From contig OZ037767.1 of the NCBI GenBank assembly GCA_964035545.1, positions 16,610,581-16,674,580 of the forward strand: a stretch of DNA of 64,000 bases, given 5' to 3'. The position numbers and the translations under genes were made by a program. How positions within the stretch are numbered: the stretch's first letter is position 1; the number at the start of each line of letters is the position of its first letter. The DNA comes from Bugula neritina. Its lineage: Eukaryota; Animalia; Bryozoa. Below the pieces are notes generated by a model, which saw only the letters and a list, made by a program, of their open reading frames with translations, was not told where the DNA came from and made no database searches. Positions 1-64,000 of this stretch are shown piece by piece.

Positions 1-2031
1 AGTGGATAACTCCAGGCAATAACTTTGGCTCCACTACATCAAAACGAACTAGTACATCTGAACCTGCTAGTGCAGCAGAGATGGGTAGTTCAGCCAATAG
101 AAACAAATATAAAGCAGAAGAAGGGAACCCCACCGTTCTTCACCACACTTCATTCAAGAAGATTGAGAGTTCTTTGGGCTATGGTGACACAGAACTGCCT
201 TTACCTGAGCAAATTGTTGAACTTCTAGGTAAAGTATATAATATCTATTATGTAATAACAATATTACGCTAACATGAAATTAGTATGTTCTTGTTGCTTT
301 ATTCAGGAGTCACATGATGGTTTTCCATTCCATAGCTTGTAGGCAAGGACCAAAAGGTGAAAAAGGAGTTAACGGAAAAGAAGGACTTGCAGGTATTGAT
401 GCTGCGACTGGGCAGAAAGGAGAACTCGGCATTGTGGGAGAGAAAGGAGTGTCAGGAGATAAAGGAGAAAGTGGACTCCTTGGTGTTGATGGCAGAATTG
501 GTAGAAAAGGAGAACCTGGTAATAATGGAGAAGTTGGGGTGCCTGAAGCAAGAGGTGAAAAGGGAATGCCTGCGGAAATCATGGAGAAAAAGGAGCTCCT
601 GGTAAAAACGGAGCCGATGGAGAAAAAGGAGTTCAGGGTTTGAAAGGTGATAAAGGTTTTCCTGGAAGAAATGGGATCAAAAGGTGATAGAGGAATACCT
701 GGAAAAATGGAAGAAATGGAGCACAAGGTAACACTGGTGCCAAAGGAGAGCCAGGTCAACCTGGAGCTCAAGGAGACAAGGGAATGATTGGTCAGAAGGG
801 ATCAAAAGGAATACAAGGACAGACTGGAGTAAGAGGAACGTGACTGGCTTGAAGGGAGATTCTGGTAGCGCTGGTAGTCCAGGAGTCAAAGGTGAACAAA
901 TAATGTACATTGTGTGAATCATTTATCATTACAAAAAATATTATACTAAATAGTATGTTGTATTACATATCGTATATTATATTGTGCAATATAGTGTATT
1001 ACTTATAATAGAACATACTATTATTAGTTTGACATGTGAAATTGCATTAAATTACTTCTCAAACGAAGCTGCAATTGCCATCCTTTCAAGTGCAAAAATC
1101 AATCTTCAGTATAGTTGAGTAGGAAAGCAAATGCCTTTCTAATATTTATCTGCAAATTCTGAACATCTCACAGCATTTCCAACCACTGATGTTTATGGGA
1201 AAGTAACTTTTTTTAAAATATTTTTTCTGCGGGTGACAGAGAAGTTAGTGGTCTAACTGGTGTTAAAGGAGCGCTCAGGGTGTCACTGGAAGAAAGGGAG
1301 ATAGAGGATTACCTGGTGCTACAGATGCTATGGGTGCTTCTGGAAATGTTGGAAGACCAGGTTTGAGAGGACCACCTGGACTTAATGGCATACCCGGTGC
1401 TAAAGGTGCAAAAGGTGCTTCTGGTAGTGTTGGTAGACCCGGTGCTAAAGGTGCTGCAGGTACTCCTGGTGTTAAAGGTGCAAGAGGAGTTCCTGGACTC
1501 AAAGGAGCACCAGGTAAAAATGTTACATATGGTTTACCAGGTTAACTAAAGAATTTCCATATTCAAAATCATGTTTTAATAACAGCTTATTGTGACATTG
1601 AAACATTCTTCCCTTCATACGTACTGCAATGTCAGGAGTTTTCACAAATATTGTTTATTCAAGGAGAGGATTGTCCAGTCCAAGATATTTTAGAAGCAAT
1701 TTTTGGTGGTAAGTGTTTACCTAGTCTTGTTTCCTAATAGTTGGTAGTCTTGTTCATAATGCTGATGAGAGGAATTCTATGCGGTGTAAGTAAAATATTT
1801 TCAGCTGACTACGACTTTGCTAACTATACACACATGCACTACTTTCTAGACACTGCAGGGAATTTCTACATACTGCACACTAATATAACAAAAAACTGGG
1901 ATGAAGCTAAAGAGTTCTGTGCCGAGCAAAAGGGGAGACAACTTGCTATTATACCAAGTTCCTGGGACGAGAGTCAGGAGTTTTTCAACAAACTTGAAGC
2001 TTTTTCTGGTGAGTATAACATGTGTCTCTTT

Positions 2032-2232
2032 ATATCTCTACACCTGTATATCTACACCTGTATCCCTACACCTATATCCCTACACCTGTATATCTACACC
2101 TATATCCTACACCTGTATCCCTACACCTGTATTCCTACACCTGTATTCTTACACCTGTATTCCTACACCTGTATTCCTACACCTGTATCTCTACACCTGT
2201 ATCCCTACACCTATATCTCTACACCTGTATTC
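2032..2232. repeat. 14-bp minisatellite (CTACACCTGTATNC)n, about 14 copies, intronic
   Basis: Directly visible tandem repeat; it explains the repetitive YTCIPTP/LHLYP ORFs. Confidence 0.92.
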
Positions 2233-2285
2233 TAGGCTAAAGTTGCGTTTATACCTTTGCTGGAAAAAGTACTGAGTTTCAGTTA

Positions 2286-2692
2286 GCCTAGGGCCACACT
2301 GTGCGTATTCTCACATGCGAAAATTAAAACCACGAGTAGCAAAGGTGTCCACTGTAGCGTCAGTGAGATTGGAAAGCTACTAGCTAATAATATTTCCATT
2401 TAATGTTACTGCTCGCCTTGTTGCTATGGCTACAAGTGCGAAATACATGAAATTTTCTATTTTAAATCGCAATCGCCAAACGCAATTTACTGGAATGTAG
2501 CACTAAAACAAAATAATTGGGCTCGATAAATAACTACCAACCAATTAAGTGACGACGACAGAGACGATTCGCACTTGCGTTCAGAATGCTGAGCGACAAG
2601 TGTGAATGTTTTCTCAACGCATACAGTGGACACCTATGCTACTCGTGGTTTAAATTTTCGCATGCGAAAATTCGCACAGTGTGGCCCTAGGC
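2286..2692. mobile_element. MITE with ~75-bp imperfect terminal inverted repeats, flanked by TA
   Basis: Left end GCCTAGGGCCACACTGTGCG..AAACCACGAGTAGCAAAGGTGTCCACTGTA mirrors right end TACAGTGGACACCTATGCTACTCGTGGTTT..CGCACAGTGTGGCCCTAGGC. TA on both sides; non-coding. Confidence 0.88.
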
Positions 2693-3714
2693 TAAATAAC
2701 ACTCGTCCGGGTACTCCCTTATAGTCAAACTGAAAATCGTTGAAATCAAATTGATGCGGAAGCTTACTTTCAAAAAGTGAAATCTGACTCGCCTAATCGC
2801 TATTTGATGACCTTTGTGAGCGTCGTGAATTAGTGAAGATGACAGCATAAAAGCAATAATTGGGAAGGCGCAGGCAATATAATTATTAACATATAAGTAG
2901 GTCATCTAATCGCCAAAGCCATAATTAAATAACTATGTTTACAAGGAGTTATTACTCTTTTTGAGTATTATTCTGAACCCGGCCGATTAAGTTATTACAG
3001 TGCAAAAAATTTTACGAGTGTCTTTTACAATGCAATGCTACACGGAGAAATTTCAACCCGGCCAAATTGAATTTCTTACTTAAAATCGCGAAGGTATAAA
3101 GGCAATTTAATACTATGATGGTGGTAATGAGCTCTAGATATCAATATTTTTCCTTACAGATCTTCCTAAAGACATATGGCTCGGTGGTAAAGAATTCTCT
3201 CCAAATAATTACCGATGGAATGATGGCAGTTCTATTCCAGACTACTTGTGGCACATTGATGAACCAAGATATAGAAGTAATATGTTACATAATATACTAC
3301 TATCAGTTCTCTATGCTTTTGATATTACCATATGACATAATATTGATAGTATAGATTTTATTGGGGGAGCCTTGGGTCTAGCACTTGTCACAAAAGTCTT
3401 CATAACTAATACTACCTACTGTACATGTCTAACTGTGTTATTCAGGTTATTCTATTTGTGTACTCTTTCCACAGATGATGAAAAATGTGTTGGACTGTGG
3501 AAAATGAATGGAGTTAGGAAAGTTAATGATTTCCTGTGCTGGTTAAATCATGCCTTCATCTGCCAAATGGTTATACAACAGTCAAGTTAACAGAGAAGAA
3601 ATGAGATGAAGAATGTTGCTTAAACTTCTATACTAACTATATACAAAATTATGTTTACAATATAATAGAAACCTTTGAACTATATTCCCAGAATGCCTTA
3701 CAACTCAGTTTTGT

Positions 3715-5705
3715 TTCAGTGATGACATAGCTTGTGATGCATTGAGTTCAGTGATGACACATAGCTTGTGATGTATTGAGATCAGTGATGACACATAGCT
3801 TGTGATGTATTGAGTTCAGTGATGACACATGACGTGTGATGTATTGAGTTCAGTGATGACACATAACTTGTGATGTATTGAGTTCAGTGATGACACATAA
3901 CTTGTGATGTATTGAGTTCAGTGATGACACATAACTTGTGATGTATTGAGTTCAGTGATGACACATAGCTTGTGATGTATTGAGTTCAGTGATGACACAT
4001 AACTTGTGATGTATTGAGTTCAGTGATGACACATAGCTTGTGATGTATTGAGTTCAGTGATGACACATAACTTGTGATGTATTGAGTTCAGTGATGACAT
4101 AGCTTGTGATGTATTGAGTTCAGTGATGACACATAACTTGTGATGTATTGAGTTCAGTGATGACACATAACTTGTGATGTATTGAGTTCAGTGATGACAC
4201 ATAACTTGTGATGTATTGAGTTTAGTGATGACCCATAACTTGTGATGTATTGAGTTCAGTGATGACACATAGCTTGTGATGTATTGAGTTCAGTGATGAC
4301 ACATAACTTGTGATGTATTGAGTTTAGTGATGACCCATAACTTGTGATGTATTGAGTTTAGTGATGACCCATAACTTGTGATGTATTGAGTTCAGTGATG
4401 ACACATAGCTTGTGATGTATTGAGTTCAGTGATGACACATAACTTGTGATGTATTGAGTTCAGTGATGACATAGCTTGTGATGTATTGAGTTCAGTGATG
4501 ACACATAACTTGTGATGTATTGAGTTCAGTGATGACACATAACTTGTGATGTATTGAGTTCAGTGATGACACATAGCTTGTGATGTATTGAGTTCAGTGA
4601 TGACACATAACTTGTGATGTATTGAGATCAGTGATGACACATAGCTTGTGATGTATTGAGTTCAGTGATGACACATAACTTGTGATGTATTGAGTTCAGT
4701 GATGACACATAACTTGTGATGTATTGAGTTCAGTGATGACACATAACTTGTGATGTATTGAGTTCAGTGATGACATAGCTTGTGATGTATTGAGTTCAGT
4801 GATGACACATAACTTGTGATGTATTGAGTTCAGTGATGACACATAACTTGTGATGTATTGAGTTCAGTGATGACACATAACTTGTGATGTATTGAGTTCA
4901 GTGATGACACATAACTTGTGATGTATTGAGTTCAGTGATGACATAGCTTGTGATGTATTGAGTTCAGTGATGACACATAACTTGTGATGTATTGAGTTCA
5001 GTGATGACACATAACTTGTGATGTATTGAGTTCAGTGATGACACATAACTTGTGATGTATTGAGTTCAGTGATGACACATAACTTGTGATGTATTGAGTT
5101 CAGTGATGACACATAACTTGTGATGTATTGAGTTCAGTGATGACACATAACTTGTGATGTATTGAGTTCAGTGATGACACATAACTTGTGATGTATTGAG
5201 TTCAGTGATGACACATAACTTGTGATGTATTGAGTTCAGTGATGACACATAACTTGTGATGTATTGAGTTCAGTGATGACATAGCTTGTGATGTATTGAG
5301 TTCAGTGATGACACATAACTTGTGATGTATTGAGTTCAGTGATGACACATAACTTGTGATGTATTGAGTTCAGTGATGACACATAGCTTGTGATGTATTG
5401 AGTTCAGTGATGACACATAACTTGTGATGTATTGAGTTCAGTGATGACACATAACTTGTGATGTATTGAGTTCAGTGATGACACATAACTTGTGATGTAT
5501 TGAGTTCAGTGATGACACATAACTTGTGATGTATTGAGATCAGTGATGACATAGCTTGTGATGTATTGAGTTCAGTGATGACACATAACTTGTGATGTAT
5601 TGAGTTCAGTGATGACACATAACTTGTGATGTATTGAGTTCAGTGATGACACATAACTTGTGATGTATTGAGTTCAGTGATGACACAGCTTGTGATGTAT
5701 TGAGT
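3715..5705. repeat. 34-bp tandem satellite (TGTGATGTATTGAGTTCAGTGATGACACATAACT), roughly 58-59 units
   Basis: Near-perfect tandem units with no spacers. Variants are a 32-bp form lacking CA, plus AGCT/AACT, GAGATC and TTTAG..ACCC forms. Confidence 0.97.
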
Positions 5706-6780
5706 AGTTATACAGTCTCTGCTGATGAGATATACAAGTAAAGACTGTTATATTACACATAGAAAGCCCATATCCAAGCATCAGGCTGATGTACTTTTTA
5801 AAGCACTTCAATGTTAAAACTACAGCTATAATATTTAGATATATCATGATTTGTGCTGTTTTAATATTATAAGTTTATAATACGTACTGCTTTGATATAA
5901 GTATTATAATGTTGTAATATAATATGTCATAAAATATACCTATACTATATTATGACATTTTCAAAATATTCTTAGATACTTTTTAATAAATGCTGAATAT
6001 GATTTATCATTGTTATATGCTGCTATAAAATATACTTCATAGTATAATATTTTAATATATTTTATACTATGCCCTATTATTTATACTAGTGTAAGATTAT
6101 GTCATAATATATAGAACTATAATAAACTATAATACATACATTATTTGAGCTTTCAGATTAGATTCACGGTATGTGAAAATAATTTTTTATGCTAATTGAT
6201 TAGAAAATCTAAATGCACATGATATTAATTTTATTAAAATGCAGAGCCTACATACATGCATAGAGAAAACAATGAAAGGAGGACAACTGCTAATAGTATG
6301 TGCACCAATTTCAGCTACATTGAGAGTTATCTTCACATGAGAGATGGCCATTTTGAAACACATTTTGTGGTATTACACTGTAATGTAATAACAGAAATAT
6401 ATATTATATTCCTGGTTTTTAACTAAAATAACTTAATTATAAGAAAATGCTGCAGTGCAAAAATAAATGATGAATTTTATTAATTCATATTTAGGTATTA
6501 TATATTTGACAAAAATAGTAAAATTTACATGCAACTGAGAGTAACAGATGAGTATATAGAATGTAACACAAGTAAATGTGGATAATACTGAGGAGCTGTG
6601 TATTGTGTTATCCTATTTATTAAATACTTTTTATATCATCTAATGACTGTCACTCTACTCCCAACTCATTCCTCGTCATTCCTGACTCGGAGAATCAACA
6701 GGAAACAGCGAGTGAAGTACCTGCCCCCTGTTGACAGTCGATTCAGCTGTTCACACAACTCTTCCATTCTGAAATAATAA

Positions 6781-6950
6781 ATGTACAGTATATAATAAAT
6801 ATATAATAATTATATAGAATATAATAAATATATTATAGTATATAATAACTATTCTATATAATAATATATAGTATATAATAATATATAGTATATAATAACT
6901 ATTCTGTATAATAATATATAGTATATAATAATATACAGTGTATAATAAAT
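6781..6950. repeat. AT-rich minisatellite (TATAGTATATAATAATA / ACTATTCT units)
   Basis: Visible tandem units; an expanded homolog lies at 45031-45546. Confidence 0.85.
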
Positions 6951-6952
6951 AT

Positions 6953-7150
6953 GGGGTCTAGGGGTTAGAGCGTTTGCCTAGTAAATGTGTTTGAACCTGA
7001 CAAAGGCCATTAGTAATGTTAGGAAGAGCGTCCAGTCAATATTGCTCCTGTGTCACATATGAATAAGTACTTAGCCCAATTTAACAAAAGACCCTTTCTA
7101 TCAGGGGTTTCTCACAGAAATGATGACTATAATAAACTTGTGTGAGTTTA
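6953..7150 (+). mobile_element. Putative degenerate tRNA-derived SINE
   Basis: A-box-like GGTCTAGGGGTTAGAGCG and B-box-like GTTTGAAC head followed by a relatively GC-richer body. The copy at 45550 retains 10 more nt between the boxes. Ends are approximate. Confidence 0.45.
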
Positions 7151-8323
7151 CATATATAACAAATACATAATGTATAATAAATAGTCTACTGTGCTTTATA
7201 TACATTTTCATGGATTCCGTATGTTTCATTATTTCTGACTGTTTCTGTGTAATAGGAATACTATTACAAATACAACATCTTATAAAAGAATCATTTTATG
7301 ACAATTTTCATAGCTTTTGAAAGTATTTTACACTACATATTTTACCAGCATGCACACATGTATGAATTGCTAAAATAATAATAAAGATCATACTGTTGCA
7401 CAATGAATTGACGCAGAAATGATTTTTCATGAAGCAGGAAATATCATTTAGTTTCTAGACATCTTAATTGGTACTCGTTCAGTTAAGCACAGTCCTCACT
7501 GCTTCCTGGAAGATAATAGTGAAACTATTACTAAATTAAATAATTTCAAACATTTATTTGAAAAGTTGTCTTCCCTTCCCATAGCTGAGTGTCAGATCTA
7601 CAAACGTTTTCTGGAGAATCACTTCACAGTTCAGAGTTGAAAGTGTGATATGTAACACAACAAGCTACACAACACAACATTTGACATGTAGCACAACAGT
7701 ATATACATGTCATGTAGTACAACATTTAATGTTGTACTACATGACATGTTACACAACATAACATGCTACATGTATTATTACAGTAACAGCATGCTACATA
7801 TACTACTAAAGTCCTATCATATGAGTTGTTTGGTTTTCTATATGATGCCAGAGAGATCCAGGAGTGGAGCTGCTGTCTATTCATTTCTGAACACCAGGAA
7901 CTTTTGCTATGCCAATCCCTAATGTGTGGAACACCTATAAGATGAATATACTTTGTTAAATGAGTTTTCATTAAAGAATTGGAGACAAAAACATAATTAG
8001 TTTGTCAAAACACTGTTGTTGTAATTATTATAGCAAGTCAGTATCCTTCTGCCGATAATATTAAATACATTCCATGATGTTTTTTGCTGTGTCTATGTTT
8101 ATGTTCATGAAGCTGAGCTGCCATTAACTGGGATTGTATTCTAATTATAGAAGGATGGACTTTGATTTGTTTAAAACTCTGCAATAATTTTAGATGACTT
8201 TCACTAAAATAAACAAGAGTATTGAGTTGGCTACTTCTGATCTAGTGGATATAAACAGCTGACTGCATGGAGACATTTGACAAATACTTTCACTTTGATA
8301 AGGGTTGGGTGTAAAACTGAAGC

Positions 8324-11300
8324 ATGGTAAGTTCCCAGTATACTTTATTTTTATGTATGTTATATGCATGTATGTAAATGTATTTGTGCATGTGTGGGTG
8401 CATTATATGTGTGTGTATATATGCGTGCATGCACATGTATGCATGTGTGTATGTGTATATGTAGGCACATATGTATAACATACATCTGTATACATATGTA
8501 TGTTATACATATGTATACAGATGCTTGTAGAGCTTGCTATGAGCTATGTAATTATATAGTTTTTGGAAAGTTCAGTGTTTTAGCATGCAAAGTGCATTGA
8601 TACATTTTGAAGCTTCTTGTATCAGTTGATGGAAATTAAACGTTCAAAGGTTTTATTAATTTAAAAACTAGTGCATAATGAAAGCGTCTGTAAAATAAAC
8701 TCAAATTAATGCAATAATTAACTATGCTTTGTAAAATAAAATAGATAAATTATGATTCTGTATAATTGTTTATATAGTAACAGAATTAACTAAAAACCAA
8801 GTAGTAGCTTGCTTTTATGTACAATTGTGAATAGCATGAATATAGTTGAGCATAAATTTTTGAAATTTAAAATAAAATAGAAATACAAAAATGAATTATT
8901 GTATTAAATAGTAAAGCACTTCTGAAGGTGTTGTTAATAATATTTTTTTTTATTAATTGGAATGGATAATTTATTTGCTAACACTCAAGTTTTTAATTGA
9001 GTTAGTGTATAAGTAACTCCGAATTTTAAAATTTACTTCGACTGCATTCATTTTTCTCAACTGTACATTATATCAATATAATTCTATTCAGCGAACCGAG
9101 ATACACTTAAATATAAAGGATATTCTAAAGCTTAAAGCATATTTTTCGGTAAATAATAATTCCGCTGCTTATTTTATTGTCAGAAGAAATTCACTGGCAT
9201 TTATAATTATTGCTAATAATAGACAGCCATAGAGTTCAGTCTAGAAATATAAAATGATGATAGCATTAGAACAGGGGATAGGAGATAGGACAGCAGCTTC
9301 TAAGTGCTATATGTACTTACCGTAATTAAATTTATTCCGTAGAAGTTCATAGCATTAAAACAAGAATGAATGCAGCATCCATTGAATTATAACCCCTCTA
9401 GTTTCGGTTCAGTGCACGCATCTTATAACATTGGAAAATACTTTGTGCTTATGGTAATTCAATTTGTTTCTTCAAAATTCATACAAACTTTGTTGAAGGA
9501 AACAGAAAAGCAGAGTTCAAGGACATCAGAGACACACAGAGGTGTTCACGGAATATCTTTGGTGTTCTGTATTATAAATCTCCTCCTGTGGGTTTCCTTA
9601 CTGCTCTACGGTGTATTTGAAGTGTCAAACTTGTACAGAGAAGTTGATAGTCTTACAGCTGCTACTAGAGAGAAACCATCTGCTGCGACCTTGACACAAA
9701 CTAAACAGGAAGTAGAAGAAAAATTCATAGTGAGGCTCACAGAAGAGATAAGAAACATACAAAGAGAGAGTGAACGAGAAAAAAAGAATTTAACAAAAAA
9801 AGTTGAAGTGCTGGAAGAAAAGTTACGTTTAGTTGACAACCAACATGATAACTTTAAGAGATTCTGGAAGGAAGTGGTAGAAAAGGTGAAGTTAAAGTGT
9901 TGGATTTACTTACTGACCCCTGTGATGTAATGGTTAGCGAGCCTGCTTACAAGCGGGAGGTCTTGGTTTTGAATCCCATTTTATAAAGTTTATAAAGTGT
10001 ATTGTGCATGATATGCAGATAACCATATTTTACTCAATTGAAATCGTCACCACAGAGTAATCTATTTCGTTGCTTACAGGTGCTGTTTTATGAGAATAGA
10101 GAGAGCAAAGAGTGGATAACTCCAGTCAGTACTTCTGCCTCAACTACATCTGAACCAACTAGCACCGCAGAGATGGGTAATGGTGAAACAGAGCTGCATT
10201 TAACCAATGAGAGTGTTCCATACACACAAAGTTCAGCCAATAGAAACACCTCTAAGACAGAAGAAGGGAACCCCACAGTTCCACTTCATACTTCATTCAA
10301 GGATATGGGAAATTCCTTGGGCTATGATGACACAGACCTGCCTTCACCTGAGCAAATTGCTGAACTTCTAGGTAAAGTATATAATAATCATTAAATAATC
10401 ATTTACTCTAAAATCAAATAAATATATTCGTGTTGCTTTATTCAAGATTTTCACCATTTATTATTTTATTCTGTTTTTCAGCTTGTAGACAAGGACCAAA
10501 AGGTGAAAACGGACTTAACGGAAAGGATGGACATCCTGGAATTGACGGTGCAACTGGAGAGAGAGGAGCACCCGGCATTATGGGAGAGAAAGGAGTGTCA
10601 GGAGTTAAAGGAGAAAGTGGACTCTCTGGTGTTGATGGCAGAATTGGTAGAAAAGGAGAACCTGGTAATAATGGAGAAGTTGGGGTGCCTGGAGCAAAAG
10701 GTGAAAAGGGAATGTCTGGAAATCATGGAGAAAAGGGAGCTCCTGGTAGAAATGGAACCAAAGGAGAAAAAGGAGTTCAGGGTTTGAAAGGTGATAAAGG
10801 TTTTCCTGGAAGGAATGGACTTCCTGGTGTAGATGGCATAGCCGGTGAAAAAGGAGAACCTGGTATTTCCGGCTCAGCCGGCACACCAGGCTCAAAGGGT
10901 GATAAAGGAATGCCTGGAGAAAATGGAGAAAATGGAAGAAATGGAGCACCCGGTAACTCTGGTGCTAAAGGAGAACCAGGTCAAACCGGAGCTCCGGGAG
11001 ACAAGGGAATGATTGGTCAGAAGGGATCAAAAGGAATACAAGGACAAACTGGAGTAAAAGGAGTGACTGGTTTGAAGGGAGATCCTGGTAGAGCTGGTAG
11101 TCCAGGAGTTAAAGGTGCAAAAGGTAATGAGTAATGTACATACAATACCCATCAATCTAACTTTTAATCTCATCAAGTTATTTTTACATAGCACACTATT
11201 ACACAAATATTATACTAAGTAGCGTGTTGTATTATACATAGTATATATTATACTGTTTAATGTATTGTATTGCAGATAGTAAAATATATTACTATTAGTT

Positions 11301-13424
11301 TGGCATGTGATTTTACATTTAAACTATTTCTAAAGCCGTAACTAATTGAAATTGCAATTTTTTCAAGTATAAAAATCAAGTCCTAGCTTAGTATACCTTT
11401 TTAATGCTAATATGGCATAGGATTTCTGTACATCTAAAAGAATATTTTTAACCACTCATGTTTTTGGGCAAGTAAGCATTGTTATAATTGATTCTTGCAG
11501 GTGACAGAGGAGTAAAAGGTTTAACTGGTGTTAAAGGAGCTCAGGGTGCTACTGGAAGTATGGGAGATAGAGGACTAGCAGGTGTAAAAGGTGCGCCTGG
11601 AAGTGTTGGAAGTCCAGGTTTGAGAGGAACACCTGGAATTAATGGCATACCTGGTGCTAAAGGTGCAAAAGGTGCTTCCGGTAGTGTTGGTAGACCCGGT
11701 GCTAAAGGTGCTACAGGTACTCCCGGTGTTAAAGGTTCAAAGGGAGTTCCTGGACTCAAAGGAGCGTCAGGTATAAACATTATGCATGTGGGTCGTCATG
11801 AGATTCTATATTCAAAGTAATATTTTAGTAACAGCCTAATGTAATATTGAAACACTCTTTCCTAATATGTATTGCAACGTTAGAAATTTTCACACACGCT
11901 GTTTATTGTAGGAGAGAATCGCACAGTTGAAGATATATTGGAAGGGATTTTTGGTCGTAAGTATTTATCTATAAGTCTAGTTTCCTAATAGTTTATATTC
12001 ATGTTCTTTAAAAGTTGGTAGTCTTGTTCCCTAATAGTTGACAGTATTGTTCTCTAATGGTTGATAGTCTTGTTCTTTACTAGCTGGCAAAAGAATGGCC
12101 TGCAGTGCTTTAGTTCCCTAATGGTTTATCTAATGTTTTAAAACTACAATCACTTTAATAAACAATCAGTAGTTTGGAAACTATATGATGCAAATTTGAA
12201 AAAGTTGAAGTAACTAAACTTTACTCAATTGGCAATAGTAAAATTGAAGTATATAATTATTGTGTTTGTTCAATCTTATACCAATTACTCATATCTCACA
12301 GGATTCACCAATTTATTCAATAGGGGAAGTCTTTCAGATCGGCACGACTTATTATAGTTACCATAGATATCCTGGGAAAACTTGGCAAGATGCCAAAACC
12401 TTCTGCATTCAAAAAGCAGGTGGAAAACTCGCACAGTTACCTACTTCAAGTACAGAACGTCAAAGTTTGTCTCACAAGCTGAGATCTGTTTCAAGTGTGT
12501 ACAAATCATATAGAACTATATATACTTTCACTGAGTCTAACAATCTACAGTTGTGTCTTACTACTTTGATTATCTGATAAACAGAAGTAAAACATCTGAT
12601 AAACACTAGAAGTTCAGTTTCTATCACCAATTATTTTGCTTTTCAGTACAGAATAGGTAGTACTGTTAATGTAGCGTTATTTCTGTAGCATTCAAATTTT
12701 CTAATACGATTATTTAAGTTATTATAATATACATATATTTTATGATAATGAAGGTGTAGAAGCAACACAAGCAAAGCATCTGTCGACAGTTTAAGTTGAG
12801 TGTTAACATTACTGGATATAGCTGATTTATCTATAATTCTTATTTAAAATAGAAAATATATTTGGCTTTGTGTTAGGTTAAAAGTTGCTTTATATTTAAG
12901 TAGGTACATTTCATAATTCTATAACATAGTGTTGCTATACTGGAAGTTCGTTGTCATTTGCAGGCGGTTATAACCACGTTTGGGTTGGAGCAAATAGATT
13001 TTCTGGCACTTTTAAATGGAATGATGGTAGTTCTATCTCTGACTCTCTCTGGTTTTATGGACAACCAAATAATTTTGGTAAGGTTTTCTCTGTACATTAC
13101 TTTGTTTATAACAAACATAGATTAGACAGTCTGAGAACGTAAAGAAAGTTATCTTGCCTTGTTACTGCACCAGATAAACCTGTCATAATTATATATAAGA
13201 AACCATCATAATATAGCATAGAGTACAATCTGCTACAAAAAAACAGTCAACTTTTTTTGCTGAATCACTGATGCTCTTAGTAACCTATTGCCCAATAATA
13301 AAAGATGTCCTTTGCTGTTCTAGGAGGCCAAGAGAACTGTGCTGAATTCTTGCTCAACTATGGAACACTCACTGATCGTGAATGTAATTTTCTGTGGCCT
13401 TTTCTCTGTCAAATATCTAGTTAG
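8324..13424 (+). CDS. Copy 2: type II TM collagenous C-type lectin (scavenger receptor class A / collectin-12-like architecture), ~674 aa, apparently intact
   Basis: GT-AG exons 8324-8326 (ATG), 9499-9885 (tail, TM ISLVFCIINLLLWVSLLLYGVF, coiled coil), 10080-10371, 10482-11123, 11501-11770, 11912-11956, 12324-12494, 12964-13077, 13324-13424. Total 2025 nt, in frame. CTLD motifs TWQDAKTFC, WVGA, WNDGS, QPN, C..LTD..C..FLCQ. Confidence 0.85.
9921..9978 (+). mobile_element. tRNA-like fragment (probable SINE head) in intron 2 of copy 2; homolog at ~48512-48565
   Basis: TGTAATGGTTAGC D-arm-like segment, CCTGC-TTACAA-GCGGG stem-loop, GGTTTTGAATCCC T-arm-like segment; no complete acceptor stem. Confidence 0.45.
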
Positions 13425-14152
13425 GAAGTGAGTCTACACATCAACCAATCAGCATCCAGTGACAAGCTTAGAGTAGAGTGAATTTGTTGTACTCTAGAAA
13501 TATTTGTTATAGACTACATCTTACCGTAATGTGATATTATCATACTATATCTTACCGTAATATGATAGCAGTATATACTATGTTATACTGCACTATGATT
13601 CCTATACATATATACCTGACGAATACACAATCTACATTGAATAAAATAGACTGTGCTAGTTTATAATATTTCATCTTAATGAGGTGCTTTAGCTGCTGTT
13701 TTATAAGTATTATTATACATAGTTACAATTATTGAATACAATAACATGTATATCTAGTAAATAACATTTAAAAAATACCTAACTTGCAGCATTATATTAT
13801 CTGTAAATTGCCAAATCAATGAAAAATTTATTGAAATGGAAATTGAAGTGTTCTATTTTATCAACTGTATAACACTCTGAAATAAATAAAAAAAACATAT
13901 AATAATTCTACAAGTTTTTAATAGCATAACAAATTGTATATCTTTATCAATGAGAAAGTGGTACTATAAGTTCTATATTGAATATTAATGTCTGCTTTTT
14001 GAGTTATTGTTATATAATCACATCGCAACTTATCTGACAGCTGCATATGGTGGGAATGGGAAAAAGAGCGCCTGCTTCCCCTGTCATTCTGATATATTCC
14101 CATTTACTATAATGACTCATCATTATATCAGTCAATCATATAAGTTTATCAT

Positions 14153-16437
14153 TTACCCTGATTCTTGCATTTTTGTAATGGGGGACTTTAATCAGCTTCC
14201 GATTAAACTTGATGGATACTATCAAACAGTTAAAACACCTACCCGCAACAATAAAATTCTTGATAAATGCTATATCAGAATCAAAGATGCCTTCAAACAA
14301 TGCCATCAACTTGCAAAGCTTGGTGGGTCAGATCCCTTTATAACACATCTCATACCAACCTACACACCATTATCTAAATACAAACCAACTTGAGTCACGA
14401 GACGTATATATTCTGAAGAGAACTGTGAAAAGCTGAAAGCAGCATTGGACATTACTATCTGGAATAATCTGCTCTCTGATGATGATAACATCCATCAACA
14501 AACTGAAATTGTAACAGACTATATGAACTTCTGCACAGATATTTGCATACCCACGAAAAGCTTCAGAACATGTACCAATCAGAAACCTTGGATTACTAAA
14601 CATATTACAGAAATGATCCATCAAAAACAAGTAGCCCACAAAGATGGAAACCGTAAACTATATAATAAGCTCAAACGTGACATCACCAGATCTATAACCA
14701 ACAGCAAAGTTAATTACTCTAAGAAAATTCAACTACAATTAGTAAATCAACCAGCCAAAGCATGGACTGATATAAAGAAAATAAGTGGTCTACCACACAG
14801 CAAGACAACTACTGCTAAAGCTAACCCATTTACACCTGATGACCTAAATACCTTCTTCACCCGATATGAAAAGCCTATATCTCATCAGCCTGTTTTTGAT
14901 AGAAACATTATCAGTGCACCTCCATTGGAAATATCAGAAGACGCTGTTCTCAAACAGCTAAAGGGACTAAACTCACGAAAAGGTGCAGGTCCTGATGGTC
15001 TCATTCCGAAAGTTTTAAAAATCTGCTGCTATCAACTAGCACCTGTCTTTACAAAACTGTTTACTTTCTCCATCCAATCTAAGACAACTCCAAATTCATG
15101 GAAATCTGCAATAATCAAGCCACTTCCTAAAGTCAAAAATCCTGAACTACTTAAACAATATCGTCCAATTGCTCTCACAAGCTGTATATGCAAAATGCTG
15201 GAAAGGCTCATCAAACACTACATTATAACTCATACATCTATGGACAAATATCAGTTCGCATATCGTACAAATCGCTCTACACAAGATGCGCTGTTATGTC
15301 TAACTACAACTGTGACAAGTTTCATTAATAAGAAAGCATCCAATTACGCAAGGTGCCTTTTTCTAGACTTCTCTTCTGCATTCAATACTATATCTATTCC
15401 AGACCTCATTACGCAACTAACTCATCTTGACTCCAATGTTACTGAGTGGATTTACAGCTTTCTTACAAACAGAGTACAGCGCACAGTAGTGGATGGCATA
15501 ACATCAAATCCAATCATAACTAACACAGGAACTCCCCAAGGGTGCTGTTTATCTCCACTATTGTTTTCTATCTACACTAATAGGATTACCTCAAGCCAGA
15601 GCAACATCACCGTAATTAAATATGCAGATGACACTTGCATTATTGGCTGCATTGGCAAACAGTCTGATCTAAATATTTACTTTGACGAGATTAAAAGAAT
15701 TTCTAATGTGATGATTTAAATCTATTATTAAACCCTAGCAAGACCCAAGAAATGATGTTCTCAACCCAACGTGCTAAACCTCATACCCCTGCTCTGGTAT
15801 TGAATGGAACAAACATTGTATTGTCTGAAAAAGTGAGATATCTTGGTGTGTTGGTGGATCAGAATTTGAGATTTCATGAACATGTACAATCAGTAGTAAC
15901 AACAGCATCAAGAAGAATGTATATTGTGAAGAATTTTGCGTATCTTAGCTCTAAACCTCTAGCAAATATGTTATTCAAAAGTTTCATCATGTCCCGCATC
16001 GCCTATTGTCTACCTACTATTTTTACTTGTATCTATGCCAGTGATAAAAAGGCTCTTCGAAGAATTCTCAAAGATTGCTCAAAACTCGGAATTAAGTATC
16101 TAAACATTGATTTGCACATTCAGAAACTCACTAAAGAACTTGCCATCAAATATATAATAGACAATGACCATTTCATCAATAACTTTCTGAGTCAATGCCC
16201 TTCTGGAAGATATCGAACCATCAAATATAGAGGGGCATGGGGCAGAGATAGCTTCTTGCGACATCTTGTAAATACTTTAAATAAATGAGCTTTTATTTTA
16301 AATAATCCAACAGAGTTTTGATTTTTTCTCTTATTTTTGTTCATTCCTACTTATTATAGCCAGTATTTACACTGAATTTTGCAACGTGTTGTCATGTTTG
16401 TGATATGTAATAAATCAATCAATCAATCAATCAATCA
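14153..16437 (+). mobile_element. 5'-truncated LINE (APE endonuclease C-terminus + RT; CR1/L2/Rex-Babar group), disabled
   Basis: Endonuclease motifs MGDFNQ and TPTRNNKILDKCY; RT motifs YRPIALTS, FLDFSSAFNTI, GTPQGCCLSPLLF, YADD. In-frame TGA at 14391-14393 and frameshift ~15710. AATAAA plus (AATC)6 tail. Empty site TTTATCAT|AGATTGTT seen at ~24697 and ~58952. Confidence 0.93.
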
Positions 16438-17856
16438 AGATAGTTATTAAATTCCCAAAGTACTCTGTCAATTCGAAATTCCCAAATATATGATACAGTT
16501 TAATTATTATAACACTGAGATTTATATGGGTTGTAATAACTTAATTGAATAACTCATCCGCTTTTGAATTATTAAAATCTATTACAACTTATAGATTAAA
16601 TTCTATTTACAATATTGCCAGGATTAAAACTAAAACACAATTTTTGCTCAAACACTTGTTTCTTGACCTTGAATACTCAAAATAAATAGCTTTGAATACA
16701 AACGGAATCTGGAATCCTCCATTACTAACAAAACAAAAGCTTCCAATAAAAATACAAAAGGCAAGGATAACATTGGAGTTGACTAATCACGATGGAAGTA
16801 GAATTTGGCTAGTACAGGAAATTAAGACTGTAATTTCCTCTCAAATGGGGGGTTGTCACAAATTCTACTTTATAAACTGTATATATATATATATCTCTTT
16901 TGTTATTTAGCTTACGCTCATAATTAGTGTGGCACACAAGTCTATGCAAGTATTATTGCGCAATAGTTGTTTACATTCTTAGTCACTTTTTATTGGCTAA
17001 TGAATAGTGCCTATTCTGCACGAGTCATGCACAGTGTCGAATGTGGTAGTATTTTCTAGACTTATCAATTTAGTATAAAAGCAGATGCTTTACTTGTAAA
17101 AGTAGGTTCATTTTCATAAGTTCATCTGTGCATATCTTGCTGCAGGAGAAATAAAGCCTACTTATATTTATAACTCTATTTACTCTCAACTGGATTGGCA
17201 AGCTGTATGCTACTTGTCTATACACTTCTGACTACCAGACTTTTCGAAATCGTCACACTACAACCATAGTATTGTGACAATAACTAATGTTTACACAAAC
17301 TAAATCTTAATATAAAGTTCCCAGCAAACTTGGTCATGTTATCTACACATCTGTGTAGATCTGTAATTTCAATACTTAAAGGTTATCAATATATAATTTT
17401 CTCTGATGAGTTCCTTTTCAAAATTTTTGAGCGTCACATTAACTGGGAGTGTATTTCAAATTATAGAAAGAGTGAACTTTGGTTTGAGTAAACCTTTAAA
17501 ATAATTTAACTTGACTTTTACTAAAATAAAAGAGCGGATTAAGTTTTAGAAACTAATAATTGGGGGTTGCATTATATAATTATTATAATCTATCATATCA
17601 ATTATAAAACATATTATTCTAAAACTCGCTAAAGTTTTACTATTATTTTCCTTCAACAAAGTGCATTGTTTGCATTATGATACATCGACATACTTTTTAG
17701 AACAAAATAAAACTATTATCTCCCCCCCCTCTTCTATCCATGTGTTTATATTATATAGAGTTGTATTGCTTTAGTTCAACATATAAACATATAAACCAAA
17801 AGACTCAGTTACATCTAACAGTTACTCTCACTTTCATCAGAGTGTACAACTTGAGT

Positions 17857-20800
17857 ATGGTAAGTTTCCTGTATATTCTAGTGTATTCCAACTATTGTAT
17901 TCCTATAATATTTATTTTCATTATTGCAAACAAATATAACAATTTGTTTCAAATTTATTGAATAGGGAACTTTGTTTACAAAACATAGCAATAATAATTT
18001 AACAGATTTGTATCAATACTATAAAATTGATAATTCATAAAAACTTTATGAAATGTGAATTAAATCTCTGTAATAACTTTTTAGTTAAAACTTTTGTTCA
18101 TCAAATTCAACATCTTATAGAACTTCATATTATAGTTGATAAAGATTAAATAATCTACACTATTGCTTTGACTTGTTAATATTTTAAAATACAGCAATTA
18201 CCATAATAAAAGCGTTTAAAAAACAAAACTAAAAAAAAAATTAATTATTATGTGAAAAAGCTAGTAAAATATATAAACTATGGAGTATGGAGTATATTGG
18301 TGACTAAATAATATAGTAAAGAGCAACTGTAATTATAGTTTTGCATTTTCAAGTACATAATGAAAATTTAGCACAAATATATAACTATTTGAAGTTACAT
18401 CTTTCTAAAGTATATAATAGATTAACAATAGGCAAAGATGAAATTTATTAAACAAGTGTTGCTTACACTGATCTCATGTAAACTAATTGAAATTATTTCT
18501 TTTTTTGTGAAACTTTTAATTTATGTTTATAGGAATTTCAACACAATTATGCAATTAAATGATTGCAAATCTCAACATTTATTTCTTTGCTGCATTCATG
18601 TTCTCGAACAGTAAATTAAATCAATATATTAGTACACAGGCAAATTCTTGAAATTATATTATAAATTTTCTAGTTTTATACATATAGACATGTAACACTA
18701 TCACGTATAGTTAAATGATTTCACATCTCAGTATATATTTTTATACTGCTCTCCAACAGTAAATTAGATGAATATATTAGTACACAGGATAACTCTCTTT
18801 TTCAACCAATATAATACTTGTTTGCTATAATATCTTACAGACTATATCCTAAACCCTTAGGCTATGCATGTCATTGTAATCATTTCAATAAATTTTAACT
18901 GAGAATAACAGTACTGACTCAGGGAGTGGTGAATCTCCATTTCTGATTGGTGGAGAGGTGGGATATAGCTTACGGTGAAAAGCAGTAATGATAAATATAT
19001 ATTTTACTTACCTGAAATTGCAATTACAGAGTAATCTATTCCATTGGTTGCAGGTGCTGTTTCATGAGAATAGAGAGGGAAATGAGTGGATAACTCCAGT
19101 CAGTACTTCTGACTCAACTACATCTGAACCAACTAGTATAGCAGAGATGGGTAGTGGTGAAACTGAGTTGCATTTAACCAATGAGAGTGTTCCATACACA
19201 TACACACAAAGTTCAGCCAATAGAAACAGCTCTAAGACAGAAGAAGGGAACCCCACAGTTCTACTCCACACTTCATTCAAGAATATGGAAAGTTCTTTGG
19301 GCTATGATGACACAGAGCTGCCTTTACCTGAGCAAATTGTCGAACTTCTAGGTAAAGTATATAATATTTATGTAGTATTGTGCGTTAATATGAATTAGCA
19401 AGTTTATGTTAATGGTTTATACACGATTAGCATTATTTATTATTTTATTCTGTTTCATAGCTTGTAGACAAGGACCAAAAGGTGAAAAAGGAATTAATGG
19501 AAAAGATGGACATCCAGGTGTTGATGGTGCGACAGGAGAGAAAGGAGAACCTGGCATTATGGGAGAGAAAGGAGTGTCAGGAGATAAAGGAGAGCACGGA
19601 CTTCCTGGTGTTGATGGCAGAATTGGTAGAAAAGGAGAACCTGGTAATAATGGTGAAGTTGGAGTGCCTGGATCAAAGGGTGAAAAGGGAATCCCTGGAA
19701 ATCATGGAGAAAATGGAGCTCCTGGTAGAAACGGAACCAACGGAGAAAAAGGAGTTCAGGGTTTGAAAGGTGATAAAGGTTTTCCTGGAAGGAATGGACT
19801 TCCTGGTGTAGATGGCATCGCTGGTGAAAAAGGAGAACCTGGTACTTCTGGCTCAGCCGCCACACCAGGATCAAAAGGTGATAAAGGAATGCCTGGAGAA
19901 AATGGAAGAAATGGAGCACCTGGTATAACACTGGTGCTAAAGGAGAGCCTGGTCAACCTGGAGCTCCGGGAGACAAGGGAATGATTGGTGAGAAGGGATG
20001 AAAAGGAATACAAGGACAGACTGGAGTAAGAGGAGTGACTGGCTTAAAGGGAGATCCTGGTAGAGCTGGTAGTCCAGGAGTCAAAGGTGAAAAAAGTGAA
20101 TGGATGATGTACATACAATACCCATCAATCTAACTTTTACTCTCATCAAGTTATTTCTACATAGCAGATTACATTATACAAATACTATACTAAGTAGCAT
20201 ATTGTATTATATGTAATATATTATCTTTTATTTTTTAACTTATTGTATTGCATTTAGAATATATTTCTATCAGTTTGGCATGTGATTTTACATATTTTAA
20301 ACTATTTCAAAAGCCCCAACTAATTGAAATTGCTATTCTTTCAAGTCTAAAAGTCAAGTCCTAGCTTAGTATACATTTGATTAAAGAATTAGAGGCCTTT
20401 TTAGTACGTATATGGTATAGAATTTTTGTACATTTTACAGAATATTTTAACCACTCATGTTTTTTATGAAAGAAATCATTGTTAGATTGCTTCTCTTGCA
20501 GGTGACAAGGGAATAAGAGGTTTAAATGGTGCTAAAGGAGCTCAGGGTGTCACTGGAAGAAAGGGAGACAGAGGGCTACCAGGTGCAAAAGGTGCTTCTG
20601 GAGGTGTTGGCAGACCAGGTTTGAGAGGAACACCTGGACTTAATGGCATACCTGGTGCTAAAGGTGCAAAAGGTGCTTCTGAAAGTGTTGGTAGACCCGG
20701 TGCTAAAGGTGCTACAGGTACTCCCGGTGTTAAAGGTGCAAGAGGAGTTCTTGGACTCAAAGGAGCACCAGGTATATACATTATGCATGTGGGTCGCCAT

Positions 20801-23800
20801 GGGATTCTATATTCAAAGTAATATTTTAGTAACAGGCTATTGTGTTATTGAAACACTCTTTCCTTATATGTCTTGCAGCATTAGAAATTTTCACCCAAAC
20901 ACTGTTTATTGTAGGAGAGAATTGCCCGGTCGAAGATATTTTAAAAGTGATTTTTGATGGTAAGTATTTATCTATAAGTCTTGTTCCTTAATAGTTGGTA
21001 GTCTTGTTTCCTAATAGTTGGTAGTCTTGTTCACTAATAGTGTATGCAGCATTTTAGTCACACTTGCCCTCAGGGATGTAGTGGTACCCATACGGTCCCA
21101 TACGCCGTATGGCCTAGAAGAAAATAGACTGTTCTAGGCCATACGCCCGTATGGGCATAATATTTTTGAAAGATGATTAGTGCACAGGATAGTGAGGGCA
21201 TCCTCACTGAGAATATCATAAATTTCGCTCACAATCTAATTTAAGTTCTTGTTGTGTTAATGCTATGTGGGTGGCATGCGTGTTGCCTACTTGTGATTGT
21301 TTAGCCTGAGATTACACTATGAATAATATGCAGCTATCCACATTCCATCTTCTCATCTCTAGGTGTTCATTGAAGCGCGAAGTGCTGTGCATTGGTGATT
21401 ACTAAGGAAACATAATTTCATTTTCAGTGTATAAATCACTAACTTGTAGAAAATCTATGAAGGCTATTGAAAAGATCAAAAAATTTGCCATGCATAAATT
21501 TCTCAGGTTTCCGACAGTGTTTGTTTTATTCAAATACCATGCTTTCCTGCTGAGATATTTGGCAGGGATTGAAAAATAAATTTTTCAGGTAAAATTGGTC
21601 AAAAATGGGTAGATTTTTGTCTAACTTTGCAAAAAAATATTGAAAACTCAAAAAAGCAGGTGCTCTGAGGAACAGGAAGATTTAAAACTTGGTTTTTAAA
21701 TTTCAATTCTAGCACAATTAAGTGAGGTTTTATTTTGCAGGACTGAATTCTTATAATATACCAATAATGTGGCCTCAGCAAGGCTGTGACAGCTAGAAGG
21801 TTGCCCTTATCTATCTTGTGTAGACTTGCATTTTGTCAATAAGCAACGGAATTTAGAAAAAGCCAACATGAAATCCAGAAATAACATCAAAATGTCTTCC
21901 AGAAACAGTACCAGCTGCACCTGTAGACCTCAGTGATAAATTTTCATTAGCCTCTCCTACACATGTGTAGGAAAGGCTAATGAAAATTTATCACTGAGGT
22001 CTACAGGTACTATATTCACATTTTGGTCAAAAACCTAGCGTTATTGCATGTTAATTATTAATGCAATAAGGTTTTGCAAACTGTACACCACCATAAGTAA
22101 CCTTTTATGTTGGATTGTACTAACGTCTGGCTTTACATTTAATAATCTTCTAGGTTAACACATATTAAACCTGTCAAATTTGTTCTTTTGGGGATATTTC
22201 CTTGATGTATCTAGTGGAAGCTCAGGGGTTTTATTTTAAAACCAAGTTAACATACTCTTCTTGGGTGTGCTTTATTGGGTGTAAAGAGGTGCGGCGGTAT
22301 CACCTTATGGATTAGACTAGTACTCTAATAAACTCCAAATAGGTTTTCAACCAATTTCTGCTTGCCAATGAGTTATCAATTCAAATTGCTCTTTATAAAT
22401 AACCAACACATTTTCTGATTAGCAATCTTCCTCTGTTCTGATCTATTATTCTTTTTCTGTGCACGGCATTGTATTAGTTATTTTAAGTAATCAGGTTGCA
22501 TTTAGAGAGCACTTGTTACATGCCTCTATCCTTCCATCTTTTTGAGATATTCAGCAATTTTTCTGTACAGGTTGGACTTAGTGTCAGAATAAACCTAACT
22601 GCAGTTGAGTAAGACTACATTACATTACAGTCAACAGGTATGAGACAAGACTGAATATTTATATAGTTTGCAGCAATGCCCAGTCGTCATGTAGCTGGTA
22701 TGGCATGAAAATAATAGCGAAATGCACATTTCAACACAGATTTTTTTCAGAAGAATTATAATTCACAATGGCTTTAAATTGCATAAATTTGCATCAGAAG
22801 CGCTCTGAGGGCTTCGGCGGCCGGGGCGCTGCCCCGGACCCCGCCGGGGGCCTGGGCGGCCCCCTGGACCCCCGGCCTGAGAGTATGGCCTAGAATATTT
22901 TTGCCACTACATCCCTGCTTGCCCTAATTCATAATATCAGCAGTTTAGAAACTATAATGCAAGTTTGAAGAGTTTGACCAATAACCTTCACTTAATTCGC
23001 AATGGTAATTGAAGTATATAATTATTGCATTTGTTCAGTTTTTTACCAGTTGCTCTTATTTCCCAGGCTTCACCAATGTATGTGTTTTTAAGGGGAAGTA
23101 TTTCAGATTGGCACCACTTATTATAGTTACCATGAAAGCCCCAAGAAAAACTGGCAAGATGCCAAAAACTTCTGCACACAGGAAACAGGTGGAAAATTTG
23201 CACAGTTACCAACTTCAAGTACAGAGCGTCAAAGTTTGTTGAACAAACTGAGATATTTTTCAGGTGCGTGCAAATCATAGAAATACAGATTTTATTTTAT
23301 TACTTTTCAGTACAGAGTGGGTGGCACTGCTGATGTAGCATTATTTCTGTCACATTCAGATTTTGTTATGCAATGAAATACATACGCATACATACATACG
23401 TATTTTATGATAATGAAGGTGTAAAAGCAATACACATAGATCAAAGCACAAGTAAAGCATTTGCTTAAATTTGTTAACAGAATAAATTGAGTATAGCTAA
23501 TCTATCTATAACCTATTTTAAAAAAATAAATAGCGTCTGACTTTGTGCTATGTTAGAAATTGATTTAATTGAGTTCCATTCATAATTCTACAACATTGCG
23601 TTGTTATACTGAAAGTTTGTTGTCATTTGCAGGTGATTATAATCGTGTTTGGGTTGGAGCAAGTAGAGTTTATGGCACTTTTAGATGGGATGATGGTAGT
23701 TCTATTGCTAACTCTCTCTGGGATCCTGGACAACCAGATAATTGGAGTAAGGTTTTCTCTGTACATTCCTTTGTGTATAACAAACATAGATTAGACAGCT

Positions 23801-24135
23801 CGAGAGTTATCTTGCTGTGTTGATAATTATTGCGTAATAATATACTAGTTAACAGTATAAAAGTTATAATTATACTGTATCAGATGAATATGTCATATGT
23901 ATATTATATATATAACAATCATAATAGCAGAAAGTATAGTTTGCTAAGAAAGGCAGTCCACTCTTTATGGTCCAATCACTGATGCTCTTAGTAAACTATT
24001 GCCCAATAATAACTGATGTTCTTTCTTGTTCTAGATGGCCAAGAGAACTGTGTTGAATTGTTGCTCAACTCTGGAAAACTCAATGATCGTGCTTGTATTG
24101 GAGAGCTGTCGTTTCTCTGTCAAATATTTAATTAG
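17857..24135 (+). pseudogene. Copy 3: lacks TM/coiled-coil exon, frameshift and stop in collagen; CTLD exons (QPD/LND) open
   Basis: ATG|gtaag at 17857. A deletion joins intron 1 to the middle of exon 3 at ~18899. 2-nt insertion ~19925 and TCA>TGA at 19999-20001. Neck exon and CTLD exons (~23093-23263, ~23633-23746, ~24035-24135) are in frame. Confidence 0.85.
21071..22917. mobile_element. Non-autonomous hAT-type DNA transposon (1847 bp)
   Basis: 14-bp TIRs CAGGGATGTAGTGG / CCACTACATCCCTG. Perfect 8-bp TSD CTTGCCCT (21063-21070, 22918-22925). Subterminal repeats (CCATACG, GTATGGCCTAGAA) and a GC-rich block at 22800-22880. No transposase ORF. Confidence 0.92.
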
Positions 24136-25139
24136 GAACTGAGTCTACACAGCAACCAATCAAAACCTAGCTATAACTTTCTATATGAGAAACATCAGTG
24201 TCCAGTGACATGCTTAGAGTAGAGTGACCATTGCACGTCACTCTAAAGTCTAAAGTTTAAAAAATATTCTTATATAGCTTACTATCTTATTGTATGTTAT
24301 GATAATGATATATTGTACTGTAATATTCTAATATGATTTATTTCATTATATCTTGCTGGAATATTATATAATATTATTATACTATTTTATACTGTAGTAA
24401 GAATTATATACATATATTTGACGGATACTGAATGAAGTAGACTGTGTTAGTTTATATTTTAGTTCAGTGAGATACTTTGGCTTGTGATCATCAATGAGAA
24501 AGTGGTACTATAAGTTCTATATTGAACACTAATGTCTGCTTTGTTAGTTACTGTTATATAATCACATCTCAACTTATCTGACAGCTGCATATGGTGGGAA
24601 TGTGAAAGAGAGCACCTGCTTTCCCTGTCATTCTGATATATTCCCATTTACTACAATGACTCACCATTATATCAGCCAATCATATAAGTTTATCATAGAT
24701 TGTTATTAAATTCCCAAAGTAGCTGTCAGTTTGAGATTCCCAAAGTAGCTGTCAGTGTAATTACTATAATACTAAAATTTGTGGATTGTTGTAACTTAAT
24801 TGAATAATTCTTCTGCTTTTGTATTATTAAAATCTATCACCCACAATGAACTGTATTTTGACATAAAGTATTGTCAAAATGAGAAATAAAACACTTTTTC
24901 AAACTTGAAATACTCAGAATAAATATTTTTGTATGCAAATGACAATCAGAAACACAGAACACTGATTTATTGGTCAGTATTCAGTTGTTTGTGCAGAAAT
25001 ATCAAATAGTATGTACAACAAGTTAAAAAAGTGTCAAAGTGGAGCAGCTGATACTATCTTTTCATAGTATAAATTATATGTTGTTTCCTCGTCGTCATGG
25101 TTACAACTCTATGTTATATTTATGAATCGTAAAAGGAAT

Positions 25140-25281
25140 TGGATAGTAGAAGGGGTACTATAATAGGTGCTAAGGGGGTGGTAGAGATTAAGAGTGATGG
25201 AGGTAGCAGAGGATGGAAGGGGATGCTAGGGGATAGAATGAGGTGGTAAGGGATGGAAAGATGTGGTAAAGAGATAAGTGG
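25140..25281. repeat. Degenerate purine/G-rich tandem tract; homolog at ~40478-40620
   Basis: Repeating GGTGGTAG/GGGATGGA-like units in otherwise very AT-rich DNA. Confidence 0.6.
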
Positions 25282-26255
25282 CTACTATAATATATAAATA
25301 TGCAGAATTATAAATAATGTTTACGCAAACTAGACCCTATCCTTATAAGTCATGATCCAAATAAATACAGTATACAGTATAACTAACTTGTTCTATAGTT
25401 AGTAGATCAGAATAAATTATTATATAATTCAGTGAAGAATTACTTGAAAAATAGCATTTCTAATTCAAGTAGTAAGATCAGAAGAATGCTAAATTACAAA
25501 TGATTATATTATTGTATTAGTATTGTCTATAGTTGTATATATGTAACTGTTTCAAATAATTATAATAATACTATATAGTCTGTTAATTCCATCATGTACT
25601 GAGCCTTATTTAAATATTCAGTTAGAGTTGTATTGCTTGTATGAGAAACTTTACATTTCTATTTATATACATAATAAGATAGACAGTATATATATAATAA
25701 CTTCTACAGATATGAAAAATGTTAAATATATTTAATAAAAAATTGATTAAACTATTTAATATAACTATGATACATTATTAAAGTTCCCAGCAAAATTAGC
25801 CATGTTATCTATATATCTGTGTAGATCTGTAATTCCAATACTCAAAGGTTATCATTATATTATTTTCTCTGATGAGTTCCTTTTCAAAGTTATGAAATGT
25901 CACATTAACTGGGAGTGTATTTCAAATTATAGAAAGAGTGAACTTCGATTTGAGTAAACCTTTAAAATAATTTAACTAGACTTTTATTAAAATAAAAGAG
26001 CGGATTGAGTTTTAGAGACTAATAAATGGGGGTTCCATTATATAATTATTATAATCTATATCATATCAATTATAAAACATATTATTATTCTAAAACTCGC
26101 TAAAGTTTTACTATTATTTTTCTTCAACAAAGTGCATTGTTTGCATTATGATACATCGACATACTTTTTGGAACAAAATAAAACTATTATCTCCCCCTCC
26201 CCGTTCTATCCATGTGTTGATATTATATAGTGTTGTATTGCTTCAGTTTAACATA

Positions 26256-26328
26256 TATAAACCAAAAGACTCAGTAATTACATCCATCAGTTACTCTCAC
26301 TTTCATCAGAGTGTACAACTTGAACATG
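26256..26328 (+). promoter_or_regulatory. Putative core promoter and short first exon of copy 4 (TATA + Inr + ATG|GT); equivalents precede copies 2, 3, 5, 6, 7, 8
   Basis: TATAAA at 26256-26261, TCAGTT initiator-like motif ~31 nt downstream (26287-26292), then ATG|gtaagt. Similar TATA-to-ATG spacing upstream of the other copies. Confidence 0.6.
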
Positions 26329-29300
26329 GTAAGTTCCCTGTATATTCTAGTGTATTCCAACTATTTTATTCATATACTACTTATTTTCATTAATGCAAAC
26401 AAATATAACAATTTGTTTCAAATTTATTGAATAGGGAACTTTTTTTACAAAACATAGCAATAATAATTTAACAGATTTGTATCAATACTATAAAATTGAT
26501 AATTCATAAAAACTTTATGAAATATGAATTTAATTTCTGTAATAATTTTTTAGTTACAATTTTTGTTCATCAAATTCAACATCTTACAGAACTTCATATT
26601 ATAGTTTATAAAGATTGAATGTTTTACACCATTGGTTTGACTTTTAGAATACAGCAAGTACCATAATAAAGGCGTTAAAAAACAAAACAAAAACAAAAAA
26701 TTAATCATTATGTAAAAAAGCTAGTAAAATACTTGAACTATAATTTTATATGAAATATAATAGTGACTAAACATAATAAAGAGCAATTGTAATTATAGTT
26801 TTGCATTTTGCAGTATAGTAATAAAAATGTAGCATAAATATAATTATTTGAAATTAAAATTTTTCCAAAGTGTATAATAAATTAGGTGTAGGGCCGCACG
26901 ATGCGTTTTACATGTTCGTGACGTGCGAGAAAACCCGTTTAGCCCATAAATGGGACGCCGTGAGCGGGATTTTTAAGCGTCTAACATTCTGAGCAAGAAA
27001 AACGGCAAGCTCGTGCGTGTTTAATCTAATTGGCTTATTATCATTTAGGGAGCACAATTTATTTATTTCAATTTATGTTTTAGCTTTTAGCGAACTAAAT
27101 TAAAACAGTTTCATATAATTTGCATTTCTGCTTTTATAATATCAAAGTCACTTTGCAGATGACGTAATTTTAAAAACAATAACGTCTGTACGCGAGCAGT
27201 AAAGTTTAACGCTAACATCATTGGTTAATAAATTTTTGCACTCGCAACACACGCAATGTGTGTGGCAGGTCAGTAGCCTGTATTCCTGCACGTCACGAAC
27301 GTGTAAAAACGGTCGTGTGGCCCTACGCTAACAATTAGACAAAGATGAAATTTATTAAACAAGTCTTGTTTACACTGATGTTATGTAAACTAATTGAAAT
27401 CATTTCTGTTTCATGAATTTTTAATTTATGTTTATAAGAATTTCCACACCAGCATGCAGTTAAATGATTGCAAATCTCAACATCTATTTCTTTGCTGCAT
27501 TCATGTTCTCGAACAGTAAATTAGATCAATATATGAGTACACAGGCTAGTTCTACTCCACAACTAGTAAAATACTAACTGGCCATATGATATCTCACAGA
27601 CTATATCTTAAACCCTAAGACTATGCATGTCATTGTAATCATTGCAATAAATTCTGACATTTAAAATGAATTTCTGTCAAATCTAAATAGTCAACACAAC
27701 TTTTTATAATATTAAATAGAATTGTTTGTTCAATAAGAGACAACCTCTATAAAGCTCATTGAAATAGTATTATTTATCTTGTTTGGGGTTAAATTTAGGT
27801 GTCTACGTAGTTAATGAATTGTTTATGTTGTTATGTTAAGAAGATAGATTGCAATTATATTAAAATTATATACCATAAACTATTTTAAACTTTATAATTT
27901 TCCTTATAATATATTGTGTAATAGTAGACAACCACAATATTTCAAATAAAATTATCATAGCATCAGTACAAGTATTAATGTAATTAGCTTACAGAGTATT
28001 AGAGTATATTATGTAATTACAGCAACTCATTTTATATTCATACAAACTTTGTTGAAGGAAACAGAAAAGAGGAGTTCAAGGACATCAGAGACACACAGAG
28101 GTGTTCACGGAATATCTTTGGTATTCTGTATTATAAATCTTCTCCTGTGGGTTTGCTTACTGTTCTACGGTGTATTTGAAGTATCAAACTTGTACAGAGA
28201 AGTTGATAGTCTTACAGCTGCTAGTAGAGAGAAACCGTCTGCTGCTACCTTGACACAAACTAAACAGGAAGTAGAAGAGAAACTCATAGTGAGGCTCACA
28301 GAAGAGATAAGAAACATACGGAGAGAGAGTGAAAGAGAAAGAAACAGTATTAAAGAAGAAAACAAAGAGATAAAGGAAAAGTTGCTCTCACTAGAAACAC
28401 AGTATGATAACTTCAAGAGATTCTGGAAGGAGATGGTAGAGAAAGTAGGTAGTCATTCGTTTACTTATTCACATGAAACAAGCATAGCTGACATCTTCTT
28501 GGTATATGATAGAATAATTTTACTTTAGGTTGTCTCCCATGAGAATAAAAGTGAAGTGAGAGTTGAAAGACCAGAAGTAACTACAAGCTCTGTGTTTATT
28601 ATGACTAACACCTCGACTGAGAATCACAGTACTGACTCAGGGAGTGGTGAATCTCCATTTCTGATTGGTGGAGAGGTGGGATATAGCTTACGGTGAAAAG
28701 CAGTAATGATAAATATATATTTTACTTACCTGAAATTGCAATTACAGAGTAATCTATTCCATTGGTTGCAGGTGCTGTTTCATGAGAATAGAGAGGGAAA
28801 TGAGTGGATAACTCCAGTCAGTACTTCTGACTCAATTACATCTGAACCAACTAGTATAGCAGAGCTGGGTAGTGGTGAAACTGAGTTGCATTTAACCGAT
28901 GAGAGCGTTCCATACACATACACACAAAGTTCAGCTAATAGCAACAGCTCTAAGACAGAAGAAGGGGACCCCACAGTTCTCCTCCCCACTTCTTTTAAAA
29001 ATATAGAAAGTTCTTTGGGCTATGATGACACAGAGCTGCCTTTACCTGAGCAAATTGTTGAACTTTTAGGTAAATTGTATAATATTCATGTAATATTGTA
29101 CATTAATACAAATAAGCAAGTTTATGTTGCTTTATTCAAGATATGCGTTATTTATTGTTTTATTCTGTTTTATAGCTTGTAGACAAGGACCAAAAGGTGA
29201 AAAAGGGGTTACTGGAAAAGATGGTCATCCAGGTATTGACGGTGCAACCGGGGAGAAAGGAGAACCCGGCATTATGGGAGAGAAAGGAATGTCAGGAGAA

Positions 29301-32044
29301 AAAGGAGAAAGTGGACTTCCTGGTGTTGATGGCAGAATTGGTAGTAAAGGAGAACCTGGTAATAATGGTGAAGTTGGGGTGTCTGTAACAAAGGGTGAAA
29401 AGGGAATATCTGGAAATCATGGAGAAAAAGGAGCTCCTGGTAGAAACGGAGCCGATGGAGAAAAAGGAGTTCAGGGTTTGAAAGGTGATAAAGGTTTGCC
29501 TGGAAAGAATGGACTGCCTGGTGTAGATGGCATAGCTGGTGAAAAAGGAGAACCTGGTAGTTTTGGCTCAGCCGGCACACCAGGACCAAAAGGCGATAAA
29601 GGAATGTCTGGAGAAAATGGAAGAAATGGAGCACCTGGTAACACTGGTGCTAAAGGAGATCCAGGTGAACCTGGAGCTCAGGGAGACAAGGGAATGATTG
29701 GTCAAAAGGGATCAAAAGGACTACAAGGACAGACTGGAGTAAGAGGAGTGGCTGGTTTGAAGGGAGATTCTGGTAGAACTGGTATTCCAGGAGTCAAAGG
29801 TGAAAAAGGTGAATATTGTATTACACAGTATATATATTATATTGTTTAATATGTCGTATTACATATAGTAGAATATATTACTATCATCAGCTTGGCATGT
29901 GAGTTTACATTCAAACTGTTCCTTAAATTCCAACTAATTGAAATCGCTAATCTTCAAGTGTAAAAATCAAGTCCTTGCTTAGTATACGTTTGATTAGAGA
30001 ATTAGGGGTTTTTTTAGTACTTATATGGTATAGAATTTTTGCACTTCTCACAGAATATTCTTAACCACTCATGTTTTTAGGAAAGTATAAATCATTGTTA
30101 GAATGCTTTTCTTGCAGGTGGCAGGGGAATAATAGGTTTGACTGGTGCTAAGGGAGTTCAGGGTGTCAGTGGAAGAAAAGGAGATAGAGGACCACCAGGT
30201 GCTACAGGAGCTTCTGGAAGTGTTGGCAGACCAGGTTTGAAAGGAACAGCTGGAATTAATGGCATAACTGGTGCAAAAGGTGCAAAAGGTGCTTCTGGTA
30301 GACCCGGTGCCAAAGGTGCCACAGGTACTTCCGGTGTTAAAGGTGCAAGGGGAGTTCCTGGACTCAAAGGAGCACCAGGTATAAACATTATGCATGTGGG
30401 TCACCATGAGGTTCCATATTCAAAGTCATATTTTAGTAACAGCCTAATTTGATATTGAAACACTCTTTCCCTCACATGTATTGCAATGTTAGAAATTTTC
30501 ATGCACACTGTTTATTGTAGGAGAGGATTGTCCAGTTGAAGATATTTTAGAAGTGATTTTTGGTGGTAAGTGTTTATCTATAAATTTTGTTCATTAATAA
30601 TTGGTAGTCTTGTTCGGTGAACACACTATGCTGGTTGAAATCAATAGTTTATAAACTGATGGAAACTTAAATTTGATTGGCTAGTAACCTGTAATGACAT
30701 GGAACTTGTAAATGTGAAATGAAGGTATGGTATAGCTGTGTGGAATGATTAGTTATATTGAAGTTGCAATTTTGAAATTGCTGAGTTTAAAAGCCTTTGT
30801 CATGATCATTTTTAAAATTTTGAGCTGTAAGTGTGACTTTATTGGCACTTATAAACAATTGAATATCTTATTACTGTATTGGTTCAGTTTTATACCAATT
30901 ACACTCACAAGATTCACCAGGTTAATCGTTTTTCAGGAAAAGTTTTTAAAGTTGGCAGCACTTATTATAATTACCATAAAACTCCTAAGAAAAATTGGCA
31001 AGATGCCAAAAACTTCTGCACACAGAGAGCAGGTGGAAAACTCGCACAGTTACCAACTTCAAGTACAGAACGCCAAAGTTTGCGGAACAAGCTGGAATCT
31101 GTTGCAGGTGTGTACAAATCATAGAACCACATATACTTTACTAAGTCTAGCAACCTACAGTTGAGTCTCACTACTTTGATTATCTAATAAACACTATAGA
31201 AGCTCAGTTTCTATAATTCAGTATATTACTTTTCAGTACAGAGTGGATGGTACTGTTGATGTAGCATTATATCTCTAACACTCAGATTTTTTATGCAATG
31301 AAATACATACGCATACATACATACATAATATTTTATGATAATGAAGGTAGAAAAGCAATATATACGTAGATCAAAACACAAGTAAAGCAAAGAAAATAAA
31401 TTGAGTATAGCTGAGTTATCTATAGCTAACCTATTTTAAAAGATAAAATGGTTTGGCTTTGCTCTAGGTTAGACATTGCTTCAGTTTAATACCTTTCATA
31501 ATTCTACAGCATTGCGTTTCTATATATATTACTACATATACTGAAAGTTTGTTGTCAATTACAGGCTATAATTATAATCTTTGGGATTATGATCGTGTTT
31601 GGGTTGGAGCAAGTAGAGTTTATGGCACTTTTAAATGGAATGATGGTAGTTCTATCTCTGACTCTCTCTGGTTTTCTGGACAGCCAAATAATTATGGTAA
31701 GGTTTTCTCTGTACATTACTTTGTTTATAACAAATATAGATTAGACAGTCTGAGAACGTAAAGAAAGTTATCTTGCCTTGTTACTGCACCAGATAAACCT
31801 GTCATAATTATATATAAGAAACCATCATAATATAGCATAGAGTACAATCTGCTACAAAAAATCAGTCAACTTTTTCTTGCTGAATCACTGAAGCTCTTAG
31901 TAAACTATTGCCCAATAATAAAAGATGTCCTTTGCTGTTCTAGGAGGCCAACAGAACTGTGCTGAATTGGCGCTCAACCATGGAAAACTCAATGATCGTA
32001 GATGTGATGTTCTTCGGCCATTTCTCTGTCAAATATCTAGTTAG
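26326..32044 (+). CDS. Copy 4: type II TM collagenous C-type lectin, ~725 aa, apparently intact
   Basis: Exons 26326-26328, 28058-28444, 28529-28675, 28772-29069, 29176-29808, 30118-30378, 30521-30565, 30937-31107, 31565-31696, 31944-32044. Total 2178 nt, in frame, all GT-AG. CTLD motifs QPN / LND. Confidence 0.87.
26885..27328. mobile_element. MITE (~445 bp) with ~40-bp imperfect TIRs and TA target duplication in intron 1 of copy 4
   Basis: GTAGGGCCGCACGATGCGTTTTACATGTTCGTGACGTGC ... GCACGTCACGAACGTGTAAAAACGGTCGTGTGGCCCTAC. Empty site ATTAACAA at ~18421 (copy 3). Confidence 0.88.
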
Positions 32045-34198
32045 GAAGTGAGTCTACACATCAACCAATCAGCATCCAGTGACAAGCTTAGAGTAGAGTG
32101 AATTTGTTGTACTCTAGAAATATTTGTTATAGACTACATCATACTGTAATATGATATTATCATACTATATCTTACAGTAATATGATAGGATTATATACTA
32201 TGTTATACTGCACTATGATTCCTATACATATATACCTGACAAATATACAATCTACATTGAATAAAATAGACTGTGCTAGTTTATAATATTTCATCTTAAT
32301 GAGGTGCTTTAGCTGCTGTTTTATAAGTATTATTATACATAGTTACAATTATTGAATACAATAACATGTATATCTAGTAAATAACATTTAAAAAATACTT
32401 AACTTGCAGCATTATATAATTATCTGTAAATTGCCAAATCAATGAAAAGTTTATTGAAATAGAAATTAAAGTGTTCTATTTTATCAACTATATAACACTC
32501 TGAAATATATATAAAAAAAACATATAATAATTCTACAAGTTTTTAATAGCATAACAAATTGTATATTTTCATCAATGAGAAAGTGGTACTATATAAGTTC
32601 TATATTGAATATTAATGTCTGGTTTTTGAGTTACTGTTATATAATCACATCTCAACTTATCTGACAGCTGCATATGGTGGGAATGTGAAAGAGAGCACCT
32701 GCTTCCCCTGTCATTCTGATATATTCCCATTTACTACAATGACTCATCATTATATCAGCCAATCATATAAGTTTATTACATAGATTGTTATTAAACTCCC
32801 AAAGTACTCTGTCAATTCGAAATTCCCAAATATATAATACAGTTTAATTATTGTAACACTGAGATTTATATGGGTTGTAATAACTTAATTGAATAACTCA
32901 TCCGCTTTTGAGTTATTAAAATCTATTACAACTTATAGATTAAATTCTATTTACAATATTGCCAGGATTAAAACTAAAACACAATTTTTGTTCAAACACT
33001 TGTTTCCGGACCTTGAATACTCAAAATAAATAGCTTTGAATACGAACGGAATCTGGAATCCTCCATTACTAACAAAACAAAAGCCTCCAATAAAAAGACC
33101 AAAGGCAAGGATAACATTGGAGTTGACTAATCACGATGGAAGTAGAATTTGACTAGTACAGGAAATTAAGACTGTAATTTCCTCTCAAATGGGGAGTTGT
33201 CCCAAATTCTACTTTATAAACTGTATATATATCTCTCTTTTGTTATTTAGCTTAGGCTCATAATTAGTATGGCACACAATTCTATGCAGGTATTATTGCG
33301 CAATAGTTGTCTACATTCTAGTCACTTTTTATTGGCTAATGAATAGTGCCTATTCTGCACGAGTCATGCACAGTGTCGAATGTGGTAGTATTTTCTAGAC
33401 TTTACAATTTAGTATAAAAGCAGATGCTTTACTTGTAAAAGTAAGTTCATTTTCATAAGTTCATCTGTGCATATCTTGCTGGAGAAATAAAGCCTACTTA
33501 TATTTATAACTCTATTTACTCTCAACTGGATTGGCAAGCTGTATGCTACTTGTCTATGCACTTTTGACTACCAGACTTTTCGAACTCATCACACTGCTAC
33601 CAACAGTTTTGTGACAATAACTAATGTTTACAGAAACTAAATCTAAATATATAAAGTTCCCAGCAAACTTAGCCATGTTATCTACACATCTGTGTAGATC
33701 TGTAATTCCAATACTCAAAGGTTATCAATATATTATTTTCTCTGATGAGTTCCTTTTCAAAATTATAGAATGTCACATTAACTGGGAGTGTATTTCAAAT
33801 TATAGAACGAGTGAACTTTGGTTTGAGTAAACCTTTAAAACAATTTTACACGACTTTTACAAAAATAAAAGAGTGGATTAAGTTTTAGAGACTAATAATT
33901 GGGGGTTGCATTATATAATTATTATAATCTATCATATCAATTATAAAACATATTATTCTAAAACTCGCAAAAGTTTTACTATTATTTTCCTTCAACAAAG
34001 TGCATTGTTTGCATTATGATACATCGACATACTTTTTAGAACAAAATAAAATTATTATCTCCCCCCCCCCCCCCCCCCGTTCTATCCATGTGTTTATATT
34101 ATATGATGTTGTATTGCTTCAGTTCAACATATAAAACAGAAGACTCACTTACATCTATAACAGTTTCTCTCACTTTCATCAGAGTGTACAACTTGAGT

Positions 34199-37100
34199 AT
34201 GGTAAGTTCCCTGTATATTCTAGTGTATTCCAACTATATTTTATTTATATACTATTTATTTTCATTAATGCAAACAAATATAACAATTTATTTCAAATCT
34301 ATCAAATAGGGAACTTTTTTACAAAACATAGCAATAATAATTTAACAAATTTGTATCAATGCTAAAAAATTGTTAATTCATAAAAACTTTATGAAATATG
34401 AATTAAATTTTTGTAATAATTTTTAAGTTACAACTTTTGTTCATCAAATTCAACATCTTACAGAACTTCATATTATAGTTTATAAAGATTAAATGTTTTA
34501 CACCATTGGTTTGACTTTTTAATATTTTAGAATACAGCAATTACCATAATAAAGGCGTTTAAAAAACCCAAAACTAAAAACAGAAAATTGATTATTGATT
34601 ATTATGTGAAAAAGCAAGTAAAATACTGAACAATAATTTTATACGAAATATAGTAGTGACTAAATAATATAGTAAAGAGCAACCGTAATTATAGTTTTGC
34701 ATTTTGAATTACTGATGAAAATGCAGCATAAATATAATTATTTGCAGTTACGTTTTTCTAAAGTGTATAATAGAATAACAATTTGACAAAGATGAAATTT
34801 ATTAAACAAATGTTGCTTACACTGATGTTATGAGAACTAATTAAAATCATTTCTTTTTTGTGAAAATTTTAATTTATGTTTATAAGAATTTCAACACCAT
34901 TATGCAGGTAAATGATTGCAAATCTCATCATTTATTTCTTTGCTGCATTCATGTTCTCGAACAGTAAATTAGATCAATATATTAGCTACTTGTTGGCCAT
35001 AATATCTTACATACTATATCCTAAACCCTTAGGCTATGCATATCATTATAATCATTTCAATAAATTCTGGCATTTAAAATGAATTTCTGTCAAATCTAAA
35101 TAGTCAACACAACTTTTTTATAATATTAAATGGAACTGTTTGTTCAATAAGAAACAACCTCTATATAAAGATCATTGAAATAATATTACATATCTTGTTT
35201 GGGGTTAAATTTAGATGTCTACATAGTTAATAAATTGTTTATGTTGTTATGTTAAGAATAGACAGATTGCAATTATATTAAAATTATATACCATAAACTT
35301 TTTAGAACTTTATAATTTTCTTTATAATGTATTGTGTAACCGTAGACAACCACAATATTTCAAATAAAATTATCATAGCATTAGTACAAGTATTAATGTA
35401 ATTAGCTTAAGGTATTAGAGTATATTATGTATAATTACAGCAATTCATTTTATATTTCATACAAACTTGGTTGAAGGAAGAAGAAAAGAAGAGTTCAAGG
35501 ACATCAGAGACACACAGAGATGTTCACAGAATATCTTTGGTGTTCTGTATTATAAATCTTCTCTTGTGGTTTTGCTTACTACTCTACGGTGTATTTGAAG
35601 TGTCAAACTTGTACAGAAAAGTTGATAGTCTCACAGCTGCTACTAGAGAGAAACCATCTGCTGCGATCTTGACCCAAACTAAACAGGAAGTAGAAGAGAA
35701 ACTCATAGTGAGGCTCACAGATGAGATCAGAAGTGTAAGAAGAGAGAGTAAAAGAGAAAGAAAGAGTATAGAAGAAGAAAACAAAGAGTTGAAGGAAAAG
35801 TTGCTCTCACTAGAAACACAATATGATAACTTCAAGAGATTCTGGAAGGAGATGGTAGAGAAAGTAGGTAGTTATTAGTTTACTTATTCACATGAAACAA
35901 ACGTAGTCCCAGTTCTTGGTATATAATAGAATAATTTTACTGTAGGTTGTCTCCCATGAGAATAAAAGTGAAGTGAGAGTAGAGGGACCAGAAGTAACTA
36001 CAAGTTCTGTGTTTGTTATGACTAACACCTCGACTGGGAGTGAAAGTACTGACTCAGGGAGTGGCGAATCTCCATTTCTGATTGGTGGAGAGGTGGGATA
36101 TAGTATATTGTGTAATGCAGTAATGATAAATATATATTTTACTCACCACGAACTGCCATCACAGAGTAATCTATTCCATTGCTTGCAGGTGCTATTTTAT
36201 GGGAATAGAGAAAGCAATGAGTGGATAACTCCAGACAATATTTCTGACTCAACTACATCTGAACAAGCTAGTACAGCAGAGCTGGGTAGTGGTGAAACTG
36301 AGCTGCATTTAACCAATGAGAGTGTTCGATACACATACACACAAAGTTCAGCCAATAAAACCAAGTCTAAGACAGTGGAAGGAGACCCAACAGTTCTACT
36401 TCACACTTCATTCAAGAAGATGACGAGTTTTTTGGGCTATGATGACACAGAGCTGCCTTTACCTGAGCAGATTGTTGAACTTCTAGGTGAATTATATATA
36501 ATATGAAATCAGTATGTTCTTGTTATTTTACTCGCATCATTCATTATTTTATTCGATCTGTTTTATAGCTTGCAGACAAGGACCAAAAGGTGAAAAAGGA
36601 GTTACTGGAAAAGATGGAAATCCTGGTTTTAACGGTTTCACAGGAGAGAAAGGAGAAGCTGGCATTATTGGAGAAAAAGAATGTCAGGAGAAAAAGGAGA
36701 AAGTGGACTCCCTGGTGTTGATGGCAGAATTGGTAGTAAAGGAGAACCTGGTAATAATGGAGAAGTTGGTGTGCCTGGAGCAAAGGGTGAAAAGGGAATC
36801 TCTGGAAATCATGGAGAAAAAGGAGCTCCTGGTAGAAACGGAGCCGATGGAGAAAAAAGAGTTCAGGGTTTGAAAGGTGATAAAGGTTTGCCTGGAAGGA
36901 ATGGCCTGCCTGGTGTAGATGGCATAGCTGGTGATAAAGGAGAACCTGGTATTACTGGCTCAGCAGGCATACCAGGATCAAAGGGTGATAGAGGGATGCC
37001 CGGAGAAAATGGAAGAAATGGAGCACCTGGTAACACTGGTGCTAAAGGAGAGCCATGCAGGTCAACCTGGAGCCCAGGGAAACAAGGGAACGATTGGTCA

Positions 37101-39432
37101 GAAGGGATCAAAAGGAATACAAGGACAGACTGGAGTAAGAGGAGTGACTGGCTTAAAGGGAGATTCTGGTAGAGCTGGTAGTCCTGGAGTCAACGGTGAA
37201 AAAGGTGATGAGTAATGCACATTCAATACCCATCAATCTAACTTTAGTTTCATCAAGTTACTTTTACATAGCAGATTACATAACACAAATATTATACTAA
37301 AAAGCGTATTATATTACATAGTATATATTATATTGCTTAATATACTGTATTGCAGATAGTAAAATATATTACTATCAGTTTGGCATATGGTTTTACATAT
37401 TTTAAACTATTTCTAAAGCCCTAACTAATTGAAATTGCAATTCTTTCAAGAATAAAAATCAAATTCTAGCTTAGTATACATTTTTAATGCTAATCTGTAA
37501 CAGAATATTCTTAACTATAGGTACTCATGTTTTTAGGCAAGTAATCGTTGTTAGAATGGTTTTCTTCCAGGTGACAGAGGAATAAGGGGTCTAACTGGTG
37601 TTAAAGGAGCTCAGGGTGCTACTGGAAGAAAGGGAGATGGAGGACTAACAGGTGTAAAAGGTGCGCCTGGAAGTGTTGGAAGACCAGGTTTGAGAGGAAC
37701 ACCTGGAATTAATGGCATACCTGGTGCTAAAGGTGCTAAAGGTGCTTGTGGAAGTGTTGGTAGACTCGGTGCTAAAGGTGCTACAGGTACTCCTGGTGTT
37801 AAAGGTGCAAGGGGAGTTCCTGGAATCAAAGGAGCACCAGGTATAAACATTACTCATGTGGGTCGCCATGAGATTCTATATTCAAAGTAATATTTTAGTA
37901 ACAGGCTAATGTAATATTGAAACACTCTTTCCTCATATGTATTGCAACGTTGGAAATTTTCACACACACACACACACACACTTATTTATCTATAAGTCTT
38001 GTTCCTTAATAGTTGATAGTATTTTTCCCTAATAGTTGATAGTCTTGTTCCCTAATAGTTGATAGTCTTGTTTCCTAATAGTTGGCAGTCTTGTTCTCTA
38101 ATAGTTGATATAGTATTGTTCTTTACTAGCTGGCAAAAAAATGGCCTGCAGCGCTTTAGTTCCCTAATGGTTTATCTAATGTTTTAAAACTACAATTACT
38201 TTAATAAATGATCAGTAGGTAGTTTGGAAAATATATGATGCAAATTTGAAAAAGTTGAAGTAACTAAACTTCACTCAATTGGCAATAGTAAAGTTGAAGT
38301 ATATAATTATTGTGTTTTTTCAATCTTATACTAATTGCTCATATCTCCCAGGATTCACCAATTTATTCAATAGGGGAAGTCTTTCAGATCGGCACGACTT
38401 ATTATAGTTACCATGAATCTCCTTGGAAAACTTGGCAAGATGCCAAAAACTTCTGCACACAGAGAGCAGGTGGAAAACTTGCACAGTTACCTACTTCAAG
38501 TACAGAACGTCAAAGTTTGTCTAACAAGCTGAGAGTTTTTTCAGGTTTGTTTACAAATCACAGAATTATAGACTTTACTACGTCTAACAACATACAGTTA
38601 AGTCTCACTACTTTGACTATCTGATGGACACTCGAATATCAGTTTCTATCAGCAAGTATTTTGCTTTTTAGTACAGAATAGGTGGTACTGTTGATGTAGC
38701 TTATTTCTGGAGCATTCGAATTTTCTAATACAATTATTTAAGTTATTATAATATACATATATTTTATCAATAATGAAGGTGTAAAAGCAACACACGCAAA
38801 GCATCTGTTGACAGCTTAAGTTGAGTGTTAACATTATTGGATATATAGCTGATTTATCTATAATTCCTATTGAAAATAGAAAACAAATCTGGCTTTGTCT
38901 TAGGTTAGAAGTCAATTCAATAACTGTCTTTCATAATTCAACAACTTGCATTACTATACTGAAAGTTTGTTGTCAATTGCAGACTATTATTTTTTTGTTT
39001 GGATCGGAGCAAGTAGAGCTTCTGGCACTTTTAAATGGAATGATGGTAGTTCTATCCCTGACTCTCTCTGGGATTTTGATCAACCAGATAATTATGGTAA
39101 GGTTTTTTCTGTAGCCTACATTTCTTTGTTTACAACAAACATAGATTAGAAGGAAGATTTCTTATCATGCTAATATATCAGATGAACTTGCTATATAATG
39201 TATATGCTCACATTAGAAATCATCACAATAGCATAGAGTACAGTTTTGCTATGAGAAATCAGTCCACTCTTTAATGCTGAATCACTGATGCTTTTAGTAA
39301 ACTATTTCCCAAAAATAACTTATGTTCTTTGTTGTTCTAGGAGACTGTGTTGATTTGGGGTTATCTTCTGGAAAACTCTATAATTATGGATGTAGTAATA
39401 CGCAGTCCTTTCTCTGTCAAATTTCAAGCTAG
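34199..39432 (+). pseudogene. Copy 5: frameshifted collagen exon, neck mini-exon lost; CTLD exons (QPD/LYN) open
   Basis: 1-nt deletion ~36679 leading to a stop at 36873, and a 4-nt insertion ~37057. Neck exon replaced by (CA)10 at 37961-37981. Last exon reads GDCVDLGLSSGKLYNYGCSNTQSFLCQISS*. Confidence 0.78.
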
Positions 39433-41860
39433 TCCACACAGCAACCAATCAGAGTCTAGCTACTCTCTATATCAGAGACACCAGAGTGATTGTTGTACTC
39501 TAAAAGAATATTTGTTATGGTCTAGATAATACTGTAATATGATGTTATTATATTATCACACTGTACTAAGATTCCTATACTTATACTTATACTTATATAC
39601 ACTTACTGAAGCAGACTGTGTTAGTTTATATTTTATATTTTTATAATCATTAACTATCATTAAATTTGAATGTCTAGAAAACGTTAAGTTTGTTTCGGAA
39701 CATGCAAGTTTCAAAATAAATTAAAACAGCTTAATTTATTAAAATGGAAACTATAAGGCCTTATTTTATCAACTGTCTATAGCGCTTTGAAATAATTAAC
39801 ACAACATAATAATGCTACAATTTTTCAATAGCATAACAAATTGTATTATCATCATCATCAATTAGAAAGTGGTACTATATAAGTTCTATATTAAGTACTA
39901 ATGTCTGGTTTTTGAGTTACTGTTATATAATCACATCTCAACTTATCTGACACCTGCATATGGTGGGAATGTGAAAAAGGGCACCTGCTTTCCCTGTCAT
40001 TCTGATATATTCCCATTTACTACAATGACTCATCATTATATCAGCCAATCATATAAGTTTATCATATATTGTTATTAAATTCCCTTAAAGTACTCTGTCA
40101 GTTTGAGATTCCCAAGTATATTATTATACAGTGCAATGATTATAACACTAAAATATATGGGTTGTTGTAACCTAATTTAACTATTCTTACCTGCTTTTGT
40201 ATAATTAAAACTCTATCAAAAACCATAAATTATATTCTATATAAAATATTGTCAACATAGCAAATAAAGCACTTTTTCAAACTTTGAATGATCAAAATGA
40301 AGAACTTTGTATGCAAACGATTAGAAACACAGAACACTGATTTACTGGTCAGTTCAGTTGTTTGTGCAGAAATATCAAACTTTTGTACAAAAGTATGAAT
40401 TATATGTTGTTGTCTCATCGTCATTTACTGTTTCCTGATGCAACTCTAGGTTATATTTATAAATCATGAAAGGAATTGGATAGCAGAAGGGGTATTTTAG
40501 AAAGTGCTAAGGGGTGGTAGAGATTAGGAGTGATAGGGGGTAGCAGAGGATATGGAGGGGATGCTAGGGGATAGAATGAGGTGGTAGAGGGAGGGAGGAT
40601 GTGGTAGAGAGATAAGTGGCTACTTTAATATATAAATATATGCAGAAATAATAATAATGTTTACACAAACTAGACCCGGCCTATCCTTATAAGTCATGAT
40701 CTGAATAAATACAGTATACAGTATATAACTGGAGGTGCTAAGGGGGTGGTGAGAGTGCTTGAGGGTGAAAGGGAATTGAGTGGCTATTACCAAGATATAA
40801 ATATGCAGAAATGTAACAAATTGAGACACCAACTAATTCTTACCCTTAACCATTATTCAAATAAACGCAGTACTAACTTGTTTGTAATTGCTGCAGGTTT
40901 TGAGGGAATGTTAGGGAATCAGAACAATTATTCAAATTATTTTCTAATTTAGTGGAAAATTACTGGGGAAAAAAACATTTCCATTTCAGGTAGTAAGATC
41001 AGAAGAATGCTACATTACAAATGATTATATTACCGTATTAGTATTGTCTATAGCTGTATATATGTAATTGTTTCAAATAATTATAATAATACTATATAGT
41101 CTGTTAGTTCTATCGTATTGAGTTTAATTTAAATATTCAGTTAAAGTTGTATTGCTTGTATGAGAAATGTTATATTTCTATTTATATACATAATAAGATA
41201 GGCAGTATATATATATATATATATTTATATAATAACTTCCATAGATATGAAACATGTTAAATATATTTTATTAAAAATTAATTAAATTATGTAAAAAATA
41301 ACTGACACTTTTTTATAAAGTTCCCAGCAAACTTAGCTATGTTATCTACATATATGTGTAGATCTGTAATTCCAATACTCAAAGGTTATCAATATATTAT
41401 TTTCTCTCATGAATTCCTTTTCAAAATAACAGAGTGTCACATTAACTGGGATTGTATTTAAATTATATAGAAAGAGTAAACTTTGATTTGAGTATAATAT
41501 TTAAATTAATTTAACAGGACTTTTACTTAAATAAGCAAGTGGATTGAGTTTTACAGACTGGTGGGGTTTGCAATAATATAATTACATAATTATTTAATCT
41601 ATTGTCAATCATATCCTTCTAAAGCTCCATAGAACTGTATTTTTATTTTTATTACTATGTTCCTTCAAAAAATCACAGGGTGTTTGCATTATAATACATC
41701 GACATAATTCTTAGAACAAAATATTATTATCTCCCCCTCCCCGTTCTATCCATGTGTTTATATTATATAGTGTTGTAATGTTTTAGTCCAACATATAAAC
41801 CAGAAGAATCAGTTACATTTAACAGTTACTCTCACTTTCATCAGAGTGTACACCTTGAGT

Positions 41861-44410
41861 ATGGTAAGTTCCCTGTATATTTCAGTTTATTTCACTTACT
41901 TTATATATATAAAACTTGATAAATTTATTATATTTATAAATTATTATAATGGTACACAGGATTATAGTTCTAGTCTTCAGCCAATAAAAGAATAGCTGGC
42001 TATGATATATCTCACAGACTATACCCCAAACCCTTAGGGCTTAGGCGATGCATGTCATTATAATTGTTTCAATAACTTCTAGCATTTAAAACAGCTTAGA
42101 GTCAAATCTAAATAGTTAACACAACTCTTTTGCAATGCTAAATGAATGTTTGTTTTTTATTAGAAACAACCTCTATAAAGATCATTGAAAGAATTATATA
42201 CATGTATATATTGTTTCTGATAAAATTTAAGTGCCTATGTAATTAGTTAATTGTTTATGTTGTTATGTTGAAAATAAAAACTCACGGAAGTTCATAGTCA
42301 CTATCCCTGTGTTATGTTAAAAAGACTGCTTGCAATTATATTAAAATTATATACCATAAACTATTTAAAACTTTTTAATTTTCCTTATAATATATTGTGT
42401 AATAGTAGACAGCAATAATAGTTGATATAAAATTATTATAGCATTAGTACAAGTATTAATGTAATTAGCTTACAGAGTATCAGAGTATATTATGTAATTA
42501 CAGCTATTCAATTTATATTCCTATAAACTTTGTTGAAGGAAACAGAAAAGCAGAGTTCAAGGACATCAGAGACACACAGAGGTGTTCACGGAATATCTTT
42601 GGTATTCTGTATTATAAATCTTCTCCTGTGGGTTTCCTTACTACTCTACGGTGTATTTGAAGTATCAAACTTGTACAGAGAAGTTGATAGTCTTACAACT
42701 GCTACTAGAGGGAAACCATCTGCTGCGACCTTGACACAAACTAAACAGGAAGTAGAAGAGAAACTCATAGTGAGGCTCACAGAAGAGATCAGAAATATAC
42801 GAAGAGAAAGTGAAAGAGAAAGAAAGAGTATGGAAGAAGAAAATAAAGAGTTGAAGGAAAAGTTGCTTTCACTAGAAACACAATATGATGACTTCAAGAG
42901 ATTCTGGAAGGAGATGGTAGAGAAAGTAGGTAGTCATTTGTTTACTTATTCACATGAAACAAGCATAGCCCCATTTCTTGGTATATAATAGAATAACTTT
43001 ACTCTAGGTTGTCTCTCATGAGAATAAAAGTGAAGTGAGAGTAGAGAGACCAGAAGTAACTACAAGCTCTGTGTTTATTGTGACTAACACCTCGACTGAG
43101 AATGACAGTACTGACTCAGGGAGTGGTGAATCTCCATTTCTGATTGGTAGAGAGGTGAGATGTAGCATATTATGAAACGCAGTAATGATAAATATATTCT
43201 TTACTCACCTGAAATTGCAATTACAGAGTTATCTATTCCATTGCTTGCAGGTGCTGTTTTATGAAAATAGAGAGAGCAATGAGTGGATAACTCTGGGCAA
43301 TAACTTTGGCTCCACCACATCTGAACGAACTAGTACATATGAACCTGCTAGTGCAGCAGAGAGGGGTAGTTCAGCCAATAGTAACAAATATAAAACAGAA
43401 GAAGGGGACCTCACTGCTCTACTCTACACTTCATTCAAGAAGATTGAGAGTTCTTTGGGCTATGATGACACAAAATTGCCTTTACCTGAGCAAATTGTTG
43501 AACTTCTAGGTAAAGTATATAATATCTATTATGTAATAACAATATTACGCTAACATCAAATTAGTATGTTCTTGTTGCTTTATTCAGGAGTCACATGATG
43601 GTTTTCCATTCCATAGCTTGTAGGCAAGGACCAAAAAGTGAAAAAGGAGTTAACGGAAAATATGGACATCCAGGTATTGATGGTGTGACTGGAGAGAAAG
43701 GAGAACCCGGCATTATGGGAGAGAAAGGAATGTTAGGAGAGAAAGGAGAGCACGAACTTCCTGGTGTTGATGGCAGAATTGGTTGAAAATGAGAACCTGG
43801 TAATAATGGAGAAGTTGGGGTGCCTGAAGCAAGAGGTGAAAAGGGAATGCCTGGAAATCATGGAGAAAAAGGAGCTCTTGGTAGAAATGGAACCAATGGA
43901 GAAAAAGGAGTTCAGGGTTTGAAAGGTGATAAAGGTTTGCCTAGAGAGAATGGACTGCCTGGTGTAGATGGCATTGCTGGTGAAAAAGGAGAACCTGGTA
44001 CTTCCGGCTCAGCCGGCACACCAGGATCAAAAGGTGATAGAGGAATGCCTGGAGAAAATGGAAGAAATGGAGCACCGGGTAACACTGGTGCTAAAGGAGA
44101 GCCAGGTCAACCTGGAGCTCAAGAAGACAAGGGAATGATTGGTCAGAAGGGATCAAAAGGAATACAAGGACAGACTGGAGTAAGAGGAGGGACTGGCTTG
44201 AAGGGAGATTCTGGTAGCGCTGGTAGTCAAGGAGTCAAAGGTGAACAAATAATGTACATTGTGTGAATCATTTATTATTACAAAAAATATTATACTAAAT
44301 AGTATGTTATATTACATATCGTATATTATATTGTGCAATATAGTGTATTACTTATAATAGAACATACTATTATTAGTTTGACATGTAAAATTGCATTAAA
44401 TTACTTCTCA
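41861..44410 (+). pseudogene. Copy 6: closest to copy 1; two nonsense codons and 3' half deleted
   Basis: TGA at 43784-43786 and 43790-43792 in the collagen frame. At 44410 the sequence jumps from the homolog of position 1061 to the homolog of 6156. Confidence 0.88.
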
Positions 44411-45030
44411 GATTAGATTCACGGAATGTGAAAATAACTTTTTATGCCAATTGATTAGAAAATCTAAATGCACATGATATTAATTTTATTAAAATGCAGA
44501 GCCTACATACATGCACAGAGAAAACAATGAAAGGAGGACAACTGCTAATAGTACGTGCACCAATTTCAGCTACATTGAGAGTTATCTTCACATGAGAGAT
44601 GGCCATTTTGAAACACATTTTGTGGTATTACACTGTAATGTAATAACAGAAATATATATTATATTCCTGGTTTTTAACTAAAATAACTTAATTATAAAAA
44701 AATGCTGCTGTGAAAAAATAAATGATGAATTTTATTAATTCATATTTGGGTATTATACATTTGACAAAAATAGTGAAATTTACAAGCAGCTGAGAGTAAC
44801 AGATGAGTATATAGAATGTAACACAAGTAAATGTGGAGAATACTGATGAGCTGTGTATTGTGTTATCCTATCTATTAAATAGTTTCTATATCATCTAATG
44901 ACACTCTACTCCCAACTCATTCCTCGTTATTCCTGACTCGGTGAATCAACAGGAAACAGCGAGTGAAGTACCTGCCCCCTATTGACAGTCTATTCAGCTG
45001 TTCACACAACTCTTCCATTCTGAAAGAATA

Positions 45031-45546
45031 AATATACAGTATATAATAAATATATAATAATTATATAGTATATCATAAATATATAGTATATCATAACTAT
45101 TCTATATAATAATATATAGTATATAATAATATATAGTATATAATAACTATTCTATATAATAATATATAGTATATAATAATATATAGTATATAATAACTAT
45201 TCTATATAATAATATATAGTATATAATAACTATTCTGTATAATAATATATAGTATATAATAATATACAGTGTATAATAACTATTCTATATAATAATATAT
45301 AGTATATAATAATATATAGTATATAATAACTATTCTATATAATAATATATAGTATATAATAACTATTCTGTATAATAATATATAGTATATAATAATATAC
45401 AGTGTATAATAACTATTCTATATAATAATATATAGTATATAATAATATATAGTATATAATAACTATTCTATATAATAATATATAGTATATAATAACTATT
45501 CTGTATAATAATATATAGTATATAATAATATACAGTGTATAATAAA
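45031..45546. repeat. Expanded AT-rich minisatellite
   Basis: Same units as 6781-6950, about three times longer. Confidence 0.88.
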
Positions 45547-45549
45547 CAT

Positions 45550-45760
45550 GGGGTCTAGGGGTTAGAGCGTTTGCCTAGTAAACCCGAAGTCATGTGTTTG
45601 AACTTGACAAAGGCCATTGGTAATGTTAGGAAGAGCGTCCAGTCAATATTGCTCCTGTGTCACATATGAATAAGTACTTAGCCCTATTTAACAAAAGACC
45701 CTTTCTATCAGGGGTTTCTCACAGAAATGATGACTATAATAAACTTGTGTGAGTTTACAT
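45550..45760 (+). mobile_element. Putative tRNA-derived SINE (duplicate of 6953-7150)
   Basis: GGGGTCTAGGGGTTAGAGCGTTTGCCTAGTAAACCCGAAGTCATGTGTTTGAAC tRNA-like head. Confidence 0.45.
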
Positions 45761-46925
45761 ATATAACAAATACATAATGTATAATAAATAGTCTACTGTG
45801 CTTTATATACATTTTCAAGGATTTCGTATGTTTCATTATTTCTGACTGTTTCTGTGTAATAAGAATACTATTACAAATACAACATCTTATAAAAGAATCA
45901 TTTTATGACAATTTTCATAGCTTTTGAAAGTATTTTACATCACATATTTTACAAGCATGCACACATGTATGAATTGCTAAAATAATAATAAAGATCATAC
46001 TGCTGCACAATAAATTGACGCAGAAATGATTTTTCATGGAGCAGGAAATATCATTTAGTTTCCAGACATCTTAATTGGTACTCGTTCAGTTTAGCACAGT
46101 CCTCACTGCTTCCTGGAAGATAATAGTGAAACTACTACTAAATTAAATAATTTCAAATATTTATTTGAAAAGTTGTCTTCCCTTCCCATAGCTAAGTGTC
46201 AGATCTACAAACGTTTTCTGGAGAATCACTTCACAGTTCAGGGATGAAAGTGTGATATGTAACACAACAAGCTAGACAACACAACATTTGACATGTAGCA
46301 CAACAGTATATACATGTCATGTAGTACAACATTTAATATTGTGTAACACAACATAATACACAACATAACATGCCACATGTATTATTACAGTAACAGCATG
46401 CTCATGTACTACTAAAGTCCTATCACACGAGTTGTTTGGTTTTCTATATGATGCCAGAGAGATCCAGGAGTGGAGCTGCCGTCTATTCATTTCTGAACAC
46501 CAGGAACTTTTGCTATGCCGATCCCTAATGTGTGGAACACCTATAAGATGAATATACTTTGTTAAATGAGTTTTCATTAAAGAATTGGAGACAAAAACAT
46601 AATTAGTTTGTCAAAACACTGCTGTTGTAATTATTATAGCTAGTCAGTATCCTTCTGCTGATAATATTAAATACATTCCATGATGTTTTTTGCTGTGTCT
46701 ATGTTTATGTTCATGAAGCTGAGCTGCCATTAACTGGGATTGTATTCTAATTATAGAAGGATGGACTTTGATTTGTTTAAAACTCTGCAATAATTTTAGA
46801 TGACTTTCACTAAAATAAACAAGAGTATTGAGTTGGCTACTTCTGATCTAGTGGATATAAACAGCTGACTGGAGACATTTGACAAATACTTTCACTTTGA
46901 TAAAGGTTGGGTGAAAAACTGAAGC

Positions 46926-49900
46926 ATGGTAAGTTCCCAGTATACTTTATTTTTATGCATGTATGTTGTATGCGTGTATGTAAATGTATTTGTACATGTG
47001 TGGGTGCATTATATGTGCGTGTATATATGCGTGCATGCACATGTATGCATGTGTGTATGTGTATATGTAGGCACATATGTATAACATACATCTATATGTA
47101 TGTTATACATATGTATACAGATGCTTGTAAAGCTTGCTAGGAGCTATGTAATTATATAGTTTTTGGAAAGTTCAGTGTTTTAGCATGCAAAGTGCATTGA
47201 TACATTTTGAAGCTTCTTGTATCAGTTGATGGAAATTAAACGTTCAAAGGTTTTATTAATTTAAAAACTAGTGCATAATGAAAGCGTCTGTAAAATAAAC
47301 TCAAATTAAAGCAATAATTAACTATGCTTTGCAAAATAAAATAGATAAATTATGATTCTGTATAATTGTTTATAGTAACAGAATTAACTAAAAACCAAGT
47401 AGTAGCTTGCTTTTAGGTACTATTGTGAATAGCATGAATATAGTTGAGCATACATTTTTGAAATTTAAAATAAAATAGAAATACAAAGATGAATTATTAT
47501 ATTAAATAGTAAAGCACTTCTGAAGGTGTTGTTAATAATTTTTTTTTTATTAATTGGAATGGATAATTTATTTGCTAACACTCAAGTTTTGAATTGAGTT
47601 AGTGTATAAGTAACTCCAAATTTTAAAATTTACTTCGACTGCATTCATTTTTCTCAACTGTACATTATATCAATATAATTCTATTCAGCGAACCGAGATA
47701 CACTTAAATATAAAAGATATTCTAAAGCTTAAAGCATATTTTTCGGTAATTAATAATTCCGCTGCTTATTTTATTGTCAGAAGAAATTCACTGGCATTTA
47801 TAATTATTGCTAATAATAGACAGCCATAGAGTTCAGTGTAGAAATATAAAATGATAATAGCATTAGAACAGGGGATAGGAGATAGGACAGCAGCTTCTCG
47901 GTGCTATATGTACTTACCGTAATTTATTCCTTAGAAGTTCATAGCATTAAAACAAGAATGAATGCAGCATCTATTGAATTATAACCCGTCTAGTTTCGGT
48001 TCAGTGCACGCATCTTATAACATTGGAAAATACTTTGTGTTTATGGTAATTCAATTTGTTTCTTCAAAATTCATACAAACTTGGTTGAAGGAAACAGAAA
48101 AGAAGAGTTCAAGGACATCAGAGACACGCAGAGGTGTTCACAGAATATCTTTGGTGTTCTTTATTATAAATCTTCTCCTGTGGGTTTCCTTACTGCTCTA
48201 CGGTGTATTTGAAGTGTCAAACTTGTACAGAGAAGTTGATAGTCTTACAGCTGCTACTAGAGAGAAACCATCTGCTGCGACCTTGACACAAACTAAACAG
48301 GAAGTAGAAGAAAAATTCATAGTGAGGCTCACAGAAGAGATAAGAAACATACAAAGAGAGAGTGAACGAGAAAAAAAGAATTTAACAAAAAAAGTTGAAG
48401 TGCTGGAAGAAAAGTTGCGTTTAGTTGACAACCAACATGATAACTTTAAGAGATTCTGGAAGGAAGTGGTAGAAAAGGTGAAGTTAGAGTGTTGGATTTA
48501 CTTACTGACCCATGTGGTGTAATGGTTAGCGAGCTTACAAGCGGGAGGTCTTGGTTTTGAATCCCATTTTATAAAGTTTATAAAGTGTATTGTGCATGAT
48601 ACGCAGATAACCATATTTTACTCAATTGAAATTGTCACCACAGAGTAATCTATTTCGTTGCTTACAGGTGCTGTTTTATGAGAATAGAGAGAGCAAAGAG
48701 TGGATAACTCCAGTCAGTACTTCTGCCTCAACTACATCTGAACCAACTAGCACCGCAGAGATGGGTAATGGTGAAACAGAGCTGCATTCAACCAATGAGA
48801 GTGTTCCATACACACAAAGTTCAGCCAATAGAAACACCTCCAAGACAGAAGAAGGGAACCCTACAGTTCCACTTCATACTTCATTCAAGGATATGGGAAA
48901 TTCCTTGGGCTATGATGACACAGACCTGCCTTCACCTGAGCAAATTGCTAAACTTCTAGGTAAAGTATATAATAATCATTAAATAATCATTTACTCTAAA
49001 ATCAAATAAATATATTCGTGTTGCTTTATTCAAGATTTTCATCATTTATTATTTTATTCTGTTTTTCAGCTTGTAGACAAGGACCAAAAGGCGAAAAAGG
49101 AGTTAATGGAAAAGATGGACATCCTGGAATTGACGGTGCAACTGGAGAGGGAGGAGCACCCGGCATTATGGGAGAGAAAGGAGTGTCAGGAGATAAAGGA
49201 GAAAATGGACTCTCTGGTGTTGATGGCAGAATCGGTAGAAAAGGAGAACCTGGTAATAATGGAGAAGTTGGAGTGCCTGGAGCAAGAGGTGAAAAGGGAA
49301 TGTCTGGAAATCATGGAGAAAAGGGAGCTCCTGGTAGAAACGGAACCAACGGAGAAAAAGGAGTTCAAGGTTTGAAAGGTGATAAAGGTTTTCCTGGAAG
49401 GAATGGACTGCCTGGTGTAGATGGCATAGCCGGTGATAAAGGAGAACCTGGTATTTCCGGCTCAGCCGGCACACCAGGCTCAAAGGGTGATAAAGGAATG
49501 CCTGGAGAAAATGGAAGAAATGGAGCACCTGGTAACACTGGTGCTAAAGGAGAACCAGGTCATACCGGAGCTTCGGGAGACAAGGGAATGATTGGTCAGA
49601 AGGGATCAAAAGGAATACAAGGACAAACTGGAGTAAAAGGAGTGACTGGTTTGAAGGGAGATCCTGGTAGAGCTGGTAGTCCAGGAGTTAAAGGTGCAAA
49701 ATGTAATGAGTAATGTACATACAATACCCATCAATCTAACTTTTACTCTCATCAAGTTATTTTTACATAGCACACTATTACACAAATATTATACTAAGTA
49801 GCGTGTTGTATTATACATAGTATATATTATATTGTTTAATGTATTGTATTGCAGATAGTAAAATATATTACTATCAGTTTGGCATGTGATTTTACATTTA

Positions 49901-52054
49901 AACTATTTCTAAAACCGTAACTAATTGAAATTGTAATTTTTTCAAGTATAAAAATCAAGTCCTAGCTTAGTATACATTTTTAATGCTAATCTGGCATAGG
50001 ATTTCTATACATCTAAAAGAATATTTTTAACCGCTGATGTTTTTGGGCAAGTAAGCATTGTTATAATTGGTTCTTGCAGGTGACAGAGGAGTAAAAGGTT
50101 TAACTGGTGTTAAAGGAGCTCAGGGTGCTACTGGAAGTAAGGGAGATAGAGGAATAGCAGGTGTAAAAGGTGCGCCTGGAAGTGTTGGAAGTCCAGGTTT
50201 GAGAGGAACACCTGGAATTAATGGCATACCTGGTGCTAAAGGTGCAAAAGGTGCTTCTGGTAGTGTTGGTAGACCCGGTGCTAAAGGTGCTACAGGTACT
50301 CCCGGTGTTAAAGGTGCAAAGGGAGTTCCTGGACTCAAAGGAGCGTCAGGTATAAACATTATGCATGTGGGTCGCCATGAGATTCTATATTCAAAGTAAT
50401 ATTTTAGTAACAGCCTAATGTAATATTGAAACACTCTTTCCTAATATGTATTGCAACGTTAGAAATTTTCACACACGCTGTTTATTGTAGGAGAGAATCG
50501 CACAGTTGAAGATATATTGGAAGGGATTTTTGGTGGTAAGTATTTATCTATAAGTCTAGTTTCTTAATAGTTTATATTCATGTTCTTTAATAGTTGATAG
50601 TCTTGTTCACTAATAGTTGATAGTCTGGTTCTTTAAAAATTGGTAGTCTTGTTCCCTAATAGTTGACAGTATTGTTCCCTAATGGTTGATAGTATTGTTC
50701 TTTACTAGCTGGCAAAAGAATGGCCTGCAGTGCTTTAGTTCCCTAATGGTTTATCTAATGTTTTAAAACTACAATTACTCTAATAAACAATCAGTAGTTT
50801 GGAAACTATATGATGCAAATTTGAAAAAGTTGAAGTAACTAAACTTTACTCAATTGGCAATAGTAAAATTGAAGTATATAATTATTGTGTTTGTTCAATC
50901 TTATACCAATTGCTCATATCTCACAGGATTCACCAATTTATGTGTTTTTAAGGGGAAGTTTTTCAGATCGGCACGACTTATTATAGTTATCATGAATCTC
51001 CTGAGAGAACTTGGCAAGATGCCAAAACCTTCTGCATTCAAAAAGGAGGTGGAAAACTCGCACAGTTACCAACTTCAAGTACAGAACGTCAAAGTTTGTC
51101 TAACAAGCTGAGATGTGTTGCAGGTGTGTACAAATCATAGCACTACATACACTTTCACTGAGTCTAACATCCTTGAGTTGAGTCCAACTACTTTGATTAT
51201 CTGATAAACAGAAGTAAAGCATCTGATAAACACTAGAAGTTCAGTTTCTATCACCAATTATTTCGCTTTTCAGTACAGAATAGGTGGTACTGTTGATGTA
51301 GCGTTATTTCTGTAGCATTCAAATTTTCTAATACGATTATTTAAGTTATTATATAATATACATATATTTTATAATAATGAAGGTGTAAAAGCAACACAAG
51401 CAAAGCATCAGTTGACAGTTTAAGTTGAGTGTTAACATTACTGGATATAGCTGATTTATCTATAATTCTTATTTAAAATAGAAAGTATATTTGCATGGCT
51501 TTGTGTTAGGTTAGAAGTTGCGTTATTTGAGTAGGTACATTTCATAATTCTATAACATAGTGTTGCTATACTGAAAGTTTGTTGTCATTTGCAGGCGGTT
51601 ATAACCACGTTTGGGTTGGAGCAAGTAGAGTTTATGGCACTTTTAGATGGGATGATGGTAGTTCTATTCCTGACTCTCTCTGGTTTTATGGACAACCAAA
51701 TAATTTTGGTAAGGTTTTCTCTGTACATTACTTTGTTTATAACAGACATAGATTAGACAGTCTGAGACTAAAGAAAGTTATCTTGCCTTGTTACTGCACC
51801 AGATAAACCTGTCATAATTATATATAAGAAACCATCATAATATAGCATAGAGTACAATCTGCTACAAAAAATCAGTCAACTTTTTCTTGCTGAATCACCG
51901 ATGCTCTTAGTAAACTATTGCCCAATAATAACTGATGTCCTTTGTTGTTCTAGGAGGCCAACAGAACTGTGCTGAATTGATGCTCGACTCTGGAAAACTC
52001 AATGATCGTAGATGTGATTCTCTGTGGCCATTTCTCTGTCAAATATCTAGTTAG
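46926..52054 (+). CDS. Copy 7: type II TM collagenous C-type lectin, ~671 aa, apparently intact; closest to copy 2
   Basis: Exons 46926-46928, 48091-48477, 48668-48959, 49070-49702, 50080-50349, 50491-50535, 50953-51123, 51595-51708, 51954-52054. Total 2016 nt, in frame. CTLD motifs QPN / LND. One collagen Gly>Cys at the exon junction 49702. Confidence 0.85.
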
Positions 52055-52211
52055 GAAATGAGTCTACACATTAACCAATCAGCATCCAGTGACAAGCTTA
52101 GAGTAGAGTGAATTTGTTGTACTCTAGAAATATTTGTTATAGACTACATCATACTGTAATATGATATTATCATACTATATCTTACCGTAATATGATAGCA
52201 GTATGTACTAT

Positions 52212-52663
52212 TGTATCGGTTTGTGTTTGTGTCTGGTTGCAAGATATGCTTTAACTGCTAACCAACTTGGCAACGGGTTTTCGAGTTTATTAACTGTCAA
52301 ATCGTACCCTATAAAATGGGAAACATTAGAAATTGTATAAATAAGTAGTCACAATATAAATAAAAATTCAGAGGAACACTACGAATATTACAGAACCAAA
52401 AAAATTGACATGAACTATTATAATTCTAATAAACTTACAATATTGATGCGTGGATAAAAATCTTAGCCATTACAATACCGAAACCGATAGTTTATTCATA
52501 CAAAGAGTGTAAATATGGCGGTTTGATCATGATACACTGACTCATGCAGTACAGTGAATGAACTAGCTCTGCCAGCTAATAGTAGCTTTGGTAAAAGCTT
52601 TTGAAGCTTGAAAGCTTTAATGATTGGCTGCCTGCCAATACTTCTGGGTGGCATACCAATACA
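52212..52663 (-). repeat. 3' LTR
   Basis: Matches 57926-58377; I found one mismatch (52471 T vs 58185 C). Confidence 0.95.
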
Positions 52664-52883
52664 TCGGTGGGGTCGAATTGTTTGGCAGATACTATTCTGA
52701 CAAATATTGATAAATTATGTAAATCAAAACAAACAAACCAAAATAGGACCAGTCACAGACCATGAAATTCTTGCACCAATCCGCTGACCCCTCCGCGCAC
52801 CAGCCCGTCCCCCGAAAAACGGTTGAATGCAAACCTCTCCAGCGACACGAGCGTACACGCGGCCAAGAAGGTAGATCAGTCAT

Positions 52884-55800
52884 TTATGGGTTCACTTCGG
52901 TTAATAAAGCCAACCTATGCACGCTGCGGGTTATGATAGTGTCTTTACAGCCTACATAGTGCCTCAGTTTCCCCGCTACCTTATAGTTTTTGTAGGAAAG
53001 GGCTACTTTCCTTACTATGCCATCCTTGCTCGGATATACTTGATGTACTCGAGCTAGTTTATACTGATTACGCAGCTGATTTGGATCCATAACAACTACA
53101 ACATCTCCCACCTGAAAGTTTCGTCTTGGGGTATGCCACTTTTGGTGATGAATCAGTGTGGGTGCATACAATTCAGTCCACTTCTGCCAGAAGTCATCTG
53201 AGACTGCATTTACCAGAGCCAGTCGCCCCCTTAAGGAGTAGTCTGTATTCCAGTTGCCAGGATTCTTGATGAAGGGTCGTCCAATAAGTTGGCAGTTAGG
53301 TGTTAATATGTTGATCTCGGAGTCTGAATCTGGCAGTAATCCCAATGACCTTTCATTTAGTGTGTTTGCAGCTTCAGTGCAGATTGTGAGAAATTCTGTA
53401 GGTGAAAGCCGGCGGTTGCTCATTGAAAATGTGAAACATCTCTTGACAGCCTTTATGAGTGATTCAGCAGCGCCCTGATACCAGGGGCTGTCACCGGGTC
53501 CAAATTCCCATTGCAATCCATTTTCTGCGCTGGTTTTCTTGATAGAACCTTTGTCCATGCGTCTCTACATATCTTTGAGTTCTTTTTCTGCTCCAGCTAA
53601 CTGTGTTCCAGGATCAGAATAAATCTTGGATGGCCAGCCACGAATGTTGACAAATCGAGTTAATGCCAACAGGAAAGAATCACTGTCATATCCAAAAACT
53701 GCTTCGATGTGTGCTGCTCGTGAACTGATGTCTGTGAATATTACTCCATAAGCTTTGCTCGAAGTTCTAGTCTGTTTTTCTCCTCTCACAATATACGGAC
53801 CAAAAAGATCCATCATTACATTGTTGAACGGCGGTCCGGTTGTTAGTCGTTCTGTAGGTAGACTTCCCATCAGTTGATCAGTAAAGCGAGGTTGTTTGAG
53901 TCGACACATTTGGCATGATGTTACTATGCCCCTAGCAACCTTGGATCCCTGCATAGTCCAAAACTCTTCTCGGAATCTTGCGAGTGTTGCATCTCGGCCA
54001 CGGTGATAGCTGTCTGTGTGTGCCTGCCGCATTGCCAAGTAGGTAAAGTAGTGAGTGGTGGGAAGGATTGATTGCGTGTGCGTTTTAATCGCTGTCATGG
54101 GGTTATGCCTTAGGAGTCTACTGCCTACTATCCATACTCCACTCTCTGTCTTAATGGGGTGAAGTCTTGTATATTTCCCTTTAATCTTGTTCAACTCAGA
54201 ATCTATAGTGTGTTGCACCTGCTTCAGTAAGTAGAGTTTGGTCTGCTGTAGATCTGCCACGGTGACGAGATCAGGTTGGATTCCCTTAAAACTTTTGTAC
54301 TTGAAGATGTTGCGAACTTGAGCTATTGCCCATGTTAGACTCTTGAGGCTGCTGAAATTTTCATATTTAATAAATGATTGTACTTCTGTTGATGTAGTGA
54401 CGGTGTAAACTATTTTCTTCTCTCCAAAGACAACCTCATTCGAGTCAGATGGCGATTTTATATCCCATTGATTCTCTGGCAGATAGAGAAAATTTGGGCC
54501 TCTCCACCATTCACTCTCAGGTCCAATGTCATTGACAGGCTTCCCTCTTGTAAGCCAATCTGCTGTGTTTTCCTTGCCACTTACCCAGTGCCAGCAGCTC
54601 ATATCCCCATTGGTTGCTCCCTGAATTTCTCCGATGCGTACACCCTCGTAAACGTGAAACCTTGTTGACTTCTTTTGGAGCATCTTGAGCACCGTTTCAG
54701 ATTCTATAAGCTGATAAACTTTCTCAAACTCATAGCGCATTTCAGTCTTAATAACTTGTCTGCCTCTCTTTGACCATACGGCCGCATTGAGTTCTAGTTG
54801 AGGAATCTTGAGTTGTTGTTTTATGGGTGCTATACGACTTTTAGCTGTAGCTTTGTTTACCCCTTTAGCAGTCGCTTTAGATTCTGCCCCCTCATTGGCC
54901 GGAACAGGCGTGGATTGTGTGATAGAGGTACTGCTAGTAAACTCATACTTTCTTTTAATCTCTACAGACATGGACATAGAGTCATTGACTTCTAAAGATC
55001 TGTTCAACTGTCCAGAACCGATTTGTCCTGCAGACTCAGTGTCTGGGTCTCCCGGGCTCTGTAAAGGGTCGGAATCATCGGCTGACTCAATCATACCACA
55101 TTCAGTGGCTATAGTATGTGATTCACCACAATTTATAATAGTCTGAGGTCTTGAAAATGACTTTGCAAACTGACTGGGAGATGCGTCGGGACTATTGACA
55201 CTGTAAGTTGGCGTAGAAACTGTAGACAATTCAAAATCACAACTGTTGAGCGTGTCGTTGTGTATGCTTTGAGTGAATTCAACTTCCTCTAACTTCTCAT
55301 GCGCCATGTTAGCCTGTACATGAAAAGATGAGGATGGAAGTGTAGAAAAGTTGCTAAGGGCAGGGTGTGATCCCTGCACACACAGTCCAAAGGGTCCGGA
55401 ATATACATAGAGGTGAGGTCCTGCTTGATCAACTTGGTGTTTTGGATGCAATCCAAGAAGATCGTTACCAATTAGCAGGTCGATGGGTCCCGTCCTCTTC
55501 AATAGCTTGTGAGTATCTACTTTCGGGAAGAGAGATTTGAGGATGTTTGCATCAAGTGGCCTGTTGATAGCCCCTGTGAGTTTCCGAAGGCTGTAAGCTA
55601 AAATTGCAAAGGTCCTTCCCTTTGGAGTTTGTAACTTTACTTCGTAAATAGTAGAAGTTTCGCTAACTTCATGTTCACCAAGTGTGTTCATTTCCAAATT
55701 CACCTTATCTATTTGTCGCGCACCCCACGCTTTAGCAGCTCTCTCCGATATGAATGAAGCATTGGATCCGCCGTCAAAGAATACAATAGCTGTATGAGAT

Positions 55801-57902
55801 GTACCCACTACTTGAGCCTGCTGAATGGCAAATACTGTAGTATTTCCTGGATGATTGTGCGCTCCATGATTGGGAGACACACGGACCGTGGTGCTAACAG
55901 CAGACGCTTCAGAATTCTCATTACTCTTGTGCTTAATTTGACCAGCTTTTACTTTATTCTTGTTGGTATTACAATTGGTATGTGTATTAGTTTCAGCTGA
56001 TTTGATACACAATAATACATGGTGGGTTGTTTTATCACAGACTGGACAAGGGGTTCGGAAATTTGGACAGCACTTGGGCTCATGGGCACCCAAGCACCTA
56101 GCACATAGAGAATTAGTTTTTATTAACTTGTATCTTTCATCTACAGACAACGCCAAGAAATTTCTGCACTCAACAAGACAATGACGCTCACTGCGATGAA
56201 TAAAACAGTAATTCTCACTATCAATGGTTTTGCTATTATTAGTAGACCTGTTACTACTAGACTTTGGGCCACTGCTTTCAGTGTGGAACGCTTTCACCTT
56301 CTGTTTACGCATACTGGAGGACTGCGGGTTTAGAGTTTCTATGCGTCTGAGGGCTATCTGCCGTTCCTGCTCTAGAAACCTCATGAGGTGTGGGAATGGC
56401 TTGATTCTCTCCTCGTGAGTAAGTGAGTGAAAGTGTCTATCCCAGTCCCGTCTAATGCTTGTAGGTAATAGGTTTGCAAGAGTGTCGACTTGTGGCAGCG
56501 TAACAGTTTGCAAAAGTCCCACTTCACCGAGTTGGCTGTACGAACTTTCCACTGCATTGGCCATTTTGACGAGTTCTCGTGCATCTCCTTCTTTTACTGG
56601 CTTTAGTTCTTGTAGATTGCTGAAGACTGCTTGCACACTCATGCTAGGATCATTGTAGACCTCTTCTAATCTACACATCATTCTCTCGTAAGCTTGAGGC
56701 TGAGTTGCGAAGATTGGCTGAACCATCTCCAGAGCTTCGCCTGTGAGAAATTTTTTCAATTCACAAGCCCTATCGACATCATCGTAAAACATAGTAGCAT
56801 ACCTTAGCCACACTGACCTAAATTCCGGCCAATGGTATCTAGTGCCGTTAAATGGCCTGGGTTGTGAATGAGTTTTATGTATAGATGAATTAAAGTTATT
56901 TCCACCTGTATGTCTAGAGTCATAACTTATTTGAGTTGTCCCATTAGGGTAGCTATCATATGCATTGACAACAGAGGAAGTTGCGCCGCGAATTAAAGAT
57001 TCAGAATGAGCTGCACGATCAGGACTACCATGTAGATCACGTACTGAGAACGTAGAAGAACGAACATCTCTGACATTGGTACTTGCTATGACACCTGGAT
57101 TTGATGCCAAAGCTTCACCGGATGTGTGATCTTCCCATAGTACCTGCCTATCACTACCGCTTGCTGTGATACCTGGATTTGGTGCAAGAGTAGCCTCATG
57201 TGTGCTAGGCTGTGATCTAGGAGGAAACAACCGACTCGACGCGACCATAGTCGGTGCATGACTCGCGCCGTCTGAAGGTGACCCCCCACCGCTCTCCGCG
57301 AGACCGGACCGGACCACGGACGGATCAGATTCACGATGTTCGAAACTCATGCTCTGTGACTGAGCCCTTGACATAAGAGTAAACTTAAACATACAATAAT
57401 CTAGAGATAAAATAACTTCATCTAGTTCTAATAATAAATCAGAAAAACCTATGGTATCTGCCAAACTTTCTGAAAGAGCTACACATTTCCTATGATGTTC
57501 AGTGATAAGAGTATTGTCAGTACAATCAGTGACTAATCCATTGGCTTTCTTAATCGCTAAAATAAGGCTGTGCTTGATTTTATAGAATTTGCTATGCCAA
57601 GTATTACAGTCAGAAATAGCTTTGTCATAACTAGCCTTTACAGTTTGATAGTACTCTACTGGACTCATCTTATTAACATAAGCAATGTCTTCCATAGACT
57701 CATCTGATGAAACGTATTCCAAAAAGTCATAATGGATAGTTAGAAACTCTTGATATGTAGATTCAAGCTGAGATCGCAGGCATTCCACTTGTGTAGAGTT
57801 GCTACTAGAGATTGCTGATTCTATGAGATTAGTTAGCATTGTTACCTTAGACCTCAGAGTAGTACGTTGCTTCTTGAGATTAACTATGTCCTGTCGGTCC
57901 AT
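52884..57902 (-). pseudogene. BEL/Pao polyprotein (Gag with three Cys/His knuckles, aspartic protease, C-terminal RNase H remnant, integrase) with one in-frame stop
   Basis: Knuckles CFIH..H..C, CARC..H..C, CPVC..H..C; protease FFDGGSNASFI and LLIGND; RNase H remnant AKSRIAP..IPQLEL; integrase H-H-C-C and MDLFGP / YSDPG / AAES. TAG at 53565-53567 is in frame with ORF 52884-53558. No YxDD RT domain. Confidence 0.9.
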
Positions 57903-57925
57903 GTCAGCCTCAGCAATATTGGTAC

Positions 57926-58377
57926 TGTATCGGTTTGTGTTTGTGTCTGGTTGCAAGATATGCTTTAACTGCTAACCAACTTGGCAACGGGTTTTCGAGT
58001 TTATTAACTGTCAAATCGTACCCTATAAAATGGGAAACATTAGAAATTGTATAAATAAGTAGTCACAATATAAATAAAAATTCAGAGGAACACTACGAAT
58101 ATTACAGAACCAAAAAAATTGACATGAACTATTATAATTCTAATAAACTTACAATATTGATGCGTGGATAAAAATCTTAGCCATCACAATACCGAAACCG
58201 ATAGTTTATTCATACAAAGAGTGTAAATATGGCGGTTTGATCATGATACACTGACTCATGCAGTACAGTGAATGAACTAGCTCTGCCAGCTAATAGTAGC
58301 TTTGGTAAAAGCTTTTGAAGCTTGAAAGCTTTAATGATTGGCTGCCTGCCAATACTTCTGGGTGGCATACCAATACA
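57926..58377 (-). repeat. 5' LTR
   Basis: Direct repeat of 52212-52663. Confidence 0.95.
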
Positions 58378-60343
58378 ACTATGTTATACTGCACTATGAT
58401 TCCTATACATATATACCTGACGAATACACAATCTACTTTGAATAAAGTAGGCTGTGCCAGTTTATAATATTTCATCTTAATGAGGTGCTTTAGCTGCTGT
58501 TTTATAAGTATTATTATACATAGTTACAATTATTGAATACAATAACATGTATATCTAGTAAATAACATTTAAAAAATACCTAACTTGCAGCATTATATTA
58601 TCTGTAAATTGCCAAATCAATGAAAAATTTATTGAAATGGAAATTAAAGTGTTCTATTTTATCAACTGTATAACACTCTGAAATAAATAAAAAAACATAT
58701 AATAATTCTACAAGTTTTTGATAGCATAACAAATTGTATATCATTATTAATGGGAAAGTGGTACTATAAGTTCTATATTGAATATTAATGTCTGCTTTTT
58801 GAGTTACTGTTATATAATCACATCTCAACTTATCTGACACCTGCATATGGTGGGAATGTGAAAGAGAGCACCTGCTTTCCCTGTCATTCTGATATATTCT
58901 CATTTACTATAATGACTCATCATTATATCAGCCAATCATATAAGTTTATCATAGATTGTTATTAAATTCTCAAAATACTCTGTTAGTTTGAAATTCCCAA
59001 TATATAATACAGTGTAATTATTATAACACTGAGATAACTCATCTGCTTTTGAATTATTAAAATCTATTACAACTTATAGATTAAATTCTATTCACAATAT
59101 TATTGCCAGGATTAAAACTAAAACACAATTTTTGCTCAAACACTTGTTTCCGGACCTTGAATACTCAAAATAAATAGCTTTGAATATAAACGGAATCTGG
59201 AATCTTCCATTACTAACAAAACAAAAGCCTCCAATAAAAAGACCAAAGGCAAGGATAACATTGGAGTTGACTAATAACAATAGAAGTAGAATTTGGCTAG
59301 TACAGGAAATTAAGACTGTAATTTCCTCTCAAATGGGGGGTTGTCACAAATTATACTTTATAAACTGTATATATATCTCTCTTTTGTTATTTAGCTTACG
59401 CTCATAATTAGTATGGCACACAAGTCTATGCAAGTATTATTGCGCAATAGTTGTTTACATTCTTAGTCACTTTTTATTGGCTAATGAATAGTGCCTATTC
59501 TGCACGAGTCATGCACAGTGTCGAATGTGGTAGTATTTTCTAGACTTATCAATTTAGTATAAAAGCAGATGCTTTACTTGTAAAAGTAGGTTCATTTTCA
59601 TAAGTTCATCTGTGCATATCTTGCTGCAGGAGAAATAAAGCCTACTTATATTTATAACTCTATTTACTCTCAACTGGATTGGCAAGCTGTATGCTACTTG
59701 TCTATACACTTCTGACTACCAGACTTTTCGAAATCGTCACACTACAACCATAGTATTGTGACAATAACTAATGTTTACACAAACTAAATCTAAATATAAA
59801 GCTCCCAGTAAACTTAGTCATGTTATCTACACATCTGTGTAGATCTGTAATTCCAATACTCAAAGGTTATCAATATATTATTTTCTCTGATGAGTTCCTT
59901 TTCAAAATTATAAAATGTCACATTAACTGGGAGTGTATTTCAAATTATAGAAAGAGTGAACTTTGGTTTGAGTAAACCTTTAAAATAATTTAACTTGACT
60001 TTTACTAAAATAAAAGAGCGAATTAAGTTTTAGAAACTAATAATTGGGGGTTGCATTATATAATTATTATAATCTATCATATCAATTATAAAACATATTA
60101 TTCTAAAACTCGCTAAAGTTTTACTATTATTTTCCTTCAACAAAGTGCATTGTTTGCATTATGATACATCGACATACTTTTTAGAACAAAATAAAACTAT
60201 TATCTCTCCCCCCCCCTCTTCTATCCATGTGTTTATATTATATAGAGTTGTATTGCTTTAGTTCAACATATAAACATATAAACCAAAAGACTCAGTTATA
60301 TCTAACAGTTACTCTCACTTTCATCAGAGTGTACAACTTGAAC

Positions 60344-63300
60344 ATGGTAAGTTCCCGGTATATTTTAGTGTATTCCAACTATTTTATTCCTATAATATTT
60401 ATTTTCATTAATGCAAACAGATATAACAATTTGTTTCAAATTTATTGAATAGGGAACTTTGTTTACAAAACATAGCAATAATAGTTTCACAAATTTGTAT
60501 CAATACTAAAAAATTAATAATTCATAAAAACTTTATGAAATATGAATTAAATTTCTGTAATAATTATTTAGTTACAATTTTTGTTCATCAAATTCATTAT
60601 CTTACAGAACTTCATATTATAGTTTACAAAGACTAAATGTTTTACACCATTGGTTTGACTTTTTAATAATTTAGAATACAGCAATTACCATAATAAAGGT
60701 GTCTGAAAAACAAAACTAAAAACAAAAAATTAATCATTATATGTGAAAAAGCTAGTAAAATACATGAACTATAACTTTATATGAAATATAATAGTAACTA
60801 AATATATAATAAAGAGCAATTGTAATTATAGTTTTGCATTTTGAAGTACTAATGAAACTGTAGCATAAATATAATTATTTGAAATCAAAATTCTTCCAAA
60901 GTGTAGCCTATAATAAATTAGACGTAGGATCGCACGATGCGTTTTACACGTTCGTGACGTGCGAGAAAACCCGTTTAGCCCAAAAATGGGACGCCGTAAG
61001 CGGAATTTTCAAGCGTCTAACATTCTGAGCAAGAAAAACGGCAAGCTCGTGCGTGTTTAATCTAATTGGCTTATTATCATTTAGGGAGCACAATTTATTT
61101 ATTTCAATTTATGTTTTAGCTTTTAGCAAACTGAATTAAAACAGTTTCATATAATTTGCATTTCCACTTTTATAATATCAAAGTCACTTTGCAGATGACG
61201 TAATTTTAAAAACAAACGTCTGTACGCGAGCAGCAAAGTTTAACGCTAACATCATTGGTTAATAAATTTTTGCACTCGCAACACACGCAATGTGTGTGGC
61301 AGGTCAGTAGCGTGTATTCCTGCACGTCACGAACGTGTAAAACCGGTCGTGTGGCCCTACGCTAACAATTGAACAAAGATGAAATTTATTAAACAAATGT
61401 TGCTTACACTGATCTCATGTAAACTAATTGAAATTATTTCTTTTTTTGTGAAACTTTTAATTTATGTTTATAGGAATTTCAACACAATTATGCAGTTAAA
61501 TGATTGCAATTCTATACTGCATTCATGTTCTCCAACAGTAAATTAAATCAATATATTAGTACACAGGCAAATTCTTGAAATTATATTATGAATTTTTTAA
61601 TTTTACATAGGCATGTAACACTATCACGTATAGTTAAATGATGTTACATCTCAATATATATTTTTATACTGAATCCATGCTCTCCAGCAGTAAATTAGAT
61701 GAATATATTAGTTACTTGTTGGCTATAATATCTTACAGACTATATCCTAAACCCGTAGGCTATGCATGTCATTACAATCATTTCAATAAATTTTGGCATT
61801 TAAAATGAATATCGGTCAAATCTAAATAGTCAACGCAACTTTTTTATAATATTAAATGGAACTGTTTGTTCAATAAGAAACAACCTCTATAAAGATCATT
61901 GAAATAATATTACATATCTTGTTTGGGGTTAAATTTAGATGTCTACATAGTTAATGGATTGTTTACGTTGTTATGTTAAGAAGATAGATTGCAATTATAT
62001 TAAAATTATATACCAAAAACTATTTAGAACTTTATAATTTTCTTTATAACATATTGTGTAACAGTAGACAACCACAATATTTCAAATAAAATTATCATAG
62101 CATTAGTACAAGTATTAATGTAATTAGCTTAAGGTATCAGAGTATATTATGTAATTACAGCAACTCATTTTATATTTCATACAAACTTTGTTGAAGGAGA
62201 AGGAAAAGAAGAGTTCAAGGGCATCAGAGACACACAGAGGTGTTCGCGGAATATCTTTGGTGTTCTGTATCATAAATCTTCTCCTGTGGTTTTGCTTACT
62301 GCTCTACGGTGTATTTGAAGTATCAAACTTGTACAGAGAAGTTGATAGTCTCACAGCTGCTACTAGAGAGAAACCGTCTGTTGCGACCTTGACCCAAACT
62401 AAACAGGAAGTAGAAGAGAAACTCATAGTGAGGCTCACAGATGAGATCAGAAGTGTAAGAAGAGAGAGTAAAAGAGAAAGAAAGAGTATAGAAGAAGAAA
62501 ACAAAGTGTTGAAGGAAAAGTTGCTCTCACTAGAAACACAATATGATAACTTCAAGAGATTCTGGAAGGAGATGGTAGAGAAAGTAGGTAGTTATTAGTT
62601 TACTTATTCGCATGAAACAAGCATAGCCCCATTTCTTGGTATATAATCGAATAATTTTACTTTAGGTTGTCTCCCATGAGAATAAAAGTGAAGTGAGAGT
62701 TGAAAGACCAGAAGTAACTACAAGTTCTGTGTTTATTATGACTAACACCTCGACTGGGAGTGAAAGTACTGACTCAGGGAGTGGCGAATCTCCATTTCTG
62801 ATTGGTGGAGAGGTGGGATATAGTATATTGTGTTAATGCAGTAATGATAAATATATATTTTACTTACCTGAAATTGCAATTACAGAGTAATCTATTCCAT
62901 TGGTTGCAGGTGCTGTTTCATGAGAATAGAGAGGGAAATGAGTGGATAACTCCAGTCAGTACTTCTGACTCAACTACATCTGAACCAACTAGTATAGCAG
63001 AGCTGGGTAGTGGTGAAACTGAGTTGCATTTAACCAATGAGAGCGTTCCATACACATACACACAAAGTTCAGCTAATAGCAACAGCTCTAAGACAGAAGA
63101 AGGGGACCCCACAGTTCTCCTCCCCACTTCTTTTAAAAATATGGAAAGTTCCTTGGGCTATGATGACACAGAGCTGTCTTTACCTGAGCAAATTGTTGAA
63201 CTTTTAGGTAAATTGTATAATATTCATGTAATATTGTACATTAATACAAATAAGCAAGTTTATGTTGCTTTATTCAAGATATGCGTTATTTATTGTTTTA

Positions 63301-63946
63301 TTCTGTTTTATAGCTTGTAGACAAGGACCAAAAGGTGAAAAAGGGGTTACTGGAAAAGATGGTCATCCAGGTATTGACGGTGCAACCGGGGAGAAAGGAG
63401 AACCCGGCATTATGGGAGAGAAAGGAATGTCAGGAGAAAAAGGAGAAAGTGGACTTCCTGGTGTTGATGGCAGAATTGGTAGAAAAGGAGAACCTGGTAA
63501 TAATGGTGAAGTTGGGGTGTCTGGAACAAAGGGTGAAAAGGGAATATCTGGAAATCATGGAGAAAAAGGAGCTCCTGGTAGAAACGGAGCCGATGGAGAA
63601 AAAGGAGTTCAGGGTTTGAAAGGTGATAAAGGTTTGCCTGGAGAGAATGGACTGCCTGGTGTAGATGGCATAGCTGGTGAAAAAGGAGAACCTGGTCGTT
63701 TTGGCTCAGCCGGCACACCAGGACCAAAAGGCGATAAAGGAATGTCTGGAGAAAATGGAAGAAATGGAGCACCTGGTAACACTGGTGCTAAAGGAGATCC
63801 AGGTGAACCTGGAGCTCAGGGAGACAAGGGAATGATTGGTCAAAAGGGATCAAAAGGACTACAAGGACAGACTGGAGTAAGAGGAGTGGCTGGTTTGAAG
63901 GGAGATTCTGGTAGAACTGGTATTCCAGGAGTCAAAGGTGAAAAAG
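60344..63946 (+). CDS. Copy 8 (5' part; continues beyond window): type II TM collagenous lectin, intact as far as visible
   Basis: Exons 60344-60346, 62197-62583, 62666-62812, 62910-63207, 63314-63946, in frame and GT-AG. Confidence 0.82.
60921..61362. mobile_element. MITE, same element at the same intronic site as 26885-27328
   Basis: Near-identical sequence and flanks, so it was inherited by duplication or conversion rather than inserted independently. Confidence 0.88.
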
Positions 63947-64000
63947 GTGAATATTGTATTACACAGTATATATATTATATTGTTTAATATGTCGTATTAC

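Follow-up and report, generated by a model that had tools for sequence, protein, structure and literature searches.

A tandem family of membrane-anchored, collagen-stalked C-type lectin genes in the bryozoan Bugula neritina

A tandem array and its copies

The stretch of Bugula neritina DNA analysed here (the window; 64,000 nucleotides of contig OZ037767.1) contains eight colinear copies of one gene, all on the forward strand (Table 1). Gene models, built by local splicing with GT-AG introns, follow a nine-exon plan in the window copies: an ATG-only exon, an exon for the anchor and coiled coil, then stalk, collagen, linker and three C-type lectin exons. In every copy that has its 5' end, the first exon ends at ATG and the intron opens with gtaagt. 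This shared plan upholds the view, taken in a first-pass annotation, of eight copies of a single gene, with the qualification that not all are complete and that the lectin of w1 belongs to a different, divergent type. The intact copies w2, w4, w7 and w8 fall in a class of 637–677 residues with 90–101 Gly-X-Y triplets; their own 98–101 triplets agree with the roughly 100 first proposed, and the other four copies (w1, w3, w5 and w6) are broken, as the estimate of about half had it.

Table 1. Features of the eight copies in the window (TM, transmembrane)
Copy	Feature	Position	Strand	Remarks
w1	copy	1..3576	+	disabled by frameshifts in collagen and lectin; TM exon just upstream of window
w1	stalk; collagen; linker exons	1-228; 336-901, 1233-1513; 1664-1708	+
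w1	divergent type II lectin exons	about 1848-2008, 3160-3276, 3472-3576	+
w2	copy	8324..13424	+	intact, 674 aa, 101 uninterrupted Gly-X-Y, QPN/LTD
w2	ATG; TM+coil; stalk; collagen exons	8324-8326; 9499-9885; 10080-10371; 10482-11123, 11501-11770	+
w2	linker; lectin exons	11912-11956; 12324-12494, 12964-13077, 13324-13424	+
w3	copy	17857..24135	+	disabled: ATG exon kept, TM exon missing, frameshift in collagen
w3	lectin exons	23093-23263, 23633-23746, 24035-24135	+	open, QPD
w4	copy	26326..32044	+	intact, 676 aa, QPN/LND
w4	TM; stalk; collagen; linker exons	28058-28444; 28772-29069; 29176-29808, 30118-30378; 30521-30565	+
w4	lectin exons	30937-31107, 31565-31696, 31944-32044	+
w5	copy	34199..39432	+	disabled: collagen exon 1 frameshift and stops, linker exon deleted; QPD lectin with 3-residue deletion
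w6	copy	41861..44250	+	disabled: collagen exon 1 stop, donor lost, nothing downstream (truncated after collagen exon 1)
w7	copy	46926..52054	+	intact, 671 aa, QPN/LND
w7	lectin exons	50953-51123, 51595-51708, 51954-52054	+
w8	copy	60344..64000, on to 66183 past window	+	intact, 677 aa, QPN
w8	TM exon	62197-62583	+

Mapping beyond the window, as the first-pass annotation had proposed, confirmed its array of at least eight copies and doubled the extent: 17 copies span ~153 kb and two more lie 4 Mb distant, giving 19 on the chromosome, with open frames in 11 and disabled frames in eight. A weak transmembrane match at C3:16.12 Mb was dismissed as not a family copy. The array region is rich in mobile elements and satellites.

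Most copies are 85–93% identical to one another, representing far more types than two haplotypes could supply, so the array is unlikely to be an assembly artefact; the gene is also present in independent samples, and intronic contigs from one run (X1) show zero differences from the array. We accordingly rejected an artefactual origin, one of the first-pass annotation's reservations, for the array as a whole, while the near-identical pairs w2/w7, w4/w8 and w3/d69 are not fully cleared and may retain some false duplication. Contig depth, at 56 for a w4-only piece and 90–115 for pieces that w4 shares with w8, cannot tell paralogs from haplotigs and was left out of the argument.

Transcript data show splicing within the family. 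Relatives of the w4 intron at 29070-29175 are spliced (joint read 29066-29173) in X7 and X9, two probable RNA runs, and the same joint was not found in DNA runs. RNA contigs come from other populations, match at 86–95% and cover collagen far more than lectin; one matches a lectin-less terminal exon, and one lectin-less type is spliced in X9. Because of this pattern we assign the transcripts to some family member and none to the lectin-tipped window copies, which answers the question of expression for the family only.

Predicted protein layout and relatives

Spliced models bear out the proposed order of membrane anchor, coiled coil, stalk, collagen and lectin. A single hydrophobic segment at residues 19-37 in w2, w4, w7 and w8 (mean hydropathy 2.5–2.8) follows a basic N-terminal tail of 18 residues (18–24 across copies), and YxxF-type, NPxY and dileucine motifs are absent from the eight intact tails. 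AlphaFold predicts a continuous helix over exon residues 62-128 (pLDDT about 90–97), consistent with a coiled coil, after which come a non-helical-looking stalk of about 97 residues, a conserved cysteine directly before the collagen, 270–303 collagen residues (Pfam Collagen, E 9e-39) and a linker of 15–18 residues. The first-pass annotation, with its family of long-collagen lectins, missed two forms outside the window, giving three layouts in all: long collagen with lectin; short interrupted collagen with lectin; and three open lectin-less copies (m16.4, d83 and d88) that terminate after the collagen in a Gly/Arg tail. The distal half of the collagen carries a net charge of +16 to +20 in the long form and is acidic in the short form.

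Among the features that define class A scavenger receptors (Whelan 2012; PMC3567963), the family has the type II topology by prediction (a 19-mer transmembrane segment after 18–24 polar residues), the coiled coil, and a collagen above the minimum of 70 residues, part of it rich in lysine; class A receptors are homotrimers that bind polyanions or microbes, their lysine-rich collagen region binds ligand, and the basic distal half of the long bryozoan collagen resembles it (PMC3567963). Non-vertebrate genomes have been reported to lack the combination of anchor, coil, collagen and lectin (PMC3567963). A TM/coil profile searched against 1.84 billion proteins showed no homology to the five vertebrate members outside repeat and tip; it returned seven matches, none vertebrate and only one named, from the bryozoan Watersipora subatra.

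That uncharacterized protein (XP_067943226.1, 858 aa) is a true homolog, with TM/coil similarity, a collagen that begins and is interrupted in the same way, intron positions in common and a three-exon lectin with EPN and LND. It differs in having a longer tail and stalk, a short interrupted collagen with an acidic distal part and a lectin only 30–41% identical, and it is the only such protein found there. The short-collagen form, which matches this single gene with intron positions shared, is ancestral; set against 19 copies here, the one Watersipora gene supports the lineage-specific expansion claimed at first.

The closest structural parallel is vertebrate SCARA4/CL-P1/COLEC12 (SRCL), which likewise joins a type II anchor, helical coil, collagen with a basic region and one terminal C-type lectin, and whose galactose-type QPD followed by Trp recurs in some bryozoan heads. 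Its orthologs bear a tyrosine endocytosis motif in the tail, whereas the Bugula tails of 18–24 residues have no endocytic motif; the Bugula coil is short and followed by a long unstructured stalk, the collagen reaches 101 triplets, LND replaces WND, and 19 fast-changing copies stand in place of one conserved gene. The lectin-less copies resemble SCARA3, a class A receptor ending at its collagen, but derive recently from lectin-tipped array copies and keep the Gly/Arg tail.

The likeness to CL-P1/COLEC12 noted at first is thus one of architecture, with no sequence affinity found. In database searches, run with single exons and with the full-length Watersipora protein as a proxy for spliced proteins, CL-P1 (2ox9) was not among the best 60 matches of the Watersipora lectin and ranked about 44th (E 0.98) for window lectin exon 2, so that by search ranking the lectin is not closest to CL-P1. 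Word-indexed searches with the Watersipora protein returned only itself or generic collagens, a blank that says little on distant kin. COLEC12 orthology found no support in profile and lectin searches. Since relatives of the anchor exon were found only in bryozoan-type data, the family is, judging from sequence, probably a convergent mimic of SCARA4/CL-P1 (and SCARA3) rather than an ortholog; that a bryozoan family mirrors both lectin-tipped and tip-less vertebrate forms would mean clear convergence or a much older origin.

Soluble collectins (MBL, SP-D, COLEC10/11; nine in Ciona) share the order of collagen then C-type lectin, and their expansion in an invertebrate chordate is known (PMC514892). 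As secreted proteins with a helical neck between collagen and lectin (CTLD group III), they differ from a family with a membrane anchor, a coil before the collagen and only the short linker after it; the uncleaved-type anchor led us to reject a secreted collectin. Colmedins of sea urchin, nematode and vertebrates offer an invertebrate precedent for anchor, collagen and globular tip (PMC4491621), but their tip is olfactomedin rather than lectin, and comparable tandem expansion is not noted there (PMC4491621). We found no description of the family, or of bryozoan recognition genes, a nearly unstudied subject, in the literature searched.

Variation and selection in the lectin tips

The Watersipora homolog scores as Lectin_C (E 5e-16), and its alignments with window domains have E values of 1e-18 to 1e-24; single window lectin exons match known lectins weakly. 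The lectin keeps four cysteines and pairs its site-2 motif (EPN, QPD or QPN) with LND. Site 2 is near-canonical in m21.6 (EPN) and in m9.9, B22, w3 and d69 (QPD), and hybrid in w2, w4, w7 and w8, which combine QPN with Gln or LTD; in w4, w7 and w8 the Gln sits where the second Ca-ligating Glu would be, so sugar binding there may be weak or altered.

Among intact window copies, dN/dS rises from 0.36 (TM) through 0.40 (stalk) and 0.51 (collagen) to 0.87 (lectin). By codon tests in our own approximate implementation, of a kind that gene conversion can inflate, M2a is preferred to M1a for the whole lectin (p 0.0015, a class at 3.5 taking in 13% of sites) and for lectin exon 3 alone (p 0.008, with a site class of dN/dS above 1), gives a weak signal for collagen exon 1 (p 0.036, 1% of sites) and is not favoured for TM or stalk. 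Divergence in the last lectin exon also outpaces that of the DNA flanking it (p 0.001): w2 and w7 differ at 12/101 exon positions against 13/394 in the flanks, w2 and w4 at 14/101 against 10/396; in both pairs 10 of the 11–12 changed codons are nonsynonymous. Tips thus diversify faster than the rest of the protein, as expected for recognition genes.

The same exon is reshuffled between paralogs: w7 is 97–99% identical to w2 in the body and 88–94% in the lectin exons, and 21 of their 32 lectin differences are common to paralogs. Copy w8 is itself recombinant, its TM exon nearest w5 and the rest nearest w4. Birth-and-death is supported, as are the variable tips of the first-pass annotation, with evidence of diversifying selection and shuffling.

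A mostly neutral account, in which an unstable tandem locus surrounds a single needed gene or a small number of them (the ancestral short form) and constraint on the tips of extra copies is relaxed, would suit the disabled copies, the mobile elements and satellites, an overall lectin dN/dS of 0.6–0.9, not above 1, and the many differences that conversion accounts for. We consider it improbable: roughly half the sites in the lectin are under strong conservation (dN/dS about 0.1), 100-triplet collagens remain in frame (dN/dS 0.3–0.5), and drift alone does not make exon 3 outpace adjacent non-coding DNA.

Candidate roles

We lean slightly towards an expanded set of type II cell-surface pattern-recognition receptors working like class A scavenger receptors, with microbial glycan recognition as the best inference. 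The signal-anchor would place the short N-terminus inside the cell, and the coiled coil would seed a trimer whose collagen, a rod of roughly 85 nm, could hold three lectin heads off the membrane for Ca-dependent binding of glycans on microbes or particles, while the basic distal collagen might bind polyanions. Unequal crossing-over would create and kill copies and exchange anchors, rods and tips; gene conversion would reshuffle the variants of the ligand-binding exon, with selection retaining new tips. Endocytic and signalling motifs are absent from the tail, which favours capture or tethering with a partner over direct signalling. Gene structure, copy number, mosaicism, the amino-acid excess in the tips and splicing are observed; topology, trimer, ligand and an immune or symbiotic role are inferred.

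That tail fits structural adhesion too, in which the proteins, as membrane collagens like colmedins or MACITs, would fasten the epidermis to cuticle, skeleton, basement membrane or substrate and the lectin would bind matrix glycans or mineral of the animal itself. The type II membrane collagen layout, the open lectin-less copies, one type of them spliced, the seemingly single-copy Watersipora gene and the fact that skeletal proteomes of lophotrochozoans repeatedly include collagen and C-type lectin domains (PMC13425148) agree with such a role, yet a fixed self ligand predicts neither an amino-acid excess centred on the ligand-binding exon nor switching among EPN, QPD and QPN, and we judge it rather unlikely.

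A further tip that differs from those of all 19 copies occurs in another sample and, with tandem polymorphic surface proteins in a colonial animal, could point to self/non-self recognition between colonies or gametes, the heads binding polymorphic conspecific glycans or proteins and haplotypes differing in copy content. That sample may come from a different cryptic species, and the cytoplasmic tail is not of a signalling kind, making this quite improbable.

An extension of the receptor reading, distinctly unlikely as it stands, is that a system like the class A scavenger receptors arose independently in bryozoans and became, in this lineage, a modular repertoire diversified by conversion, through which bacterial partners, for example a vertically inherited symbiont, would be selected or controlled, with anchor, rod length and charge, and tip assorting separately, possibly in mixed trimers. 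The heads are short and discrete, making glycan-array and symbiont-binding assays simple. The same genome contains many other lectin arrays, an observation that we counted against the recognition reading.

Putative receptor copies and their layouts

Self-comparison of the window revealed a 6-10 kb repeated unit carrying Gly-X-Y runs on the + strand, and exon mapping located eight gene copies (w1-w8), each preceded by a first exon that stops at the ATG and is followed by a GTAAGT donor. Script-based splicing of w2, w4, w7 and w8 yields open frames of 671-677 aa, and w1, w3, w5 and w6 are disabled, bearing out the eight-copy, roughly half-broken array claimed by the first-pass annotation. From the N terminus, the four intact products run through 18 polar residues, a single hydrophobic segment, a helical coil, a Ser/Thr/acidic stalk, a Cys and 98-101 Gly-X-Y triplets to a 15-residue linker and a C-type lectin encoded by three exons. 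Genome-wide, the transmembrane (TM)/coil exon occurs 17 times, always on C3, and two further copies lack it; eight copies in the whole family are disabled.

Naming copies outside the window by kilobases from its start (m, upstream; d, downstream; B, the distant pair), we distinguish three types. Type A joins long collagen to a lectin (intact: w2, w4, w7, w8, d75); type B, also with a lectin, has 51 + 14 triplets separated by a 26-residue interruption (intact: m9.9, m21.6, B22); type C has no lectin, its collagen running on into a Gly/Arg tail (open: m16.4, d83, d88). In the lectin-less copies L008-L012 (d83, d114) and L005 (m16.4), the second half of collagen exon 1 is tandemly repeated once or twice more; these additional duplicates have usable splice sites, and each could lengthen the rod by ~36 triplets.

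Relatives, ancestry and transcripts

Database searches used single exons, and the Watersipora protein as proxy for the joined proteins. The TM/coil exon profile matched seven of 1.84 billion proteins, the sole named one being Watersipora subatra XP_067943226.1, which carries Collagen and Lectin_C domains. It has the collagen start and the type B interruption (58-62% identity) in common with the array, as well as introns placed behind the coil, ahead of the collagen and inside the lectin; a second Watersipora protein was sought and not found. Other hits came from a sample labelled BRYA, other runs and JGI contigs labelled AY690838, the mitochondrial accession of Bugula neritina; these relatives indicate a cheilostome bryozoan, probably Bugula neritina, as the source of the window. 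Type B is the ancestral form; the long rod and the absence of a lectin are derived.

By layout the family would work like vertebrate SCARA4/CL-P1, and type C like SCARA3, but homology tests for membership failed in sequence searches; Atlas feature look-alikes were exclusively chordate collectin clusters (0.88-0.90). Whelan 2012 did not find the architecture in non-vertebrates (PMC3567963), and partial invertebrate precedents are colmedin (PMC4491621), coral collagen-SRCR proteins (PMC5119243) and nine Ciona collectins (PMC514892). The literature searched, with most subscription journals outside its coverage, contained no paper on this family, which is real and apparently undescribed.

The GT-AG joint of the w4 stalk/collagen intron is seen in sequencing runs X7 and X9 (two studies, taken as RNA by guess) and absent from the DNA-like X1 and X3. 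Lectin exon 1 falls within one X7 contig, and an X9 contig joins the 3' edge of collagen exon 1 to 30 bases that match the d83 and d114 terminal exon exactly; a lectin-less type is thus spliced. Being from other populations, the contigs attest to spliced family members rather than to expression of the window copies themselves.

Mosaic copies, variable lectins and possible function

Many invertebrates have expanded lectin arrays that evolve fast, and this genome has several. In this family, trees of different exons conflict: w8 has a w4-like body under a w5-like anchor, m31.9 combines an anchor of type B with collagen of type A and the divergent (type II) lectin, and in m9.9 a type B body is joined to lectin exons 2-3 close to those of w3 and d69. 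Lectin heads are 61-80% identical, two recent pairs excepted, and 35-45% identical to the divergent type; in an independent sample, the lectin exons of a type A copy match all 19 copies at no better than 81-88%.

Among intact window copies, dN/dS is 0.36-0.51 in the body and 0.87 in the lectin. A codon site model favours a site class >1 in the lectin (p 0.0015 on seven intact copies; 0.0014 without w7, 0.008 without w2) and in lectin exon 3 by itself (p 0.008), with a marginal signal in collagen exon 1 and no support for such a class in TM, stalk or collagen exon 2. The flagged sites directly follow the LND strand with its Cys or lie where helix 2 ends, positions that flank the sugar site in C-type lectins. 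Exon 3 diverges faster than the intron and 3' DNA on either side of it (Fisher p 0.001 for w2/w7, 3e-5 for w2/w4). Both states at w2/w7 differences occur in other paralogs for 21/32 in the lectin versus 6/29 in the body (p 0.0007), a sign of gene conversion; because conversion can inflate site tests, positive selection on the lectin is probable, short of proven, from these comparisons. That the array reflects mostly neutral turnover seems unlikely to us, and that it serves allorecognition marginally more so.

Class A scavenger receptors (PMC3567963) offer an analogy for the mechanism: the coil and pre-collagen Cys should drive trimer formation, the collagen should make a rod of ~85 nm, given 300 residues of 0.29 nm each, and the three heads of a trimer should bind glycans through avidity. 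The distal collagen half, acidic in the ancestral form, is basic in the derived long rod, a possible candidate polyanion site. Heads are of EPN (mannose) type in m21.6 and Watersipora, of QPD (galactose) type in m9.9, B22, d75, w3, w5 and d69, and QPN hybrids in all four intact window copies; uptake or signalling motifs, sought in the tails, were not found. We lean modestly towards receptors recognising microbes or particles; matrix adhesion is a rather improbable alternative.

Repeats and other loci

Coordinates of the array, of repeats within the window and of other lectin and collagen loci
Feature	Location	Strand	Details
Window	C3:16,610,581-16,674,580		216 Mb assembly
Main array	C3, 16.575-16.728 Mb		17 copies, ~153 kb; first two inverted
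Distant pair	C3, 12.57 Mb		remaining 2 copies
Orphan lectin exon 1 of family	G000:C3:13521551-13521706		67% identical; no other exon within 10 kb
34-bp minisatellite	window 3715-5705		59 copies, 96% matches
Non-LTR retroelement with reverse transcriptase	window 14150-16438	+	after w2; ends in (AATC)n tail
Insertion in w3 linker-lectin intron	window 21041-22936		1.9 kb
High-copy repeat in w4 intron 1	window about 26900-27390		very high contig depth
Young BEL/Pao-type LTR retroelement	window 52209-58377	frame on -	between w7 and w8; terminal repeats 455 bp, 99.6% identical; stop near 53565 breaks frame
Other C-type lectin array	G000:C2:29.94-30.04 Mb		~ten 9-kb units, scores identical
Other C-type lectin array	C9:5.12-5.23 Mb		
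Other C-type lectin array	C1:5.11-5.17 Mb		
Other C-type lectin array	C2:21.0-21.09 Mb		
Single open frames, mostly collagen repeats	G000:C4:17.046-17.078 Mb		~3000 and ~3500 codons

The C2 lectin array at 29.9 Mb is worth a check as either a collapse or a very recent amplification.

Follow-up and report, generated by a model that had tools for sequence, protein, structure and literature searches.

Within a 64-kb stretch of genomic DNA from Bugula neritina (the window, to which all positions refer), a tandem gene array holds at least 11 paralogs that bear a C-type lectin-like domain (CTLD), and two of these, copy 2 and copy 7 (c2 and c7), differ more in the exons encoding the CTLD than in the non-coding DNA around them. 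The best reading of this pattern, which we hold with roughly even confidence, is that surface positions of the CTLD diversify recurrently and that patchy exchange between paralogs accompanies this. On that reading the excess would be due to selection, and not just to conversion or clustered mutation. Rapid receptor diversification of this sort is familiar; that it is driven here by selection is only partly proven.

Organisation of the array and of its genes

The array genes encode putative type II membrane proteins in which a transmembrane segment is followed by a coiled-coil-like region, a Ser/Thr-rich spacer, a collagen stalk and a C-terminal CTLD, the coding sequence for the last being split over three phase-1 exons (E, F and G; Table 1). 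The transmembrane and coiled-coil character of exon A was read by eye from the sequence: in c7 this exon specifies a basic stretch, then a hydrophobic segment of ~20 residues, then a heptad-rich (coiled-coil-like) region. Exons A and B of c7, each searched singly, matched no Pfam family. Collagen repeats, recognised by Pfam Collagen in exons C and D, lie N-terminal to the CTLD, and the second collagen exon is probably joined to exon E in one gene. All introns are in phase 1 with AG/GT sites. The genes are presumably expressed. Copies 2 and 7 stem from a two-gene segmental duplication, c1+c2 against c6+c7, whose halves are about 96% identical.

Table 1. Coordinates in the window of the features of copy 7 and of their counterparts in copies 2 and 4
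Feature	Position	Strand	Evidence or content
Copy 7 exon A	48091..48477	+	Open frame, conserved among copies; 5' boundary approximate, start codon not located
Copy 7 exon B, Ser/Thr-rich spacer	48668..48959	+	Open frame, conservation
Copy 7 exon C, first collagen exon (Gly-X-Y)	49070..49693	+	Pfam Collagen E=1.5e-36
Copy 7 exon D, second collagen exon, 270 nt	50080..50349	+	Pfam Collagen E=4.4e-19
Copy 7 exon E (beta1, alpha1, alpha2), phase 1 at both ends	50953..51123	+	AG/GT, open frame conserved in CTLD-bearing copies
Copy 7 intron E	51124..51594	+	24/465 differences from copy 2
Copy 7 exon F	51595..51708	+	WVGA (= WIGL motif), W.DGSS, terminal QPNNF (EPN-type motif)
Copy 7 intron F	51709..51953	+	8/244 substitutions relative to copy 2
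Copy 7 last exon G, TAG stop	51954..52054	+	12 differences from copy 2
Copy 7 3' tail	52055..52208	+	Homology with copies 2, 4 and 8 persists; copy 2 differs at 6/154 sites
Copy 2 exon E	12324..12494	+	Counterpart of copy 7 50953..51123
Copy 2 exon F	12964..13077	+	Counterpart of copy 7 51595..51708
Copy 2 last exon G	13324..13424	+	Glu at Ca2+-site position; LTD in place of LND
Copy 4 exon F to 3' tail	31597..32201	+	About 95% identical to copies 2 and 7 alike

The identity of the domain is supported by its cysteines, which belong to alpha1, the start of beta3, the stretch following beta4 and beta5, occur as TFC, NC(A/V)E, R.C and FLCQ and are kept in all 11 copies; the FLCQ motif is present in every copy except c0 (ILCQ), and the four cysteines and FLCQ are the same in c2 and c7, as a preliminary description made from the sequence had stated. 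The WIGL position holds WVGA, WIGA or WFGG. Exon G carries the Ca2+-site Glu position, beta3, the beta3-beta4 turn, LND (= WND motif), the beta4-beta5 loop, FLCQISS and the stop codon. Domain and structure searches were run exon by exon. Against Pfam PF00059 Lectin_C, exon G, a piece of only 32 aa, reached E=0.0011 with 20.2 bits where the cut-off is 22.6, and exons E and F as single-exon queries gave no match. Among solved structures, CTLD matches were found for exon F (E=5.8e-4), exon G (E=0.06) and exon E (E=0.055, a weak best match to surfactant protein D, SP-D), and exon G aligns to tetranectin, SP-D and CL-P1, the first two being its best matches. With exon E as query, the protein library yielded no full-length relative; the top match was a 65-aa fragment (72%) carried by two JGI metagenome contigs, each about 1 kb long, and the others were multi-CTLD proteins with 22-54% identity over short stretches and far weaker E-values.

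Between c2 and c7 the stalk exons A-D have pN 0.017 and pS 0.037 (omega about 0.5) and are free of stop codons; both genes are therefore constrained and intact. An artefact, either of assembly or collapse in a repetitive array or of a wrong exon model, is most improbable. The differences analysed below are substitutions that keep the reading frame, the AG/GT phase-1 exon boundaries are preserved in 10 of the 11 copies, many of the states concerned are common to other copies, and no extra near-identical haplotig copies were found in the assembly.

An excess of replacement differences in the lectin exons

The preliminary description had counted 12 differences between c2 and c7 in the 101 nt of exon G, 11 of them non-synonymous (with 10 residues changed) and one synonymous. 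Recounting gave the same figures: the silent change is CCA>CCT, a single R>E change takes two bases, and the peptides quoted for both copies are exactly right. Its count for exon F (six non-synonymous, one synonymous; 7/114) was likewise reproduced, as were its approximate figures for intron F, where we find 8 substitutions and 3 gap columns in 244, and for collagen exon D, with 4 coding differences in 270 nt. Exon E, which it left out, is also elevated (13/171), and altogether 25 of the 127 CTLD residues are replaced.

When the three CTLD exons are pooled they differ at 32/386 sites, against 45/1106 in local non-coding DNA, a baseline that includes the 3' tail (p=0.0015). For non-synonymous changes per non-synonymous site the comparison is 27/301.5 against 45/1106, a ratio of 2.2 (p=0.001). 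Exon G taken alone stands at 12/101 against 14/398 in intron F plus the 3' tail (Fisher p=0.002), its divergence being 3.4-4 times that of its flanks (p=0.001-0.002), and on a star tree of the trio c2, c7 and c4 its length is 17.5/101, compared with 19/398 in the flanks (p=6e-5). Ranked by number of differences, the top four 101-nt windows of the 5.2-kb alignment of c2 and c7 are all ones that overlap the three CTLD exons. The densest, which holds exon G, has 15 differences, and the interval 51102-51202, which is mostly intron E, has 14; differences are thus clustered, and the Fisher tests' assumption of independence holds imperfectly. Within that interval, the dense cluster at 51141-51186 consists largely of states private to c7.

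The control pair c3/c9, of similar intron divergence, shows the opposite pattern, with 8/386 exonic against 34/738 non-coding differences, so that its exons diverge at 0.45 times the non-coding level. Copies c4 and c8 were unsuitable as a control pair, being near-identical across the region (0-0.5% in non-coding DNA). The claim that an exon here outpaces its adjacent intron is thus borne out as to the excess, which is real and is absent from the control pair; the interpretation put on it, diversifying selection and/or targeted conversion at the binding surface, is partly supported.

Polarisation places 16 of the CTLD changes on the c2 branch and 12 on the c7 branch, and in exon G, relative to c7, c4 and c8, eight changes are derived on the side of c2 as against three on that of c7. 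The c2 branch carries 15 non-synonymous changes to one synonymous, at a non-synonymous rate 3.1 times the c2-derived non-coding rate (p=0.0015); the corresponding ratio for c7 is 1.3. The splits of non-synonymous to synonymous changes, 11:1 in exon G, 27:5 in the whole CTLD and 15:1 on the c2 branch, are each compatible with neutrality (P=0.26, 0.32 and 0.12), the neutral expectation for exon G being a non-synonymous fraction of 0.795. A ratio of 11 replacement to one silent change in a 101-nt exon should not by itself, then, be taken as evidence for dN/dS>1. Synonymous differences in exon G among the trio number only 1-2 of about 21 synonymous sites, the level of the young introns and below that of older paralogs, and the replacements therefore look recent rather than preserved from an ancient divergence.

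Position of the replacements and the putative Ca2+/sugar site

All 25 replacements fall at positions that vary within the family, as judged in the other 8 paralogs, whereas this is true of 54/102 of the remaining positions (p=1.4e-6). At the 48 invariant positions there is no replacement, when about nine would be expected if they fell at random. The restriction to family-variable positions argues against random decay.

Alignment to SP-D places c2/c7 differences at the equivalents of E329, N341, F335 and A344, in the beta3-beta4 turn and in the loop after the third Cys; E329 and N341 we take to be Ca2+/sugar ligands of SP-D. Site 2 of canonical Ca2+-dependent sugar-binding CTLDs is marked by EPN or QPD, by a Glu preceding the beta3 Cys and by the Asn-Asp of WND on beta4, and these motifs vary over the array. 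Copies c3, c9, c0 and d1 have QPD, E and LND (complete save for Trp>Leu); d2 has EPN, E and LND; c7, c4 and c8 have QPN, Q and LND, and c10 QPD, Q and LND; c2 has QPN, E and LTD; and c5 has QPD, a deletion at the Glu position, and LYN. Judged by these motifs, c2 and c7 each lack one canonical ligand. The preliminary description placed the fast change at the binding surface, and the predicted alignment agrees for exon G, where Ca2+/sugar ligand positions would be hit; but several of the inferred fast sites in exon E would lie in the beta1-alpha1 loop and at the alpha2-beta2 junction, which are far from the sugar site in canonical CTLDs. The changed positions may nevertheless face the ligand.

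The LTD of c2 invites the suggestion that this copy is redundant and drifting, under relaxed constraint or after loss of function, and that the change from LND marks a decaying sugar site. The preponderance of polarised changes on its branch would fit, as would an omega statistically indistinguishable from 1 (see below) and the fact that the N>T at the N341 equivalent and the neighbouring K>T are private to c2 or nearly so. Such decay is improbable all the same, since c2 has kept its frame and every splice site, its stalk retains an omega of about 0.5, its replacements avoid the invariant positions, and its non-synonymous rate exceeds the non-coding rate instead of equalling it. Moreover, at the E329 equivalent it is c2 that has the canonical Glu, where c7, c4 and c8 have Gln.

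Since the duplication the stalks of c2 and c7 have been under purifying selection. Under the preferred reading, recurrent diversification together with exchange, the lectin head would diversify repeatedly at a constant set of positions that tolerate change and lie mostly on its surface, the primary Ca2+/sugar site and its flanks among them. Selection for altered ligand specificity would keep the changes, most strongly on the lineage of c2, and the variation would come in part from new point mutations, in part from short-segment swaps among paralogs (mosaic gene conversion).

Codon models

Codon alignments were made by joining exons from their coordinates, and the likelihood code was checked against iqtree2 GY+F3X4, whose lnL it matched exactly (-1962.87). 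The question whether dN/dS exceeds 1, which the preliminary description had posed as a check, receives a divided answer: there is support for a class of sites with omega>1 across 10 paralogs, but none from pairwise, branch-site or exon-wide tests. On a single tree, M2a was favoured over M1a with 2dlnL=20.98 (p=3e-5; omega2=4.5 for 7.6% of sites); with a tree for each exon the values were 2dlnL=17.58 and p=1.5e-4 (omega2=3.4 for 11.7% of sites), and with all 11 copies 2dlnL=16.43 and p=2.7e-4. Comparison of M8a with M8 gave 2dlnL of 17.4 and 14.7. In the by-exon fits of M2a and M8 the branch lengths were fixed to M0 estimates with one scale factor per exon, which makes the likelihood-ratio test (LRT) conservative. 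When only the six closest copies are used, the site-model LRT drops to 5.2 (p=0.07). Recombination inflates tests of this type, and the division into exon-wise trees leaves within-exon mosaicism in the site-model results.

The pairwise maximum-likelihood omega for c2 and c7 is above 1 but not significantly so, either for the CTLD (1.37; LRT 0.43) or for exon G (2.85; LRT 1.26). Branch-site tests with c2, c7, c3 and c5 as foregrounds were all null (2dlnL=0.03 for c2). An exon-wide omega above 1 across the family was rejected, the estimates being 0.55 for exon E, 0.87 for F, 0.50 for G and 0.81 for the variable core of G.

Mosaic history and exchange between paralogs

Conversion, the other process to which the excess had been attributed, is supported both by switches of genealogy between introns and exons and by an enrichment of shared states in the exons. 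The nearest relative of c2 and c7 is c5 in intron D, and c4/c8 from exon F onward. Copy 4 differs from both by about 24% in intron E, and from c2 by 24% there but by only 1.6% (4/244) in intron F; since it is distant in intron E and close from exon F on, a conversion or recombination breakpoint is placed at the start of exon F. A Sawyer-type permutation of longest identical runs gave p=0.0005 for each of the pairs c2-c4, c7-c4, c2-c5 and c7-c5. The exon trees are incongruent, and c4/c8 group with c2 in intron F but with c7 in exon G, only 17 nt further on.

Both states of a c2-c7 difference are present in other paralogs for 23/32 exonic but only 19/45 non-coding differences (p=0.012). Expressed per site, such shared differences amount to 23/386 in exons and 19/1106 in non-coding DNA, and account for the whole exon excess, whereas private differences accumulate at the same rate in exons (9/386) and in non-coding DNA (26/1106). 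Exchange or parallel change, and not novel mutation, is what these rates suggest. An exon in a tandem array can outpace its intron largely through exchange between paralogs.

It is accordingly worth asking whether neutral mosaicism would suffice, that is, patchy conversion or clustered, repair-associated mutation (or both) with the CTLD exons as the focus, together with a purifying filter only and no selection for diversity. This we regard as possible but rather unlikely. The switches of genealogy, the discordance of intron F and exon G and the equality of the private rates are all as it would predict; the cluster at 51141-51186 is an instance of clustered change without coding, and the N:S ratios, like the branch-site tests, are not distinct from neutral expectation. 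Other features fit it poorly. Conversion within the trio c2, c4 and c7 cannot yield 9-14% exon divergence when their introns differ by 1.6-3.3%, and synonymous sites in exon G are not raised as import of an old tract would predict. The shared states of exon G interleave c3-type and c10-type, and none of the 11 copies in the assembly offers a contiguous tract that would account for them. The site models still favour omega>1 on exon-specific trees, and c3/c9, in the same array, shows no excess.

A contiguous conversion tract of c3-type or c10-type into exon G of c2 was also considered, and was rejected because matching and non-matching sites alternate through the exon; c2 is without the c3-type state at 51972. 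A donor search of the assembly returned the 11 known copies and a lone exon-E-like fragment at C3:13.52 Mb, which is without the c7-specific states, and found no donor for the private states of c2 or c7, including those of the cluster at 51141-51186.

A more radical possibility, which we consider very improbable, is that a dedicated diversification process, germline or even somatic, is aimed at the CTLD exons and shuffles a shared pool of binding-site states. Such a process would be an exon-centred, short-patch and partly untemplated exchange, resembling immunoglobulin gene conversion in its logic, and would here be operating on collagen-stalked lectin receptors in what would be an invertebrate without adaptive immunity. 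It would explain the interleaved exonic excess of shared states, the clustered changes that extend 60 nt into intron E from its start, and the failure to find contiguous donors.

Comparison with known lectin families

A search of the literature on Bugula neritina C-type lectins found no paper on the present receptor family. The predicted order of parts in the array genes, from a short N-terminal tail through transmembrane segment, coiled-coil-like region and collagen stalk to the CTLD, is that of collectin placenta 1 (CL-P1, COLEC12, SCARA4) and of other vertebrate class A scavenger-receptor-like membrane collagens, and the weak structure matches of exon G include the lectin domain of CL-P1 (2ox9). 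The likeness is one of part order, similarity to solved CTLDs being weak (E 0.06-1.3 per exon), and the array genes differ from CL-P1 in their Ser/Thr-rich spacer, their arrangement in a tandem array of at least 11, their QPN, QPD and EPN variants, and the division of the CTLD over three phase-1 exons. With the collectins (SP-D, mannose-binding lectin) and tetranectin they share collagen plus CTLD and the register of a putative EPN/WND-type Ca2+ site 2. The soluble collectins are secreted, whereas the array proteins are predicted to be membrane-anchored; several copies have Gln for Glu at E329, and the Trp of WND is Leu in all array copies.

In the snaclecs, C-type lectin-like proteins of snake venom whose evolution is accelerated, as in venom phospholipases, paralog exons diverge faster than introns and mostly by amino-acid-changing differences. 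Snaclec chains are also among the structure matches, and the array likewise has exons ahead of introns with mostly replacement differences, but its excess is modest (2-4x), occurs solely in the CTLD exons of a single young clade and is mixed with mosaicism, and its pairwise dN/dS is not significant. Diversifying selection combined with gene conversion is also known for the rodent Ly49/KLRA NK receptors and for invertebrate CTLD expansions with EPN/QPD variants. Clusters of the Ly49/KLRA type resemble the array in their birth-and-death organisation, conversion between paralogs, variable loops that in the array would face the ligand, and variant Ca2+-site motifs; they differ from it in phylum and in the collagen-stalk architecture.

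The copies amount to natural variants on one scaffold (QPN/Q/ND, QPN/E/TD and QPD/E/ND), and as such are suited to studies of how the primary site of C-type lectins is retuned. If the preferred reading is true, specificity residues, metal and sugar ligands included, are replaced while neutral divergence is still no more than a few percent, and the array would constitute a repertoire for recognition by lectins in a phylum where immunity and the recognition of symbionts have hardly been studied.

Organisation of the lectin gene array

The window (G000:C3:16610581-16674580, in a eukaryotic assembly of 216 Mb) holds a tandem array of genes that extends beyond both its ends, each gene consisting of exons A, B, C and D followed by E, F and G, the last three encoding a C-type lectin-like domain (CTLD). 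The whole assembly contains 11 G exons, of which nine belong to this array and two to another cluster, at 12.57 Mb. Assembling the genes gave eight copies whose frames are intact and whose splice sites are canonical, and three more completed the set. One of these three, copy d2 of the second cluster, carries CT where exon F should be followed by a GT donor (L010:1352-1354), for which reason it was excluded from most tests; it is either a pseudogene or the user of another donor, and it alone among the copies bears an EPN motif. A protein library search found no full-length relative of these genes, and no description of this particular lectin family was found in the literature or that library.

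Features of the lectin genes and neighbouring elements, with differences between copies 2 and 7 (N, non-synonymous; S, synonymous)
Feature	Window position	Strand	Copy 2 vs copy 7	Remarks
Exon A				basic stretch and hydrophobic segment, then heptad-rich region
Exon B				spacer rich in Ser/Thr
Exon C				collagen (Pfam Collagen E=1.5e-36)
Exon D (270 nt)			4 coding differences	collagen (Pfam Collagen E=4.4e-19)
Exons E, F, G				one CTLD, divided by phase-1 introns
Exon E	copy 2, 12324-12494; copy 7, 50953-51123		13/171	absent from the preliminary description
Intron E			24/465
Exon F	copy 2, 12964-13077; copy 7, 51595-51708		7/114 (6 N, 1 S)
Intron F			8/244, plus 3 gap columns
Exon G	copy 2, 13324-13424; copy 7, 51954-52054		12/101 (11 N, 1 S)	10 residues changed
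3' tail	copy 7, 52055-52208		6/154	local non-coding baseline
4 kb upstream			about 2%
BEL/Pao-type LTR retrotransposon	52209-58377	minus
Its 455-bp direct terminal repeats	52209-52663 and 57923-58377			99.56% identical
Satellite, 2 kb	3715-5705			59 copies of 34-bp unit, 96% matches, higher-order period 304

Copies 2 and 7 belong to a two-gene segmental duplication in which copies 1 and 2 (1-13581) correspond to copies 6 and 7 (43282-52211) through blocks 92-97% identical. Copy 6 is without a 5.1-kb segment of copy 1 (1061-6150), which contains the satellite and carries copy 1's divergent lectin-like exons (about 1864-2010 and 3174-3266), so that copy 6 seems to be a derivative lacking the lectin part. 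A stretch faintly resembling exon F, interrupted by a stop, occurs between copies 6 and 7 (46448-46537, minus strand) and may be the relic of a lectin exon. The BEL/Pao element lies precisely where copy 7 ceases to match the DNA downstream of copies 2, 4 and 8, a match that resumes at 58378. The element encodes Pao peptidase, an integrase zinc-binding domain and DUF1759 in an open frame of 1463 codons, and DUF5641 in a second one of 224 aa. Its terminal repeats are far more similar than copies 2 and 7 are to each other, which makes the insertion younger than the duplication. Two contigs of about 1 kb (L015 and L016, from JGI metagenome samples 3300002729 and 3300003318) encode a 65-aa piece that is 72% identical to exon E and has a TELQSL motif like that of copy 0; a related animal, as host, is the probable source of this DNA.

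Excess divergence in the CTLD exons of copies 2 and 7

All the counts of the preliminary description, for exons F and G, intron F and collagen exon D, were reproduced on recounting. Its claim that the CTLD exons outpace their introns also holds, with 32 of 386 exonic positions differing against 45 of 1106 local non-coding ones (p=0.0015). N changes per N site in the CTLD reach 2.2-fold the local non-coding rate (p=0.001), and differences in exon G lie 3.4-4-fold above its flanks (p=0.001-0.002). All four densest 101-nt windows of the 5.2-kb alignment of the two copies overlap CTLD exons, the second-densest (51102-51202, 14 differences) being mostly intron. In the control pair, copies 3 and 9, intron divergence is comparable (3.4-6%) but exons diverge at 0.45 times the non-coding rate. 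The stalk exons of copies 2 and 7 show pN of 0.017 against pS of 0.037 and no stops, so that outside the lectin head both copies are intact and under constraint. Given the contrasts with the control pair and with the stalk, the excess exceeds noise.

Since about 79% of all sites are N sites, the N:S split is uninformative taken alone, whether 11:1 (P=0.26), 27:5 (P=0.32) or, on the copy 2 branch, 15:1 (P=0.12). Among copies 2, 7 and 4, every pair is 9-14% apart in exon G and only 1.6-3.3% apart in introns, and star trees are 3.6 times as long for exon G as for its flanks (p=6e-5). Synonymous differences within this exon are at the level of the young introns, so the replacements look recent. 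When changes were polarised by the nearest other copy (copy 5 up to intron E, copies 4 and 8 from exon F onward), 16 exonic changes (15 N, 1 S) fell on the copy 2 branch, with an N rate 3.1 times the copy 2-derived non-coding rate (p=0.0015), and 12 (9 N, 3 S; 1.3 times) on that of copy 7.

Position of the replacements

All 25 replacements between copies 2 and 7 lie at positions also variable in the other eight paralogs, and none at the 48 invariant positions (p=1.4e-6), a pattern unlike what random decay would produce. Decay of copy 2 is a poor fit to this total avoidance, as it is to the intact frame, and we regard it as improbable.

Exon G can be aligned to tetranectin, SP-D and CL-P1. In SP-D the Ca2+ ligands are E321, N323, E329, N341 and D342, with D325 and R343 flanking them and F335 stacking. 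At the residue that we take, from this alignment and these roles, to be equivalent to E329, copy 2 has E and copies 7, 4 and 8 have Q; at the presumed N341 equivalent copy 2 has T and copy 7 N, and the presumed F335 equivalent differs between them (M/L/A). The two copies also differ at what we take to be the beta3-beta4 turn, the A344 equivalent and the loop beyond the third Cys. The exon E changes presumably fall in regions distant from the sugar site of canonical CTLDs.

In copies 4 and 8, 18 nt (YNYNLW) are inserted in frame where exon F starts (about 31582-31599 in copy 4; L003:1117-1251 in copy 8), and copy 8 has one further inserted codon. In exon G of copy 5 (about 39341-39432; L011:1499-1590), a 3-codon deletion takes out the Ca2+-site Glu position with the frame intact, and LYN replaces LND; the canonical Ca2+ site of copy 5 has probably been lost.

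Mosaic history of the copies

Exchange between paralogs, which had also been proposed, is supported by switches of nearest relative along the sequence. Copies 4 and 8 are about 24% from copies 2 and 7 in intron E, yet 1.6-3.3% in intron F; in intron D the copy nearest to copies 2 and 7 is copy 5; permutation tests on the longest identical runs yield p=0.0005 for pairs of copies 2 and 7 with copies 4 and 5; and the trees of exons E, F and G are mutually discordant. Copies 2, 4 and 8 have derived states in common in the 3' terminal part of intron F (51932-51945), and 17 bases further on exon G instead unites copy 7 with copies 4 and 8. Four substitutions and an indel of 4 bp separate copies 2 and 7 in the exon E acceptor region (50942-50950 in copy 7, 12317-12321 in copy 2), where copy 2 agrees with copy 5 (..ttattcaatag) and copy 7 with copies 3 and 9 (..gtgtttttaag); this looks like a short templated patch at the exon edge. 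A lone exon-E-like fragment remote from both clusters (G000:C3:13521555-13521666, minus strand; L028) is 81% identical to copy 7, with a 3-nt insertion and without the copy 7-specific states.

Both states of a difference between copies 2 and 7 occur in other paralogs for 23 of 32 exonic and 19 of 45 non-coding differences (p=0.012), while private differences are equally frequent in exons (9/386) and non-coding DNA (26/1106). The exon excess thus consists of states that recur among paralogs, and these are so interleaved that none of the assembly's copies accounts for them by a single contiguous tract. Clustered change also happens outside coding sequence, as shown by ten substitutions within 46 nt of intron E (51141-51186), several or most of them private to copy 7; no donor for these private states was found in the assembly, and the stretch is either a mutation cluster or the vestige of a lost donor.

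Tests for diversifying selection

Codon likelihoods were computed with our own GY94/F3x4 code, whose lnL was identical to that of iqtree2 (-1962.87); separate trees for each exon served as a crude correction for recombination at introns.

Site-model comparisons for the CTLD exons
Copies and trees	Models	2dlnL	p	omega2 (sites)
10, one tree	M1a vs M2a	20.98	3e-5	4.5 (7.6%)
10, one tree	M8a vs M8	17.4	3e-5	3.9 (9.3%)
10, separate tree per exon	M1a vs M2a	17.58	1.5e-4	3.4 (11.7%)
10, separate tree per exon	M8a vs M8	14.7	1.3e-4	3.0 (14.5%)
11	M1a vs M2a	16.43	2.7e-4	3.1 (11.5%)
Six closest	M1a vs M2a	5.2	0.07	1.9 (41.5%)

The suggestion of diversifying selection thus stands in part: a class of sites with omega (dN/dS) above 1 is found among 10-11 copies but reaches only p=0.07 among the six closest, branch-site tests were null, and pairwise omega between copies 2 and 7 (CTLD 1.37, exon G 2.85) did not differ significantly from 1. 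Taken over whole exons, omega stays below 1 (0.55 for E, 0.87 for F and 0.50 for G). Of the sites whose naive posterior exceeds 0.8 in the separate-tree fit, exon G contributes four, the beta1-alpha1 loop two, and the alpha2-beta2 junction and the start of exon F one each. The non-significant pair-level and branch-site tests, and the ability of recombination to inflate site tests, leave some room for an account in which mosaicism or clustered mutation produced the exon excess free of selection, which we consider rather unlikely. The best-supported explanation, to which we would give about an even chance, is recurrent diversification of a fixed set of putative CTLD surface positions, including the primary site, through selection, mutation and exchange together. 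Selection would keep changes at these positions, and both new mutations and patchy exchange among paralogs would supply them. The case of copies 2 and 7 and their array belongs with the known fast-evolving tandem lectin receptors, and its CTLD exons outpace introns as do those of venom lectins.
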